A program made the translations under genes and the position numbers. This document shows, in pieces, positions 1-64,000 of a stretch of 64,000 nucleotides of DNA. Under the pieces are notes generated by a model. The model had not been told where the DNA came from. It was given only the letters and a program-made list of their open reading frames with translations, and ran no database searches. How positions within the stretch are numbered: the stretch's first letter is position 1; every line of letters starts with the position of its first letter. This stretch comes from Patellaria atrata CBS 101060. Its lineage: Eukaryota. The stretch is taken from positions 1,887,817-1,951,816 of the forward strand of contig MU006090.1 of NCBI GenBank assembly GCA_010093705.1, written 5' to 3'.

Positions 1-551
1 ATGTTTGCATTGAAGCGGGTTGTGTAGTCTCGTTAATGGAGTCCAACACGGAATTGTACTCGTGCTGTATCTGTGGCTGTACCGCCATCATATCAGGTGT
101 TGGAGTCATCTCTATACTTTCAACTAGTATACTAGATGGCGAAACGTCTGTAGCAGATGTGTAAAAGTCATGGGGTATGGAAAGCGGGACGACCGGAGGG
201 GGGTCGAATTGCGTATGAACAGGCACAGCTTGATGGCCAAGCATCATCGAATTTTGGAACATCGTATACGCGTTCATCGACTTCTTGAAGTCTTGCTTGA
301 CCTTCGCGCGTCGGTTTTGGAACCAATTCTATACAACGCGCATCAGTTTGACTGCCCCGACAACGAAAGTGAATACTCACGTTGATTTTGTCCAAAGGAA
401 CGCCCAATGTCTCCGCAAATCCTTTCTTTGTATTAGTGTTCGGCTTATGTTGTTGCTGAAAATGCGCTTCCAGTATATCATGTTGCTCCTTGGTCAGGCG
501 AGGCTTCACATCGACAGACATTGCTGTCTGCTGCGGCCGTGACTCCGACAT
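1..551 (-). CDS. Homeobox transcription factor (HbxA/Pah1/Htf1-like), 3' part outside the window
   Basis: MSESRPQQ...KPRLTKEQHDILEAHFQQQHKPNTNTKKGFAETLGVPLDKIN, then a GT-AG intron 380..329, then NWFQNRRAKVKQ: canonical homeodomain helix 3 (WFQNRRAK). The frame stays open to the window edge. The start ATG at 551 is inferred. Confidence 0.88.
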
Positions 552-3146
552 CTGCTCTGAAGAGATGAAAAGAATATTCCGTCGAGATGTCTGATCAAGT
601 TCGTATCCGGCTGGTCGGTGGCATATGTAAATAGGTGGATGCTTATAAGAATGGTTGATAATTGCTCGTTTTCCCCTAACCAGCGACAAGAGCAACAGGA
701 ATCGGTGGAAGCAAGAAGCAAGCTTGTTAGGCGAGAGGTCAGCTTTCTAGCAAGAGTGTCCAGGGCTATGGGAAAAGATTCCGAGTAGAAACGAGTGACT
801 TGAGTTAGCATAAGCTAGATGGGAAAGATGCAAAGAAAGAGTAGCGATCGAAAGTAAAGCCGTCGGTGGATAAAGTGAGGGAAAGGATAGCGCAACTGGG
901 GAGAGGGAGCGAAGAGGTCAAGGAGACGACAAGGACTGATGGTGGTTCAGGCGCGGGTGATCCCAGCGGCTACGAACTTGTACTTGAACACAAGCGACCC
1001 GGAAACCTAGTGCTTGTTCCTAAAGCCGCGGAGAGGCTGCCGAAGAGACGGGGCAGCGAATGTTTGGGGGGTACAAAATACGGGGGCACTGGCAAGTGGC
1101 AGCACAGCGAGCGAGTACACTGTCAACCGACGAAGGGACTGTTAGCCCAAGGGGCAGCATGATTTTGGGGGGGGTTCTGGGGGGTTATGGGGGGGGATAA
1201 TTGGGGGTTCGACGGTGGGTCATCAGGCTGGCATTCTGGCTCTCAGCATTTTTGGTGGAGACGAAGGCGGTGCTGAAGACAAGCGTGACAAGGACAAGGC
1301 GAAACAGGGGCACCCGGTCCATCATTGGAGAATGAGGTCGCTAAGAGAAGTCGGGGTTGGAAAGTGGTAGGGAAGTGCACTTGGATGACCAGTTGATTGG
1401 CTAAATCTGTGTGGCTATTGACTAGGGGTCAAGTTGATCATGCATAACTTTTTGCATTATTATTATTTCGATGGGGAGGGTAAGAGCTGCGACCAGCTGC
1501 ACCTGCCTGCTTGTGCTAAGAATAATATCAAATTCTGTACTTTAACTCGATTCATAACCCCCTTCTCGTCTGACAGCAGCCCCCCACCTCGCCTAGGAGG
1601 ATTGATGCTAAGGTAGCAATATCAGACCTATCGTCATATCTCGTGAGGTTTTTCGACTTGACGAGGATGTCCCCTTCAAGCGAAGGGCTGAAGGAATTCC
1701 TGAACAAAAAGGTCATCTGCTTTCAGTCATCATAAAGGGATGGAATTGCGGGATCATCGATAACGCCCGACATCTGAACGTCTCTCGGCCTTTTCGGGGG
1801 CGGCGGGATACTAAAAGGATCCCCAAAGCCAAAAAGTTCACGATATCGACTTTCATTGGTCCGTTGTGGAACTCTGAACACAGTACCAGCACAGATCTGG
1901 AGATCAGCACGAAGCTTGACCTGTGGAAAAAGAGCCACTATCCTTTTTTGAATCTTAATCCAGAACCGTTTCTCTTCCCTTTTCTACGCGAGCCACGTTG
2001 CCTTGCGAATTGCGAATAATTTACTGACGTCTTGTGCTGTCCGCGGGGTGTCGAATAATGATGATTTATCAACGAAAAGGAGCCGCTTAGAAGTACAGTA
2101 CTGCACTGTAGAGCAACGGACAACTCCGGCGTTTAAGTTGCTTGTACTGTACTGTACAGCTCGGTTGGCAAATTGTCGTCCGCCGAGGACAACAAGCTGC
2201 ATCCGGATTCTTGCTCTTAATGCTCTAGAGTGCTCTAAACTTCATCCCCGCCGCCGGCCAAGCTCCAAGTCTCCATCACGTTGGGTTCTGACTTTCTTGA
2301 ACGACATCATCCCGCAACGGACAAGAAGCCGGTACAGCGGTCATTTTTAGCACATTCAATCATTCTTTTCCCTTCGCGAAAGGTACAAGCGTACAGAACG
2401 CATATTCGGCTGTATCTTCAAAGTCTTGTGAGACGTACGACTTCCAAGGCCACGTCTGCATGTAAAAGGGGGGAGGGGCTAAATGCTGGTTCTTGGGATA
2501 AACACATCTGTACGTCCTTTCGGGCGCAGCTGTCCCTTGCAGCTTTGTGTCCCCCGCTGGTCTTCCACCATCGCGACCCAAGAAGACTTTCCAGCTTCAA
2601 TTTTGGGAATAACTCTGAGCGAAAGTGGCTGAGTGCTTGCAATCTTGCAGCTATTTGGCGTTCATCTAGTCTCCAAATCTTAAAGATAGAAAAAAGTCCC
2701 GAATTCTTCTTTTTGCAATCTCCGCGAATTTCTTTTTTGTACCATCCTTCCGGCGGGCCCCGAACATATGAAAGCACTCTCTGCTTATGATCATAAGTGG
2801 GCTGTAAGCTTGTAATGCGGTCCGACGTCGAGCGCTCCCATGAGTTTATTATCGGGAGACATTTCCAGCTTTTTGATTACAGTGCCTTGCCAGTTTAATT
2901 ATAGCATATAACACTTAAAGATCCTCTCCTTTAACCTATAGCGGATATAGATTTATAGGTACTTGTGAGTGTACTTTCATATTGTAGCTGCTAATTCCAA
3001 ATCGACCTTGCTTGTCACTGCCAGCAAGGTAAGGTATGCCATGACTAAATTACACGTCCAAGTATGCGCTGTAACCTTCTAGAATTACGCCGTTAACAGG
3101 ATGGAAAAGCCATGCAATGCAACACACCTCGAAATGGAGCATCCCC

Positions 3147-4026
3147 CTAAGTGATCAGAGCGTTTCTGATCTCAATTCTAACCTCTTGGGTCTTGCTGTC
3201 CCATTCGGTCATTGTCACACTACTCAAGTCACGCAGAATCCAGTCGGCGCCGGCTTCCTTCAGTGATTCGATAGCATGCGAGGTCGCAACGGCCACAACT
3301 TTGAATCCAGCAGCCTTCCCAGCCTTGATTCCTGAAGGTGCGTCTTCAAAGACCAAAACTTCCCCGTCGTCGGGCAGATTGAGCTTCTTTTTGCCCAGTA
3401 GGTAGCACGCCGGATCAGGCTTACCTCGCGGCACGTCTTCAGCGGACACAAGGTGCTTCGGGTGAGCAAGCTTCAAGATATCTAGCCATCCGGTCACTAG
3501 TGACGTGGTACCAGATGTTACGATAGCCCAAGGTGCACCTGCTTCTTCGAGTTGGTTGAGGAGCGAACGGCTACCGGGCAGTTCCACGGCGTCGGCTCCG
3601 AACTCCTTTGGAATCAGTCCCTCTTGATATTTTACGTCTGTGGGAATTTGATTAGTTTCGCTAAACCATCTCGATACGGAAGCTTACAATCCCAGTTAGC
3701 TAGTTTTGGGTCGTGGAGTCCAAGAACGTCTATTGATCTTCTTCCGTGCGACGTAGCTAAGATAACATCCGGATCTATCCCTATCTGATTTCCTATTCTA
3801 ACTATATAAGCAGTGCTCCGTTGTAAGCATATCGGGGGAAATTACCTGGACCAATACTTGATGATAGCATTTGTAGAGTCGATTATAGTCCCATCCATAT
3901 CAAATAGCTGTGCCGGATTTAGAAAGGTTGTACAACTTCCAGGTGTTGTTCTCTTACAAGTCCCGAAAACGAGTGTACCACTGCTGGTGCTTCGAAACGA
4001 GGTTTCTGTTCAATAATTGACATCAT
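3147..4026 (-). CDS. HAD-superfamily phosphatase, glycerol-3-phosphate/2-deoxyglucose-6-phosphate phosphatase type (GPP1/DOG1-like), 4 exons
   Basis: The spliced product contains HAD motif I LFDMDGT, SHGRRSID, motif II IVTSG, GKPDP and motif IV VFEDAPSG. Three short GT-AG introns (first 3957..3908). Confidence 0.88.
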
Positions 4027-4376
4027 TTTACTTGAGAGAGTAAGACGAGAAAATGATCGATATGGTAAGAAGAGATTGACTGAATGGATATGCTCAATAT
4101 ACCAAAGACTCCACTTATAGTCGTTGAAAAAACTGAAGATAAGAAATACAAGCACTAACCTAAGGTAAAATCTCACCTCAGACAGTTCGGAAGTAGCATT
4201 GCCAAATGAGGAAATGAAGCCGTCCAATCACGTGCGAGAGTCCGAGCACACATGGTTGGTAGCCGGAGTCGGAATAACAATTTCACCGAACATGCATCTT
4301 AGCGTGCCTTATCGTAACATTTTTGCGGGTGATCAAAAAATGATAGAAACTCTAAGAGCTCATAGAAGAGACAACC

Positions 4377-6163
4377 ATGAAGGTCGGAAGTAAGTGAAAA
4401 GTACGTAGATTTTATGATTTATTTATTCACATCGTTTTAGAGCCTAAATCAAAACGTGTACCGGTGCGACTACGCCACAAGATCGAAAAAGCTTCCGCTG
4501 CAAAACAGCGAAAACAGAGAAAATTAGCAAAACAGGTACGGAAATCGAGTACCTTTGCCCCATATCTACTGAAAACCTTGTTCCATGTCTAGAATCCACA
4601 ATGGCGGTCGCGGCTAAAAAAGGATCCTGGAATCCCAAATCTGTTCCCATATAAGGATAAGATTCTACACGAAATCGAAGAAACTAGGCGATTGAAAGAA
4701 GAAGAAAAGGAACGGAAGAAGGAGGATGCTAAAGCAAGGAGGTTAGGAGTTCCCACTACCACGACCGAGGAGCAATCCAAAAATGAGAGAGTGAGTAGAG
4801 AGGAAGACGAAGCCTTAGAAGACTACGGCTCGGGCGAGGAGGATGAAGCCATGGAAGAGGTACGGAAATTTATGTTACACCATGACCCCAACCTAAGTAT
4901 TCACTTCTGTCTCAGGACGACGCAAATCCAATGGCTGCCTTATTAGCTTCAGCACGAGCGCGTGCCGCCGAATACGATAACGAAAAGGGGGAGGACGCTG
5001 AAATGATGGACGAAGAGGACGAAGAGGAAGATGAATGGGATGGAATTGACGAAGATGGTAGCGTTCGGAAGCATTCAGGGTTATCAAAACCAAGAAAAGA
5101 CTCCTCCAGAAAAGCTTTCGACAAATCTTTCAAGCAGGTCGTGGAACAAGCAGACGTGATTCTATATGTGTTAGACGCAAGAGATCCGGAAGGTACAAGA
5201 TCAAGAGAGGTTGAGCGCATGGTCATGGCAGCCGAGGGAGGTAATAAGCGGTTAATTCTGATACTGAACAAGATCGACTTAATTCCTCCTCCTGCGCTAA
5301 AGGGATGGCTACAACACCTAAAACGATCCTTCCCGACTCTCCCACTACGAGCATCAAATCCTGCACCGAATGCTAGGACTTTCGATCATAAGCAGCACAC
5401 CGTAAAAGGAACATCTGAGAATTTGCTCAAGGCACTTAAGGCTTATTCACAGTCAAAACAACTCAAGCGCTCAACGTCTGTTGGCGTTATCGGGTACCCC
5501 AATGTCGGCAAGTCATCAGTGGTGAACTCTTTACTCTCAAGCTTAGGAGGCAGGACAGCAGCTTGTCCCACGGGCGCAGAAGCCGGTATCACGACATCAA
5601 TGCGAGAAGTAAAATTAGATAACAAACTTAAGCTTCTGGACTCCCCCGGTATCGTATTTCCCAATGCATTCGACTCATCCACATCGAAGAAAGAAGAGCA
5701 GGCGCGCCTAATTCTGCTCAATGCTATTCCACCCAAAGAGATTGATGACCCTGTGCCTGCGGTCACCATGTTGTTACAAAGGCTTTCTACCTCCCAGGAC
5801 ATGCTGTCAGGTTTGTTATCCGTATACAACCTGCCTCCATTGATGATAACCAACGGCGACGTCACCACGGACTTCCTGGTCCAGGTAGCTAAGAAGCGAG
5901 GAAGGTTAGGGAAAGGCGGTGTTCCCAATCTCCACAGTGCTGCGCGGACGGTCCTCACAGACTGGAGAGACGGCAGGATTCGGGGATGGGTAGTGCCACC
6001 TACTCTACAAGTCGCGACGAGCAATTCAGCAGAGAGTACAGGTTCGGGAGATGCGCCAGTTGGAGATCAGAAGGAGATTGTCACTCAGTGGGCCGCAGAG
6101 TTCAAGCTTGATGGACTTTGGGGAGATGGTGGTGATGATGCTGCAGAAGTCATGGAATCATGA
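4377..6163 (+). CDS. NUG1: Nucleolar circularly permuted GTPase NUG1/GNL3 (nucleostemin family), 60S biogenesis
   Basis: Spliced N-terminus MKVGKPKSKRVPVRLRHKIEK...KKDPGIPNLFPYK (GN3L/Grn1-type basic domain). Permuted motifs DARDP, NKID (G4), GYPNVGKS (G1), DSPG (G3), plus KRGRLGKGGVPN. Three introns before 4916. Confidence 0.93.
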
Positions 6164-6544
6164 GATGAATTAGGAAAGACTAGTTAACGACAAGATGTCA
6201 TTTGCAGCTACAGTCCGCTGTTGATGAACATTGATGAGGAGTTTATTTACGGGATGTGCTGACAATACTGGAACAAATAGTCGCCTTTAACGACTTCTAG
6301 AGGTTTTCAATCCTACCCAATTCTTCATTCACAGTGATAGATTTGCAACACTCAACGCGGATGAGGCTTTCCAGATTCTTTGACAAGCGTTGGCGTTGCT
6401 TGCCGTGACTGCCAAGTCAGGGTTTCCTTCGAGATGAAAAGCTTAGAATCACCACGGCTCTTAAGTCTCTTTTAACTCTTATTGCATGCTCCCTTCAATC
6501 TTTCTTTCCGACATTTCTGCTCGGATACAATGTCTATCAAAGTA

Positions 6545-7052
6545 GATAAGTTCTTACGCTTATCTTCGACGGTAACAGAAGCTCCAAACACCTTACCATA
6601 ACAATGGAGAGGCATGTCGCCTCGTACGTCATGCAGTAAGTCCCCACGCTTCGCCCGCTCAATACACTGGACCTCGGGACGAACTATGGGCTGCTAATTA
6701 CCAACTTTTTCACATTGATGTGACGGTTGGAATGTAGATAAGAAGATATCGGTTACTGGTATCTTGGATATTGTAGGTATAGCTGTTTGAGCGTCTCAGC
6801 AATTAGTAGGTGGGTATGCTTCTATTATGTTCTCCCTCCAGTCTCTCCCAGCAAACATCCTTTCATCTGCTACAGAGAGTGGAAGATGGAATATTGCTCC
6901 AGAAGATTTCATGTTTAAGAATATTTTGCAACATATCAAGCTATCTTGGAAGCTTGGAAAGACTTAGCTCACACAACCCAATTCACAATAACAGAGATGT
7001 ACAAGAATATTTAAGCTGCACGATCGCGTGATCGACAGAATTCAGAGATAAG
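6545..7052 (+). promoter_or_regulatory. Cluster of GATA sites (AreA/NIT2-type) upstream of the amino-acid permease
   Basis: GATAAG at 6545, 6737 and 7047 and an inverted TTATCT at 6560, 0.3-0.8 kb upstream of a GAP1-like permease, a class typically under nitrogen-metabolite repression. Confidence 0.45.
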
Positions 7053-7342
7053 AGATCGGTAACGAGTCCTATTCATTGGTTGCTAGGGTGGTTCGTCCCT
7101 CTACCTTCTCCTTGGTATGGGGAAGGTTAGGGTTCAGCGTTGATCTCTATAACGCCTCCTGTTGCTCTTTTCGCCTACTTGGTGCATGTGTGATGTCGTG
7201 TGCTCTCTGCCGATCTCTGTCGTTTATTCCTGCTGTTGTAGTATCAAAGAAATTAAGTATTTAACTGCGCTCCTGTCTGTTATGCTTCTTCAGCTTTGCA
7301 CTCTTCACATCAATCAAGCCCGCCCTTCTAACAGTCGCTATC

Positions 7343-9348
7343 ATGGAAAGCAAAGAGAAGGATGTCGAGAAGGGTTCACCTTCTCCCCCTCGTTATGATG
7401 GAACCGCCGATTATGGTACCGCTGAGGAGACTAAAACCGGCACCAAGTTTAGCAGGTTTATTGATAGCTTCAAGAGGAATCCCAATGCAAGGGTCGTTAC
7501 GGAAGCAGTCGATGAAGAAGGAAAACCACTTGAGGATCAGCCGCCAGCTGAGCCTGCGTTGGCGATGAAACTGAAGCCTCGGCATTTGCAGATGATTGCT
7601 ATTGGGGGTTCTATCGGTCAGTTCACTGAGATATTGCTCTGTTATGACTTTTCAGGGCTAATATTCGATATCAGGTACTGGTTTATTCGTCGGATCGGGA
7701 TCAGCACTTGCCAACGGTGGTCCAGCATCTCTCGTCATCTCCTTCGGCTTGATTGGTATCATGCTGTTTTGCACCGTTCATGCACTGGGAGAACTTGCTG
7801 TTGCATTTCCAGTAGCGGGTTCATTTGCAGTGTATTCCACACGATTCCTCGACCCTGCGTGGGGTTTTGCTATGGCATGGAACTATGCTCTGTCCTGGCT
7901 CGTCACGCTTCCGCTTGAAATAGTGGCAGCGTCAATTACAATATCGTATTGGCAAGGTGCAAAAGATGTGAATCCGTCGGCATGGGTGACACTTTTCCTG
8001 TTCTTGATTATCAGTATCAACCTTTTCGGTGTCAGGGGATACGGTGAAGCCGAATTTGTCTTCTCTATCATTAAGGTAGCTGCTGTCATCGGGTTTATGT
8101 GAGTTTTGAAATATTTCTTGAGACGGATTTCCGCGAAACTGATCAGTCAATAGTATTCTAGGCATAATCATTGATGTAGGAGGGATTCCAGGCGGGCCCG
8201 GTTATATGGGAGCAAAATATTGGTCAGTATCACTTCTACCCCCAACACATCCCCACTGTGATACTGACCGTTGTAGGTATAATCCAGGAGCATTCCACAA
8301 TGGTTTCAAAGGGCTTTGCTCCGTCTTCATTACAGCCGCTTTCTCTTTCTCCGGAACGGAGCTCGTAGGTCTCTGTGCTGCCGAGACAGAGAACCCCCGT
8401 AAATCTTTACCCACAGCTGTAAAGCAAGTCTTCTGGCGTATCTGTCTGGTAAGAATTCTCCGCACCATTCCACACAAACGTAACTCAAAGAACAAGCTCT
8501 CATACCTCCTATTTTAGTTTTACATGATCTCCCTCACCGTCGTCGGCGTCCTCGTCCCCTACGACGACCCCAACCTACTCAATGGCAGCGGTAGCTCCGA
8601 CGCCAACGCCTCCCCCTTCGTCATCGCCGTCCGCAACGCAGGAATCAAAGCCGTCCCCTCAATCATGAACGTCGTCATCATGATCGCCGTCCTCAGCGTC
8701 GGCAACTCCGCCGTCTACGGCTCCTCCCGCACCCTCGCCGCCCTCGCCGACCGCGGCCAGGCCCCCAAAATTCTAGGCTACATCGACCGCTCCGGCCGGC
8801 CCCTCGTATCCATCCTCCTCGCCTCCGCGATCGGCTTCTTCTGCTACATCGTCGCCGCCGGTACCGACACGAGGGAAGCCGCGTTTAACTGGATGGTCGC
8901 TATCTCCGGCCTCGCCGTCATCTTCACCTGGGGCTCTATCTGCGCATGTCACATCCGCTTCCGGCAGGCGTGGAAAGCACAGGGACATACGCTGGACGAG
9001 CTCGCGTTCCGCTCGCAGGCCGGCGTTGTCGGCTCCTGGATTGGCCTTGTCATGAATATCCTTATCTTGGTGGCGCAGTTCTGGACCGGCTTTGCGCCCG
9101 TCGGGTACGGTGGTATGGCCGGCGGCGAGAGGACGGAGAATTGGTTCATGAGTTATCTCGCGTTTCCGATCGTGTTGTGTTTTTATATTGGGTTTAAGGT
9201 TGTCAGGAGGACGAGGATTAAGAGGTTGCATGAGATTGATATTACGAGCGGCAGGAGGGAGCTTAATCTTCAAGAGATTTTGGAGGAGGAGCGCGCAGAG
9301 CAGGCGAGGTGGCCGAGGTGGAAGAGGGTTTATAAGACGTTTTGTTAA
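7343..9348 (+). CDS. Amino-acid permease, APC/YAT family (GAP1-like), 5 exons
   Basis: LKPRHLQMIAIGGSIG|TGLF, ALGELAVAFPVAGSF, GYGEAEF, GFKGLCSVFITAAFSFSGTELVGL, ETENPRKSLP, HIRFRQAWKAQG, C-terminal FC. Exons joined through canonical introns. Confidence 0.93.
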
Positions 9349-9811
9349 AGACGGGAGGGGTTTGTCGATACTGACCCGGGGGAAGGGGGCGATTTATGGT
9401 TCGGGGATATTGAGTGTGTACTGTACTTTACCTTATTGTAAGAAATAAATTGGTTCTTATGGAGTGCTGGATGTTGAGGCCCACACTATTCGCCGATGTG
9501 TATTTCGGTTCCTGCACACGTGGTAAATAGTCGTTGCGACAATGAGAGCGATGGGACGACGGCTATGTGGATAACTCTTTTACCTAATAAGATACACAAC
9601 ATGGTAAGAATTCGGATGAGAGTGACTCGCCAGAAGGGTGGCTCGGAAGCGGGATACTGACGACCCTGTGACGCTTTCGAGTACAGGCACAGAAAATTAT
9701 TCGTGAAATGAAAAGACTCGAAACACGCAAAACGGCCACCTATTACTTCCACCTCCTGGCCGCTAAGATAGCCTCAGACAACCCCTACCATATCCTCAAC
9801 ACGGTAGCGCC

Positions 9812-11889
9812 CTAATGGCGCTTCCCTCCCAGTATCATAACATGATTGAACAAAACCGTAATACCAAGCGCCAAACACAGCGTCGGCAAGAGCCACGCGG
9901 AGAATAGATAATTCACCATGACCGTCTGTCCCGGCGCCGCATACATCAAGCTGAGCAGCGCAATCCCCAATCCAACCAAAATATTCGAAGCACCCTTGAG
10001 CCACTGTCCTGACGTCTTGGGACGTTCGGAGATGTATCCGAGCACGCCGATGAGGATGACGGATGTGCCTGCGCAGATAAAGAAATATAGGAAGATAAGC
10101 GATTGCATATCGTCTACCTTGTCGATCTGGCCTTCGATGGTCGGCTCGTGGCCGTGCTTGGGTTCCGGTGCCTCGACGCCGATGGAGGCGAATAGCGCAT
10201 TGGCACATGTCAGTAGGATATCCGATATGCTGTTCGCAATCACGCTCTGTCGCTCCTCGGTAGTGATGTTCGCAGTGCTGGAGGCGAGAATGGCGGTGAG
10301 GGATCTGTTCACGTTTTCTATGGCTGGGCCGAAGTCAACACCGGGTTGTGGGTAATCGAACACGAAGGACCATGCGGTTGTGTTCAGATCGGTGACTAGG
10401 GATCCGGTGGAGTTCCAATGGGAGATATCGCGGGTGATATATTTAGTGAAAGTGAAGATGCCTTCGACGGCCTGCCGAAATTTGATGAACTGGGAGATAC
10501 CTTCAAGGCAAAGGACGAGCGTGAGGTGGAAAGGGAAGTGTAAGAAAGACCAGATTTGTTGAAAGATGGTTCCAAAGTGTTTTTCTGAGATGCGATCGAA
10601 GTAGAGCATGTAGAGGAAGTACTATCCGAGGGCGTTAGCCATCGTCTTTTTATACTGCCCAGCCATCAGGCCATGTAAAGCTTACAATGATCAGAACTGA
10701 CGAGAGGATTTGTCCAATTATCCCAGCGCGGAAGGTATAACCGTTATTCACAATAGATGAGATAGCTGTGCAAATAACCGTTATGCCCTCCCCGAGAATG
10801 ATGAGCGTTAGGAGACTCATGCGTTGGACGAAATGAGTACCTTTGAAACTGATAACTCGCCAAAAGGAGGAGATACCGATGACGATAGCGGTCTCCAAGA
10901 TAGCGACAACATAGAAACAGATATAGACATGGTTGATTACCGGATTCTCAGGGCTGATGTTCCTCGGAAATACAAATGCTAATCCGAGATAGATCATGGC
11001 TGCCACAAAGTACGTACCGATGATTAATGCCATGGGTAACATCGTCCGACGATAATTCCTGACGAACCATATGGACAGACCATATTGGAGACAGAGAACC
11101 AATCTACTTGCCATCAGAATAAAAGCCATAGCCTTGAACTCAGAGTAATCGGCTATCTCCTTGCCTGGCTTCCAGGTTGGGGCCACAACGGCAAAGCCAA
11201 CCATAACTCCAAATTGTCCAGCTTTGCAGCAGCGATTGAAAACACTATCGGCGGAAAATCGAACATCGTAGAGGGAGACCTGATACCAGGTGAACCACAA
11301 TAAGCAGAAAAAACCAATGTACGCGGTTAGAGCTGAGTCTGGTCAGCAGTGCTCTTCCGGTTACCCCTATCATGCTATTCCTCGACTATACGCTGTCTCT
11401 AGCTATACTATGCAGAAAATGGAGAAAGGTATATGGATGTGCTGGAATCATATAATGATATTCACCTTGAAATTTACAAATAAGTGTATAGTACAGGAGT
11501 CTAGAATGCAAATCATGAGGGGGAAGGAGACACTGAATGATGAGACTATGGTACGTACAACTTTTATCATTGATTTCGAGCAGACTACTGAATGTTGATA
11601 AATTCGCCACGAAGAAAAGGTCGTAGAAGAGTTCTATGGTGGTTGCTTCAGCATGGCGGCGGAATGCGGGTGTTTCGCAGAAGGCCTCGTCTTCAGCTAC
11701 CAATGGAATTGAGTCTCGACCTGGGCTTTGCGTGTGTATAATCCCATTTGATTTCTGACTACCTGCATATGTAGTGTAGCTTTGCATGATTTCCATTCTC
11801 TCGGCTTTGACAAGGGGGCTAGCAATGAACTTGAGATGCCCGTGGCCATGTTTCCCAGGCTCATGTTTCCCGTGGCCATATTCTGTCAT
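9812..11889 (-). CDS. Low-temperature-requirement A (LtrA)-family polytopic membrane protein, 3 exons
   Basis: ATTIELFYDLFFVAN, LWFTWYQVSLYDVRFSADS, HFVQRMSLLTLIILGEG and WSFLHFPFHL motifs typical of fungal LtrA-like proteins. Introns at about 11558..11332 and 10686..10623. Confidence 0.78.
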
Positions 11890-13321
11890 GGTTAGAATAT
11901 TAAGTTAACTAGAAATAGAAGAAGGATAGGAGTTGAATATTATGAAGTCGAATATGGATCCAGGAAATCTCTTGGTCAACGGGACCGAAGTTATCATGGG
12001 GACAGAGAGCTTTCATAGCCCGGCATCTTATAGATTGACCATTCTTAAAGATCAGTCGAGACTCTTTCATCTGGGCCGCCTCATATAGTTGTAATGAACT
12101 TAATAGCTCTTTGGTAAGCAACGGATAACTTTAAGACAACAAAGGAAGTTTAGTGAGACTAGATGTACATGGTACAGCCATTGAGATCTTTCAAAACACA
12201 GTTAAGCATCTCAAGCTGACAGTTTTTAAGTGTTAGTGTACCGGCTCTGTGGCCATATAGCTTGTTGGTATCGGGAACTATCTCAATGGCCTCCTACCGA
12301 TCCTACGGTACTGTATGAAGCCAACAGTCATTGTACAGGATAGACGCAAGGTCTGTTGTACGAACATAATAGCTCTCCGGTCAGCATGATAAAAGGTCAT
12401 TTCAAGCAGATAACGAGTACCAACTGCTCGTTCGGGATATCTCTTGTGGGAGTGTGCTCCATGAGAACAGGCCGTGATGGTTTTGTGTATATGGGTTGTG
12501 GGTTGTGGGTATTTTCCAGTTACACCCAAGCCAGAATCTTTGCCCATTCTACCAAAGCAAGTTGCTGTATCACATGTCCGCATTTAGTATGACGTACACC
12601 GTAGAGGGTTGATGTAAGAAACACGAAAAAAGTTCTTGGACGTTCGATTTAGGTGAAGGGACGATGGGACGGTCTAGGCTTCAACGAATCTAGTACGGTA
12701 CCGCTCGGAGTTAAGGTAACATTTATCGATATCAAGTTAGTCCGCTCGGGGGGTTAATGGTATGAACTACTTTCTGGACGTTCTTATACGCAGTAAAACC
12801 TCAAGAGTTTCTTCTTACCAACCATTAACGTAAGTATGAACATGAAGCTCACAAGCCGAATTTAGGACCAAGAGAAAACTCACCCTGCCGCATTGAACAT
12901 GCCATAATACAGGACTCTGCGAGCACAAAAAGGCGGTCCTTCTATTCCATTCGTTCGCAGTTGATGTCATGCTGCCGATTAAAAACTGGATTCTGATTTG
13001 GATCCTCATATGCCGCTACACATATTTTACTTGCATTAGACGCAATGATAACCACGGACCCATTTGAATCCGATGGATGTCTCGAACTTACCATGACAGG
13101 GTCTCAGACCTGATGTACTAATATCATACTCCCACTGAGTGATGTGTCCCAGGGTCCATTTCTAAACCTAGGACGTGTGGTAAAATAATGTTCCTCCCTG
13201 TACTCTTATGAACACAAAGATCTGCGACATTTACAGTACGGACAATCATACATTGGAAAAGAGTCATGTTATTGATCATCAGTTCTATGTATAATAAATG
13301 TACACACTATCAAAGTCGTGG

Positions 13322-14965
13322 TTACTCTGTTTTTCGGCTCATCCTAGGGAGGCCGAGCCAGAGGACGAGGATGGCTCCCAGTAAAGCCAAAATGAACGGC
13401 TGCAAGACTTGGACACCTTTTGATTGAGCAATAGCACCGACTGCGAAGGGAAAGACTGCCGCGCCACCACCGCCAAAAGCTGCCGCAAAGCCAATAGCAC
13501 TAACGTGCAAATGACGGGGTAGCAGTTTGGTTACGGCAACTACGGCAGCAGGGAAGATCGGCCCAAGAAAGAACCCGACGAAGGCAACTGCGACTGCAGA
13601 TACGTAGAATTGCGGCACAAGCCAGAATAGGAGCTCTAACCCCATTGTGATTGGGAGATATATCTGGAAGAGATATTAGAGAACCTCAAAGAGAGAGATC
13701 TGATGTAAGGAGTCTACTTACCGCAATAGCTAACTTTTCTCCGATCTTCGGGGTGATGAAGCCTAAAATTACTCGTCCAACAGTTAATCCAAGCCAAAAG
13801 CCGGTCGATGTCATGCCACTAGCAAAGTCACCCCCATGGCGAACCCGCATCATGAAGACGACGATCCACCCACCCAGGGCGACTTCGATGCCCACATAAC
13901 CTAGAAGAAAGAGGGCACAGAGCCAGGCTGTACGAGCAGATGGCCAGGTGAACAGGGCTTCTTTCATCCTGCTTCCCTCTTTTGAACCTGGGGTCCTTGG
14001 ATTGTTTCTTCGAAACTCCGCGCCTGTAGCTGCCCAAAAAGCATATACGGAAGTCGAGAGCTCTATCAATGTAGCACCGATCTGTAGATGTATTCGTAAA
14101 TAGGTTCTGCCTGTTAGTGGGGCCTTGAAAACTTACCATGAGGTAATAGAACGCATACCACGGCCAACCAGCCTTGGTGATCAAGGTGGTTGCTATCAAA
14201 GGGCTCAATGTCGCTCCTGCCCCATACGAAGCATGCAGAAAGCCAAGTACCTCGTTAGCTCTGTCCATGTTACCCATCCACGCATTCCAAGCTGCGTCTG
14301 CAAGTCCATTGCCGAATCCTGCGAGCATAAAGATTACGACAAGGACGGGGTATGGTGGATGGACGCATATTACGATATATGAAATAAGATGGCATATCGG
14401 GGAGATAATAGCTACTCCTCGTTGGCCGAACCGGAGATGGATGGTGTTATTGAGAAGGGCAGAGAGTGTGTAACCAGCTAAAGGGGACAGAAAGACAAGC
14501 GAGATAATGATATACGTTAAGTCATAATATCTTTCCATCTGAACCCTTTTTAGTAGGGCCCAAACTAATGATAAAATCCTGGTTAACTTACATATGGAAT
14601 AAGAGCCTGTGAATGTATTAGTCACGTTTTTCATATTTCACTAAGTTCAAACATACCCCATATGCAGCATCATTAGCACCCATAAGTACAAAAGCCCAAA
14701 ATGCTGCAAACGACCGAGTTACGTTTATCCTGGGGTGATTCCATTGCTGCTTCTTTTCCATGGTGGCGGTTGTAGGTGAGGGTAGAGTCTCTACTGGATC
14801 TCCATCTCCGGTAGCAAAATTACTTAGACGATGTCCTAGATCTCGGATGCTCATAGGGGGTGACGGGTTTCCTTTCAATGCTGAGGGCTCTCTTGGGAGC
14901 TCGTTCATCTCTAGGACGAGCGTTGAAGAGTGGGAACTCCCATAATTCTGGGTTTGAAGACCCAT
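13322..14965 (-). CDS. MFS transporter (BSC6/FucP-like, 12 TM), multi-exon
   Basis: WNHPRINVTRSFAAFWAFVLMGANDAAYG, FGQRGVA, GFGNGLADAAWNAW, LGFLHASYGAGATLSP, YVGIEVALGGW, FWLGLTVGR, GFFLGPIFP. Confidence 0.87.
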
Positions 14966-16654
14966 AGTTGAAATAAGAATGTACGATGGAGATGTGACGA
15001 GCCTTCAAAGCAAGAAAGCAGTTATGGTCACGCGCAGAGTATTATGCAGAGCAGATTAACAGAAGCGTATAGAGGGGCAATGATATCATTAGTTAAATGC
15101 TATTCAAATATTGAAAAGACGAGAATGAAAGATGAGATGACAATGACCACGAATATATACAACTAGCCAAGACATAATAGCATCAAGAACCCTGGCTTGT
15201 CTTTATATCAGTGGAAAATGTTTACAGTCAAACAAAGCTGTAGATCATACAACAATGCAGTTGAGAACTGTAGTGTGGAGGCGGAGATGCTTGCTGTGGG
15301 GAATAGTTATGGTTGTGCCGAGGTTTAACCTCTGAATTAGGTCGTAGAAAACCCGAGATAGACGATCTGACCTATGAGAACAGCAGACCTGGAGGAATTT
15401 CGGGTAGGGACAGAGGAACGAGCGGCCCGCCTTTGCTTTTGGGAAATGTAACCGCGACTTTAACCAGGGGCATCAATCGTCCATCAACCTCACCGGTCAT
15501 GTGAGTTTTATGTACGGGGAGTGGCTATGCAAGTATGTTACATGAAATTGCGGAACAGCGTAATTTGTACGTGAGGACATCTGTCCAGAATGACGGTGAA
15601 GGTAGATGTATGGAAGATCAAGAGGTGGCCAATCGTGTGCTGGATTGAATAGTATCTGGTCAAAAGTTTTCTACTCCATAAAAGTATCCAGGGACCAAAT
15701 CTTTTTCAATCAGTAGACTCTGTATTGTAGAAGAAGGGCTTGGTTCAAAGTGTACAGCTGACCTGACGAGAGGTGAAGGTATAATACGACCCGAGGTTCA
15801 TAGGCGGAAAGCGCATGGTCTTAGCGTTGTATAGGTAAGAATGATACAGTTTGTATAGGTACAAACTCAGTCCGTACCCTTGGGTTCTGTTCTGTCTTAA
15901 GGGGAACCCGGACCATTGAATTGAGTTCTCTGTATAGTAGTACAGTACGACAAATCAAAGGTTGTGCGGGATCTAGACATAAACCTTGACGGATATTGAA
16001 ATTCTCGGACACAACACGTACGGGTATCACCAATACTGAATTGTACACAGTGATGCTGTTACGACAGATTTGGAATTCTATATCTGTACAGATATCGTTC
16101 TGCTCCATTTTTATTGCGAGAAGTACGTTGGGATAGGAGACCCAAGAATTCAGAAACGCAGAACTACTCCATACCGCCATGAGTACCAATTGAACACCTT
16201 CGAACGAGTACTGTGCATTGGCCGGGGCTTCACGTACAGCATTAGCTGACCGTGGGAGGGAGAACCAGGAGCTGGACCAGGTAAGGCACGAAGACGGACG
16301 ACACCCCGTACTTGGAATGATGGCAGGTTAGCCACTGTAATGCGAGAATACTATGTACGCAGATGTATAGTACGTTGCGGCAACAAAAAGCAACGTATAG
16401 TTACGAACCATGTGGTGACTACCTCGGCCGCGTGACGGTTATGAATGATTACCAGAGTTAGTAAGAGAGCGTAGCTTTGACCCGTGGTGATGCGATTTGA
16501 CGTTCCTAGAGTCCAGAAGTTAAAGCGAGAATCATGATTTGTATCATGTGTTTGATAGAAGCGAAATGCGGAGATCGGATAGTTACTTAAGATAATGAAT
16601 ATCTACCCTCGAGGCTCCTGTAGGCAAATGGAGTGTGCCAGTGATGCTTTTAGA

Positions 16655-17843
16655 TCAATACCAAATACTCCTCGTCCGGTGATGAGGCATCTGTTCTAAT
16701 CCCTCTTTCTCTATCTCCTTTATGGTATCATAAAGGAAATAATCGATGAGGATTGCGTTGACTTTGGCATCTGGGTGATTGTGGACAATTTCTCGTCTTA
16801 ATAACTCTACACACCAGATGCTACAACCACGGATTTGCATCTCCGCACTGCTGCCTGACTCAACGAGCTCTAAGCGCCGTATCTTGCCATCCAGCCAAGG
16901 GCTGTATGATATGCACCCCAATGTATGAAGCATTTGGGGTATACGATAGTCTATGCTAGTCAGTATGTGTTGCAGATATTTTACAAGATGGAAAGCTTAC
17001 CGGCAAACATGGTGATGGTATCAATATCATCAAATCGACCATAACCATCTCCGTCGAACGCTGCCCATAAATCCGCTACGAAAATCTGTGCTCGTTTCTG
17101 GAATCTCACACTGCGACCATCAAATCTTCCTTCGTCGCGGAAACATTCAAAGTTACTCGCCAGAAGGTTCACCACCTTTGCGGCCGAGTGATCAGCCTCG
17201 AAGATCAGACCGAATATACTTCCATCAAAGCACTAAGAATTTTAGTAACATCATCGTTGAAAAGGAAATCACCCACTTCGTCGAGAACCCGGCCAGCTTC
17301 TCGAAGGCAGGCTACCCTCTTATCAAAAAGGGGAATCTCCTCTTCAGTAGCCGACCGGAAAACATTACGGAGGACTTCCTCGGTGCATTCCTCTTCATTG
17401 ATCCAAAAAGAAGGATCCGTGATGGGTATATTTTCCTCCAAAGCTCTTTGCAAGCTTGCCGTTAGACTTGCATAACCTGTCCACTTCTTGCCCTCAAATT
17501 CGACGGCAAATCTTTCCTCTGTGCTCCTTTCAGACCAGAAAGAGAAGTTCAAAAGATCCAGTGTGAAGATGAAGTCTACAGTACTCTCATCCTTGGTTTT
17601 TGGATGATATGGATGGTCTGACCAATTTGTCGTGCTATAAGATTTGATCTTCATTTTATCGTATATTATAGCTGCAGCTGACTTTGTCCCTCGCATATCC
17701 AGTGCAACGTCGATGCTGTTGTTATAAATATACTCCGCATCTTTAAGTACCCTTGTATCAGGGGCTGCGTTTAGGTTCGTCCCTATTCCTAGAGACTTGC
17801 GAAGCAAATCAAGGAGTTCCAGGTCAGCTTCATCCTCCGACAT
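16655..17843 (-). CDS. QNG1: Queuosine salvage protein / queuosine-nucleotide N-glycosylase (DUF2419, QNG1/C9orf64 family), 3 exons
   Basis: FIFTLDLLNFSFW, FRDE...KRAQIFVADLW, TMFAD|YRIPQML, EMQIRGCSI, NAILIDYFL and the terminal HHRTRSIWY are hallmark DUF2419 motifs. Confidence 0.88.
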
Positions 17844-18351
17844 AGTTGAAATTGAAATGGTAAATCTGTGGATAGAAAGGGAGTTTCAGTTTTTAAATAT
17901 ATCACAAAAGCTACATTCTAAAGTGTATATTCAAGATATGACCCTGAGGGTTTAGAGGAAGACGAGCGTTTGCCAACGAGTCACGAGACCGCGATGAGCA
18001 AGTTTCGAATATTCTGAATGTAAGATTATCTGTCGTGCTAGCCGTAGCTGAATTCGCTGAACACTACCTTCTCCTTAATCTTCCATCAACAATTTTGAGA
18101 TCTTTGTTGTGAAGCTCACAGAGGAGGTCCAAAAAAGGTACGAAAGTGAAAACGCAGGGCCGAAAGCGCTGACTTCATTCATGTCGAGCCGCGACCAAAC
18201 CAGCAACTGAAAGTACGGCATTGCACGCCTTGCGCGATCTGTACTTCGCACTCCTCCACCACCCCGTAACGTCCTCTCATCTTCTCATCCATAACTCCTG
18301 AACCACCTCCATATGTTCCAATAGAGCTTCGCGTTCGGATTGAGAGCTATC

Positions 18352-20446
18352 ATGGGTCGTGAAAAGTATCCCAAGCAATCGCTTGGCGCGCTGTACAGCC
18401 GGATCAAACAGGTAAATAGTAAGCGCGGCTTTAGGAGATTGATAGGTGCTAATGATATCTTTAGTCGCGTATTCTGATGGTTGGAGCTGGTGGAATCGGT
18501 TGTGAGCTTCTTAAGAACCTCGTCTTGACAGGCTTCGGAGAGATCCACATCGTGGATCTTGACACTATCGACTTGAGCAATCTGAATCGTCAATTCCTAT
18601 TTCGACATGAACATATCAAGAAATCAAAGGCATTGGTACGTGGAACATATTTGAGGACGTGGTTTGCCTGGCTTGCTAATAGGCTGACATGACAATAGGT
18701 TGCGAAGGAGTCAGCTGGGAAATTCAATCCGCATGTTAAGCTCGAAGCGCATCACGCAAACATAAAAGACCCGCAGTTCAATGTAGACTGGTTCAAATCA
18801 TTCAATGTGGTATTCAACGCACTTGACAATCTCGAAGCACGCCGCCACGTGAACCGTATGTGCCTTGCGGCAAACGTTCCTCTGATTGAGAGTGGTACAA
18901 CGGGCTTCAACGGACAGGTCCAGGTTATTGAAAAAGTACGTCAAGCTATATATTCTTTCATGGGGGCCATTTAGGAGATATTAATTCACAATAGGGCAAA
19001 ACGGAGTGCTACGATTGCGTCGAGAAAACCGCCCCCAAATCTTTTCCCGTCTGTACAATCCGGAGCACACCTAGCCAACCGATACATTGCATCGTATGGG
19101 CCAAGTCATATCTATTTACAGAGATATTTGGTGTCGGAGAAGATGAGGCGCCCGAGCTTGACCACTCTGATGATGGAGACAATGCGGAGGAGATCGAAAA
19201 ACTACGCCAAGAATCACAAGCCCTGAAGAGAATTAGAGGGTCCATGGGTTCTGAGGACTTTCCTCGGCTAGTGTTTCAGAAGGTCTTCAAGGAAGATATA
19301 GACCGATTGCGAAGTATGGGCGAGATGTGGAAAACGAGAAGACCTCCGGAGCCATTAGACTTCGAGATGCTATCCCAGGATGCGCTAGGTGTTGGACAGA
19401 TGGTTGCACAGCAAGATCAGACCGTTTGGAGCGTCGCGGAGAATTTCGTCGTGTTTTGCGATAGTTTGAAGAGACTCAGCAACAGGCTTGAGGAGCAAAG
19501 GGCAAATGCGGACATGGGAAATGCTCCTGCAATTCTGACGTTCGACAAGGACGATGTGGATACGCTAGATTTCGTCGCTGCAGCAGCGAATCTGCGGTCT
19601 CATATCTATGGCATCGAGACGAGATCGAAGTTCGACATTAAGCAAATGGCTGGTAACATCATTCCAGCTATCGCAACAACCAACGCTATGACCGCTGGTC
19701 TCTGTGTCCTACAAGCATTCAAAGTACTCCGCAACGAACTCGGCAAAGCCCGCATGGTCTTCCTCACCAAATCCACCGAGCATATCATTACCGCGGAGAT
19801 GTTACGACCACCTCGGCCGAATTGTCCAATCTGCAGTGTCGCGCAAACGAAAGTTCAAGTTGACACATCAAGAGCGACACTCAACGATCTCGTGGACGAC
19901 CTCCTAAAGCTCGAGCTTGGATATGAAGGCGAGTTCAGCGTGAGCAGTGAAAATGGTATGCTATACGACCCAGAGTTCGATGACAATCTTAGCAAAAACT
20001 TCAAGGAACTGGGATTGCAGGGTGATAGCTTCATCACCGTCATCGACGAAGAGGATGAAAATCCGAGGGTCAATCTTGTACTTTCGATTTCTGAGCAGTA
20101 AGTCGTTTTCTTGGCTTCCCCCCCCCCAAGAAAGCCATTACCCCCAAATATACTTACAATATTTCACAGATCCATGCCCGAGGACTCCAAACCAATCCAG
20201 CTGTCAGAAAAAGTCGAGATCCCACACAAACCCAAGTCCACCCCCGCTTCTACAGTTATACCCAACGGTGCCCTCACAAACGGCACCAACGGCCACGCTC
20301 CCGTGAAGCGTAAAGCCGAGGAAGCAGACCTAGACGACGAACAACGCCACAAACGCGGCAAAGTAGCAGAGGAAGCAAAACCCAAAAAAGGCGCCGACAT
20401 CATCGTCATAGACGAGGCGGACGGAAGCATCCTCATCGACGATTAA
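18352..20446 (+). CDS. UBA2: SUMO-activating enzyme E1 catalytic subunit UBA2/SAE2, 5 exons
   Basis: [30 protein letters not shown], catalytic [34 protein letters not shown], Zn-binding CPIC, and a C-terminal NLS plus SIM-like IIVID...ILIDD. Confidence 0.95.
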
Positions 20447-20703
20447 CCCCCCTCTTCACTCTATACCCCTACATGCTGTATCCGAACAGCGTAAGTCATT
20501 CCCATTCCCCGATAATCTATCTCTCCTATTTCGTGTCCGCGAGGAGTGGTCACCCACTTTGCATATTGCAGCATCTAGCAGCAGTTTGGACACTTTTCGT
20601 TCGTCGCTATCTCAGCTAGAAAGCAAGCGGGGATTCCCCATAATTGGAGTTCCGGCGGTCTTTTTTTGCTTTATCGAAGACTATACCATATACCATCCCC
20701 CCC

Positions 20704-20803
20704 NNNNNNNNNNNNNNNNNNNNNNNNNNNNNNNNNNNNNNNNNNNNNNNNNNNNNNNNNNNNNNNNNNNNNNNNNNNNNNNNNNNNNNNNNNNNNNNNN
20801 NNN
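20704..20803. other. Assembly gap (100 N)
   Basis: Run of exactly 100 N, flanked by a C run on the left and GGGG on the right. Confidence 0.99.
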
Positions 20804-21430
20804 CGGGGTTATCTTGGACCCTCATCGTGGGCTTGAGAGCCCGAGTCCCCATCTCTCTCTCTTATGTTGTATACTACATTGCTTCGGTGGGAGTTTGGGT
20901 GGTGCACAGCATCAATCAGTACGATCGAGAGAGATATCTTGCGCGAAGGCTATTTGAGGGACATATGGAGGCGGCTTGCTTGCTAACACTGGGATAGGCT
21001 GGTTTGAGGGTTTGTATATTAGTAAGGCTTGAGAAGGGGGATTCGGCGTAGTGGAGATAGAAAAGGGGATTAGTTAGCTCGTGAGGGCTTTAGTAATGAT
21101 GGCTTGATTGTATTGGCTGTGCAGATATCCATGGGCCGTGGATGTGGTCCTTGATCACTACAGAGAATACGACCGAGTACATCGTGATTCACGAGAAGAA
21201 GGTTCGTGCATGCGAATCAAAATCATAGTGGAGACGTCCGATGAAAATTTGTAGAACTACCCTTTCGGGAATAGCAAAAGTCCCCTTGATGTTCTGTCAA
21301 AACGCTCCTAACAATAAAAACACATGCAAGATTCGTAAATTCGTTGCTTAACAAGTACCAAAAGCAGTCGCTTATACTTTGATACCAAAAACGCTATCTG
21401 AGCCGTATATCTTCCATCCACTTCATTTAT

Positions 21431-24076
21431 CTAATACGTATACCCGTCCCCCACCTCACCAACCGGCATCCCCTCGACACCCGTCCCAACCCTCTCAACA
21501 CCCAACCTCTCCACCCCATCCCGACCCCTAAGTCTCCTAAACCCATACCTGCCCCCCAATCGCTCAACCCTCCTCTTCAATTCCCCCGTGCTAACCCACT
21601 CGCCCCCCACAACCTCTCCCACCAACCCCCCGGCGCAGAGATAACTCCCCACGCCGCCCAGGGTATCCGGATTGCGTGGCAAAATGGGCAATCCCCGGCG
21701 CCAGACGATGAGCGCGACGAGCACGATCAGCATGAGCCCGAGGAGCGCGAAACTGATGTAGAAACAGAGCAGCATTTCTTTTTTGAATTGGCCGGTCGTG
21801 TAGGGCACGCCGACGAGGGCGAGGACGAAGAGTTCGGAGAGGAGGGCCAGGAGGGCGAGGAGGGCGGCGAAGGGGTAGTGGTGCCGGAGGAGGGGCAGGA
21901 TCGAGGTTATGGGGAGTGTGTGCCGGGTTGTTAGGAGGGTGTGGGAGGGATGGGACGGCGTGGGGCGGGAGAGGCGGAGGAAGGGGGCGAGGGTGTGAGT
22001 GTCTGGGATGGCATTAGTGTTTGTGTTTGGCGCTCTTAGGGGGGGTCTATACCTCTTTCCAACCTCTTCCATTGGCCTGCGATGATGCTACCTAGCGTCG
22101 TCATGATAAACTTGGGGCCGAAGCCGTTGCTGTTGAAGAAGTTGTTAAACGAGGACTTGCTTCCGTCCTTGAAGTACGCGATTAGCAGGGCCAGCACACC
22201 GATCAGTAGGAACCCGAAGAGGACGTCTTCGATTATGCTCGCGCGCTTCGTGTGGTCCCATTTCTGGCTGTCTTCGAAGTTGTGCGGGTTGTTGTCGAAC
22301 TCGGGTACACCGCGGTAGCTAGCGTCATGGGGCTCAGCGGGTATGATACCGTAGCGGATCACGCCGTCCGCGGCCTGGTATTCGCCGAGCCGGTAGTTCT
22401 TGTTGCGGAGGTGCTCGCGCATCTTGCTGCTAGGAGAGTAAGGGTCCATGGAGCAAAAATCGTCCATGACTTCGGGGTGGTGGAAGAGGGTTGCGACGGA
22501 TGCGATGGACGAGGGGTCGGAGTATACACCCGTGTTGCGTCGGCATAGCAGGACCATCACACCGATAGTCATGATGGCGGTAAAGATGAGGAAGGCTTCT
22601 AGGATACGAGCGACGATGGGGTCGACCGTCAACCGCGGAGGCCAGCATGGATTCTTCGAGCCGGGTTTTCTGATGGGACAATTTTCATAATCGGTGTCGA
22701 AGTAGAAAGTTTCCGAAGCTATAGATGGTATGAAAGATACCAGGAAGAAAGTAAATGAGCTCATCAGTATGACCCAGTGTCCTTTCCAGAAACCTTGAAC
22801 TGGCTCCCACGCAAGATTAGTTGAGAGATAGTATGCGCACAGGGTGTCCTTTGCTGTAGCACCACCCGGCCTAGCCAGTTGGGAGAACGGTTCGATGAGC
22901 TTGGTCGTCGCAAAGACTGCATTCCAAATATCTCGGTAGAAAATGGCTACTAAGACAGGCAAATACGCTCCTAGGAAAGTAGTCTTGAAATTCCAGACAA
23001 GTACCCTACGCGTATTGCTAGCACCAGTTCCGTCTGTTGCTGTCGAGGCATCGGCGGTGGCTGTCCGAGTCGCAACTAAGATTGGAATAGTACTACCAAG
23101 TGAGTTCGTGGTATACTGGATATCTGCTATGAGGGAAGATATGGGCACAACCCTTCCTGCAGAATTGGTGCTAAACATGAACTCATTTCCTGAGGAGGCA
23201 ACAGGAATGACGTTTCCTTGAGTATCAGTAGTTAATACTACCTCTAATGAAGTAGTGAATGTCGTAGGAACAGGTGTGTCCACGGGGAGCACCTGTGTCT
23301 CAGAAGGGAAATAGCTCGAAGGTGCATACCCTGGAGGAGTCGAGCTAGGTGGGAACGTAGGAGTAGGATTCGAGCCTGGTGACGGATCAGCACCAGGCGA
23401 AAGGTCAGTACCAGGGGAAGGATCAGCACTTGGGGAAGGGTCGGCATCGGGTGCTGGTGATGGATCCGGCGTAGGGTCTGGTGTTGGATTTCCAACAGTG
23501 GGCGTAGGTAGAACTGGGTCAATTACAACCGTTACGTCCACAAAATCCGTTTCGGTTGGCAAGAGAGTCTGGGTTACGGTTTCATCAACAAGATCTGTCC
23601 ACTGCGGTGTGGATGCGATAAAGGTTGTGTCGTCGGTTACTGAAGGTGTCTCCTCAATCGGAGCTGGAGTTGGAGACGGAGAGGGAATCAAAGGGTCTGT
23701 GACCTCCTGGCGTTGAATAATCTGTCTAACGACATCACTGTCTCCGGCATTCAGTCCAAGGACGTTACTACGCTTGTCTAGCACCTCTGCAGTTCTGTCT
23801 ACGACATCCGCTCCACCAATGCGTGCTTTCCTGGGTAAAGTTCGCGCTTCATATTCCACAACAGCGAGGAGTGCGAGGGTAATGAGAGTGATCAAAATCA
23901 GGGACGGGACACGAAGAATCCATGGACGGTAACAATTTCGTCTTGACGGTGGAGAATTGTCTATTACCCTGTGTGTTAGTCTTTGATAACTCTCCAAAGT
24001 CCCTCTGAAGCAACGAAAGGGTTCACTTGCGTGTATCAGCAACAGCGTATACTGTTTGGTCGGCTTCCTTCGCCAT
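21431..24076 (-). CDS. DUF3433-type multi-pass membrane protein with a Pro/Ser/Thr-rich insert
   Basis: RPWILR-TM N-terminus, two internal repeats of the PF..L.RP..A..TL...Y motif (EPFSQLARPGGATAKDTLCAYY; APFLRLSRP...HTLL), DPSSIAS and PRNPDTLGG. An intron near 22051..22004 joins the two ORFs. The start exon (ATG 24076) is uncertain. Confidence 0.75.
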
Positions 24077-25424
24077 TTGGTCTAATTTGAATTGAAAAAA
24101 TCTTTCAAATCTGCATCTGAATCGAAAGATAAACAACAACTGGAAGGATGCACCGAAAGATCACACAGTCACTCTACTGTAGGCAGAAACAACGGTCAAA
24201 GAAATCACAAGCAGCAACATGATCGAATTATAGTTTTAATACCAAGGCCATGGCTGAGCTGTCAATCCAGCACCAATATTTTCCAAGTCTTCATGTTTAT
24301 GGCGCTAAAAGGCTCTACATCGAAATTCCGTTGTCCAGCACCATCTGGATCGCTGGGTAAAGAGGCTTATGGAGGCTTTTCAAGTTAGTCGAGGCGTAAG
24401 TTGGCATAACGCTCTCCCGCTTTTGATGATCGCCACTGGACCCAAACCCAAGCTCTTCTTCCTGGACATGTATTTCGGGTGTTGGAACCGTTGATTGGGT
24501 CTCCTATTCTTCCCTTTCAGCCTTCCCAAGATAGTGGCTGATATAGCCAAGAGCACGAGAACCGGATGTTTACAGAGTCCGGAAAAGCACTAATAAATGT
24601 TTGCTTTTCAGCTCTATCTATGAGACGGTCGAAAAGTTTAGATAGACATGAATGAAGAGGATTACCGGTTTCGAAATGCTTCCTAGATGCTTTACGTTCG
24701 CCTTGATCGATGATATCGGATTCTGATGCGAAGCTGAGGTCCGTTTTAGGTGAGACGGAGGGCATAAGCAACTTTTGATGGAGAGTTTAAGGTTTGGGAT
24801 AAGCGTAGCGATCAACAGCGGATCCAGCCTTTGCAGACTCGCTTGCTGGGGCCACTAATAGATGCGCCGAGATCTTAGTCCATTCAGCTCATCTCTAGCT
24901 AAACACGTGAAAGGGTAATATTACTCCGACTATATCAGGACTATTATTAAATTTCAAACGGAAAGTCACGATGCAAGAGAGAGAATTTCAGTTCAACGAG
25001 TGGTCTCTAGAGGTATAGTATTTTGCGTTAAAGGAGTGTCTTAGTAAATCGTAAGTATTATCTTGACTTTGCCCAGAAAGTTTGTACATCATATAGCCAT
25101 TAAAATTCCGTAATAAAAGGTCCCTTCAGCAAAAAGAAAATGTAGTCTTCCAGCCCATTACGCCTGGAAGATTTTCCTCTTCTCCGTCAAACTCCGTTAT
25201 CCACTTCAACCACCACAGCCGATCCGCGCGGTCTGATCCCGAAAAATAACAGCAACCGATCAAAATTAGCAGTGCGACCCCAAGTCATCGGCCCGCTCCT
25301 CGAAGAAGTTCCAACCAGAGCTCCGTGAATAGAAACTACTTCCTTTTCGACGAAGAGAAATTCGCTTGGAACTACGGGCGGACCAAATCTTGAAAGTTGG
25401 CCCAGGTGATGGGATCACTCGCGT

Positions 25425-25793
25425 CTAGATGCGTCCGTCGAGAACCTCAAAGATCCCACCCACCGCTCCGTCGAAGTGAACATCTGGTCTGGGTTCGAAC
25501 ATGTTCAACTCTTGAGCAAAGCTTCGTCGCTCTTCCTGCATCTCCAGATCAAGCATGCTTGGCTTACGACGGAGGGCTAACGCCGCTGCGAGGGAGGAAG
25601 CATTCGATGTAGTGCTTGACGTTGATAGAGCTGATGACGGTGTGACGGTCAACGGTGAGGTGGAAGAGATGGTAGATGATGAGGAAGATGTTGAACGAGA
25701 GCGAGAGGACTGGCGGACTGGAGAGAAGGCCGTCTTGAGTCGACGAAGGGAAGGGGTTCCACGGAAGGAAGAGCTAAAACGGGAGTTACGCAT
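25425..25793 (-). CDS. Small Ser-rich hypothetical protein (122 aa)
   Basis: Single clean ORF with a good ATG context (CAACATG), a disordered Ser-rich N-terminus and an ordered C-terminus RRKPSMLDLEMQEER...EPRP...GGIFEVLDGR. Confidence 0.65.
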   Translation of the reverse strand: MRNSRFSSSFRGTPSLRRLKTAFSPVRQSSRSRSTSSSSSTISSTSPLTVTPSSALSTSSTTSNASSLAAALALRRKPSMLDLEMQEERRSFAQELNMFEPRPDVHFDGAVGGIFEVLDGRI

Positions 25794-27722
25794 GTTGACC
25801 GGTGGTAGTATGAGGCCTCGGATGATGGTGAGGTGTTATTTTATGGTAGCGACGTCAGGTACCTTCGTCAGGAAATGGACTGAAGGCGTATGCTTTAGGT
25901 TTATAAGTCTAATGCAAACACCAATTGTTCTAAGATGAAGGTGCAAAGCGTGAAGAGTCAATCCTGAATGTTCAATAGAACGAAGGATCGTTTAGGAGGA
26001 AGCGAATGAAAGCAGAACGACCTGTCGTTCGCGGTAATAGGTTTGGCCGTGGAATGTAAAAGCGAAGGTGGAGCTCCTTGACGGTCAACCGAGTAACGGA
26101 TTCCCTAAATAGAGCAAAGCAAGAACAAGCTTGACTCTTTAAATGGAAGAGAAGAAGCCACAAAGAAGGGACGAAATTAAAACTTTGCAGGAGCAATGTC
26201 AAAGCCAGGACACGGAACGAAAGCAAGATTAAAAAAAGGGCGTAATCGGCTCGCAGGGAGGGCATAATATATGAAAGTCTTCGATACGGTTCGGTGGAGA
26301 AACGGTCAGGGACTCAGGGAGATGGCGCACCAAGCGTTTCTGAGTGTTTGTCAATCAATCGCTGGATTCACTGGATTGCTTGTAACAGATTTCCTAGATG
26401 GGGCAAGGACTTGTATCACAATTTAATCGCGTCCTTGGGAGATCAAGCGAGCTTCAGGTTTCATCTGCATATGAACTCACAGGCGCAGCAACGAACTTCG
26501 ATAGCTTGCGAAGTATTCCGTTGCTTATAGTCGTTTGAACAACCGTCGACCGTGGGATACGAAATATTGTGTTGTACTTGCCTCCCAACAAGTGAATCGT
26601 CCACGGCTAATGCATATTCTAAAGAGTTCACGGATGAGCACCTACCATTCAGAGTGAACACAACAGATATGAGACGCGTACACCTCAGCAACCAGGTAGG
26701 ACGAGCGTAGATCAGTACCGCGGTGCAGAGTGAAAATTTGATGCTTTAGTGCCTTGATAGTAACCATGTAGTTGTAAACACGAGATGGATACGGTCACCA
26801 GCAAGGTCCAGAGGAAAAGATGAAAGGAGAGGCATTATCGATTGTTCGTTGTTGCACTTTGGCTTGCTGTATCGGGACTAGTGCCAGGGGTAGGACATGC
26901 TTCGAGACATCATTCTGCGACAGACGCGACACGCTCTTAGGAAGGCCGCCGATTTATCCCATGTAAAAGAGACTTTTCATGAGACACTGACACTTCACTA
27001 TCACATCGTGGGCTGAGCTCTCCATGGCCCACGTCTCACCATTGAGAATTCACCGAAACACGCGCATGCACCAACGAGCTGCGACGAACGGTGGGGAAAC
27101 GGGAGAGAAAACAAAGCAGAGGAATCATGATTTGACTCATCGTGCTCATCACTTATTATAATTTGAAGTCGGGGTTTCTTATTAGCTAATTACTAGTCTA
27201 CGGGATCTCTTGAGATGAAAACTGTAGGGCTATATCGGGGACACAAAGAGACTGTAAGGTTGACGCGTCTAGAAAATGTACGGGTACTACGATTATCTGA
27301 ATGCCGTGAGTGTGACCGTTCTATAGAGTATCCGAGGAAGTGTTTACTAATAAGGAGCCAAAATCAACGCCATCGCTATGCGAAGCTGCATATCCCTTGC
27401 AGTGCCGACTTTCCACCATGAGAGATAGAGTACAGAGTGAGAATAAAACGTTAAATGCTCGGCCGTAGCATACTCCTTCCGATACCGAACACCATCATCC
27501 ATCATCCCAAACGTTGTTGAGACCTGGCAATCCCATATACTCCAAAGCACGGCCTCTGAACCTGAAGCCCGCTAAAACCACCACCGAAAGTCTCTTATCA
27601 TACCGAATCCGACGTGGATCTTATTCACCCTCCAACCCATGCATGGTCGCTGTCGATCATACCGTGTTCTCATAATCGTACATATGAAATTAGACGAAAC
27701 GTGACCATCACACTATCTTCGT

Positions 27723-30700
27723 TCAAGGCCTGCCAGACGGGGGTCGTCTCTGCGTGAAACTCCTTCTTATACTTTCTCCCCATGCGGAATTGTCTAGCAC
27801 TTCTAGAACATCCTGCGCGCTGACGCTGCTATTCTGTCTGCTGCGAGTGCCTGGCTCCAGTGACGGTCCACTTGCCTCTAGAGGGCTTGGAGGTCGACTT
27901 CCTAAAGCTTCTGCAAGCTGCCATTCGCTCTGGTCATCTGAAGCTGTGTAACGATGTGAAGTACTCGATGGCGTATGCCTATGCGTTAGCTGACCTGGGA
28001 ACGTAGACTGCGTCGGAGATGCATTCGGCGTGATCTGTACTGAGTTAGACCTACTGCGCATATGTGTTGATGGTGGCGAAACTGATCGTGACCGGCCGCT
28101 CAGATCAACTGGTGAAAACATGAGCGATGGTGAAAAGGGATCGTCAACCTGAGCGCCACCGCTCGTGATATCTTCATCATCAACAAAGATCTCTGGAACA
28201 GTGAAGGTCGGGATCGCAGTCATACGCCCAGCATTCTTCCCCTCTTGGATACGGCGGAACCTGCGGTTCCAGTAGAGAGTGTCGAAGAACCCAATCACTA
28301 CATTACGATGCACAGCTTCCTGCACACGTTGAAGCCTTGCACGACGACGTAAGAACTCCTCAAGCCTACACGGGTTCAGTTAGAATTCGATAGAAATCGT
28401 ACAGATGTAGAATGGCAAGATTCCACGTACCGGAGACTCTTATTGTCATTAATTACTTTGTAATGTGCAAGGATCATGAGGAGGGCGTTGAAGCTAATGC
28501 CTTTATCTGGATCTGCAGAGACTAATACCTCCTCATAAAATTGGTTCATGCGTGCCCTTCTACGACGTATCTCCTTGATGGGTAGTTCCCTTAACCTTCG
28601 ATTCAGCTTTTTGAGATCAAGCTCAGTGACCTCCGTATGATTGTCGAGTGGAAGTTCCGATGTTCTTTTCGATGCGCTGCAGTCTTCAATGATCCTACGA
28701 ACAGTGAAATCACCGTCGTAGATTCGCATTTCAAAGATGCCGGATAATTCCTAATCAAATTATCAATAACTGGATGATTTTAGAGTGCACGTTGGACTTA
28801 CTCCTAAAAGTCTGGGAAACTTGTCTTTCAGAATGAAACCAGTTCCATCTGGATCAAATTCCGCCCATGCTTGTTTAAAGCGGCGAATTTCTTCCCGGCT
28901 AATGACCGACAATCCACTGCTTCGCTGATAGACGTAACTAAAACTCTCATAGATGAGTGAGACGAACAAATTCACGAAGATATACATGCTCAGAATATTC
29001 CACGATATGAAGATGGCGCGGGCCCATTCTGGGCTACCACAGTCGCCACGAATGATCTTTCCATCTGCTACACAAAGCGGAGGTGTGACGGTAGCAAAGT
29101 CTTCCATAATTTGGTTCCAACCTTCACCGATACTAGTCCTGAATAGAAGGATAAGTGCCTTTGGTACAGTGCGGAAGTTTATATTTCCGTTTTCGTTTGC
29201 ATTGAACCTCGTGAGTCCAAAGGTCTGTGTCAGGGCAATTGCGTATACAAGGAAAAGTACAAACCATGTGGCCATAAGGTTTCCAATAGCAGAGAGACTA
29301 GCAGCAGCTGTTTTAAAGAGTTGATCTAACTGGTTATTACGGGGAATTAGGAGAAGGGCGATCGAGACAAGACAGAGCTTGTGTATCTGAACGTAGAGCC
29401 TTTGCCGAAAGTTGGATAATAGTAGCACCGTTGTAATGAGGGTTCCCGAAATTGCAAAGATTGAGTAGACATCCCAGGAACTTTTGCGAAACCTGGTCCA
29501 GGTAAGGCCAATGATGCGAACAACGATGTTGGCTACATAAATCATCGTCAGGAGGAGAAAAACGTAGTCTGGTTTCATTAGAATGCATGCGATTAGCTCT
29601 GAGCTGAAGCTGGACATACCTCGACTTCTTTCCCAGTAGAAGTTCCCGGGATAATATTCCACACAAAGTAAGACTAGATGGAGGATCAAGACACCTGTAA
29701 TGAATCTTTGCCATCGACCAGTTTTTCTTACCGCGCGCTTATAGCACCATTCTTCCCATGTTTCTCGCTTTTTGGATGAGGATGGCCTTTTAGATGGAGA
29801 AATCTGGCGTAGCAACTTCCTTAACTCTAGCCACGATCTTTGATCAGTAGTTAAATAAGCTACTCCTGTTTGTTCTGTGTAATTTCGCATGAAAACGGAG
29901 ACGAATAGTGTCAGCACGAAGACCGCACCAAGCAAGTTGAAGGCGATGAAGAAGACGGCATTGCCTTGAGAGGCGAACGGTCTTGGTTGCTTGAAAACGC
30001 CGGTGATACTCTCCGCAGCCCACATCACATCGGTCCAACCTTCCTGTGAGACAATCTGGAAGAGGATGAATAGCGAACCTCCGAAATTATCGAAATCGAA
30101 ATAGGGGTTGGAGACGGTCCGGGGAGCCAACACTTCCCATCCAAATGGAGTACTGACATACTCCCCAACGCAGTCGTTGAGATCAAAAATACCTGATCCA
30201 TCATCGTTGCAGAATTTCATTCTCCCATTGAAGAGATTTAAACCGTATATCGCAAATGGAACTAACAAGCTTAGAGAGACAAAAGCAGCCTAATCGCATT
30301 AATGACGAAATTCTTTAAAGTAAATGGACAAGTGACTTACCGAAATTACCTTCCACATCCCCTTGACAATGACTGAGTGGAAAGTTTCCCGAGCACTATC
30401 GCTGACATTGAGCAGTCGAAGAGCCCTAAGAGCTTTAAAGGCCCCAACAGCTCTCGAAATTGCTCCTTCGTTGACCAAAGATGTCCCCACATTGATCCAC
30501 AAGGTCACTAAGACTATACCATCTATGAATCCCCAGGATCCGCGGAAGTAAGCATTAGGGGTCCAGAAAAAGCCATCAGCAATGACCTTGATGGTGGCTT
30601 CAATCGTGAATAAGATGGCAAATCCCATATCCGTGAAGACGAACCAGTTTTTCACGCTGAATTTATGGTTTTCGAAGTACTCCTTCTGATATAAAGGCGT

Positions 30701-33700
30701 GGTAACGCAAGCAAGGAGGACCATCGCAACGATGGCGGCATAAATAAAAGCCGAGAATGCGTACCATACCGGGGTTGATGGTGCCACGCCTTCAATTCTC
30801 TCGCCGCCACGTCCAGCACCTACGATCCGTTGGCAGAGTTTACGTATGCGGTTGTCTGGAGCGAAGATGAACAGAGACACATTGTACGACTTATGCTTCC
30901 GTAGGTATTCCCTTTGCGCTATCTTACGCCTTTCCGTGGCCGCGACGACTTCCTTTGCCATTAATCGGGGGTCAAGGTCCTGGTATGCTTTGGAAAACTC
31001 TAGACGAGAGTAGAATGGGTTAGGCTCCTTGTTGCGTACTAGACTAAGGGCTCGCTCCCATAGTGAAGAAATCCATCCGGCAGAGACTACCATTGTTGGT
31101 TGATGCCTAAGACCTAGGTGAGGTTCATCATGTGAAGGTGTTTCGAGCGGTTGTTCGTTCTGATCGTCCAGGAAATCTCTGACAACAGCATCTTTAAGTA
31201 GCATTTCTGTAGCCGCAGAGCCATAATCCAAGGGATCTCTGCGTCGAGCGCTCGCTTGACCCAATTTGAAGATGGATGATAATGAAAGATTACCGTGGGA
31301 TGATCCGCCGAGCTCCTTCTGTTGCAAGAATGCTTTAACTTGTTGCAATCGCTTCTCATCCTCTGATACGTCGAAGTTCTCCTGAATGACAGCAATGAAC
31401 ATATTCAAGACAATGAAGTTGGCCAAAATGTACCAGAGAATGAAAAATGCTGCGCCCATCCACCCTGTATTATGCCTCACGTCAAATGTAGTCACGTTGT
31501 ATAAAATTTCTGTCCAGTTCTCGCTCGAGAGCACCTGGTACATCCCAAGAAAGGAGTTGTAGATAGTCGCAAACGTGACTTGAATGGTCTCTCCATCAGC
31601 ATTTACGGGAGGGATTTCACCACGAAACATTTGCGCAGCGAAGATGGCGGCAAGGAATGTTAGAAGGAATACAAAAAGGATAAGGTTCAGAAGACCAGTG
31701 ACATTCCCTAGGACGATCATGATGAGGTCCCGAGTTAAAGACACAGCAAGAACAACCCGGTATATCCGCATGATTTGGAAGATCGTCAGCCATTGGTAAG
31801 CTTGACCTGAGTTGTGTATCTTGGGTATCTGCATGATTGCCGTAATTACTGCTATAGCGAGATCCACCATATTCTGTTTCGAACGGAAGAAGTCCCGGCG
31901 GTACGCGACCATGCGGGATCCTATGTCGAGGACAAGAATAAGTGTGACGACAGTTTCAGAACCATTGATGAAGCGTTCTCTACTATCGCTCATGCTAGCG
32001 CTACGTAAGGCCTGACAGACCAAACCATAGGCAATGACCACGATCCAAACCCAAAAAGTCTTATCGTAGAATTCTTTCAGAGTGTCCTTCTTGCGCTGGG
32101 ACTCCATCTCTAAGTCGTTTTCCTCGTCCAATTGAGGCACATCCTCTTCTGCAGTGAAGGCACTCGCTTTGCTCTCCTCTCGAATAACTTGAAATGAAGA
32201 AGTAATGACTGCGATAAGCAAGTTGATCAACCAGAGTGTCATGATCACGATACCAGCTGCGAAGAAGAGTGATGCAGCGAGATACTCGCTATCAGTGAGG
32301 TAATACATCAAGTCCGAAAACGTATTCGATGACATTAGAACAAATACGAGCTCCAAGGACTGAAAGATATTGTCGAAGCTTACTGTACCATTATATGGAT
32401 TATCACCCTCGACGCAGAGAGAATTCTGTGGGCATAAGAACCCTTTATGCTTAGACGTCCCATTTTGGCCGTCAGCTTTGAGCCAGGGCATTTTATTTCC
32501 TTCTTTGTCGAGATAACCACCACAAAACTGGAATTCTCCAATAGCATTATTGGTAAAGTTCTTTATCCCCTCTGGATCCACCCAGACGCAGGTTCTTCGG
32601 AAACTTGACTTGAAGCTTTGTACACCGATAATGGCGAAGAGAAGCCAAAAAAAGCTGATCAGGAATGCAACATTTACAAGAAGCGGAGCAGCTTTCTTCA
32701 GACTTCGGAGGATAACTGTGGTGCCACTTGTAAGGCTGAGCAGTCTCAAGATGCGTAAACAGCTGAGCATGCGAAAGACATATGCGTGTCTGCTATGTTC
32801 AACACCGAATACACTGATGCAGAAGCTAATCCAAAACGATACTACAGCAAGGAAATCCAATCTATTGAACGAGTGGCGAAGAAACGCACGGTGGGCCAGT
32901 CTAGCGCGCTGTTGCTGTCTTGAGTCTCCAGAAATATCCGGATATATTTGGTTAGTCGTGAAGGTCCGAATGATAGAAGGACCGAACGTGGTATCAGTAC
33001 GTTTTACGGATGGCTGACGTTCGGGCGCTAGGATGGATTGAGCCTTTTGTATTACCGCCTGTCTGATGCTCAGTTGTCGATTGATTGTACTGTACTCCAC
33101 GGGATTAATGATAAAGCCAGAGACAATGACTCTAATGATAATTTCGATCGTGTAGATAATGAACAGAACCAGGAGGCCCCAGTTAATCCAAGAATCCCAA
33201 AATCGCTTTGGGCGCGGATGATCGACAACATCACTTGCCGCATCTACAGTGAGCAGTACGGTCTGGATAATGATAAGGACAAGGAGGACGGGTTCAGTAG
33301 CAGGGTGAACTAATAGGTCACAAAGTTTTTGTCTCAACCTGTTGTCCGCGGAAAATATACCAAGAGATTTCCCCCGTAACGGGTTCTGATATTTCCATCC
33401 AGTACCCGCAGGGAACTCAGGTGGCGCGGTGAGCTTCTCAACAGGAGATTCGGAACCATAAGTTCCATCGTGACCGAATTCTGGTTCCTCGGGTACTGAT
33501 TGTCGCTCCTGACGTCGATATGGTTTGACGGAAGATTTACGTCTTATACTCCTCTCAGCTAGCTCCGGTTCGTTACTCAAATTGACAACACGCTGAGACA
33601 TATTACGAACGATAGTCCCGGCTCTGTGTAGTGGGGATGAAGCGGATCCTCTGCGGTTGTGCTGTGGTTCCGTTGCTCCTATTTCAGCCACATGTAGAGA

Positions 33701-34402
33701 ATCTCCAAACCTTGCACTAGGTGAAGGTCCCTCAGGAGTAAGAAAACGTACACTCTGGAAGCTGGTTCTATGATGACGTTGTCCTACAGGTGTAGAATGC
33801 TCAGCGCCGCTGATAGGTTGTAGGTTTCTTGAGTTCGTTAAGGGTGCAGTATCGGAATAAGAGGGAGAGAAGTAACCCTGCTGGTCCTCCACGTCATTGG
33901 TCGCGGGTGTATTCACAATAGTTCCAGGAGTAGTCAAAGACTGCGAACTATCTCTACTCCCATCCCCGTACGGTGCAATCCACGGGGATGATTCGCGCTG
34001 GGTCTCCCCTTGAAAACTTAACCCAGCAAACCCTATGGCGGCTTGGAATCCGCCCACATCGTCGATTGGAGAGATATCGGCCGCCTCATGATGAGAATGT
34101 TGGAAACTAGTCTGTAGTGGCGGTGATGCTATGCTTCGTGAGGATTCACCGTTCCTTCTCATCGTCGGACTAGGTGAACGCTCAATGATAGGAGCATATC
34201 TTGAGCCCCAACTTGTTCTCGCCGTGAGAGATTCTCTATTTCTTAACAAATCCCTACCCCGATCACTTAACGTCCTACGGTGTTCCGCCCTGCCTTGACC
34301 TTCATATTCATGATTATCTGGTGGCCTGTGGAGATCTCTGAGAGGTATTGATTGGAGTGGGGAGGAGCGGTTGCGCCTATGGTTAGGATCGGTTGGGTCC
34401 AT
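27723..34402 (-). CDS. CCH1: Four-domain voltage-gated-type calcium channel Cch1, 5 exons
   Basis: Four 6-TM repeats with S4 Arg motifs (FRMLSCLRILRLL; FKALRALRLL), pore loops SSNTFSDL / SSENWTE / SQEGWTD / IGEGWNQ giving the fungal N-E-E-E filter, and an EF-hand-like C-terminus (FKQAWAEFDPDGTGFI). Confidence 0.96.
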
Positions 34403-35901
34403 TGATGACTAGGTTTCTGAAGACGCTCCGAATTTTGCTGGAATACTTCATCGGGTCGAAGAAGGGATTATATTAGCGCAAGTTATTTCGTAGATCTGCG
34501 TTGCGATTTTAGACGATAAGACGAGGAGTGAATGCGAAATGGGAGGCCCAGCCTTTTCCGCAGTGGTAGAATGAGGGATTTTATTATAGTGAAGGTGTAT
34601 GTTCAATTAGGGAAGAGTTCATGTACTCATAAGTCGCGATCTAGACGTTTCCAGGTCGCAGAGGTGGTGGTGTTGAAGGTAAGGTGAGGTTGCAAGGTTG
34701 CGCGTCAGCCTTCAGGTACAGATAGAAATTATGGGGTGTTATGGATGCTTCGCTGCATTTAGCTGCTTACACACGTCTGTACGAAGATCAACAGGGTCGA
34801 TGCTTGGCTAGTAAATCTATAGCAAGAACTAACATGTTTTTGAATTAACGAGTTCCTTTAAGAACTGTATTTTATCATCTGCCTCAGTTTCAATTGACAT
34901 CAGTACTCCGTACGGAGAAGTTTACAAGTCAAGATAGTCGCACTCCCTGACTAAATATCACGAACCCCTCTCGAACATGTGAAAAGCTGAAGAGCTCGCC
35001 CTATGCTGAGAAGTGCTATTCTTAGTAACCAACGTTCCTAAATTACCTGACAGATAGCATGATGGTTCGCACAGAACACAACCCTAAAATGAAATGTGTA
35101 TTATTTGTTGATACCGCTTTGTATTCCGTAGGTCAACAGAAAACCGTCAAAACTGATGAGTATCTTCGTGAATAGGAGCCATCACGCGCCCCAACTGACA
35201 GCCTGCATAATCCTGCCTTCGGAGTGGGCGAGTTTGCTAGAGCTGAAAGTGTATCATCCATTGAGCAGTCCTCAGCACTACGATAATATTGACCAAAAAT
35301 AGGGATTTCTAGGCATAATACTACCATAGACCTAACAGAATGTCCGTCAAGATGCAGTAGGTAAGGCAAGCCGTGGATGAGAGACGACATACAATATCAC
35401 AGCCGGTCTTTCGGCAATAAGGTATGCTGATACGTAGGGTACTCACGATACTCCATACTGTTCAAGTGGAGACGAGAGACTATCCGATACCTTAAATTGA
35501 ACCTGATGCAATCTGGTGGACGGCTATCTTGTTTACCTAAGGTGCTCTTCTAGGATATTGTATAACTGTATATCTCCGAATAATGTGACAGAATGTGAGG
35601 TGGTTAGAATTGAAGTTGTGGGCGTTGGGCAGGGATAATTTACGGCTGTCCCGCTTTCGGTACCTAGACTTTGCCAAGCCGCAACGCGAACTTCATCATT
35701 CCAGAAAGTTTGGAGGTCGCTCCGAGCCTCACCCAGCACCAGAATTAGACAAGCCACGCCCTCCATTCGGCCCTATATCCGATTCACGCCTTCTCCAGTC
35801 AAACACTATATTAACGCGTATAGCTTATACCCTTTGCTGCCCTAAAAGATCTATCTCTCCGCCGCAAAGAACGCGTCGCCGCCAGGCACGCCATCCCAAT
35901 C

Positions 35902-38667
35902 ATGCCCTCAAGAAAGCGCGGGAGACAGGAGATGGAAGCGAATGAGCCAGAATCACAACCAAACTCAGATCCTACTCTCTTAGATAAACTGAGGAACATG
36001 TGGGAGTTTGCCAGCCTGAACCAATACCTCCATATGTTCGGAAGTGTTGTCAAAGTGTCCGATGATCTAGACATAGAAGTATATACAATCCCGAAAAGCA
36101 CTATAAGAATTACAGTTTCTGATGCTAAGATTTGTTTAGGAGATGGAAAGCGAATGCCTAAAGCCCACCCATTCCGAACGGCTTTCGCAAGTAGGCTTAG
36201 CACTCCTGAAATATGTCTCTTCGCACAAAGGCTTGACGCAAGTGACACTGTTCACATCCTTTAGACCTAGTCATGAATCTAACTCATCCTTAGTCCCGAA
36301 ATATTTGACGAATACACTCGTCGACAATACGTCGCAAAGGCGCCTGAGCGAAACCCTTTCGGCACTGATGAATCTCCTAAAAAGTTCGCGGATTTCGATA
36401 CGTTAACGAAGATACGGATTCTCCATCAACTCTCGACATGGACACTCAATAATGCTGACCGCATTCGCTCGCAAATGTTAGAAGATGACGAAACACAATG
36501 GGTATGTATTAAGTATTACCCTCCTGATATTATTTATTAACACATGGATTACTTAGCGTATGGAGCCGCTAGGTTGGGATTCTGATAACAATGAGTACTT
36601 TGTACTAGATGATAACCGCCTGTATCGCCGTACTCCTGCTCCGCTTCCACCCACCCCGAAGGGAAAACCCAAGTCAAAATCAAAACCAAAGAAGAAAGGA
36701 TCGCGGGCGAGCAAGCGGAGAAAGGTCTCAAATGCCGTCATGGAGAGTGATGATGGTGAAGAAGCGGAAGACAAAGAAGATAGTACGGTCATCGAACAGC
36801 CAGAAGATGATGGTTTTGGGGGTATGAAGTGGGAGTGGATCGCCATTACGCTGGACGAGTACAACGCATTCGTCGATTCGATAAAGCGTAGTCGAGACCC
36901 AAATGAGAAGGTTCTGCATAAACGTCTGGTAGAGAGTGTGTTACCCATAATAGAGAAGCGAGCAGACGAACAGCGATTAAAGGCTTTAAGGAAGCAGAAG
37001 GAGTTAGAGAACTTACAGAAACTTGCTACTGCAAAGCGGTCGAGCAGAATACAGCACAAAATGGAAGAACAAAAGAAAGAGCAAGAGCGTATCGATGCAG
37101 AACGCAAGCGTCGGGCGGATCTTGAGATGGCGCGCAAAGAACAAAACAAGCAACGCAAAATGGAAGAGGTGAGCTTTATACCCCCTGAAGATATTGTGCT
37201 ATAACTAATCGATGTTTAGGCACGCGAATCGCGGATGATGACTCGTGAACAACGGGTTAAGGAACGTGAAGCGAAACGTATCCTCCATGAGGAAGAACTC
37301 AGAAAGCTGGAGGAAGATAGCAAGAAAGTTGACTCTAATGAAGCTCGCCTTTCGGAACGCCATATCAAGGCGGAAATGGAGAAACGCCAGAAGGAGCTTG
37401 AAAGGCTTGCTGATGAGGAAGAGGAATGGATATTTGACTGCTCGGGTTGTGGAATGCATGGTGAAAATCTCGTAAGTACATAGTAACCTCATTTGTTATG
37501 TGCCGGATCTAATCTTCTCAGGACGATGGATCCCACAGCATAGCATGTGAAAAGTGCAATGTCTGGCAACATAGCGTTTGTCATGGCATCAAGCAAGAAG
37601 AAGCCGAGCGCGAAGACTTCCACTTCGTCTGTAATGACTGTCGGCGACGCGCTGAAGATACCAATAAACCGAAGATTGCACCATTAAAACTCCGCATAGG
37701 CTCATCTGCATCGCCGAAGATTGAGAAGGGCACGATTGACATTACCATGGACGATGCTCACTTAACACCTAAACCTGGATCTTCTACTCTAGATCGTGTA
37801 GAGATCCCCCCCCCACAAGACTCCAATATCGGACTAGCAGGAAATTCCACACTTCTAACCAACGGTCCGAGTCTATCACCACAAGGCCAGCCAAAAGGGC
37901 CTCCTGGTATCCACAGGACCGGTGGAGCGTACAATGTTTCGGAAGTCCCCACCTTTAACCAGCCACACCCCATATCACCAAGACCTACCTCGTCAGATGC
38001 TATCCCTTCATCTTCGCCAGCGCCGGTCAAGCAATCAGCACTATATACGAATGGTTTATCCTCTTCTCGGCCGTCATTTACTAACGGCACTCTACCATCT
38101 ACCACTAACGGTGTCCGACCAATGGCTTCTAATCCTTTCTCTTTTAACGGGCCAGCATCAGATTCGTTTTCCTCCGCGCGCCCGCCCTCCGCTCATTCCG
38201 CTCGCAGTGGCTCTCCTGCCAAACTACCACCTCCACAGTCACCTTTACACAGAAACGGCATTTATGCCACCCCGAGTCAGAATCCCTATCCTCCAGCCGG
38301 TAGTCCATATGCGTCTTTCCCACTCTCCACCAGTCGTCTCTCATCACACTCCCCTGTAAAGCATAGCTCCCCTAATGCTCATCGGACCTCTCCCATCCTG
38401 CACCACGCCAGCTCACCCCGAGTATTACACAACTCTCATCAGCAGCCCCAGGGAGCCTCGGAGCTACTTCCGAGCGCAGCGTCCGGGATCTCGCCCGAGA
38501 AGCATAGCTCGCCACGGCCGCAGTCTCTGGATGCAGTATCATCCACACCTGTTCTACCGCCCGTGCAGAATCTCAGTCCAACGGCCAGCTTTACCAGTCT
38601 AGAACCGCCAGTCAAGAAGACACCGGTGTTGTCACCGGAGCAAGGGAGGAAGTTGAATGGAGTATAA
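35902..38667 (+). CDS. PHD-finger chromatin protein with a DDT/WHIM-like N-terminus (RSF1/Ioc3-like), 6 exons
   Basis: LRNMWEFASLNQYLHMFG, EPLGWDSDNNEYFVLDDNRLYR (WSD/WHIM-like), coiled coil, PHD finger CSGC...CEKCNVWQHSVC...FVCNDC split by an intron, and a long Pro/Ser-rich tail. Confidence 0.85.
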
Positions 38668-39539
38668 GCGGATTTATTCTAGAAGGTTTGTTACTGTTGG
38701 ATATTTTTCAGATTGGAGTTTTGGATACCTGGGTGGTTTGTAGGTATATGGCGTTGTGGGCGATGTGTGTTCTGCGGTCAGGGTTGGGTTAACTACATTT
38801 ACGTTGGGTGACTGCGTATGGTGGGGTGTACGGTGCGGTCGACTTAAGGTTCTGGATATTGCATGGTGTTGGGAAGTGACAGTATATTACAACTGAATAT
38901 GTGATGAGATACCAAGAGTGATGCACAGCATAGAGGTATTGAATTGGAAGTGGAATTGTGAACCTTACATTATATCAGAAAGCGACTGCACTGTACAACG
39001 TAGTCAATTTATTCAATGCGACGTAGGGAGCAATGTGCACGGTACTCTACATGTATACGGTGCGGTCTTGAGTTGTACTGTACAAAGTACCTATCCAGTC
39101 CAGTTCTCACATCCAATAAATCACGAATAGCGGTAAAATTCGGTACAAAAGGTTATCTGCATCCGAAAGAAACTATCCCGTACTCCGTTGCGAACGCCCT
39201 TACGCTATTTGACAACCACGCTCTCTATCTCACTTCATTCTCCCATCCAGAAATAGTGAGGATTACCTCGACCTACCCCGATATATAGGCATATATCAAC
39301 GTCTGTGTATAGTGCAGAGATATACCTTTTCTATACCTGCCCGCGCTATTAGGGTATGGCTACCGGTACGGCGTATTAGGGAACGGTACGGTACAAGGTG
39401 GAGACGTTTATGGGCCATTTGGGCTGCGTATGCTGTACATTTTATAGGTTAGCGAGAGAGGGGTACGGTACAGTTGAGGGAAGCGACCAGGTAGGTTAGA
39501 GATAGGAAATAAGGTGGTTTATGGGGAAGACGAAGGTGG

Positions 39540-39840
39540 ACCAGAGAAGAAAGATGTACGGTATAAGGTATGTGTACGGGAGGGAATAGTTGTACGGTAC
39601 CGGGTATGTGTACGGGAGGAGATAGTTGTACGGTAGCAGATAGAAGTACAGTAAGAGAAAGGTATACGGTACGAGCTATGTGTACGGTACGAGCTATATG
39701 TACGGTACGAGCTATATGTACGGTCGGGTACGAGAAAGGTGTACGGTACGAGATATGGGAGAAAGCTGTACGGTACGAGAAAGGTGTACGGTGCGGAGGT
39801 TGTACTGTACGATAGGAGGAAGAACAATAAAGGTACGAGA
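39540..39840. repeat. Degenerate GTACGGTAC-based minisatellite (18-bp period, 36-bp higher-order unit)
   Basis: TACGGTACGAGCTAT(A/G)TG x3, TACGGTACGAGAAAGGTG variants, and a duplicated 36-mer GTATGTGTACGGGAGG..ATAGTTGTACGGTA. Confidence 0.8.
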
Positions 39841-41076
39841 AAGATGAGCTGTCGGGTGAGATCGGGCCGGCAGCGAGCGGATTGGCAGCTTGGGGTCCAA
39901 ACTCTAGGAACAAATATTTTCTCTTTCATATGGTCCGGTCTGATATTCTTCCCCAAAGCCCCAAATCCTCCGTGAAGCAACGTGACTATAATGACCTCGC
40001 TGGACATATGCTCACGAGATACACCACATCAGGTGTTTAAACGACTGCAGAGACCCCATCAGAGAGGGATATACCCAACGGGTTTCTTGAAGGATGCATG
40101 AAAACGACTGGAAATATTAGTTCATCCAAAAATTCCTTCCCGAAATAGAGATGGTTGCGAATTAACCGATATTTCTAAGTCTAAGTAGTTTAGACGCGAC
40201 CATGGAAGTCGAAGTCCAGGTCAAGGTGGATTTAAAAGCATTCGTATTTAGCCCAACCATACAATTCAGAGAGATGAAGATTGAGAAGTGAATCCTTGTC
40301 CCAATGTATCTTCAAAGCTTGATGGTAAGTTCGTAACGGTCCCGGATGTTTCTCGACCGCGCCTACAGCGGCTAAGTAACTGGACCCAATGTCTGCCTTG
40401 CTTACCGTTTATGGTTTAGGCTGTGCTTCCAGCTCAACCCAACATCGACCTCCTGGGTCAAACCTCCGCAAACATCCCTTACAAAGATACAAAGTATAGC
40501 TGATGAACAACATGGTATATATATTACCAACAGACAACCTTTAAGAATCATTGGTTGGTGCTAAGTTGAGCATATTGCATCCCCGGGATTCCATACTTCG
40601 CGCTTTTAGTAGTTCTACTGTACAGTAACATCAGAAAGGTCTTCACGACCATACATCTTTAAGAATTAAGTATCAATTCCGTACATTAAAGTGCGTGAAT
40701 CTATCAGCTGTCATTCTCTGTTGTTGGCTATATAGTCTCTCGTCTTATTTCCCCAGTTTATGTTCATCAATTATGTTGTCGGCATTTGCTCCACCAGACG
40801 GCCGAACCATGCGAAAGGATTTGATAGATTGAGTAGGTTCATGGGTGGATTCCACTTAACCACTATAGCTACCATGCACTGTCATACCACTTGCTCCCTA
40901 GAAAGAGACGTGCATTTACCCAAAGTAACAAGCTCGTATTTTTCAATGGGATAGAGCTTGCACAGAATATCTATAAACCGCTGTAGTCGCTGTCTATGAC
41001 AGAGGTAAGAAGAAGTCTCGTCCAGAGCATTTTCTTAAGTATCATTCGAAAGGAGATTTCAGGATCTTAATACAAG

Positions 41077-42986
41077 ATGGGTCTTCTCGGACACGGTGAA
41101 GAGTTCGCGAGCGATCCTCGTCTCGCCAACATCGCGAAAGCGGACACCATACCATGGTATAGGAAGCCGAACCTGCGTTTACTGTATCTCATTCTGATAC
41201 CATGTGCTCTCGGCGTCGAGATGACATCTGGATACGATTCCTCTATGATGGTCAGTTCTCTCTTTGGCAATAAGAAGTACAGTACAGTACATGTGCTAAT
41301 ACTGCATAGAACGGCCTTCAAGCTGTACCTGCCTGGGATAAATGTATGTAGTGTTAATTATACGTAAAGGTCTAAAAGCTAAATGTCACTTCAAAGACTT
41401 CGACTCCCCCAAGGGATCCCGTCTCGGACTGTACAATGCCATCTACTCATTGGGTGCTTTGCTCGCTATTCCCTTCGTTCCTTATGCCTCAGACCGCCTA
41501 GGACGACGAAAGACAATCTTTATGGCGTCTATAGTTATGATTATTGGTGGTAGGTTCAAGTATTCTAGCGATTTGTACCTCTTCGCAATGTCTCAGTCAC
41601 TGACCATTTATAATTAGCTGTCTTGCAAGGCTGTTCTCAAAACTACTCCATGTTCATGTTCTCACGATGGTTACTTGGCTTTGGCATCCCCTTCGCCATC
41701 GTCAACGCTTCGTCTCTTCTTGGTGAATTGGGATACGCCAAAGAGAGACCTATCCTCACTAGTGTCTTCAATGCATCCTGGTTCGTCGGGAGCATCGTTG
41801 CAGCTGGTACAACTTATGGAACTTTTGCAATGACCACCACCTGGTCATGGAGGATCCCCAGTCTCCTCCAGGCCTTCCCCTCCACCCTACAGATTGTCTT
41901 CATGTGGTTCTGCCCCGAAAGCCCCCGCTGGCTCATCTCAAAAGACAGACACGAGGAAGCATTAGCCATTCTCCAAAAATACCACAGCGAGGGTATCGAC
42001 GGCGACGAATTCGTCCGTCTCGAATACGCCCAAATCCGCACTACTATTGCCCTCGAGCTCGAAAACGCAAAGAAATTCCAGTGGGCCGATGTCCTCCGCG
42101 ACGCGCCCATGCGCCGGCGTTTCTTCCTCGCCGGCGTCATCGGCTTCTTCACCCAGTGGTCAGGCAACGGACTGATATCCTTCTACATGAAGATAATCCT
42201 CGAGCAGATCGGCATCAACAACCCGCGAACGATCCAGAAGGTCATCCTTAGTTATACCTGCTGGGGCTTCATTAACGGCCTTCCTATTGCTCTGATAGCG
42301 CCACGGTTCCCCAGACGTAGGATGTTCCTCCTCTGCACCTTCGGCATGCTGACCGTCTACACCGTCTGGACCATCTGCTCCGCCCGCCGGGAAATCACAG
42401 GCGCAAATTCCGCTGCCATCGCCGTCGTTGTGTTCATTTTTGTCTACTCGCCGTAAGTCCCCAACTCCTTCCCGCAGCGGCTTTACAGCAGGATATCCCT
42501 TCCCCCCTTCCCCCCCCCCTACAACCTAGTCCACTAACACCCCCCAGGATCTACAACCTCGGCTGGAACGCGATGACCTACACCTACCTCGTCGAAATAT
42601 TCCCCTTCCAGCAGCGCGCCAAAGGAATCGCCTTCGAGCAGCTCACCGTGCGCCTCGCGAATTTCTTCAACACCTACGTCAACCCCATCGCCCTCGACGC
42701 CATCTCCTGGAAATACTACATCGTGTACTGCATCTGGATGCTCGTCGAGATCACGACCGTGTACGTGTTCTTCCCCGAGACGCACAATCGCACTCTAGAG
42801 GAGCTAAGTTTCATGTTCGAGGGCGAGGACGTCCAGAGGAGGGTTGAAAGGGTCGTGGAGAAGGAGGTGAGGTTTGCGGAGGAGGTGGGCGTGCCGAATA
42901 CGGGGATTGAGCTGGTGCAGCGGGAGGTTTTGGCGGAGGTGGGGGGGAAGGAGGAAAGAGTGGAGGAGAGAGGGAAGGGGGTTTAG
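41077..42986 (+). CDS. MFS sugar porter, lactose/cellodextrin permease (Lac12/CDT-like) clade, 5 exons
   Basis: TSGYDSSMM|NGLQ, SDRLGRRKT, RWLLGFG, ELGYAKERP, WSWRIPSLLQ, PESPRWL, FTQWSGNGLISFY, YLVEIFPF, PETHNRTLEEL. Confidence 0.92.
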
Positions 42987-43156
42987 GCCTTTGCGTTAAG
43001 GGAATGTGGGCACGTTAGCATCGGTTGGGAAACATGTTTGGAGGAAGACGTTCGGGAGGAGGGGAACATGTCGGTATTTCTGATGCGTGCTCTATCTAGG
43101 CAAATCAGGTCATGAACAGGGGGGAATCTCCAGCTGTTATGACAATCAGTGTTCCG

Positions 43157-43244
43157 TCCATCGTGATAACCATCCATCGTGATAACCATCCATCGTGATA
43201 ACCATCCATCGTGATAACCATCCATCGTGATAACCATCCATCGT
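43157..43244. repeat. Perfect 16-bp minisatellite (TCCATCGTGATAACCA) x5.5
   Basis: Five exact tandem copies plus an 8-bp partial copy, between the convergent 3' ends of the sugar porter and the orphan gene. Confidence 0.97.
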
Positions 43245-43454
43245 AAACTTTTCCTCCATGTCGAATGCAGAAGCCTCAAAACTGGTACACGGGGGTGGCT
43301 TTCCATCCATCCATCATGATGCCATCAAGCGTAAACCATTCCACCGTGTCGTAATCAGAAGTCTCAAAACCAGAACAAGGGTATGATTTCCATCCAGCCA
43401 TCGAGAAACGCATGAATCGTAGACCAGAACACCAAAAAGTCGACACGCAGTTAA

Positions 43455-45013
43455 TCAAGGTTCACCATACTTCCGGACAAAAGTGACGTATTGAACGAGA
43501 TCCATAAGGAGCCAGAGGACCTTGCCGTAGTCGTCGGTGATGATGCGGAATTCGTGTTCTTCGGGACCGTCCTGATTGTAGAAAACGCGGATGTAATGCG
43601 CCTTCTTCGTCCTGCAGTATGTGATTCCATCTGGGCACATCATACGTTAGCTTGGGAAAAGAAAATAGATAGGGGGAAGGGGAGGATAGGAACAAACGTA
43701 CCGATGAACTTTGCGAAGCGTGGCATGATGGGATTAGGAGGAATGTCGACATTGAAATCAAGAGAGAGAGCACCGTATTGTTTCGCTTCGAGGACACCAT
43801 GGTAAATCTGTCGGTCTTTCTTGTGGAAGTAGTCGGCGCGGAGCTTGCATCTACAATATCCCGTTTTCTCGTCCACGTTCTCTTCGTACCCAGCGCGACA
43901 AGGATGACCACCGGGAGGGAGCTTCATCCGGAGCACGTCGTGCCAGACGGCGGAATCTGTAGAGTGTTAGGAAGACGTGCCACTTGGAACGTCGGGGCGG
44001 TGACGTTGTACCAGCTTCTGCATCGGTCATTGTGATGGGGCTGCGGTCTGGGTCTGGGTCGGGGACGGCCGCCTGGTCTTTGGCTCCAGCTCCTGCAGTC
44101 TTGACGGGAGCCGGTCTAGCGCGCGACAAGGGCGTACCAGCAGTGTTCGGGACGGTGCCATAGCCAATCTGGGCAGAGGCTTGTCCCTGAGCTCTACGCG
44201 GTGCTTCTTCCTCACGAATTGCGGCCATTTTGGCCAGCTGTTGTCGTTCATGGTCACCGACTTCATCTCTTGCTCCTTGTGGACTCACGATCGCCTTAAA
44301 ATTAGGCTTCTGTTCTTCCTTCTTGAAGGGATCTGTGAATCGCTGTTAGTGTTGTACTGTACGAATGGTGGAGTGAGTATCTTACTTTTACCCTTGACTG
44401 CGTTCTTCACATCGAACGAGCTCATCTTCTTGAGGAGACTCCGCTTGGGAGCCGGTGAAATCAATGGGATGCCAGAACCAAACGGGGAGTCATCGGCGCC
44501 AGCAGCATCCAATTGTTGTTTGGCCCTTTCGGATCGTTCTTCCAGGTCGACGTGACGCGTACGCGTCATCGTTGCCGTTGATTTGGCCGATTCGGTACCG
44601 GCGCTTGATTCCAATTCGTTCTCCAGCCATGCCTCCAGGTTTTCCGTTGGGCTGGTACTTGGTGGCGCCTGGGGGACGGCCAGGGCCGGAAGTGGTTGGT
44701 TTGGGGGGAGAGGAGCGGGAGGTGACCGATTTGGCCGAGGAGGAAGAGGGGTGGTGATCGGGAAGAAGTAACAGGGTGCAAGCACCCTGATACGGTGTTG
44801 GTGATTGCCAGAATCAGCTGGCACTGGTCGGAGAGGACGGGAAACTGCTGGTACCTCGGCGGAAAAAGGGGTTGACATGCGTCCTGGGTACCGCACGTGG
44901 GTGTAGACCTCGACGGTACCCAGGTTGATCTCCCAGGCATTTCCGTCATTGGGGATTTGAACCCTGAGTTCTAGGAACTCAGGGGTGGTAGAACCACTAC
45001 CATTGTGCGTCAT
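43455..45013 (-). CDS. Hypothetical (orphan) protein, 4 exons, about 459 aa
   Basis: Four separate ORFs join in frame via introns 44385..44333 (GTAAGA..CTAAC..CAG), 44011..43957 (GTACAA..CTAAC..CAG) and 43701..43631 (GTACGT..CTAAC..CAG). Exon lengths 628+321+255+176 = 1380 nt. Confidence 0.72.
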
Positions 45014-45754
45014 CTTTTTTGTTGTGGGCGGAGTCTTGCAACAACAAAAAGAAAAATGGTGTTGGTTGAAGAAGAGAGGTGGAAGAAGGTGGGCGATGTG
45101 GGTATAAATAATAAATCTGGTCTGGGCGTTCGTCGCCAAAAGTGCGCGTGACTGTAGAGATCAATAGAAACAGGCAGTCAACAAACGCATCGTCGTTTGC
45201 ATATGCCTACAGTGTGGGGCTTCGAGCTGAGATTAAGTAAAGGAACTGAAGGACTTGCCCATTGAATGCAGGTTTCATGCAAAAGTATTCATTCTTAAGT
45301 GAAGTATGCAAACGGATATTAGGTAAATGATCCTATTGCAAAAACAAAATGGTCATTGCTTAGGGACCTATCCAACAGCTATAGTGAAGGTGAGGGAAAG
45401 GACCTCCATTCCATTGAGGCATTGATGAAAGGGGTACTTAAGTTCTTCACTTCACATGGAATTGTAATCAAGCATTCAACGATGGGGGACTGAAAGTCAA
45501 CAGGAATAACTAGAACCCATTTACGACAGATTCGACAGCTCTAGGGGTCAGAATAGCTTAGGGATGAATTATCTACGGTATGTACTTCATCCTGAGTATA
45601 TATTCCACGAAAATCTTATCTTTGATATTACAAGGAAATCAAGTAACTAATGTACGACTATACATAGACATAGAACAAGAGCGTCGGCTTAACTAGGACT
45701 TTTTCTTATCAAAGTGGGTTTGGACTTATTCTACGATATTTTTCCTTAGGGAGT

Positions 45755-46000
45755 TGAGTCAAAATGAGGGGGACGATACTTTACAACCGCTATACGAGGG
45801 GGCCAAACGAACATTATCACTCTGGTCCAATTCTTCATTTGACGGAGGAGTACCGGGCTACAGAGCAATGGTTGAACGTGCTGAGAATCAAGAAGTATAT
45901 GGAGAGTGACCATACACATAGGAAGAGTACGCCATTGTACAGTTGAATACTCCAAGGAGGAGTCTACTTGTACCGCTATATATTGGTAGAACTTGACTCA
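45755..46000. promoter_or_regulatory. Two Gcn4/CPC-1 (AP-1-like) elements upstream of the Mtr-like transporter
   Basis: TGAGTCA at 45755-45761 and TGACTCA at 45994-46000 in the divergent intergenic region. Confidence 0.4.
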
Positions 46001-47195
46001 AGACAACGAAAAAGGGGCCAACGGTATAAAGGATACACACATGAAGACAAGAGTTAGATGAATAGAGGGAGTAGATAAGAGATGGTACGAGATGTGGGAT
46101 CTATTAAGGAGTGATGGGAGCAATGGAGGTGATAGTATTGATGGGTGGACGTCGAGGTTGGTGGGATCAAGCTCCACTCCCAAGCCGCCCAGGAACATTC
46201 AAGCGAGTACAAGCAAGCATCTTGGCCTCGATCAAGCATTATGAAGCTATACAGCGAGAAACTCGGCTTTACGGTGGAGGAGGGAATGGCACCTCAATAT
46301 TCAGATAGTTGAATAGGATGAGATCATTTCAGCCACTGCTTGCGACAGTTAGAAGACGAAGCTTCAATCCCACCACTCCAACAGGATCGGCAGCTCTCTG
46401 AACAGTTGGCGTACTCTCGTCCACGCAGCTAGCACGCTTACGGTTACCTCTTTACCAGTCATTTCCCATGAGAATTCTCGAGGCGGCTCGGGAGAAGCGA
46501 TGAGTTGGGCGAGATGATATGGAAGATCTGCCAAACTTCATTGGAATGAGACCAAGGGGGAAGATGATATCAACTAAAGTAGCATATACCTCTTGAGCTC
46601 TAGGTATTGAACTTACTAGTTTTTGTGTCAGGACGGCAACCGATGAAGCGTCGAATATTCACAGACTCTGGCCTTTTACTATTGCAATACTGTAGAACTA
46701 CCTTACCTTCAAACTACTGCCAGAGTAGGTATTGGAGTGCGTCATAGCTTCTGATGGCATGGATAGCCGCTAGTAAGGAAGATGGTCTGAATCTGACATA
46801 CACCCTACGGTACCCTCATTCCAGGTTCCATTGCCTCCACTCTTCGCCTCTTTTTCCTTCGATCTCGCCATCAAACTGCCTCTTGAGATCTAACTTGATC
46901 TTTCTAGCCCTAGGGTCACCACTCATCCTAGTTTAGAGGCCATTAGGTAATACACTTCTTCGCAAAATATTATAAAAAGAACCATCTGCCCCAACACTTT
47001 CACAACACCAAAGCTGCAAAGTTCGTATCTTAAGCGGATTTCGTTCTGAAGGCCCGCCTACGAGTGTTAATCCTCGTTGCGCGCCCATCTTCTGGAATCC
47101 TCAACTTACTACCTGCAGTGGTCAATGCTATCGGCAGCAAATAGTCGCAGACCTTTTTATTTTACTCCCTTTGTTCAGTCCATTCGATCCATCAA

Positions 47196-49062
47196 ATGGC
47201 GTTAGGTTATGGTAAAAAGGGGGAGGAGCGTGTTGCAGACCCTCCTCCTCCCACTCAATTCGCTGAAAAGGGTCCTTTCAAGGGTGTGCCGCCCGACTAT
47301 TCTTACGATCCTGAGGGCCACGGTGAACGCAGGATGAGCCGAATCGACGACACGACTTCGGATGCTGATAGCACTTTCAGTATTTCCAAGCAGATAGCAA
47401 TGGAAGCGGATAATGCTATCAAATACCGAACCTGCAGTTGGCAAAAGGTATGGCTCTTTCCTATGGTCTTGAGCGAGATGGCATCAAGTACAACACGAAC
47501 CTATTACAGCGTTAGAATACGTTACTGCACATGAAAACGTCTCCAATAAGACGTATAACTCAAGAAACGCGGCATACTAGCTTAAGGTGATCTATTACTA
47601 ACAATATGCCGTGCAGACTGCGGCTCTATTATTTTCTGAATATATCTGCTTGGCAATCATGTCATTTCCCTATTCATATTCAGTTCTTGGACTGGTACCG
47701 GGACTCATACTCACCGTTGTGGTTGCTGCTCTTGTTCTGTATACCTCCTTGGTCATATGGTAAGTGACTCGAGTGTAAAATTCGCCATTGAACTCGTAAT
47801 TAATCTACTCCAGGGAACTTTGTCTGCGTCACCCGGAACTCAAGGATGTTTGTGATATTGGCCAAATGCTATATTGGAAATCAAAATGGGCCTGGTATTT
47901 CACCGCTGTAATGTTTGTACTGAACAATACTTTTATCCAGGTAAGCTGTGCATGGTAGCTTTAATGAATACAGTCCAGTGGAGGTACTAAAACAAAAAAC
48001 ACCCTAGGGATTCCATTGTCTTGTAGGAGCAAAATATCTCAATACTATGACCAACAATTCCGTCTGTACAGTGGGCTTCTCCGCAATCGTCGCCGTTATT
48101 TCCTGGATCTGTTCTTTACCACGGACATTTTCAACACTTGCCAAAGTTGCAACTGCATCAGCATTCTTCACGTTTGTTTCGGTACTACTTGCTACCATCT
48201 TCGCCGCTATTGAGGACCATCCCAAAGGGTATGACCCTGAGACAATTGGGGAGCCTCTCGTTCTTGCTGTCCCATTGGCTGGTACTACCTTCGTGGCTGG
48301 TATGAACGCGTTCATGAATATCAGCTATACCTTCATCGGACAAATTACTATTCCCTCCTTTATCGCGGAGATGAAGAACCCTAAGGACTTCCCGAAGGCG
48401 CTCTGGGCCGTTACTATCGCAGAAATTATTGTTTTCAGCTTAGTCGGATCTATCGTGTACGCTTATACAGGAACAAACTATAACACGGCGCCTGCATTCG
48501 GTTCACTAGGAAATGAGGTCTATCTTAAGGTGTCATTTTCCTTCATGATCCCAACCTTAATCTTCCTCGGCGTTTTATATGCTTCTGTCTCCGCTCGATT
48601 CGTCTTTTTCAACATCTTCCACGGTACCCGTCATATGGGAAATCACACCGTTGTGGGTTGGGCAGCTTGGGGTGGAATCTTAGCCGCCACTTGGGTTCTG
48701 GCTTTCATCATTGCTGAAGTGATCCCATTCTTTTCGGACCTACTTTCTCTAATGAGTTCGCTCTTTGACTCATTCTTCGGATTCATCTTCTGGGGAACGG
48801 CTTATTTCAGAATGCGTCATGCCGATTACGGTCCGAATTTTTACAAGAGGAGAGGAATAAGGGGTATCCTTGGATTTGTCTTCAACATTGTAATTTGCAT
48901 CATAGGTTTGTTATTTCTGACTGGTGGCACCTACGTAAGTCTTGAAAATCATAGTAGTGATCTGTGACTGACATGATACAGGCGTCCGTCCAAAGCATAG
49001 TCAACGGATACAAAGCTTCAAACTTTGGCGGTCCGTTCAGTTGCGCAAGTAATGGACTGTGA
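47196..49062 (+). CDS. Neutral amino-acid transporter, AAAP family (Neurospora Mtr-like), 5 exons
   Basis: IKYRTCSWQK|TAALLFSEYICLAIMSFP, GLVPG, HPELKDVCDIG, LNNTFIQ, NISYTFIGQITIPSFIAEMKNPKDFPKAL, IAEVIPFFSDLL, ending FSCASNGL. Confidence 0.92.
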
Positions 49063-49537
49063 ACGGTGATGGAAAGGGGTCAAAGTTGGGGAATATGGAA
49101 ACTGTGAACGACATGTCAATCGTGTACTTTCCTTATTTCTGGGCAGAGCTTGTGTAAACGTTGGAAGCGTTGGACGGTTGGAGATGGGAATTTTAAAGTA
49201 CATTTCGTTGTAGAGTGATAGGAGACATTGTCAGTTGGGTATTTGAACGATCTCAAAGTTGATACTGGTGAAAAGATAATAATTCAACATATCAATTTCT
49301 AGAGACGAATTGTGATTATTTGTTCATGTTTTTATTCCGATTAACAATGAAAGGACAAAATCCTCATTCGTGATTGAAGGAAGAAATGGCAGTAGTTAAT
49401 CCTTCTGCACCCGTGCCATGAACACCGCTCATCGTTCTGACGTCGTCCCCTCACTTCCAAATCTGCTCCACCATCCAAACGGTATCAATTGAGCCACGAG
49501 TTCCCAACCCAACCATCCCCTTCAATTACCACAAAAA

Positions 49538-49983
49538 ATGTCAGGCATAATAGACTTCAGTCAGCCGACGCTATGGCGTACGTGCTCTCCAATCCCCCAA
49601 TACACACACCCAGTTAACAACGTGCGCATACAGTGTCTGTAGCCACGATACTCTTCAACCCGACATTCTGGAAGTAAGTCCCATTACCAAACAACAACAA
49701 ACGCATCCACTACTGACAGTCTACAGTATCGCCGCTCGTCAAGGTACAGTGCCTTCACCCTTCACCCTTCACCCATCCTCTCAGCTTCGCTATCACCTAG
49801 GCCACCTCCACAATCCCCACGGTATCTAAAGACGATACTAAATATCTTGTTAAACAACCAGAATACCACAACAAAACAATAACAAAGCTCTTCAACAACA
49901 ACCCCCGCCACGGCTGCTACACCCTCGCCGCGACGATCTTCACGCTGGGTATAATCAGAGACTTGATGTACTCCCCCAATCCT

Positions 49984-50023
<40 letters not shown>

Positions 50024-50554
50024 TGGGTTCCCCCAATCCCTAACTAACACCCCCCAAGCTACGAACGCGCCCTCCGCCCCCAACCCCCCCCCCCCCCCCT
50101 CCAGTCCCCAACAATCCAGCACACCGGCACCGCGCTCTTCCTTACCGGCAACCTCCTCGTGCTCTCCTCTATGTACGCCCTCGGGCTCACGGGCACCTAT
50201 CTCGGCGACTACTTTGGGATCCTCATGGACGCGCCCGTGACTTCCTTCCCCTTCAACCTCACCTCCGCGCCCATGTACCAGGGGAGCGCGTTGTCGTTTC
50301 TCGGGTCCGCGCTTTATTGGGGGAAGCCGGCGGGGGTGGGGTTGGCCGCGGTGGTGTGGGTTGCTTATAGTGTCGCGTTGAGGTTTGAAGAGTGAGTTTT
50401 TTTTTTTTTTTTTTTTTTTGGTTTGGGGTTGATTTGGGACTGGGTCTGGGTTGAGTTGGGAGAGCATAGGCTAATGTTTTGTTGGTCTCGTAGTCCATTC
50501 ACCGCAGAGATATATGCGAAACGGGATCGTGAGAGGGCGAAGAAGGCCTCGTAG
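49538..50554 (+). CDS. OPI3: Phosphatidyl-N-methylethanolamine N-methyltransferase (PEMT/Opi3), 6 exons including a 17-nt exon
   Basis: Spliced FNPTFWN-IAARQE-YHNK...GCYTLAATIF.LGIIRD, SSMYALGLTGTYLGDYFGILMD...FPFN...PMYQGS, RFE-DPFTAEIYAKRD. Confidence 0.92.
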
Positions 50555-50994
50555 ATCGATCCTCTTCGTATCAGTCAGTGGCCATCTACAGCCGATTTAT
50601 CTCAAAGAGGGTTATCGAGCTCGTTCAGAGGAGCAGCAAGGGCAGGGAGGAGTACATACAAAGATGTGAACAAAACCCCATATGATTCAACATTGGGCAT
50701 AGCGGAGGCGTTGGTCTGATTTGGGGAGGTATTCAACTGCCTATTATGTTTTGCGCATGATACATTATTAGGAGGGGAAGATCTGGTTCACATAGCACGA
50801 TACGTAGTCAGGAATCACACGAGTCAAATACATGCACGGAAAAACAAGGTACAGCCTAACGAGGACTATCATTATGAATTGGGATCTCCAACTATGCTCT
50901 CGCAGCCCAAAGCTTCGCACCCACATTCGCCCCGTCTACAGAACAGAACCGTCTCAGTATCATACTGTATACACTAAATACGCACCATGTGCAT

Positions 50995-52753
50995 CTACTC
51001 CTCTTCAACGGGAGCCTCCTCATCGTACTCCTCCTCGCCCTCGGAGATAGAGGCCTCTTGGTATTGCTGGTACTCGGAGACTAGATCGTTCATGTTGCTC
51101 TCAGCCTCAGTGAACTCCATCTCGTCCATACCCTCTCCAGTATACCAATGCAAGAAAGCCTTGCGACGAAACATAGCAGTGAACTGGTCACCAACACGCT
51201 TGAAAAGCTCCTGGATGGAGGTAGAGTTGCCGACGAAGGTGGAGGACATCTTGAGACCGCGTGGTGGAATGGAGCAGAGAGCAGTCTGGACGTTATTGGG
51301 GATCCACTCAACGAAATAGGACGAGTTCTTGTTTTGCACATTACGGACTTGGTCCTCAACCTCCTTCATGGAGACCTTGCCACGGCTAGATTGATGGTTA
51401 GTAAGAGTGATTTGTGAATAAATAAATGTGACTTACAAGATAGCAGAGCAAGTGAGGTAACGACCATTTCTGAAATCAGAAGCAGCCATCATGTTCTTTG
51501 GGTCGAACATTTGTTGAGTCAACTCTGGGACGGTGACAGCACGGAATGAGTAAGCACCACGACTGGTGAGAGGAGCGAATCCAACCATGAAGAAATGCAG
51601 ACGAGGGAATGGAACCATATTGACAGCCAATTTTCGGAGATCAGAGTTGAGCTGACCAGGGAACCTGAGACAGGTAGTGACACCGGACATGACAGCGGAG
51701 ACGAGATGGTTCAAATCGCCATATGATGGGTTGTTAAGCTTAAGAGTCCTCATGCAAATGTCATAGAGAGCCTGAGATGGTTAGTTTATGGTACACCTTC
51801 GTATATTTATTTGCATACCTCATTGTCAATGCAGAAAGTCTCGTCAGAGTTCTCAACGAGCTGGTGAACAGATAGAGTGGCGTTATAAGGCTCAACGACA
51901 GTATCTGAGACCTTTGGAGATGGGACAACGGAGAAAGTCGCCATCATACGGTCTGGGAACTCCTCACGAATCTTGGAGATAAGGAGTGTACCCATACCGG
52001 CTCCGGTACCACCACCAAGGGAGTGAGTAATCTGGAAACCTTGGAGGCAATCGCATCCCTCTGCCTCACGACGCACGACGTCAAGGACCTGGTCCACTAA
52101 CTCGGCACCCTCAGTGTAGTGGCCCTTAGCCCAATTATTACCAGCGCCAGATTGACCGAAAACGAAGTTGTCGGGACGGAAAAGTTGACCGAAAGGGCCA
52201 GCTCGGACAGCATCCATGGTACCCGGCTCCAAGTCGACGAGGACGGCACGAGGAACGAACTTGTTGCCAGATGCCTATGTATGTTAATATATAAGGTATA
52301 GCTCTTTGAGACTGTGGACGTGCCTCATTGAAGTAGACATTCATACGTTCCAATTGAAGGTCAGAGGTGCCATTGTACCTAGTTGGAGTCAGTAATTGTT
52401 ACGCGTGGGTAAAAAGGTGATTGAGTCGAAGAGCAACGCACACTCCTGATCCATCAAGACCATGTTCTCCGGAGATAATTTGCCTGTTGACAGTTCAGTG
52501 TTTGTTTGCAATATGGTTTTGTTGGAGCCTAAAGGGGCGTACCAGAACGCAGCACCGATTTGGTTACCCTACATTCAATCAGCAAAACCATCATAGAGCA
52601 AGAGAGATTTTAGTTCTTACGCATTGGCCGGTTTGAAGATGGACCTAAACACCAGAAAGCTCGAGTTAGCAAATTTCTACAATTGTTGTTGTGCAGGGTT
52701 TGTCGCGTGAAAACAGTGGAGAGCGGGGAGAGTAAACATACAATTTCACGCAT
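50995..52753 (-). CDS. TUB2: Beta-tubulin, 8 exons
   Basis: [30 protein letters not shown] signature, [11 protein letters not shown], acidic tail [15 protein letters not shown], and the typical Pezizomycotina 5' intron pattern. Confidence 0.98.
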
Positions 52754-53251
52754 GATGGTAGAGTGTTAGAGTATGAATTGATGAAGATGAAGCTGGTGAT
52801 TATGGAGCTCGTTGGGGAATTCCAAAGTATGTGAGAAGAGAGGTAGAGGTCGAGGTTAGAGTTCTGTGGATAAGAAGTCTGTGGTGTGGAGTTGAGGATT
52901 GGAAGGAGAGGGGGATAGCGGTGAGAATGCAGGCACTAGGCTTGGCAATGCACTGGGCGGCACAACTAACTAAACGATAGCGCGTCTGTGCTCAGAAATA
53001 TCATTGCAACTCACTGCCACTTCACTATATAAAAGTGCTCTTATACAGTAGTGAAATACTCTCAAGATTTGTAGGTCAATTGAGGCTCCCTAATTCTTGT
53101 TCTGCCTTTGTAGCTACCTGTTCGTTGTTGTCCATTTCCATGCAAGCTAAGACGTAAATATTCAGACGATCTCATACATACATTGCAGTCTCTATGCTAA
53201 TCATCGCCTTATCATCTGCTTAACATTCAATTCTCAACGCTCAATTAGAAC

Positions 53252-55221
53252 ATGATCCAATCTCGTCTCGAGTCTTACTTCCAATCTACCGCATGTAAAC
53301 CACCACGTTGTCCATTTCTCAATCTTCCAGCAAGCGTAAGACGTCAGGTCTACATCGACGCTGGCTTAGACACTGGCGAATCTTTGAACCTCAATCACTC
53401 CTTGGACTTGTTTGGACCAAAATGTTGCGCCAGATATCTAATACCCAGGGAAGAAAGAGATCCTAGGAATACCCCTATAGTACGGAGACACCGCAACTTC
53501 CAACTCAAATCGCAATCCATGATTATCAGCCTTTTGCAGGTATCACGTACGGTGCACGATGAAGTAGAGCAGATCCTGTATTCCGAAAATCGGTTTGCCC
53601 TCAGTATGGAACTCCATGGTCTCTCTGTAATTGACCGGATGAGTACCAATGCTTTACTAGCTCTAAGAAACATCACTATACGCTTAATCCCTTGCGCATG
53701 TACAGGACTGCCCCCATGCGACTACTATGATTACATGAGGAGTATGACCTCAATTATGATCGAAAGCGTGCTCTCAGGCTCGATCGCGGAGTTGTGTTTC
53801 TGACAGAAGATATGCGGCACTACCCGAGCACACTAGACCATTTTCAAATGTTCATCTCAGAGCATTCGATACAGTCATCCGGTCTCATAGGTGTACGCTT
53901 GTACAGCTGAAGAGATTTATATCTCGGCTAGCTGGTCATCCAACGAAAAAGCGCCTCAGTCTCCATGTCGTGTGTTATGCCAAGAATCTCAATACAGCGA
54001 AGGTCGCAGAATGCTTTGACCTGACGCCACAACTTCGAGAATTTAGGATTACATTTGGACCTTGTGACAACATTAAATTCAGGCAGTTAGCTACTGCAAC
54101 AGTTCGGCAGGTAACTTCCAAGGGTAATTTAACCAACCACTTCAAGTTCTTTAATCTTCCCTCGGAGCTTCAATTACAGATATTGGAGCATGCTATTCCA
54201 CCTTAGGTACCTAAGCGTCGTTATTCCACATGGATGCATCATCAAGACGGTTCCAGTCCCGATTCATCACCACACCCTCCAGGTCTACTCTTCGAAGATG
54301 TTTGACCCAGAGTCGATTGTCTTCCGAACCAATACACCCAATGTTCGGGTGACTTGCACAGATACTTGTATTGCAATTGGACGGAGCGATACACCTGGGA
54401 GGAAATATATCATTCCTCCTACTTCTACTGCGAACATCTCGGTGCAATGGGATTAAGGTGTAGGTGTATAAGATTCCCTACTCCATACTTTCTCGTTAGC
54501 AAAGCTTTCAGTGCTCTTGCTCTGAAGACCTTCTGGTCAAAAAGTCACTTCGGTATCAAGATGGCATCGAACCGGGCATCAGATCATCCTCCCCGTAAAT
54601 ATCCACTAGAACTCATGGAGGAAGAAACGTTACAAGCGATCATTACCATTCTTAATCTTTTTGAGATCCTACCACCGTTGTCCGTTTGCACGATAATAAA
54701 ACTGACGGTAGTTTTCGGTCTCTAGGAAGATGTCATGTTGGCTTTCGAGCATAACTGTGGACTTAAGAAGTGGATAAAATGATAGAATCAATAAAGAAGA
54801 AAATAGACCTACCTACATTGACGCTTGTGTTACACCTTGGTATCAGGTATCGCTATTGGGACGGAGGAATTGGTCATTTAGAAGTTCCCATCGGAATCAA
54901 TACTCATCAAGATTATATGATAGAAAAGATATACAAAGAGCGTTTGCAGCCCATTACTGTCCTAGGTACGCTCGGCCTGAGAGCCTCCTACGTATATACA
55001 CCTCCTCCTCTCTCTCCGCGATTTATTCTATGAAAGAAGCCGATAAATTGGAAAACGAGCCTAAAGCGGGAGCCGGAGAGTTGGAACTAAAAAGGTCCGT
55101 TATGGGTCCAACCTACAATCCATATGAGAAGGGCAAGGCCATAAATTGCCCTTTCCGGGCGAAGTTCATGGAATTGATTCTCTCATGGTTGCGATATAAG
55201 CACGTCAGCTATCTTTCTTGA
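53252..55221 (+). pseudogene. Disrupted gene of the fungal tandem F-box-like (PFL.LP.E.R..I) family
   Basis: Two F-box-like motifs (CPFLNLPASVRRQVY; FKFFNLPSELQLQILE), each followed by an LL.VS/FLVSK...FYS.N.F-type segment. Broken by a frameshift near 53755-53800, in-frame stops TAG 54204, TGA 54303 and TAG 54723, and further frameshifts; no rescuing introns seen. Confidence 0.68.
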
Positions 55222-55646
55222 GAGTACATACACCGTTCCATGTTGCTTGTACACTTATCTTGAAGCTACCGGAATCTGATCTGCTCGAGATGGTATTCCC
55301 TATCAATCAACATATTATTATATCCTTCTTTGTCAGTTCCGCTCTTTTCGGTTGTTTTACAATATTCTTCAAAGATACCAAGGCACTATTATCTCTCGAT
55401 TGAGATGAGAAATCATTACTGGCACTGCTAGTCAGAGAGATCCTCTATCAAACCATATACAGTTACCTACGAGCTCCTTCGCAATCAGTGGGATATGGCA
55501 TATAGTACGAATTGGTGGAACAACATCTCTCGCAAGAAAAACAATTAACAGAAAAGGCCGTATCCTGTAGTTCGAAAACTCAAAACCAGGGGAGAGCAAG
55601 AATAAATATCACTGTCTTTCACATATGAAAATCTATTATTCTTTCT

Positions 55647-56837
55647 CTATATATTTTTCTTCACGGTTCCGTTCTGCACCGGTGTCGAAGAAACATCATA
55701 TCTTCTTTCTATATTCGGTAAAGAGGTGAAAAGACGAGGCCAGACGAGCTCGAACTCATCTTGTCTCCCGTTCAAACAATGCCGCAGCCAAATTCCCCAG
55801 ATGATGTAGAAGTAAGCACCAGTCCCCGTCATTAAATGCCTAGATTCATCATACGTCAGATATAAGTTAGAACTGCGTGAATGAGAGTGCTTACCACCAT
55901 CCATGACCCTCTAGCAGGATGCCCCACGGCAACCCAACCTCTCTCCGCCACTGTCGCAGCTTACCGCAATATATATTATCCAGATTCCAAATCGCAAAAC
56001 CTCCAAGGAATATCGCCAAACCATATGCCACCATCATCCACATATTCCTCAAAATCTTCTCGTCTCTTATATCTTGCCTAGCTCGTTCGGTGCTCGATTG
56101 CTGTGAGGGCGCCACTACGCCGTTCAAATGAGCTGTTTTCTCCTTACTCTTCTTATTCAACGCTGGGCGGATATTTATCTCCATGATATACATGCTCCGG
56201 AAGAGAACGATGGCCGTAAGTACTGCATAAGCATTCTGGTGAAAGGTCGGATCTTGTAAGTAGTGATAATACAGGCTTATACCGAGGGCGATGGTGATCA
56301 GGAAGCAGCCTAGAGCGACTGAGTAGGCATGGGATTTTCGGTGGGAAAAGGTGGCGTAGAACATGAGGCAAGTGGTGTAAATCATGGAGAGTTCGTCGAC
56401 GAGCTGCATGGGATCTAAGGGCGTATGGGTTATCCCATGGCACGTCAAACATTGCTCACTACTTTTTCTTGTATATTGATTTTGGTATAGGAAGTACGTA
56501 CATTTGAGTGTGGTATGAAATAAAAAGCTTCCCGTTCCAACGAGAAAGTATCCAACAAATGCGACTAGGAATATTTGGTCATGGTCGTTTCGTATACAGC
56601 TTCTGGCGCCCCTTATGGCTAGGAACATAAAGAGAAGATTCGTCAGGGTATTTATTATCTCCGCTGAATATATGGTCGCATAGTAGTCCTGTTGTAACAT
56701 TGATTAAAGCTCCTGTTGACACGAGATGGTTATGGGGCTTCATGTACCTCTTCGCACCAGTTAAGTGTCGAGGTTACTGGAGACCAGTAACCATCCTGCG
56801 CAGGAGGATATGCAATGAAAGGGAGATTCATGCCCAT
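55647..56837 (-). CDS. Alkaline (phyto)ceramidase, YPC1/YDC1-like (CREST superfamily), 4 exons
   Basis: GYWSPVTSTLNWCEE|DY...AEIINTLTN, GSFLFHTTLK|YPMQLVDELSMIY, WNLDNIYC, LEGHGWW|HLMTG. Confidence 0.93.
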
Positions 56838-57305
56838 GACAGTAAGGCAGTATAGAAAAACTTTGTAGGAGACCTCAAAACGCGTGTGTTTAAGGAAGGC
56901 GAATGTTAGTTCCTGGCTACTGTACTCCGATGAGTTGAGCCGGGAGTTTCAAGATCGGATTCAAAAGGATAATTTGTATGCTATCATACTCTGCGCGTAT
57001 ATTTAGCTTCAGATGACTTTCTGGATATAGTAAACTAGCGGTAGTTTTATAGATTTAATCTCAATAAACGAGAAGGTCAATATAAAAAGGTACAAAGAGC
57101 TGATAAGTAGAGACGGGAATCTTTAAGCACACAAACACGGCATCGTCATGGAGCTTGGCAGATCAACAGGGTCTTTCAAGCGAGGAGCTGCTTGTCCTTT
57201 CTCGTCCGTCACATGCTGCCTGGGCACGTTCTTTCTTTTCTCTCGTGCCCTGGCGAGGAATATTCAAACGTTGTTTAACAACATCAATCAATCTGCGAAG
57301 TAAAG

Positions 57306-57827
57306 ATGTCGATTCCAAACGAAGCCTTACAAAAGGTAAGCAGATTATTCATACTCAAAGCGTCGCTACCTCCCTAGTTCTAATCGTTAATATCGGAATT
57401 CGTAGCTTCTTCAAGAAATTGAGCAGAAGGCAGCATTCTCCCAGCAGCAAATCCAGATAGTCAAGGCCCAGATTGCGGCGAAGAACCGTGAGAGCCGCAT
57501 GGTACAGTTGACCTCCAGCGAGCTCAACACCCTACCGAAAGACACAAACGTCTATGAAGGTGTGGGTAAGATGTAGGTTCTACATTTCATTTCTCTTATC
57601 ACTCATGTAACCTACATGATGTCTCCTCCACATACCTGACTTGTCCTTTCGTCTTCAGGTTCGTCTTAAATCCTACAGAAGACGTCAAAACCCGTTTGGC
57701 AACTGAGACGAACGAGTTAAAATCCGATATTTCGAATCTGGAGAAGAAGCTTCACTATCTCGAGACTACGTACAAGAATAGTAGGGACAATCTTGAGCAG
57801 CTTTTCAAAGCATCCGGTTCGAGATGA
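57306..57827 (+). CDS. PFD1: Prefoldin subunit 1 (beta-type), 3 exons; missed by the ORF track
   Basis: MSIPNEALQK|LLQEIEQKA...ELNTLPKDTNVYEGVGKM|FVLNP...LEKKLHYLETTYKNSRDNLEQLFK. The VYEGVGKMF hairpin between two coiled helices is characteristic. Confidence 0.9.
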
Positions 57828-59393
57828 GACCTTGGATGCGATCACGGGATGATGATCTGGTTGGAGTTTATGAGGCTGTGTCTTGATAGATACCACCAGC
57901 CACTTTACGGGACGGTGCGATCTGCATCACATCCCAATTGAGTACTCTGTACATATCACTCGGGACGATAGAGCCTCCTAGAGAATAGGAGTTTATGTCC
58001 GTGGTACGGGTCGGAACGAGGGGAAGAGTTTATTTCAGCGACGGTGTTCTCTTTGACACCCGAATCATATGGAAGACGATTACTGATGAGAGTATTGAGG
58101 TATCCAATTACTGTTAGTCAATTCGTACTTTTGGCCCCCACTGCGCCATGTTTGGACTACCTTGTCATTGCTGCAAATGATATGCATGATACTGGTGATA
58201 GTGTGTGTTGGTGACGCACTTCCAGCTCCTGCAATCTTTACGAACATGTCAAAAATTGGAGAGGAGAGATGCAGATTCAAGAGTGCGAGTTGATGCGGTG
58301 ATAGATGTCACAAAGAACAGCTCATACCGACCAGGCGAGTATCTTGCACCCACGCCGCACGATTCGAAACTTCAGAGCGCTTCTGTCAATTCGTCGAGCG
58401 ACTAACAATATGCCATTATCCTATGGATTGATGATCGCTTTTACTTTCATGGTGCAAAACAAAGAAGAGAAAATAGATGATTGTCCAGATGAAATGTCTG
58501 GAAACCGTCTACCAAAGATACACACATTCAAGCACTAATACCATATCCTAAAGAGGCTTTAGCATCAGGCTACAACAAGAATAGCACATCAGGCTTGTCA
58601 ACCAACTCTTTGCCCCACTGGACGGCTACCCACCGAGAAACTCAACTCTCAACTCCGTTAAGATAGTTCTACTACTGAACAAAAGGTATGGATTTTCGGC
58701 TTTTCGGATTAACAATACATGCAGTAAGAGGCTCTGCTCGAATGAAGCCTCTTATATCCAGCTCTACATGGTTTATCTACTGTGGCAAAGCTCGGATAGT
58801 TTGTCAAAATACCTTACAAGCACGGGCACAACCTCACAAAGGCGGTAAAGCAAAAGGGCGCGGCTGCAAAGTCCCCCCGATCTAGGCGTCAGCCTTCTTT
58901 TCATTACTACCGTTGCATGAGTGGTGGGTTGGCATTGGTCGACAGGGCCTCTGGACTTCTTCTGCATAAAAAGCTCCAAGAGATCGGCCCCAAACTCGCA
59001 GCCCACATAATAAGTACAAATCCACAGCCTTCAGCTGCCTGATTCCTACTGCAACATTTTCAATCACCTGTTTTTGACCCCTCTACTGCTTTGGTGAGTG
59101 AGGGATTGTGTCACTTTTCTCTCCTCTTGAAGTCATACGTCGCCATCTCGTGAGGCGCGGCTGTCTCAGTTCGATAGCGGCTTGGCTTTTTTTCGCTGAC
59201 TGAGCGTTGACTACTTGACTTGTTCCTCTCTTGAGTCCATCTCTAAGTCTTACTTCTTTTATTTCCCCACAAGTCCTCTACCATCTGCGTAGAATCTCTG
59301 TTATTGTTTGCTCTATTCAAGTTTGCTATTTCTGTCCTACATTGAATCACCAATACCACGACATATCCATACCCCGCCGTCAGGCCATCCATC

Positions 59394-61094
59394 ATGTCGC
59401 CAACCCCAGGAGGTTTCTGGGACTCGGAAGACGAATGGCACGAAGCGGGTTGGCACGCCCGCCATGTCCGTCCTCCTCCTAGCGCAAGAGGGTATACCGA
59501 ACGACAAACCCGACAAGAACGGGAACGCGAAACCCGCCGCGTCGACTATCTCGTCCCTGAAACCAATTTCCAAAGCGGGTCGCTTCATCGTTCCCGCTCT
59601 CACGGCCATGCTCCAGCTCCAAACATTCGGACCGACGGTCCAAACATTCGCATCCACTTGACCCAGGAATCCAGACAAGACGCTAAGAACGAGACTCCCG
59701 CGCCGCCTCCTGCCGCTCCGGAGCTTCCTGAGAGGAGAAGGAGTCCATCTAGAGGCCGTCATCGATCACATCGATACATCGATGAGGATGTCCTAGACGA
59801 TGAGATCGAGGCGGAGGTGCGGCGCCAGATGCGGGCTGAGTTTCGGTCGCGGTCACGAGGCCGGTCCGACGCGGGACACTGGCGTGAGCCAGAGCAACAA
59901 CATCCCAGTTACAGCGAATTTCAGCTGCAGCTAGCCCGAGACAGACTCAAGGAAGCCGACGCAAAGCTGCAGTGGGAGAAGGAAGAGGAGCTCATCAAGA
60001 AGCGCATGGAGCTAAAGTATATGGCTCAGAAAGCGGAGCGAGAGGAGGAAGAGGCGAAGTTCAAGGCCGAGGAGGAGAGGATTAAGAAGAAGTATGAATT
60101 GAAAGCGGCGCAGGAGGCGGCGAGGAAGAGGGACGAGGAAGAAGAGATGGAACAGATGAGACGACGTATTCTACTTGAGAACCAAGCCAAGGTTGCAAAA
60201 GCAGAAGCCGAAGCCAAAGAAGCCAAACAGCGCGCTGTGGATGAGTACGAGCGACGGAAAGCGAAGGAGGCTCAAGAAGCCAAAGAAGCTCGAGAACGCG
60301 TGATAGCGGAGTACGAGCGCAAGAAGGAGCGTGATGAGCGGGAGGAGCGCGAAGCCCAAGAAGAACTCCTCCGCAAGATCAAACGTCAAGAAGCGGAGAA
60401 GAAAGAAAAAGAAGAAGCGGCGTACAAAGAGTTCCTCCGCAAAGCGAAAGAAAAAGAAGAGGAAGAAAAGGCGAAGAAGAAGAAGCAGGAAGAGGAACTC
60501 GAGCAGGAGATGCGCAAACGCCTTGCCCAGTTCGGGTTTCAGGAGAATCAGATACAAGCCGTCTTGGACCCCGAGGAGGCGAAGAAACTGAGGCAGGGAC
60601 AGAGCCCCGCGAACGCGTTGCCCTGGCAGCCACAGCAGCCGACGTATGTCAAGGTGCACAAGGATCATTTGAGTGTCGATACTTTGGCGTATTATGATAT
60701 TCCGTGGGAATATGATCGCGTATGTTTTACCCCCTCCCTGTTTTCTTATCCCCTATAGCCCTTTCCCTTTTCAACCCAATAACCCCTCCTCCCCCCCTCC
60801 CCCCGCCCAAAAAAAAATACATAAACACACAAATAAATATACTAACACCCCACACAGACCAACCGCGACTACATCATCATCCTGCGCGAAATGGACAACC
60901 GCGAGACCGACATCCTCTTCGAGCATACGCGGCGTCTGCGCACAAGGGGCACGACCAGACTCCTGATCCAGGAAAAGGAGAACAAGAAACCGGATTATGC
61001 GTGGGTGCGCAAGAGGGCGAGTCCGAGTCCCGTACGGAGGACGCGCAGGAAGAGTTCGCCTAAGCGGGTGGGGCTTGGGGCGTTGTTGTTGTAG
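59394..61094 (+). CDS. Conserved fungal coiled-coil protein with a C-terminal PTY.KVH..HLS..TL..Y..PW domain (DUF8035-like), 2 exons
   Basis: Long E/K/R-rich helix, then PTYVKVHKDHLSVDTLAYYDIPWEYDR|TNRDYIIILREMDNRETDILFEHTRRLR across an intron at about 60720..60857. Confidence 0.8.
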
Positions 61095-61680
61095 GGGGTT
61101 GGGGATGTGGATTTTCGAGGGGTGGAGGGGAAGGGGGAGATATGGGGGTGATGACGATATGAATTGGATGATCGGTTGTGCATTTGAGGGGTGGGTTGGG
61201 TGTCTAAACCCCCCCTCCTCTCTTCCCTTCTATTCTATTTCTCCGCTTTCCCTTCTTTCGTTCTCTGAGTCTATCGGTGTTGAAGTTCCAGTTATCCACT
61301 CCCACCTATCATTTTTTTTTCCCACTTCTTTCATGTCTGGAGTTAGAGTTGATGATGTATGTATGCGTTTGAGTTTGAAAGGCAGTATCCGATACATTAG
61401 GTAGATATATTAGTCTTTAGTCTAATCTGGGATATATACTGTTACTGTGGAGTAGAGTCGATATGTATTTCCTCCGTGCGTGTATACGTCCATCGCTCAT
61501 GCCTGTACCCGTAAGGTACCTGTATATATACACCACCGCACACAAAAACAGCCGAGTAACGAGAGAAGACTCTCGCCGACGGATTCTCAACATCGTATCC
61601 CACAATATCTTCCCCTTGCCCCCTTTCACGCAACCTTCTTTCACGAAAATTCTCCCCACTTTCCACCATTCTCCTAACCC

Positions 61681-62862
61681 TCACACCCCACCCAACCTCC
61701 CCTCCGCCCGCCGGATCAACTCCTCATAAAGCATCCAAGCAAGCGCACTACTGACCGCCTTGCGCGCCATCCTGAGCCCAAGTCCGTCGAACACGCTGCG
61801 CAAGCCCTCCTCGCGCAGCATCATGCGCGCCGCTTGCACCGTGTTCCCGTACCGTTGGGGCATGAGCTGCAGCCGGGTCTTGATGGCGTCGAAGGGGTTC
61901 GTGAGAAGCGTTGCCAGTCCCGCGGCCGCGACGCCGGATGTGAAGTTTATGCCTGCGGCGGCTTTGGGGGAGAGTTCCGGATTCCCGTTTGCGTTCACGT
62001 TTTGTACTCCCCCCGGTGGGGATGGCGCGTCCAGGGGAACTGGTACATGATGGGTTGTGTGGGTTGTGCCCCTCGAGAAGACGGCGGAGAGTTCGCGCTT
62101 GGAGAGCTCGTAGAAGAGCACGTAGAGACCGGCGAAGGGCGCGTCGCGGACGGCGGTGGCGCCGAAGCCGGCGAAGAAGCCGCGGGGGCCTTCGGCGCGG
62201 AGGATGGTCATGAAGGCCGAGGGGAGGGAGGGGTAGGTGTAGAGGGAGGACTCGAAGCGGACTTTGAGGACTGTGATGGGCATTGTGACGAGGCCGGCGA
62301 AGGCGCGGGCCAGGCCGCCGGTTGTGAGGTTTGCTAGGGCGCTGAGTTTGGGCAGGGAGGAACTGGTGGCGGTGGGGTTAGGAGGGTGTGTGGGGTTGGA
62401 GGGCGTAGGCGAGGTTGGCCGGAGGAGGGCGGCGTGATGACGGAGCGCGTTGAGGGTGCTGAAGTAGAGGGCCGAGCCGAAGCCGGTGCGGAGGGCTGAG
62501 GGGAGGGTGCCGCGCCATAGGGCTTTTATGGGGTGTGGGGAGGAGAGGAGGGAGTGGATCGTTCCGCGGAGGGTTAGGTGCGTGGTTACGGTGCCGTGTT
62601 GTTGTAGGCGGGTTTTGAGGAGATCGGCGGGTTGGAGGAGGACTGCGGAGGTTAGACCTGAGGAGAGGCCGGCGAGGAAGTGGGATGCTGGCGTGGATTA
62701 GTTTGATGGTTGAAGAGAGGCTGTTTGGGGTTTGATGGTTGAAGGGAGGGTTTGGTGGAGAGGTAGATTGTTAGGGAATGAGATGGGAAGGGTACGTAAG
62801 GTATGTATGGGAGAGGATGGCTTACTGGAAGACGACTTGCGCTTTTGGCCGCCATTTGACAT
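61681..62862 (-). CDS. HEM25: Mitochondrial carrier, glycine transporter SLC25A38/Hem25 type, 2 exons
   Basis: [93 protein letters not shown]. The RT, RD and RK substrate contacts are typical of SLC25A38. Confidence 0.88.
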
Positions 62863-63562
62863 TGCAATTCTTGCATGTGAAGGGGAAAAGAACGAAACGA
62901 TATTATCTCTGTGATCCAAACATCTTGAGAGCAGCAGGTAAGATGGTTATAAAAGTTGTTGCTCATGGAGCTTCAGTTTTCGAAAGAGATGGCGGCTCGA
63001 ATTGGTGAGGTCATTTTGGTGAGGTGTGCACGGACTCTTTGTCGATGGATTTCACGTCTCATTAGGTTGGAATACAGAGACAACCGGTGAGTGTTAAGAG
63101 TCATTGGGTTCTATGCTTACGGTCTGCTAATATCTATTCCGCTAGTTCCGAGTATGAGGCTTGGATATGGAGATCAATACAGTGTAGTGGATGGGAGACA
63201 TCGGGGCGTACTGTACGGTACTGTAAGGTCCCTCACCGAGTCACTACTCAGAATCTCACCAGCTAACACACGCTGAATATATGAATTGGTGAAATTGAGG
63301 GTCACGCAAGGTGGCTGGATATCAGATGGCTGGATATCAGATGGTTGGGGACCAGGATAAGTGAGATGGTTGAGCAGGCAATACTATAAGATAGCACAGG
63401 CACCCACTCCAGATAGTTGACAATCAATGAACACTCTTACCCTTCTATCTACTACCTTAGCTCATACCTGTGTGGATTTTATCATGAATAGCACGGCATG
63501 TTATTAGGCTGTACGCGCTCCAGTTTGTACAGTACAGTACAGGCCAGGCGTGCAGAGATGGA

Positions 63563-63701
63563 GCCATCCAGTAAGGGCCATCCAGTAAAGGCCATCCAGT
63601 AAAGGCCATTCAGTAAGGGTCATTCAGTGAGGGCCATTCAGTGAGGGCCATTCAGTGAGGGCCATTCAGTAAGGGCCATTCAATGAGGACCATTCAATGA
63701 G
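63563..63701. repeat. 14-bp minisatellite GCCAT(C/T)CAGT(A/G)AGG x10
   Basis: Ten tandem units with few substitutions. Confidence 0.95.
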
Positions 63702-64000
63702 CATTCAGGGGATTAACGACCCGTACTTGCGCTGTACAGTACACAAGATCATTATGGTACATGTACATGCGAATAGTAGATTCTTTTGAAGTGATAAAAA
63801 AATTCCTTGACAAAGGATAATCGGAGTCGGGTTTTGCAGAGGTTGTCCTTTATACTGTACGCCTTGTCCGTACTGTACCGTACAGTAGACACCTCCGGTC
63901 CTCCGCAACTTAACCACGCATCCGTACATACGTATGTATATGTCCATATCTTACCCATCAAGGAAACCTGTTTCTACCCGTACAGAAGACGCGCGCCTAC

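Follow-up and report, generated by a model that had tools for sequence, protein, structure and literature searches.

GC-skew switches near gene 3' ends in a filamentous ascomycete: an unusually strong case of a known fungal pattern

The eight GC-rich skew domains found in the window (the whole 64-kb stretch of DNA that was analysed, which holds ~21 gene ends) are the 3' parts of single filamentous-ascomycete genes, whose best protein matches are in Dothideomycetes. These domains very probably belong to the gene-oriented skew that is known in fungi, of which they are a vivid and unusually strong case, and not to a new system. There is also a strong probability that this identification holds jointly with a cause other than coding selection. 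Followed along the sense (non-template) strand, the genes have more C than G in the promoter side and the gene body, also within introns; the balance turns to G over the final 30-340 nt of the coding sequence, and the G excess runs on for 100-300 nt into the 3' UTR. Since an order of C then G is unchanged by reverse complementation, + strand and - strand genes give an identical picture on the + strand, and two convergent genes appear as two adjacent domains.

The original prediction, which is partly supported overall, listed eight domains that are C-rich and then G-rich on the + strand, and all of them were recovered when GC skew was measured on that strand in 200-bp windows: 8520-9420 (skew from -0.38 to +0.56), 20100-21150 (-0.46 to +0.47, with an N gap inside), 21430-22040 (-0.79 to +0.71), 38200-38900 (-0.49 to +0.52), 41850-43070 (-0.45 to +0.68), 49440-50470 (-0.68 to +0.53), 60730-61200 (-0.64 to +0.47) and 61500-62830 (-0.63 to +0.74). 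GC content reaches 0.52-0.69 in the domains versus ~0.46 elsewhere in the window. Switches, which occur once every 2-5 kb, were located by a scan at 9100, 20886, 21661-21707, 38610, 42796, 50281, 60903-60971 and 61782-61857, within ~100 nt of the earlier estimates. With half-windows of 300 bp, C-to-G switches outnumber G-to-C switches by 10 to 7 at a threshold of 0.6, by 6 to 3 at 0.8 and by 3 to 0 at 1.0. The two halves of a domain are unequal: the C-rich half is 300-1000 bp long and contains the GC peak, the G-rich half measures ~300-400 bp and is lower in GC. Within single genes the transition is either step-like or spread over 170-380 nt, local skew magnitude reaching ~0.8. The eight domains are not inverted repeats, and a search for k-mers common to the switch centres gave nothing beyond chance.

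What changes across a switch is the balance of C and G. Pooled gene bodies contain A.222, C.363, G.188 and T.228, and pooled 3' ends A.226, C.154, G.359 and T.261, so that the two kinds of blocks are near mirror images in composition and, A and T hardly changing, the switch amounts to an exchange of C for G. A switch from C/A to G/T had been claimed, of which the C-to-G part stands and the A/T part is weak. In gene bodies, GC content and sense skew are negatively correlated (Spearman r = -0.34, n = 112 bins).

That these domains arise from faulty assembly or sequencing has a negligible probability, even though homopolymers are difficult to sequence and one N gap (20704-20803) lies within a listed domain. 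Logan contigs from two DNA runs, with a word depth of ~310-460, span 8000-27900 without a single base difference or indel; the two runs were made from the same sample, possibly as the reads behind the assembly, and are therefore not independent sequencing. In addition, reading frames are open and conserved protein domains intact across the skew domains. The gap itself is preceded by poly-C, and the Logan contigs end in poly-C there, where two loose ends, 20 and 28 nt long, precede 20804.

The location near gene 3' ends was confirmed by anchoring the skew to stop codons, using as statistic the sense-strand skew at -200..+100 around the stop minus that at -800..-300. In 13 well-supported genes (with Pfam support or a long terminal ORF) the mean change is +0.479 (z = 6.4), a value that was reached by 0 of 20000 random placements, and the change is positive in 11, the exceptions being UBA2 (-0.11) and a queuosine-salvage gene (-0.13). 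Addition of eight less certain gene ends gives a mean of +0.338, with 16 of 21 positive and again 0 of 20000 random placements. Fitted switch midpoints fall between -31 and -338 nt from the stop in 11 genes, which were picked for their positive change, and coordinate subtraction places eight of the ten strongest C-to-G switches 57-308 nt upstream of a stop. These midpoints fall within coding sequence, with the stop codon and not the transcript end as the anchor. Strength differs greatly between neighbouring genes. As to whether the sign of the skew follows the direction of transcription only, position along the transcription unit does fix the sign, but the sign is not constant within a unit.

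In the amino-acid permease gene (8420..9500, + strand; last exon in ORF 8518-9348 and start of the 3' UTR; Pfam AA_permease, 2.4e-65), the sense strand is C-rich to ~9000-9100 and then G/T-rich. Codons of the last exon have C in third position in 23-26 of 30 cases in each of the first four blocks and in 3 of 30 in the last two full blocks, where G (15-19) and T (6-12) take over, and the fitted midpoint is -307 nt from the stop. The convergent LtrA-like gene (3' end at 9600..10400, - strand; Pfam LtrA, 3.4e-10, on ORF 10650-11342) has a weaker switch of its own near 9950-10010, with sense skew going from -0.43 at -800 to +0.43 at -100 and a midpoint of -237 relative to a putative, ORF-derived stop at 9774. 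Between the two genes, near 9650, there is a G-to-C switch. UBA2 (Pfam UAE_UbL / UBA_E1_SCCH on ORF 18995-20101), whose last exon ends at 20446, is an exception to the usual position: the region at 20100..21200 (+ strand), which includes downstream sequence, is C-rich as far as a long poly-C tract concealed by the N gap and then G-rich, which puts the switch ~350 nt after the stop. Its convergent neighbour, a gene with a Pfam DUF3433 match (last exon at 21431..22012, - strand, preceded by an intron placed by eye at ~22013-22065), is C-rich on its sense strand from 22012 to ~21720 and G-rich from there until it stops at 21431; the share of G in G+C rises from 0.11 to 0.92 around a midpoint of -283.

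Two further + strand genes switch close to their ends. In the PHD-finger gene (37800..39000, 3' part in ORF 37513-38667 and 3' UTR; Pfam PHD, 4.6e-07) this happens at ~38610-38640 (midpoint -31), and a skew of +0.51 was measured over the initial 300 nt of its 3' UTR. In the sugar transporter gene (3' part and 3' UTR at 41850..43126; ORFs 41614-42456 and 42321-42986; Pfam Sugar_tr, 3.9e-50 and 1.7e-15) the change is step-like, at ~42796 (midpoint -192). OPI3/PEMT (49400..50560, + strand; Pfam PEMT, 2.9e-28) displays the pattern over its whole length. Its upstream region has a sense skew of -0.41, the promoter side, first exons and first predicted intron are C-rich, the switch lies at ~50280 (midpoint -338), and the second predicted intron and last exon, which ends with a TAG stop at 50552-50554, are G/T-rich. 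Facing it, the tubulin gene (3' end at 50900..51300, - strand; Pfam Tubulin_C) is a weak example at its 3' end (statistic +0.47), and its 5' region (52720-52950), with a sense-strand skew of -0.63, has a strong excess of C.

The last two listed domains belong to another convergent pair. The coiled-coil gene (3' end at 60716..61203, + strand, with last intron, last exon and 3' UTR) goes from a C-rich last intron (~60720-60858, skew -0.81) to a 3' UTR that is rich in G (skew +0.82; stop at 61063), via a switch at ~60900-60970 (midpoint -106). The mitochondrial glycine carrier gene (HEM25/SLC25A38-like, named from Pfam Mito_carr at 3.5e-54 and the source names of homologues), which occupies 61500..62860 on the - strand, is C-rich on its sense strand from the first intron (~62694-62821, skew -0.90) through most of the coding sequence, and G-rich in the last 150-200 nt before the stop at 61681 (midpoint -146) and in the 3' UTR (+0.57). 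Weaker examples are provided by the GNL3L/Grn1 GTPase gene (3' end at 5800..6300, + strand, assigned by Pfam; statistic +0.45, midpoint -282), which is followed by a gene on the same strand, and by the ceramidase gene (3' part at 55800..56400, - strand; Pfam Ceramidase, 8.2e-67), which switches at ~56199 (statistic +0.58 at a putative stop: the match spans only profile positions 12-215 of 259, so that the gene may have another exon downstream and end there).

This arrangement bears on the idea, put forward in the original prediction, of a point-centred bidirectional process at the ends of convergent genes, for instance meiotic double-strand breaks that are resected and repaired with a GC bias, either at gene 3' ends or in the space that separates convergent genes. 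The domains are GC-rich, as would be expected of conversion hotspots, the G-rich strands run 5'-to-3' away from the centre, which may fit newly synthesised repair strands, and one switch every 2-5 kb is within the range of hotspot density in yeast. However, the switches go with individual genes, each lying upstream of the stop of the gene concerned, in a coding exon and within a narrow range of distances, so there is one switch per gene and not per intergene. In the convergent pairs permease/LtrA-like, UBA2/DUF3433, OPI3/tubulin and coiled-coil/HEM25-like the order is up-down-up, which means that the space between convergent genes carries the opposite switch. The centres have no motif in common, the halves are unequal in length and GC, and the strand symmetry invoked for a bidirectional process is no evidence for it, being inherent in the order of C then G. 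As the same polarity recurs in 60 of 60 orthologous loci (see below), a hotspot would have to be conserved at one spot in very distant species. Breaks and their repair are thus a very improbable cause. Replication initiation, also put forward, can be practically dismissed. Skew jumps with this left-to-right polarity from C to G, the leading strand being G-rich, are the classical signature of origins and are the same on both strands in bacteria, yeasts and mammals. The window differs from this, with at least 10 jumps in 64 kb (far denser than origins) that track stop codons, no accompanying jump in AT skew, and a return to baseline within 300-1000 bp in place of persistence on the scale of a replicon.

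Selection on proteins or codons is not the cause, because the pattern extends to synonymous sites, to introns and to UTRs, as had been claimed for each of these compartments. When synonymous codons were shuffled within exons (5000 shuffles each), the observed change in third-position composition was reached by 0-2 of 5000 shuffles in each of five terminal exons (0 for the permease, DUF3433, sugar transporter and HEM25-like genes, 2 for the PHD-finger gene), so that the change is more than chance would give. Internal-exon controls from CCH1, the large DUF3433 ORF and UBA2 were unremarkable in the same shuffles, and GNL3L, Aa_trans and tubulin gave non-significant results (322, 431 and 2226 of 5000, respectively). 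The two predicted introns of OPI3, whose splice sites were placed by eye and whose coordinates may be a few nt off, have opposite skews according to their position in the gene: -0.72 in the first (~49949-50104, with C39 and C16 runs) and +0.68 in the second (~50392-50493, with a T22 run). 3' UTR skews range from +0.35 to +0.82. Long C homopolymers occur on the sense strand, and unconstrained protein loops encoded in the C-rich part are pulled towards Pro, Thr, His and Ser codons.

The suggestion of a lineage-specific system can be abandoned. In 60 orthologous loci of other fungi, drawn from metagenomes, mean sense skew goes from -0.34 at -900 to +0.35 at -100. The third-position change is positive in all 60 (mean +0.64) and equals or exceeds the +1.00 of the window in 11, although the shuffle null for the gene compared is already +0.30, so that part of this change stems from amino-acid composition and is not mutational. 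A gene-oriented skew was reported in most of 64 fungi as early as 2011 (McLean & Tirosh, BMC Genomics, PMC3315797), and the opposite 5' and 3' GC skews described there, especially in the species of the 'fourth group', are the closest known parallel. As in the window, it is G and C that shift along the gene, with A and T nearly constant, the bias extends to fourfold-degenerate sites, to amino-acid usage and to UTRs, and there is a negative correlation between GC skew and GC content (PMC3315797). The positive peak is likewise described at the stop codon and not in the termination region, and the correlation of skew with expression is given as an R of only ~0.07-0.1 (PMC3315797). What differs is that these are species-wide averages with gradual ramps, whereas the window has sharp transitions in single genes, introns that follow the pattern by position, long sense-strand C homopolymers and paired domains at convergent genes; in the text of that study, a term search turned up a single, unrelated mention of 'intron' and no mention of convergent genes, homopolymers or R-loops, none of which is analysed there (PMC3315797).

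As for the origin of the skew, the most likely candidate, at slightly better than even odds, is a mutational cause linked to the phase of transcription, that is, strand-asymmetric mutation or repair, and the termination-linked strand-specific process that was one of several options originally offered fits the observations. Elongating RNA polymerase II might leave the sense strand enriched in C, and the termination phase near the 3' end might then expose the non-template strand, for example by pausing or RNA:DNA hybrids. If damaged bases on the exposed strand were bypassed with C inserted opposite, the sense strand would gain G and lose C at constant A and T. A stop-codon anchor with midpoints within the coding sequence sits awkwardly with a pure termination model. 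Transporters and membrane proteins, for which we would expect weak expression, provide the strongest examples, and tubulin a weak one; strength does not track likely expression, a misfit with a simple model in which more transcription brings more skew.

Two alternatives have to be weighed against a transcription-linked mutational cause. Selection at the level of RNA or transcription, which would act against C or in favour of G/U over the final few hundred nt of transcripts, could take the form of CTP limitation with polymerase speed tuned along the gene, or of a requirement for 3'-end processing or mRNA stability; the CTP version comes from McLean & Tirosh, where such selection is one of two explanations offered (PMC3315797). 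It agrees with the anchor at the stop codon and the conserved polarity at all 60 loci, and the sense-strand G-tract motifs, found at -118 to +70 from stops in 4 of 4 cases (e.g. at 61119-61148 in the coiled-coil gene), could be a functional RNA or DNA element. We nevertheless consider it unlikely, since a strength that varies widely and vanishes in two of 13 genes would be odd for a general requirement, the loops dragged towards Pro, Thr, His and Ser look like mutation pressure overriding protein sequence, and the C39 and T22 runs in introns look like runaway bias.

Alternatively, the G-rich tail could stem from non-coding transcripts, antisense or divergent, of which it would be the C-rich 5' end, and which would start in the 3' nucleosome-free region or in the promoter of the downstream gene and impose a C bias on the other strand. 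C bias is known near fungal transcription starts, antisense starts are widespread at yeast 3' ends, and the C-rich 5' regions of tubulin and OPI3 and the near-mirror composition of the blocks point the same way. Convergent ends also appear somewhat stronger, the average change being +0.57 at ten convergent genes versus +0.18 at three with a same-strand downstream neighbour (as in GNL3L and Aa_trans, where the pattern is present but weaker), although some orientations are uncertain and the difference rests on only three same-strand genes. The switch, however, lies within the coding sequence and not at the expected 3' nucleosome-free region, which makes antisense transcription an unlikely source of the pattern.

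For a transcription-linked mutational cause, a specific route by way of abasic sites, with C inserted opposite them, is a tentative proposal that we hold to be less probable than its absence, and it accounts for the G-rich tail only, not for the C-rich body. In budding yeast, the base that Rev1/Pol zeta place opposite abasic sites is mostly C, T>G and C>G changes arise on the non-transcribed strand, more so with persistent RNA:DNA hybrids, and when RNase H is lost, T>G increases on the unpaired non-transcribed strand specifically (Owiti et al., PLoS Genet 2018, PMC6063437). The direction of these changes matches the gain of G and loss of C in the 3' blocks, but they were described in reporter genes of repair-deficient laboratory strains, not as a genome-shaping or 3'-localised process, and they too leave the C-rich gene body unaccounted for (PMC6063437). 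T>G cannot be the main flow here, as A and T are not depleted in the window. The 3' ends of human genes offer another parallel, with positive GC skew on the non-template strand in a gene-dense context, as here, and with a mechanism that links G-rich non-template DNA to termination and RNA:DNA hybrids (Ginno et al., Genome Res 2013, PMC3787257). That system belongs to human genes and CpG-island biology, and in the window, unlike at human 3' ends, the G-rich block starts inside the coding sequence, after a strongly C-rich block (PMC3787257).

On the + strand, GC skew in 200-bp windows passes from strongly negative to strongly positive in each of the eight domains that the original prediction had placed between 8520 and 62830, and our scan agrees with its switch positions to within about 100 nt. 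Local GC content in these domains is 0.52-0.69, and the most extreme of them, at 21430-22040, goes from -0.79 to +0.71. Opposite G-to-C switches are present as well, but they are rarer and weaker than C-to-G ones (7 versus 10 at a threshold of 0.6, 3 versus 6 at 0.8 and 0 versus 3 at 1.0). The possibility that the domains are an assembly artefact is contradicted by read support, since Logan contigs built separately from two sequencing runs (probably of DNA, and from one sample that is possibly the assembly's own) show zero differences from the window over 8000-27900. The sole assembly gap (100 N at 20704-20803) is inside a long poly-C tract where the run contigs break, and those of the two runs stop immediately short of 20804, ending in 20 and 28 loose letters of nearly pure C.

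Judging from Pfam scans of its long ORFs, the window belongs to a filamentous ascomycete and is densely packed with genes. On the + strand are an amino-acid permease (7265-9348) and UBA2 (ending at 20446), a PHD protein (ending at 38667), a sugar transporter (ending at 42986), an Aa_trans transporter (ending at 48967), PEMT/OPI3 and a coiled-coil protein (ending at 61063). The - strand carries an LtrA-like protein (9774-11904; Pfam LtrA, 3.4e-10), a DUF3433 protein (21431-24081; Pfam), a CCH1-type channel, a tubulin, a ceramidase and a mitochondrial carrier (61681-62697). The Pfam match of the LtrA-like gene is to the bacterial low-temperature-requirement A family; the label in the original prediction might suggest the group II intron protein also called LtrA, which this is not. 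Homologues of the carrier are named mitochondrial glycine transporter SLC25A38 by their sources, and we take this type of carrier to be the same as yeast Hem25. ORFs and Pfam matches supplied the gene stops, and introns were inferred by eye; some intron coordinates are a few nt off and the OPI3 stop was entered as 50555 for 50554, which leaves the results unaffected.

Once skew is taken on the sense (non-template) strand of each gene and the genes are lined up on their stop codons, the C-then-G pattern is a property of single genes. Sense skew averages about -0.15 upstream and about +0.16 between about -200 and +100 of the stop; the 5' regions measured gave -0.41 and -0.63. The change across the gene end (sense skew in -200..+100 minus that in -800..-300) has a mean of +0.479 in the 13 genes whose terminal ORF is well supported, being positive in 11 of them, and adding eight less certain gene ends gives a mean of +0.338, with positive values in 16/21; in both cases, none of 20000 random placements reached the mean. 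Logistic fits to the 11 genes in which the change is positive put the switch midpoints 31-338 nt upstream of the stop, with widths from unresolved steps up to about 380 nt. By simple subtraction of coordinates, eight of the ten strongest C-to-G switches are 57-308 nt before a stop, while the other two are at 39365, just beyond the stop of an unannotated ORF, and at 25553, where the unannotated sequence preceding the DUF3433 ORFs is possibly the C-rich 5' region of that gene.

This anchoring does not fit a process centred on one point between convergent gene ends, as had been proposed. Each convergent gene carries its own switch, with an opposite switch between the partners, giving an up-down-up order in permease/LtrA-like, UBA2/DUF3433, OPI3/tubulin and coiled-coil/carrier pairs, and the change is still present, if weaker, where the following gene has the same orientation (GNL3L, Aa_trans). 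The identical polarity in + and - genes, which had been read as the sign of a bidirectional process, is automatic because a C-then-G pattern is unchanged by reverse complementation. On a small number of cases, the change seems to be larger at convergent ends (mean +0.57 for 10 genes, versus +0.18 for three same-strand genes, some orientations being uncertain).

Two processes that act on DNA irrespective of genes had been put forward to explain the domains, and both are contradicted by what is seen in the window. Replication initiation would be expected to leave a single jump in each replicon, wherever the genes lie, with a parallel jump in AT skew and a skew lasting many kb; the window instead has 10 jumps in 64 kb, anchored to stops, with flat AT skew and a GC skew that decays within 300-1000 bp. 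Biased conversion centred on breaks at recombination hotspots would be expected to produce a symmetric GC peak in open chromatin, unrelated to reading frame or to where in a gene it falls. Here, however, the centres are in coding exons within a narrow range of distances from the stop, the two halves of the domains are unequal in length and GC content, and the 11 switch centres share no 6-, 7- or 8-mer above chance (the top ones occur in 6, 3 and 2 of 11 centres, against random-site 95th percentiles of 6, 4 and 3). Nor are the domains inverted repeats. Over the full window, a search for such repeats or hairpins (seed 10, arms at most 2 kb apart) found four inverted pairs, three of which are matches between C-tracts and G-tracts with 73-86% complementarity, so the halves of the domains are not copies of each other. 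Outside the skew domains there is a 20-nt inverted repeat of TACTGTAC-like units (63209-63228 and 63868-63887; 90% complementary, arms 639 nt apart).

What changes along a gene is an exchange of C for G. In ten genes pooled, base composition is A.222, C.363, G.188 and T.228 in the body, and A.226, C.154, G.359 and T.261 at the 3' end, and mean AT skew is flat, between -0.15 and +0.10. The description of the domains as C/A-rich and then G/T-rich is hence correct for G versus C, but overstates the A/T (keto) part. Sense skew correlates negatively with GC content in gene bodies (Spearman r = -0.34, p = 0.00026, 112 bins), and no correlation was found at the 3' end (48 bins). All five homopolymers of at least 8 nt within genes consist of C when read on the sense strand. 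The four sense-strand G-tract motifs are all within -118 to +70 of stops, and the eight C-tract motifs are at -268 to -707. The inferred OPI3 introns contain C39 (49985-50023) and C16 (50084-50099) in the first and about T22 (50398-50419) in the second, tracts so long that their length likely differs among strains.

The bias is independent of coding, as it runs through synonymous sites, introns and UTRs alike, a point on which the original prediction holds. C occupies the third position in 23-26 of every 30 codons over each of the first four blocks of the last permease exon; over its last two full blocks the counts are 3/30 for C, 15-19 for G and 6-12 for T, yet the encoded protein is that of a normal permease despite the switch. 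Shuffling synonymous codons within the ORF never reproduced the observed change (0/5000) in the terminal exons of the permease, DUF3433, carrier and sugar transporter genes, and did so in 2/5000 shuffles for the PHD gene; the third-position change was not significant against these shuffles in GNL3L, Aa_trans and tubulin, and three internal-exon controls were unremarkable. The skew of the inferred OPI3 introns is -0.72 in the first and +0.68 in the second, its sign following position in the gene, and in the six 3' UTRs measured it is +0.35 to +0.82 over the first 140-300 nt past the stop.

A gene-oriented skew of this kind is already known in fungi, and the window is a strong example of it. In the original report of the phenomenon (McLean and Tirosh, 2011; PMC3315797), which covers 64 fungi, Pyrenophora and Stagonospora among them, the coding strand favours C at the 5' end of genes and G at the 3' end. 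G and C shift along genes with little movement in A and T, the bias extends to fourfold sites and amino-acid usage, the correlation of GC skew with GC content is negative, and positive skew is maximal at the stop codon. The window has the same (i) C-biased 5' end and body with a G-biased 3' end, in 11/13 genes, (ii) short G-biased region reaching into the 3' UTR, (iii) effects on degenerate sites and amino-acid usage, (iv) near-constant A and T and (v) negative correlation of GC skew with GC content, in gene bodies. Introns, convergent genes, homopolymers and R-loops receive no analysis in that report (PMC3315797), and a literature search for follow-up work from 2012 onwards found nothing relevant in the 15 papers that it listed, which is not proof of absence. 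What is modestly new here, and descriptive only, is the step-like switches in single genes, the opposite-skew introns in one gene and the paired convergent domains.

The pattern was followed into other fungi through the carrier gene. Alignment of its protein retrieved 76 metagenome loci, of which 60 with a near-full-length match and at least 48% identity were used, leaving out 12 partial matches (L042, L043, L056, L061, L062, L064, L065, L069 and L073-L076) and four distant loci with 38-46% identity (L068, L070, L071 and L072). Mean sense skew in these 60 loci is -0.34 at -900, +0.35 at -100 and +0.19 right after the stop, and the change at third codon positions, taken as the last 70 codons less the remainder, has a positive sign in 60/60, with a mean of +0.64. 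The corresponding value for the carrier in the window, +1.00, is equalled or exceeded in 11/60 loci. Part of the change in the carrier loci comes from amino-acid composition, since the shuffle null for the window carrier is already +0.30. In five loci (L067, L015, L022, L036 and L040), the third-position switch is +1.15 to +1.49, stronger than in the window carrier, and extreme versions therefore exist in other fungi. With the same polarity in all 60 carrier loci used from other fungi and the pattern published earlier, the suggested lineage-specific system falls, and the window discloses no new one; the pattern is seen in 11/13 or 16/21 genes of one 64-kb window and in 60/60 loci of one gene family. 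Taken as a whole, the observation first made on this sequence is confirmed, and its interpretation is only partly supported. The window illustrates clearly, at a single locus, a property of fungal genes that is in print but not widely known.

As for the cause, the bias varies with position along the transcription unit, and we infer a strand-asymmetric process of mutation or repair that is altered near the gene end. The 2011 report offers two causes, mutation regimes that vary with polymerase phase and an avoidance of C linked to CTP supply (PMC3315797), and selection on the transcript and antisense transcription are also among the rival explanations; species with step-like, extreme switches like those here would be the best material for telling mutation from selection. 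The nearest mechanistic analogue is the R-loop-linked GC skew at human gene 3' ends (Ginno et al., 2013; PMC3787257), which shares with the window a G-rich non-template strand at the gene 3' end; a skew of that type would also entail RNA:DNA hybrids that form there and aid termination. In yeast, abasic sites are reported to be bypassed mostly with insertion of C, and persistent RNA:DNA hybrids to raise the frequency of changes towards G on the non-transcribed strand (Owiti et al., 2018; PMC6063437). Such a route would give the direction of change of the G-rich tail here, but leaves the C-rich body unexplained and predicts some loss of T, which is absent.

A bolder reading, which we regard as rather improbable, is that the skew in this lineage has two states divided by a discrete boundary, which precedes the stop by 30-340 nt and records the change of RNA polymerase II from elongation to a termination-competent state. 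Exons, introns and UTRs would then all be subject to it, instead of following a gentle ramp. Before the boundary, the elongating polymerase would leave a gain of C on the sense strand; past it, the signature would be a gain of G and a loss of C, perhaps through exposure of the non-template strand in RNA:DNA hybrids and insertion of C opposite damaged bases. Since a G-rich non-template strand would favour further hybrids, the process would be self-reinforcing, which could account for genes running away to a skew near 0.8 and for homopolymers of the C39 type. If this boundary were real, polymerase state transitions could be deduced from nothing but the genome sequence of such fungi, and the cause of fungal skew would become testable.

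The practical implications are for annotation and protein evolution. A C-then-G switch flags gene 3' ends and their orientation in unannotated fungal DNA, and it also yields long ORFs that are spurious and proteins with biased C-terminal tails. Because skewed GC-rich sequence is poor in stop codons, ORFs run on to the end of a domain and overlap on both strands, as do 21383-21934 (+) and 21431-22087 (-), or 61678-62337 (+) and 61681-62697 (-). Gene finders may over-extend or mis-call C-termini in G-rich tails where ORFs run on in this way, such as 21431-21700 (-). The bias is strong enough here to remodel unconstrained protein loops and tails: the carrier protein retains its conserved positions, its variable loops are rich in Pro/Thr/His/Ser (residues whose codons are C-rich) and its C-terminal tail is Gly-rich. 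Nucleotide bias appears to speed the divergence of this protein in unconstrained segments. Its best database matches are from Dothideomycetes, with only 62% identity (63-66% in a 12-sequence alignment).
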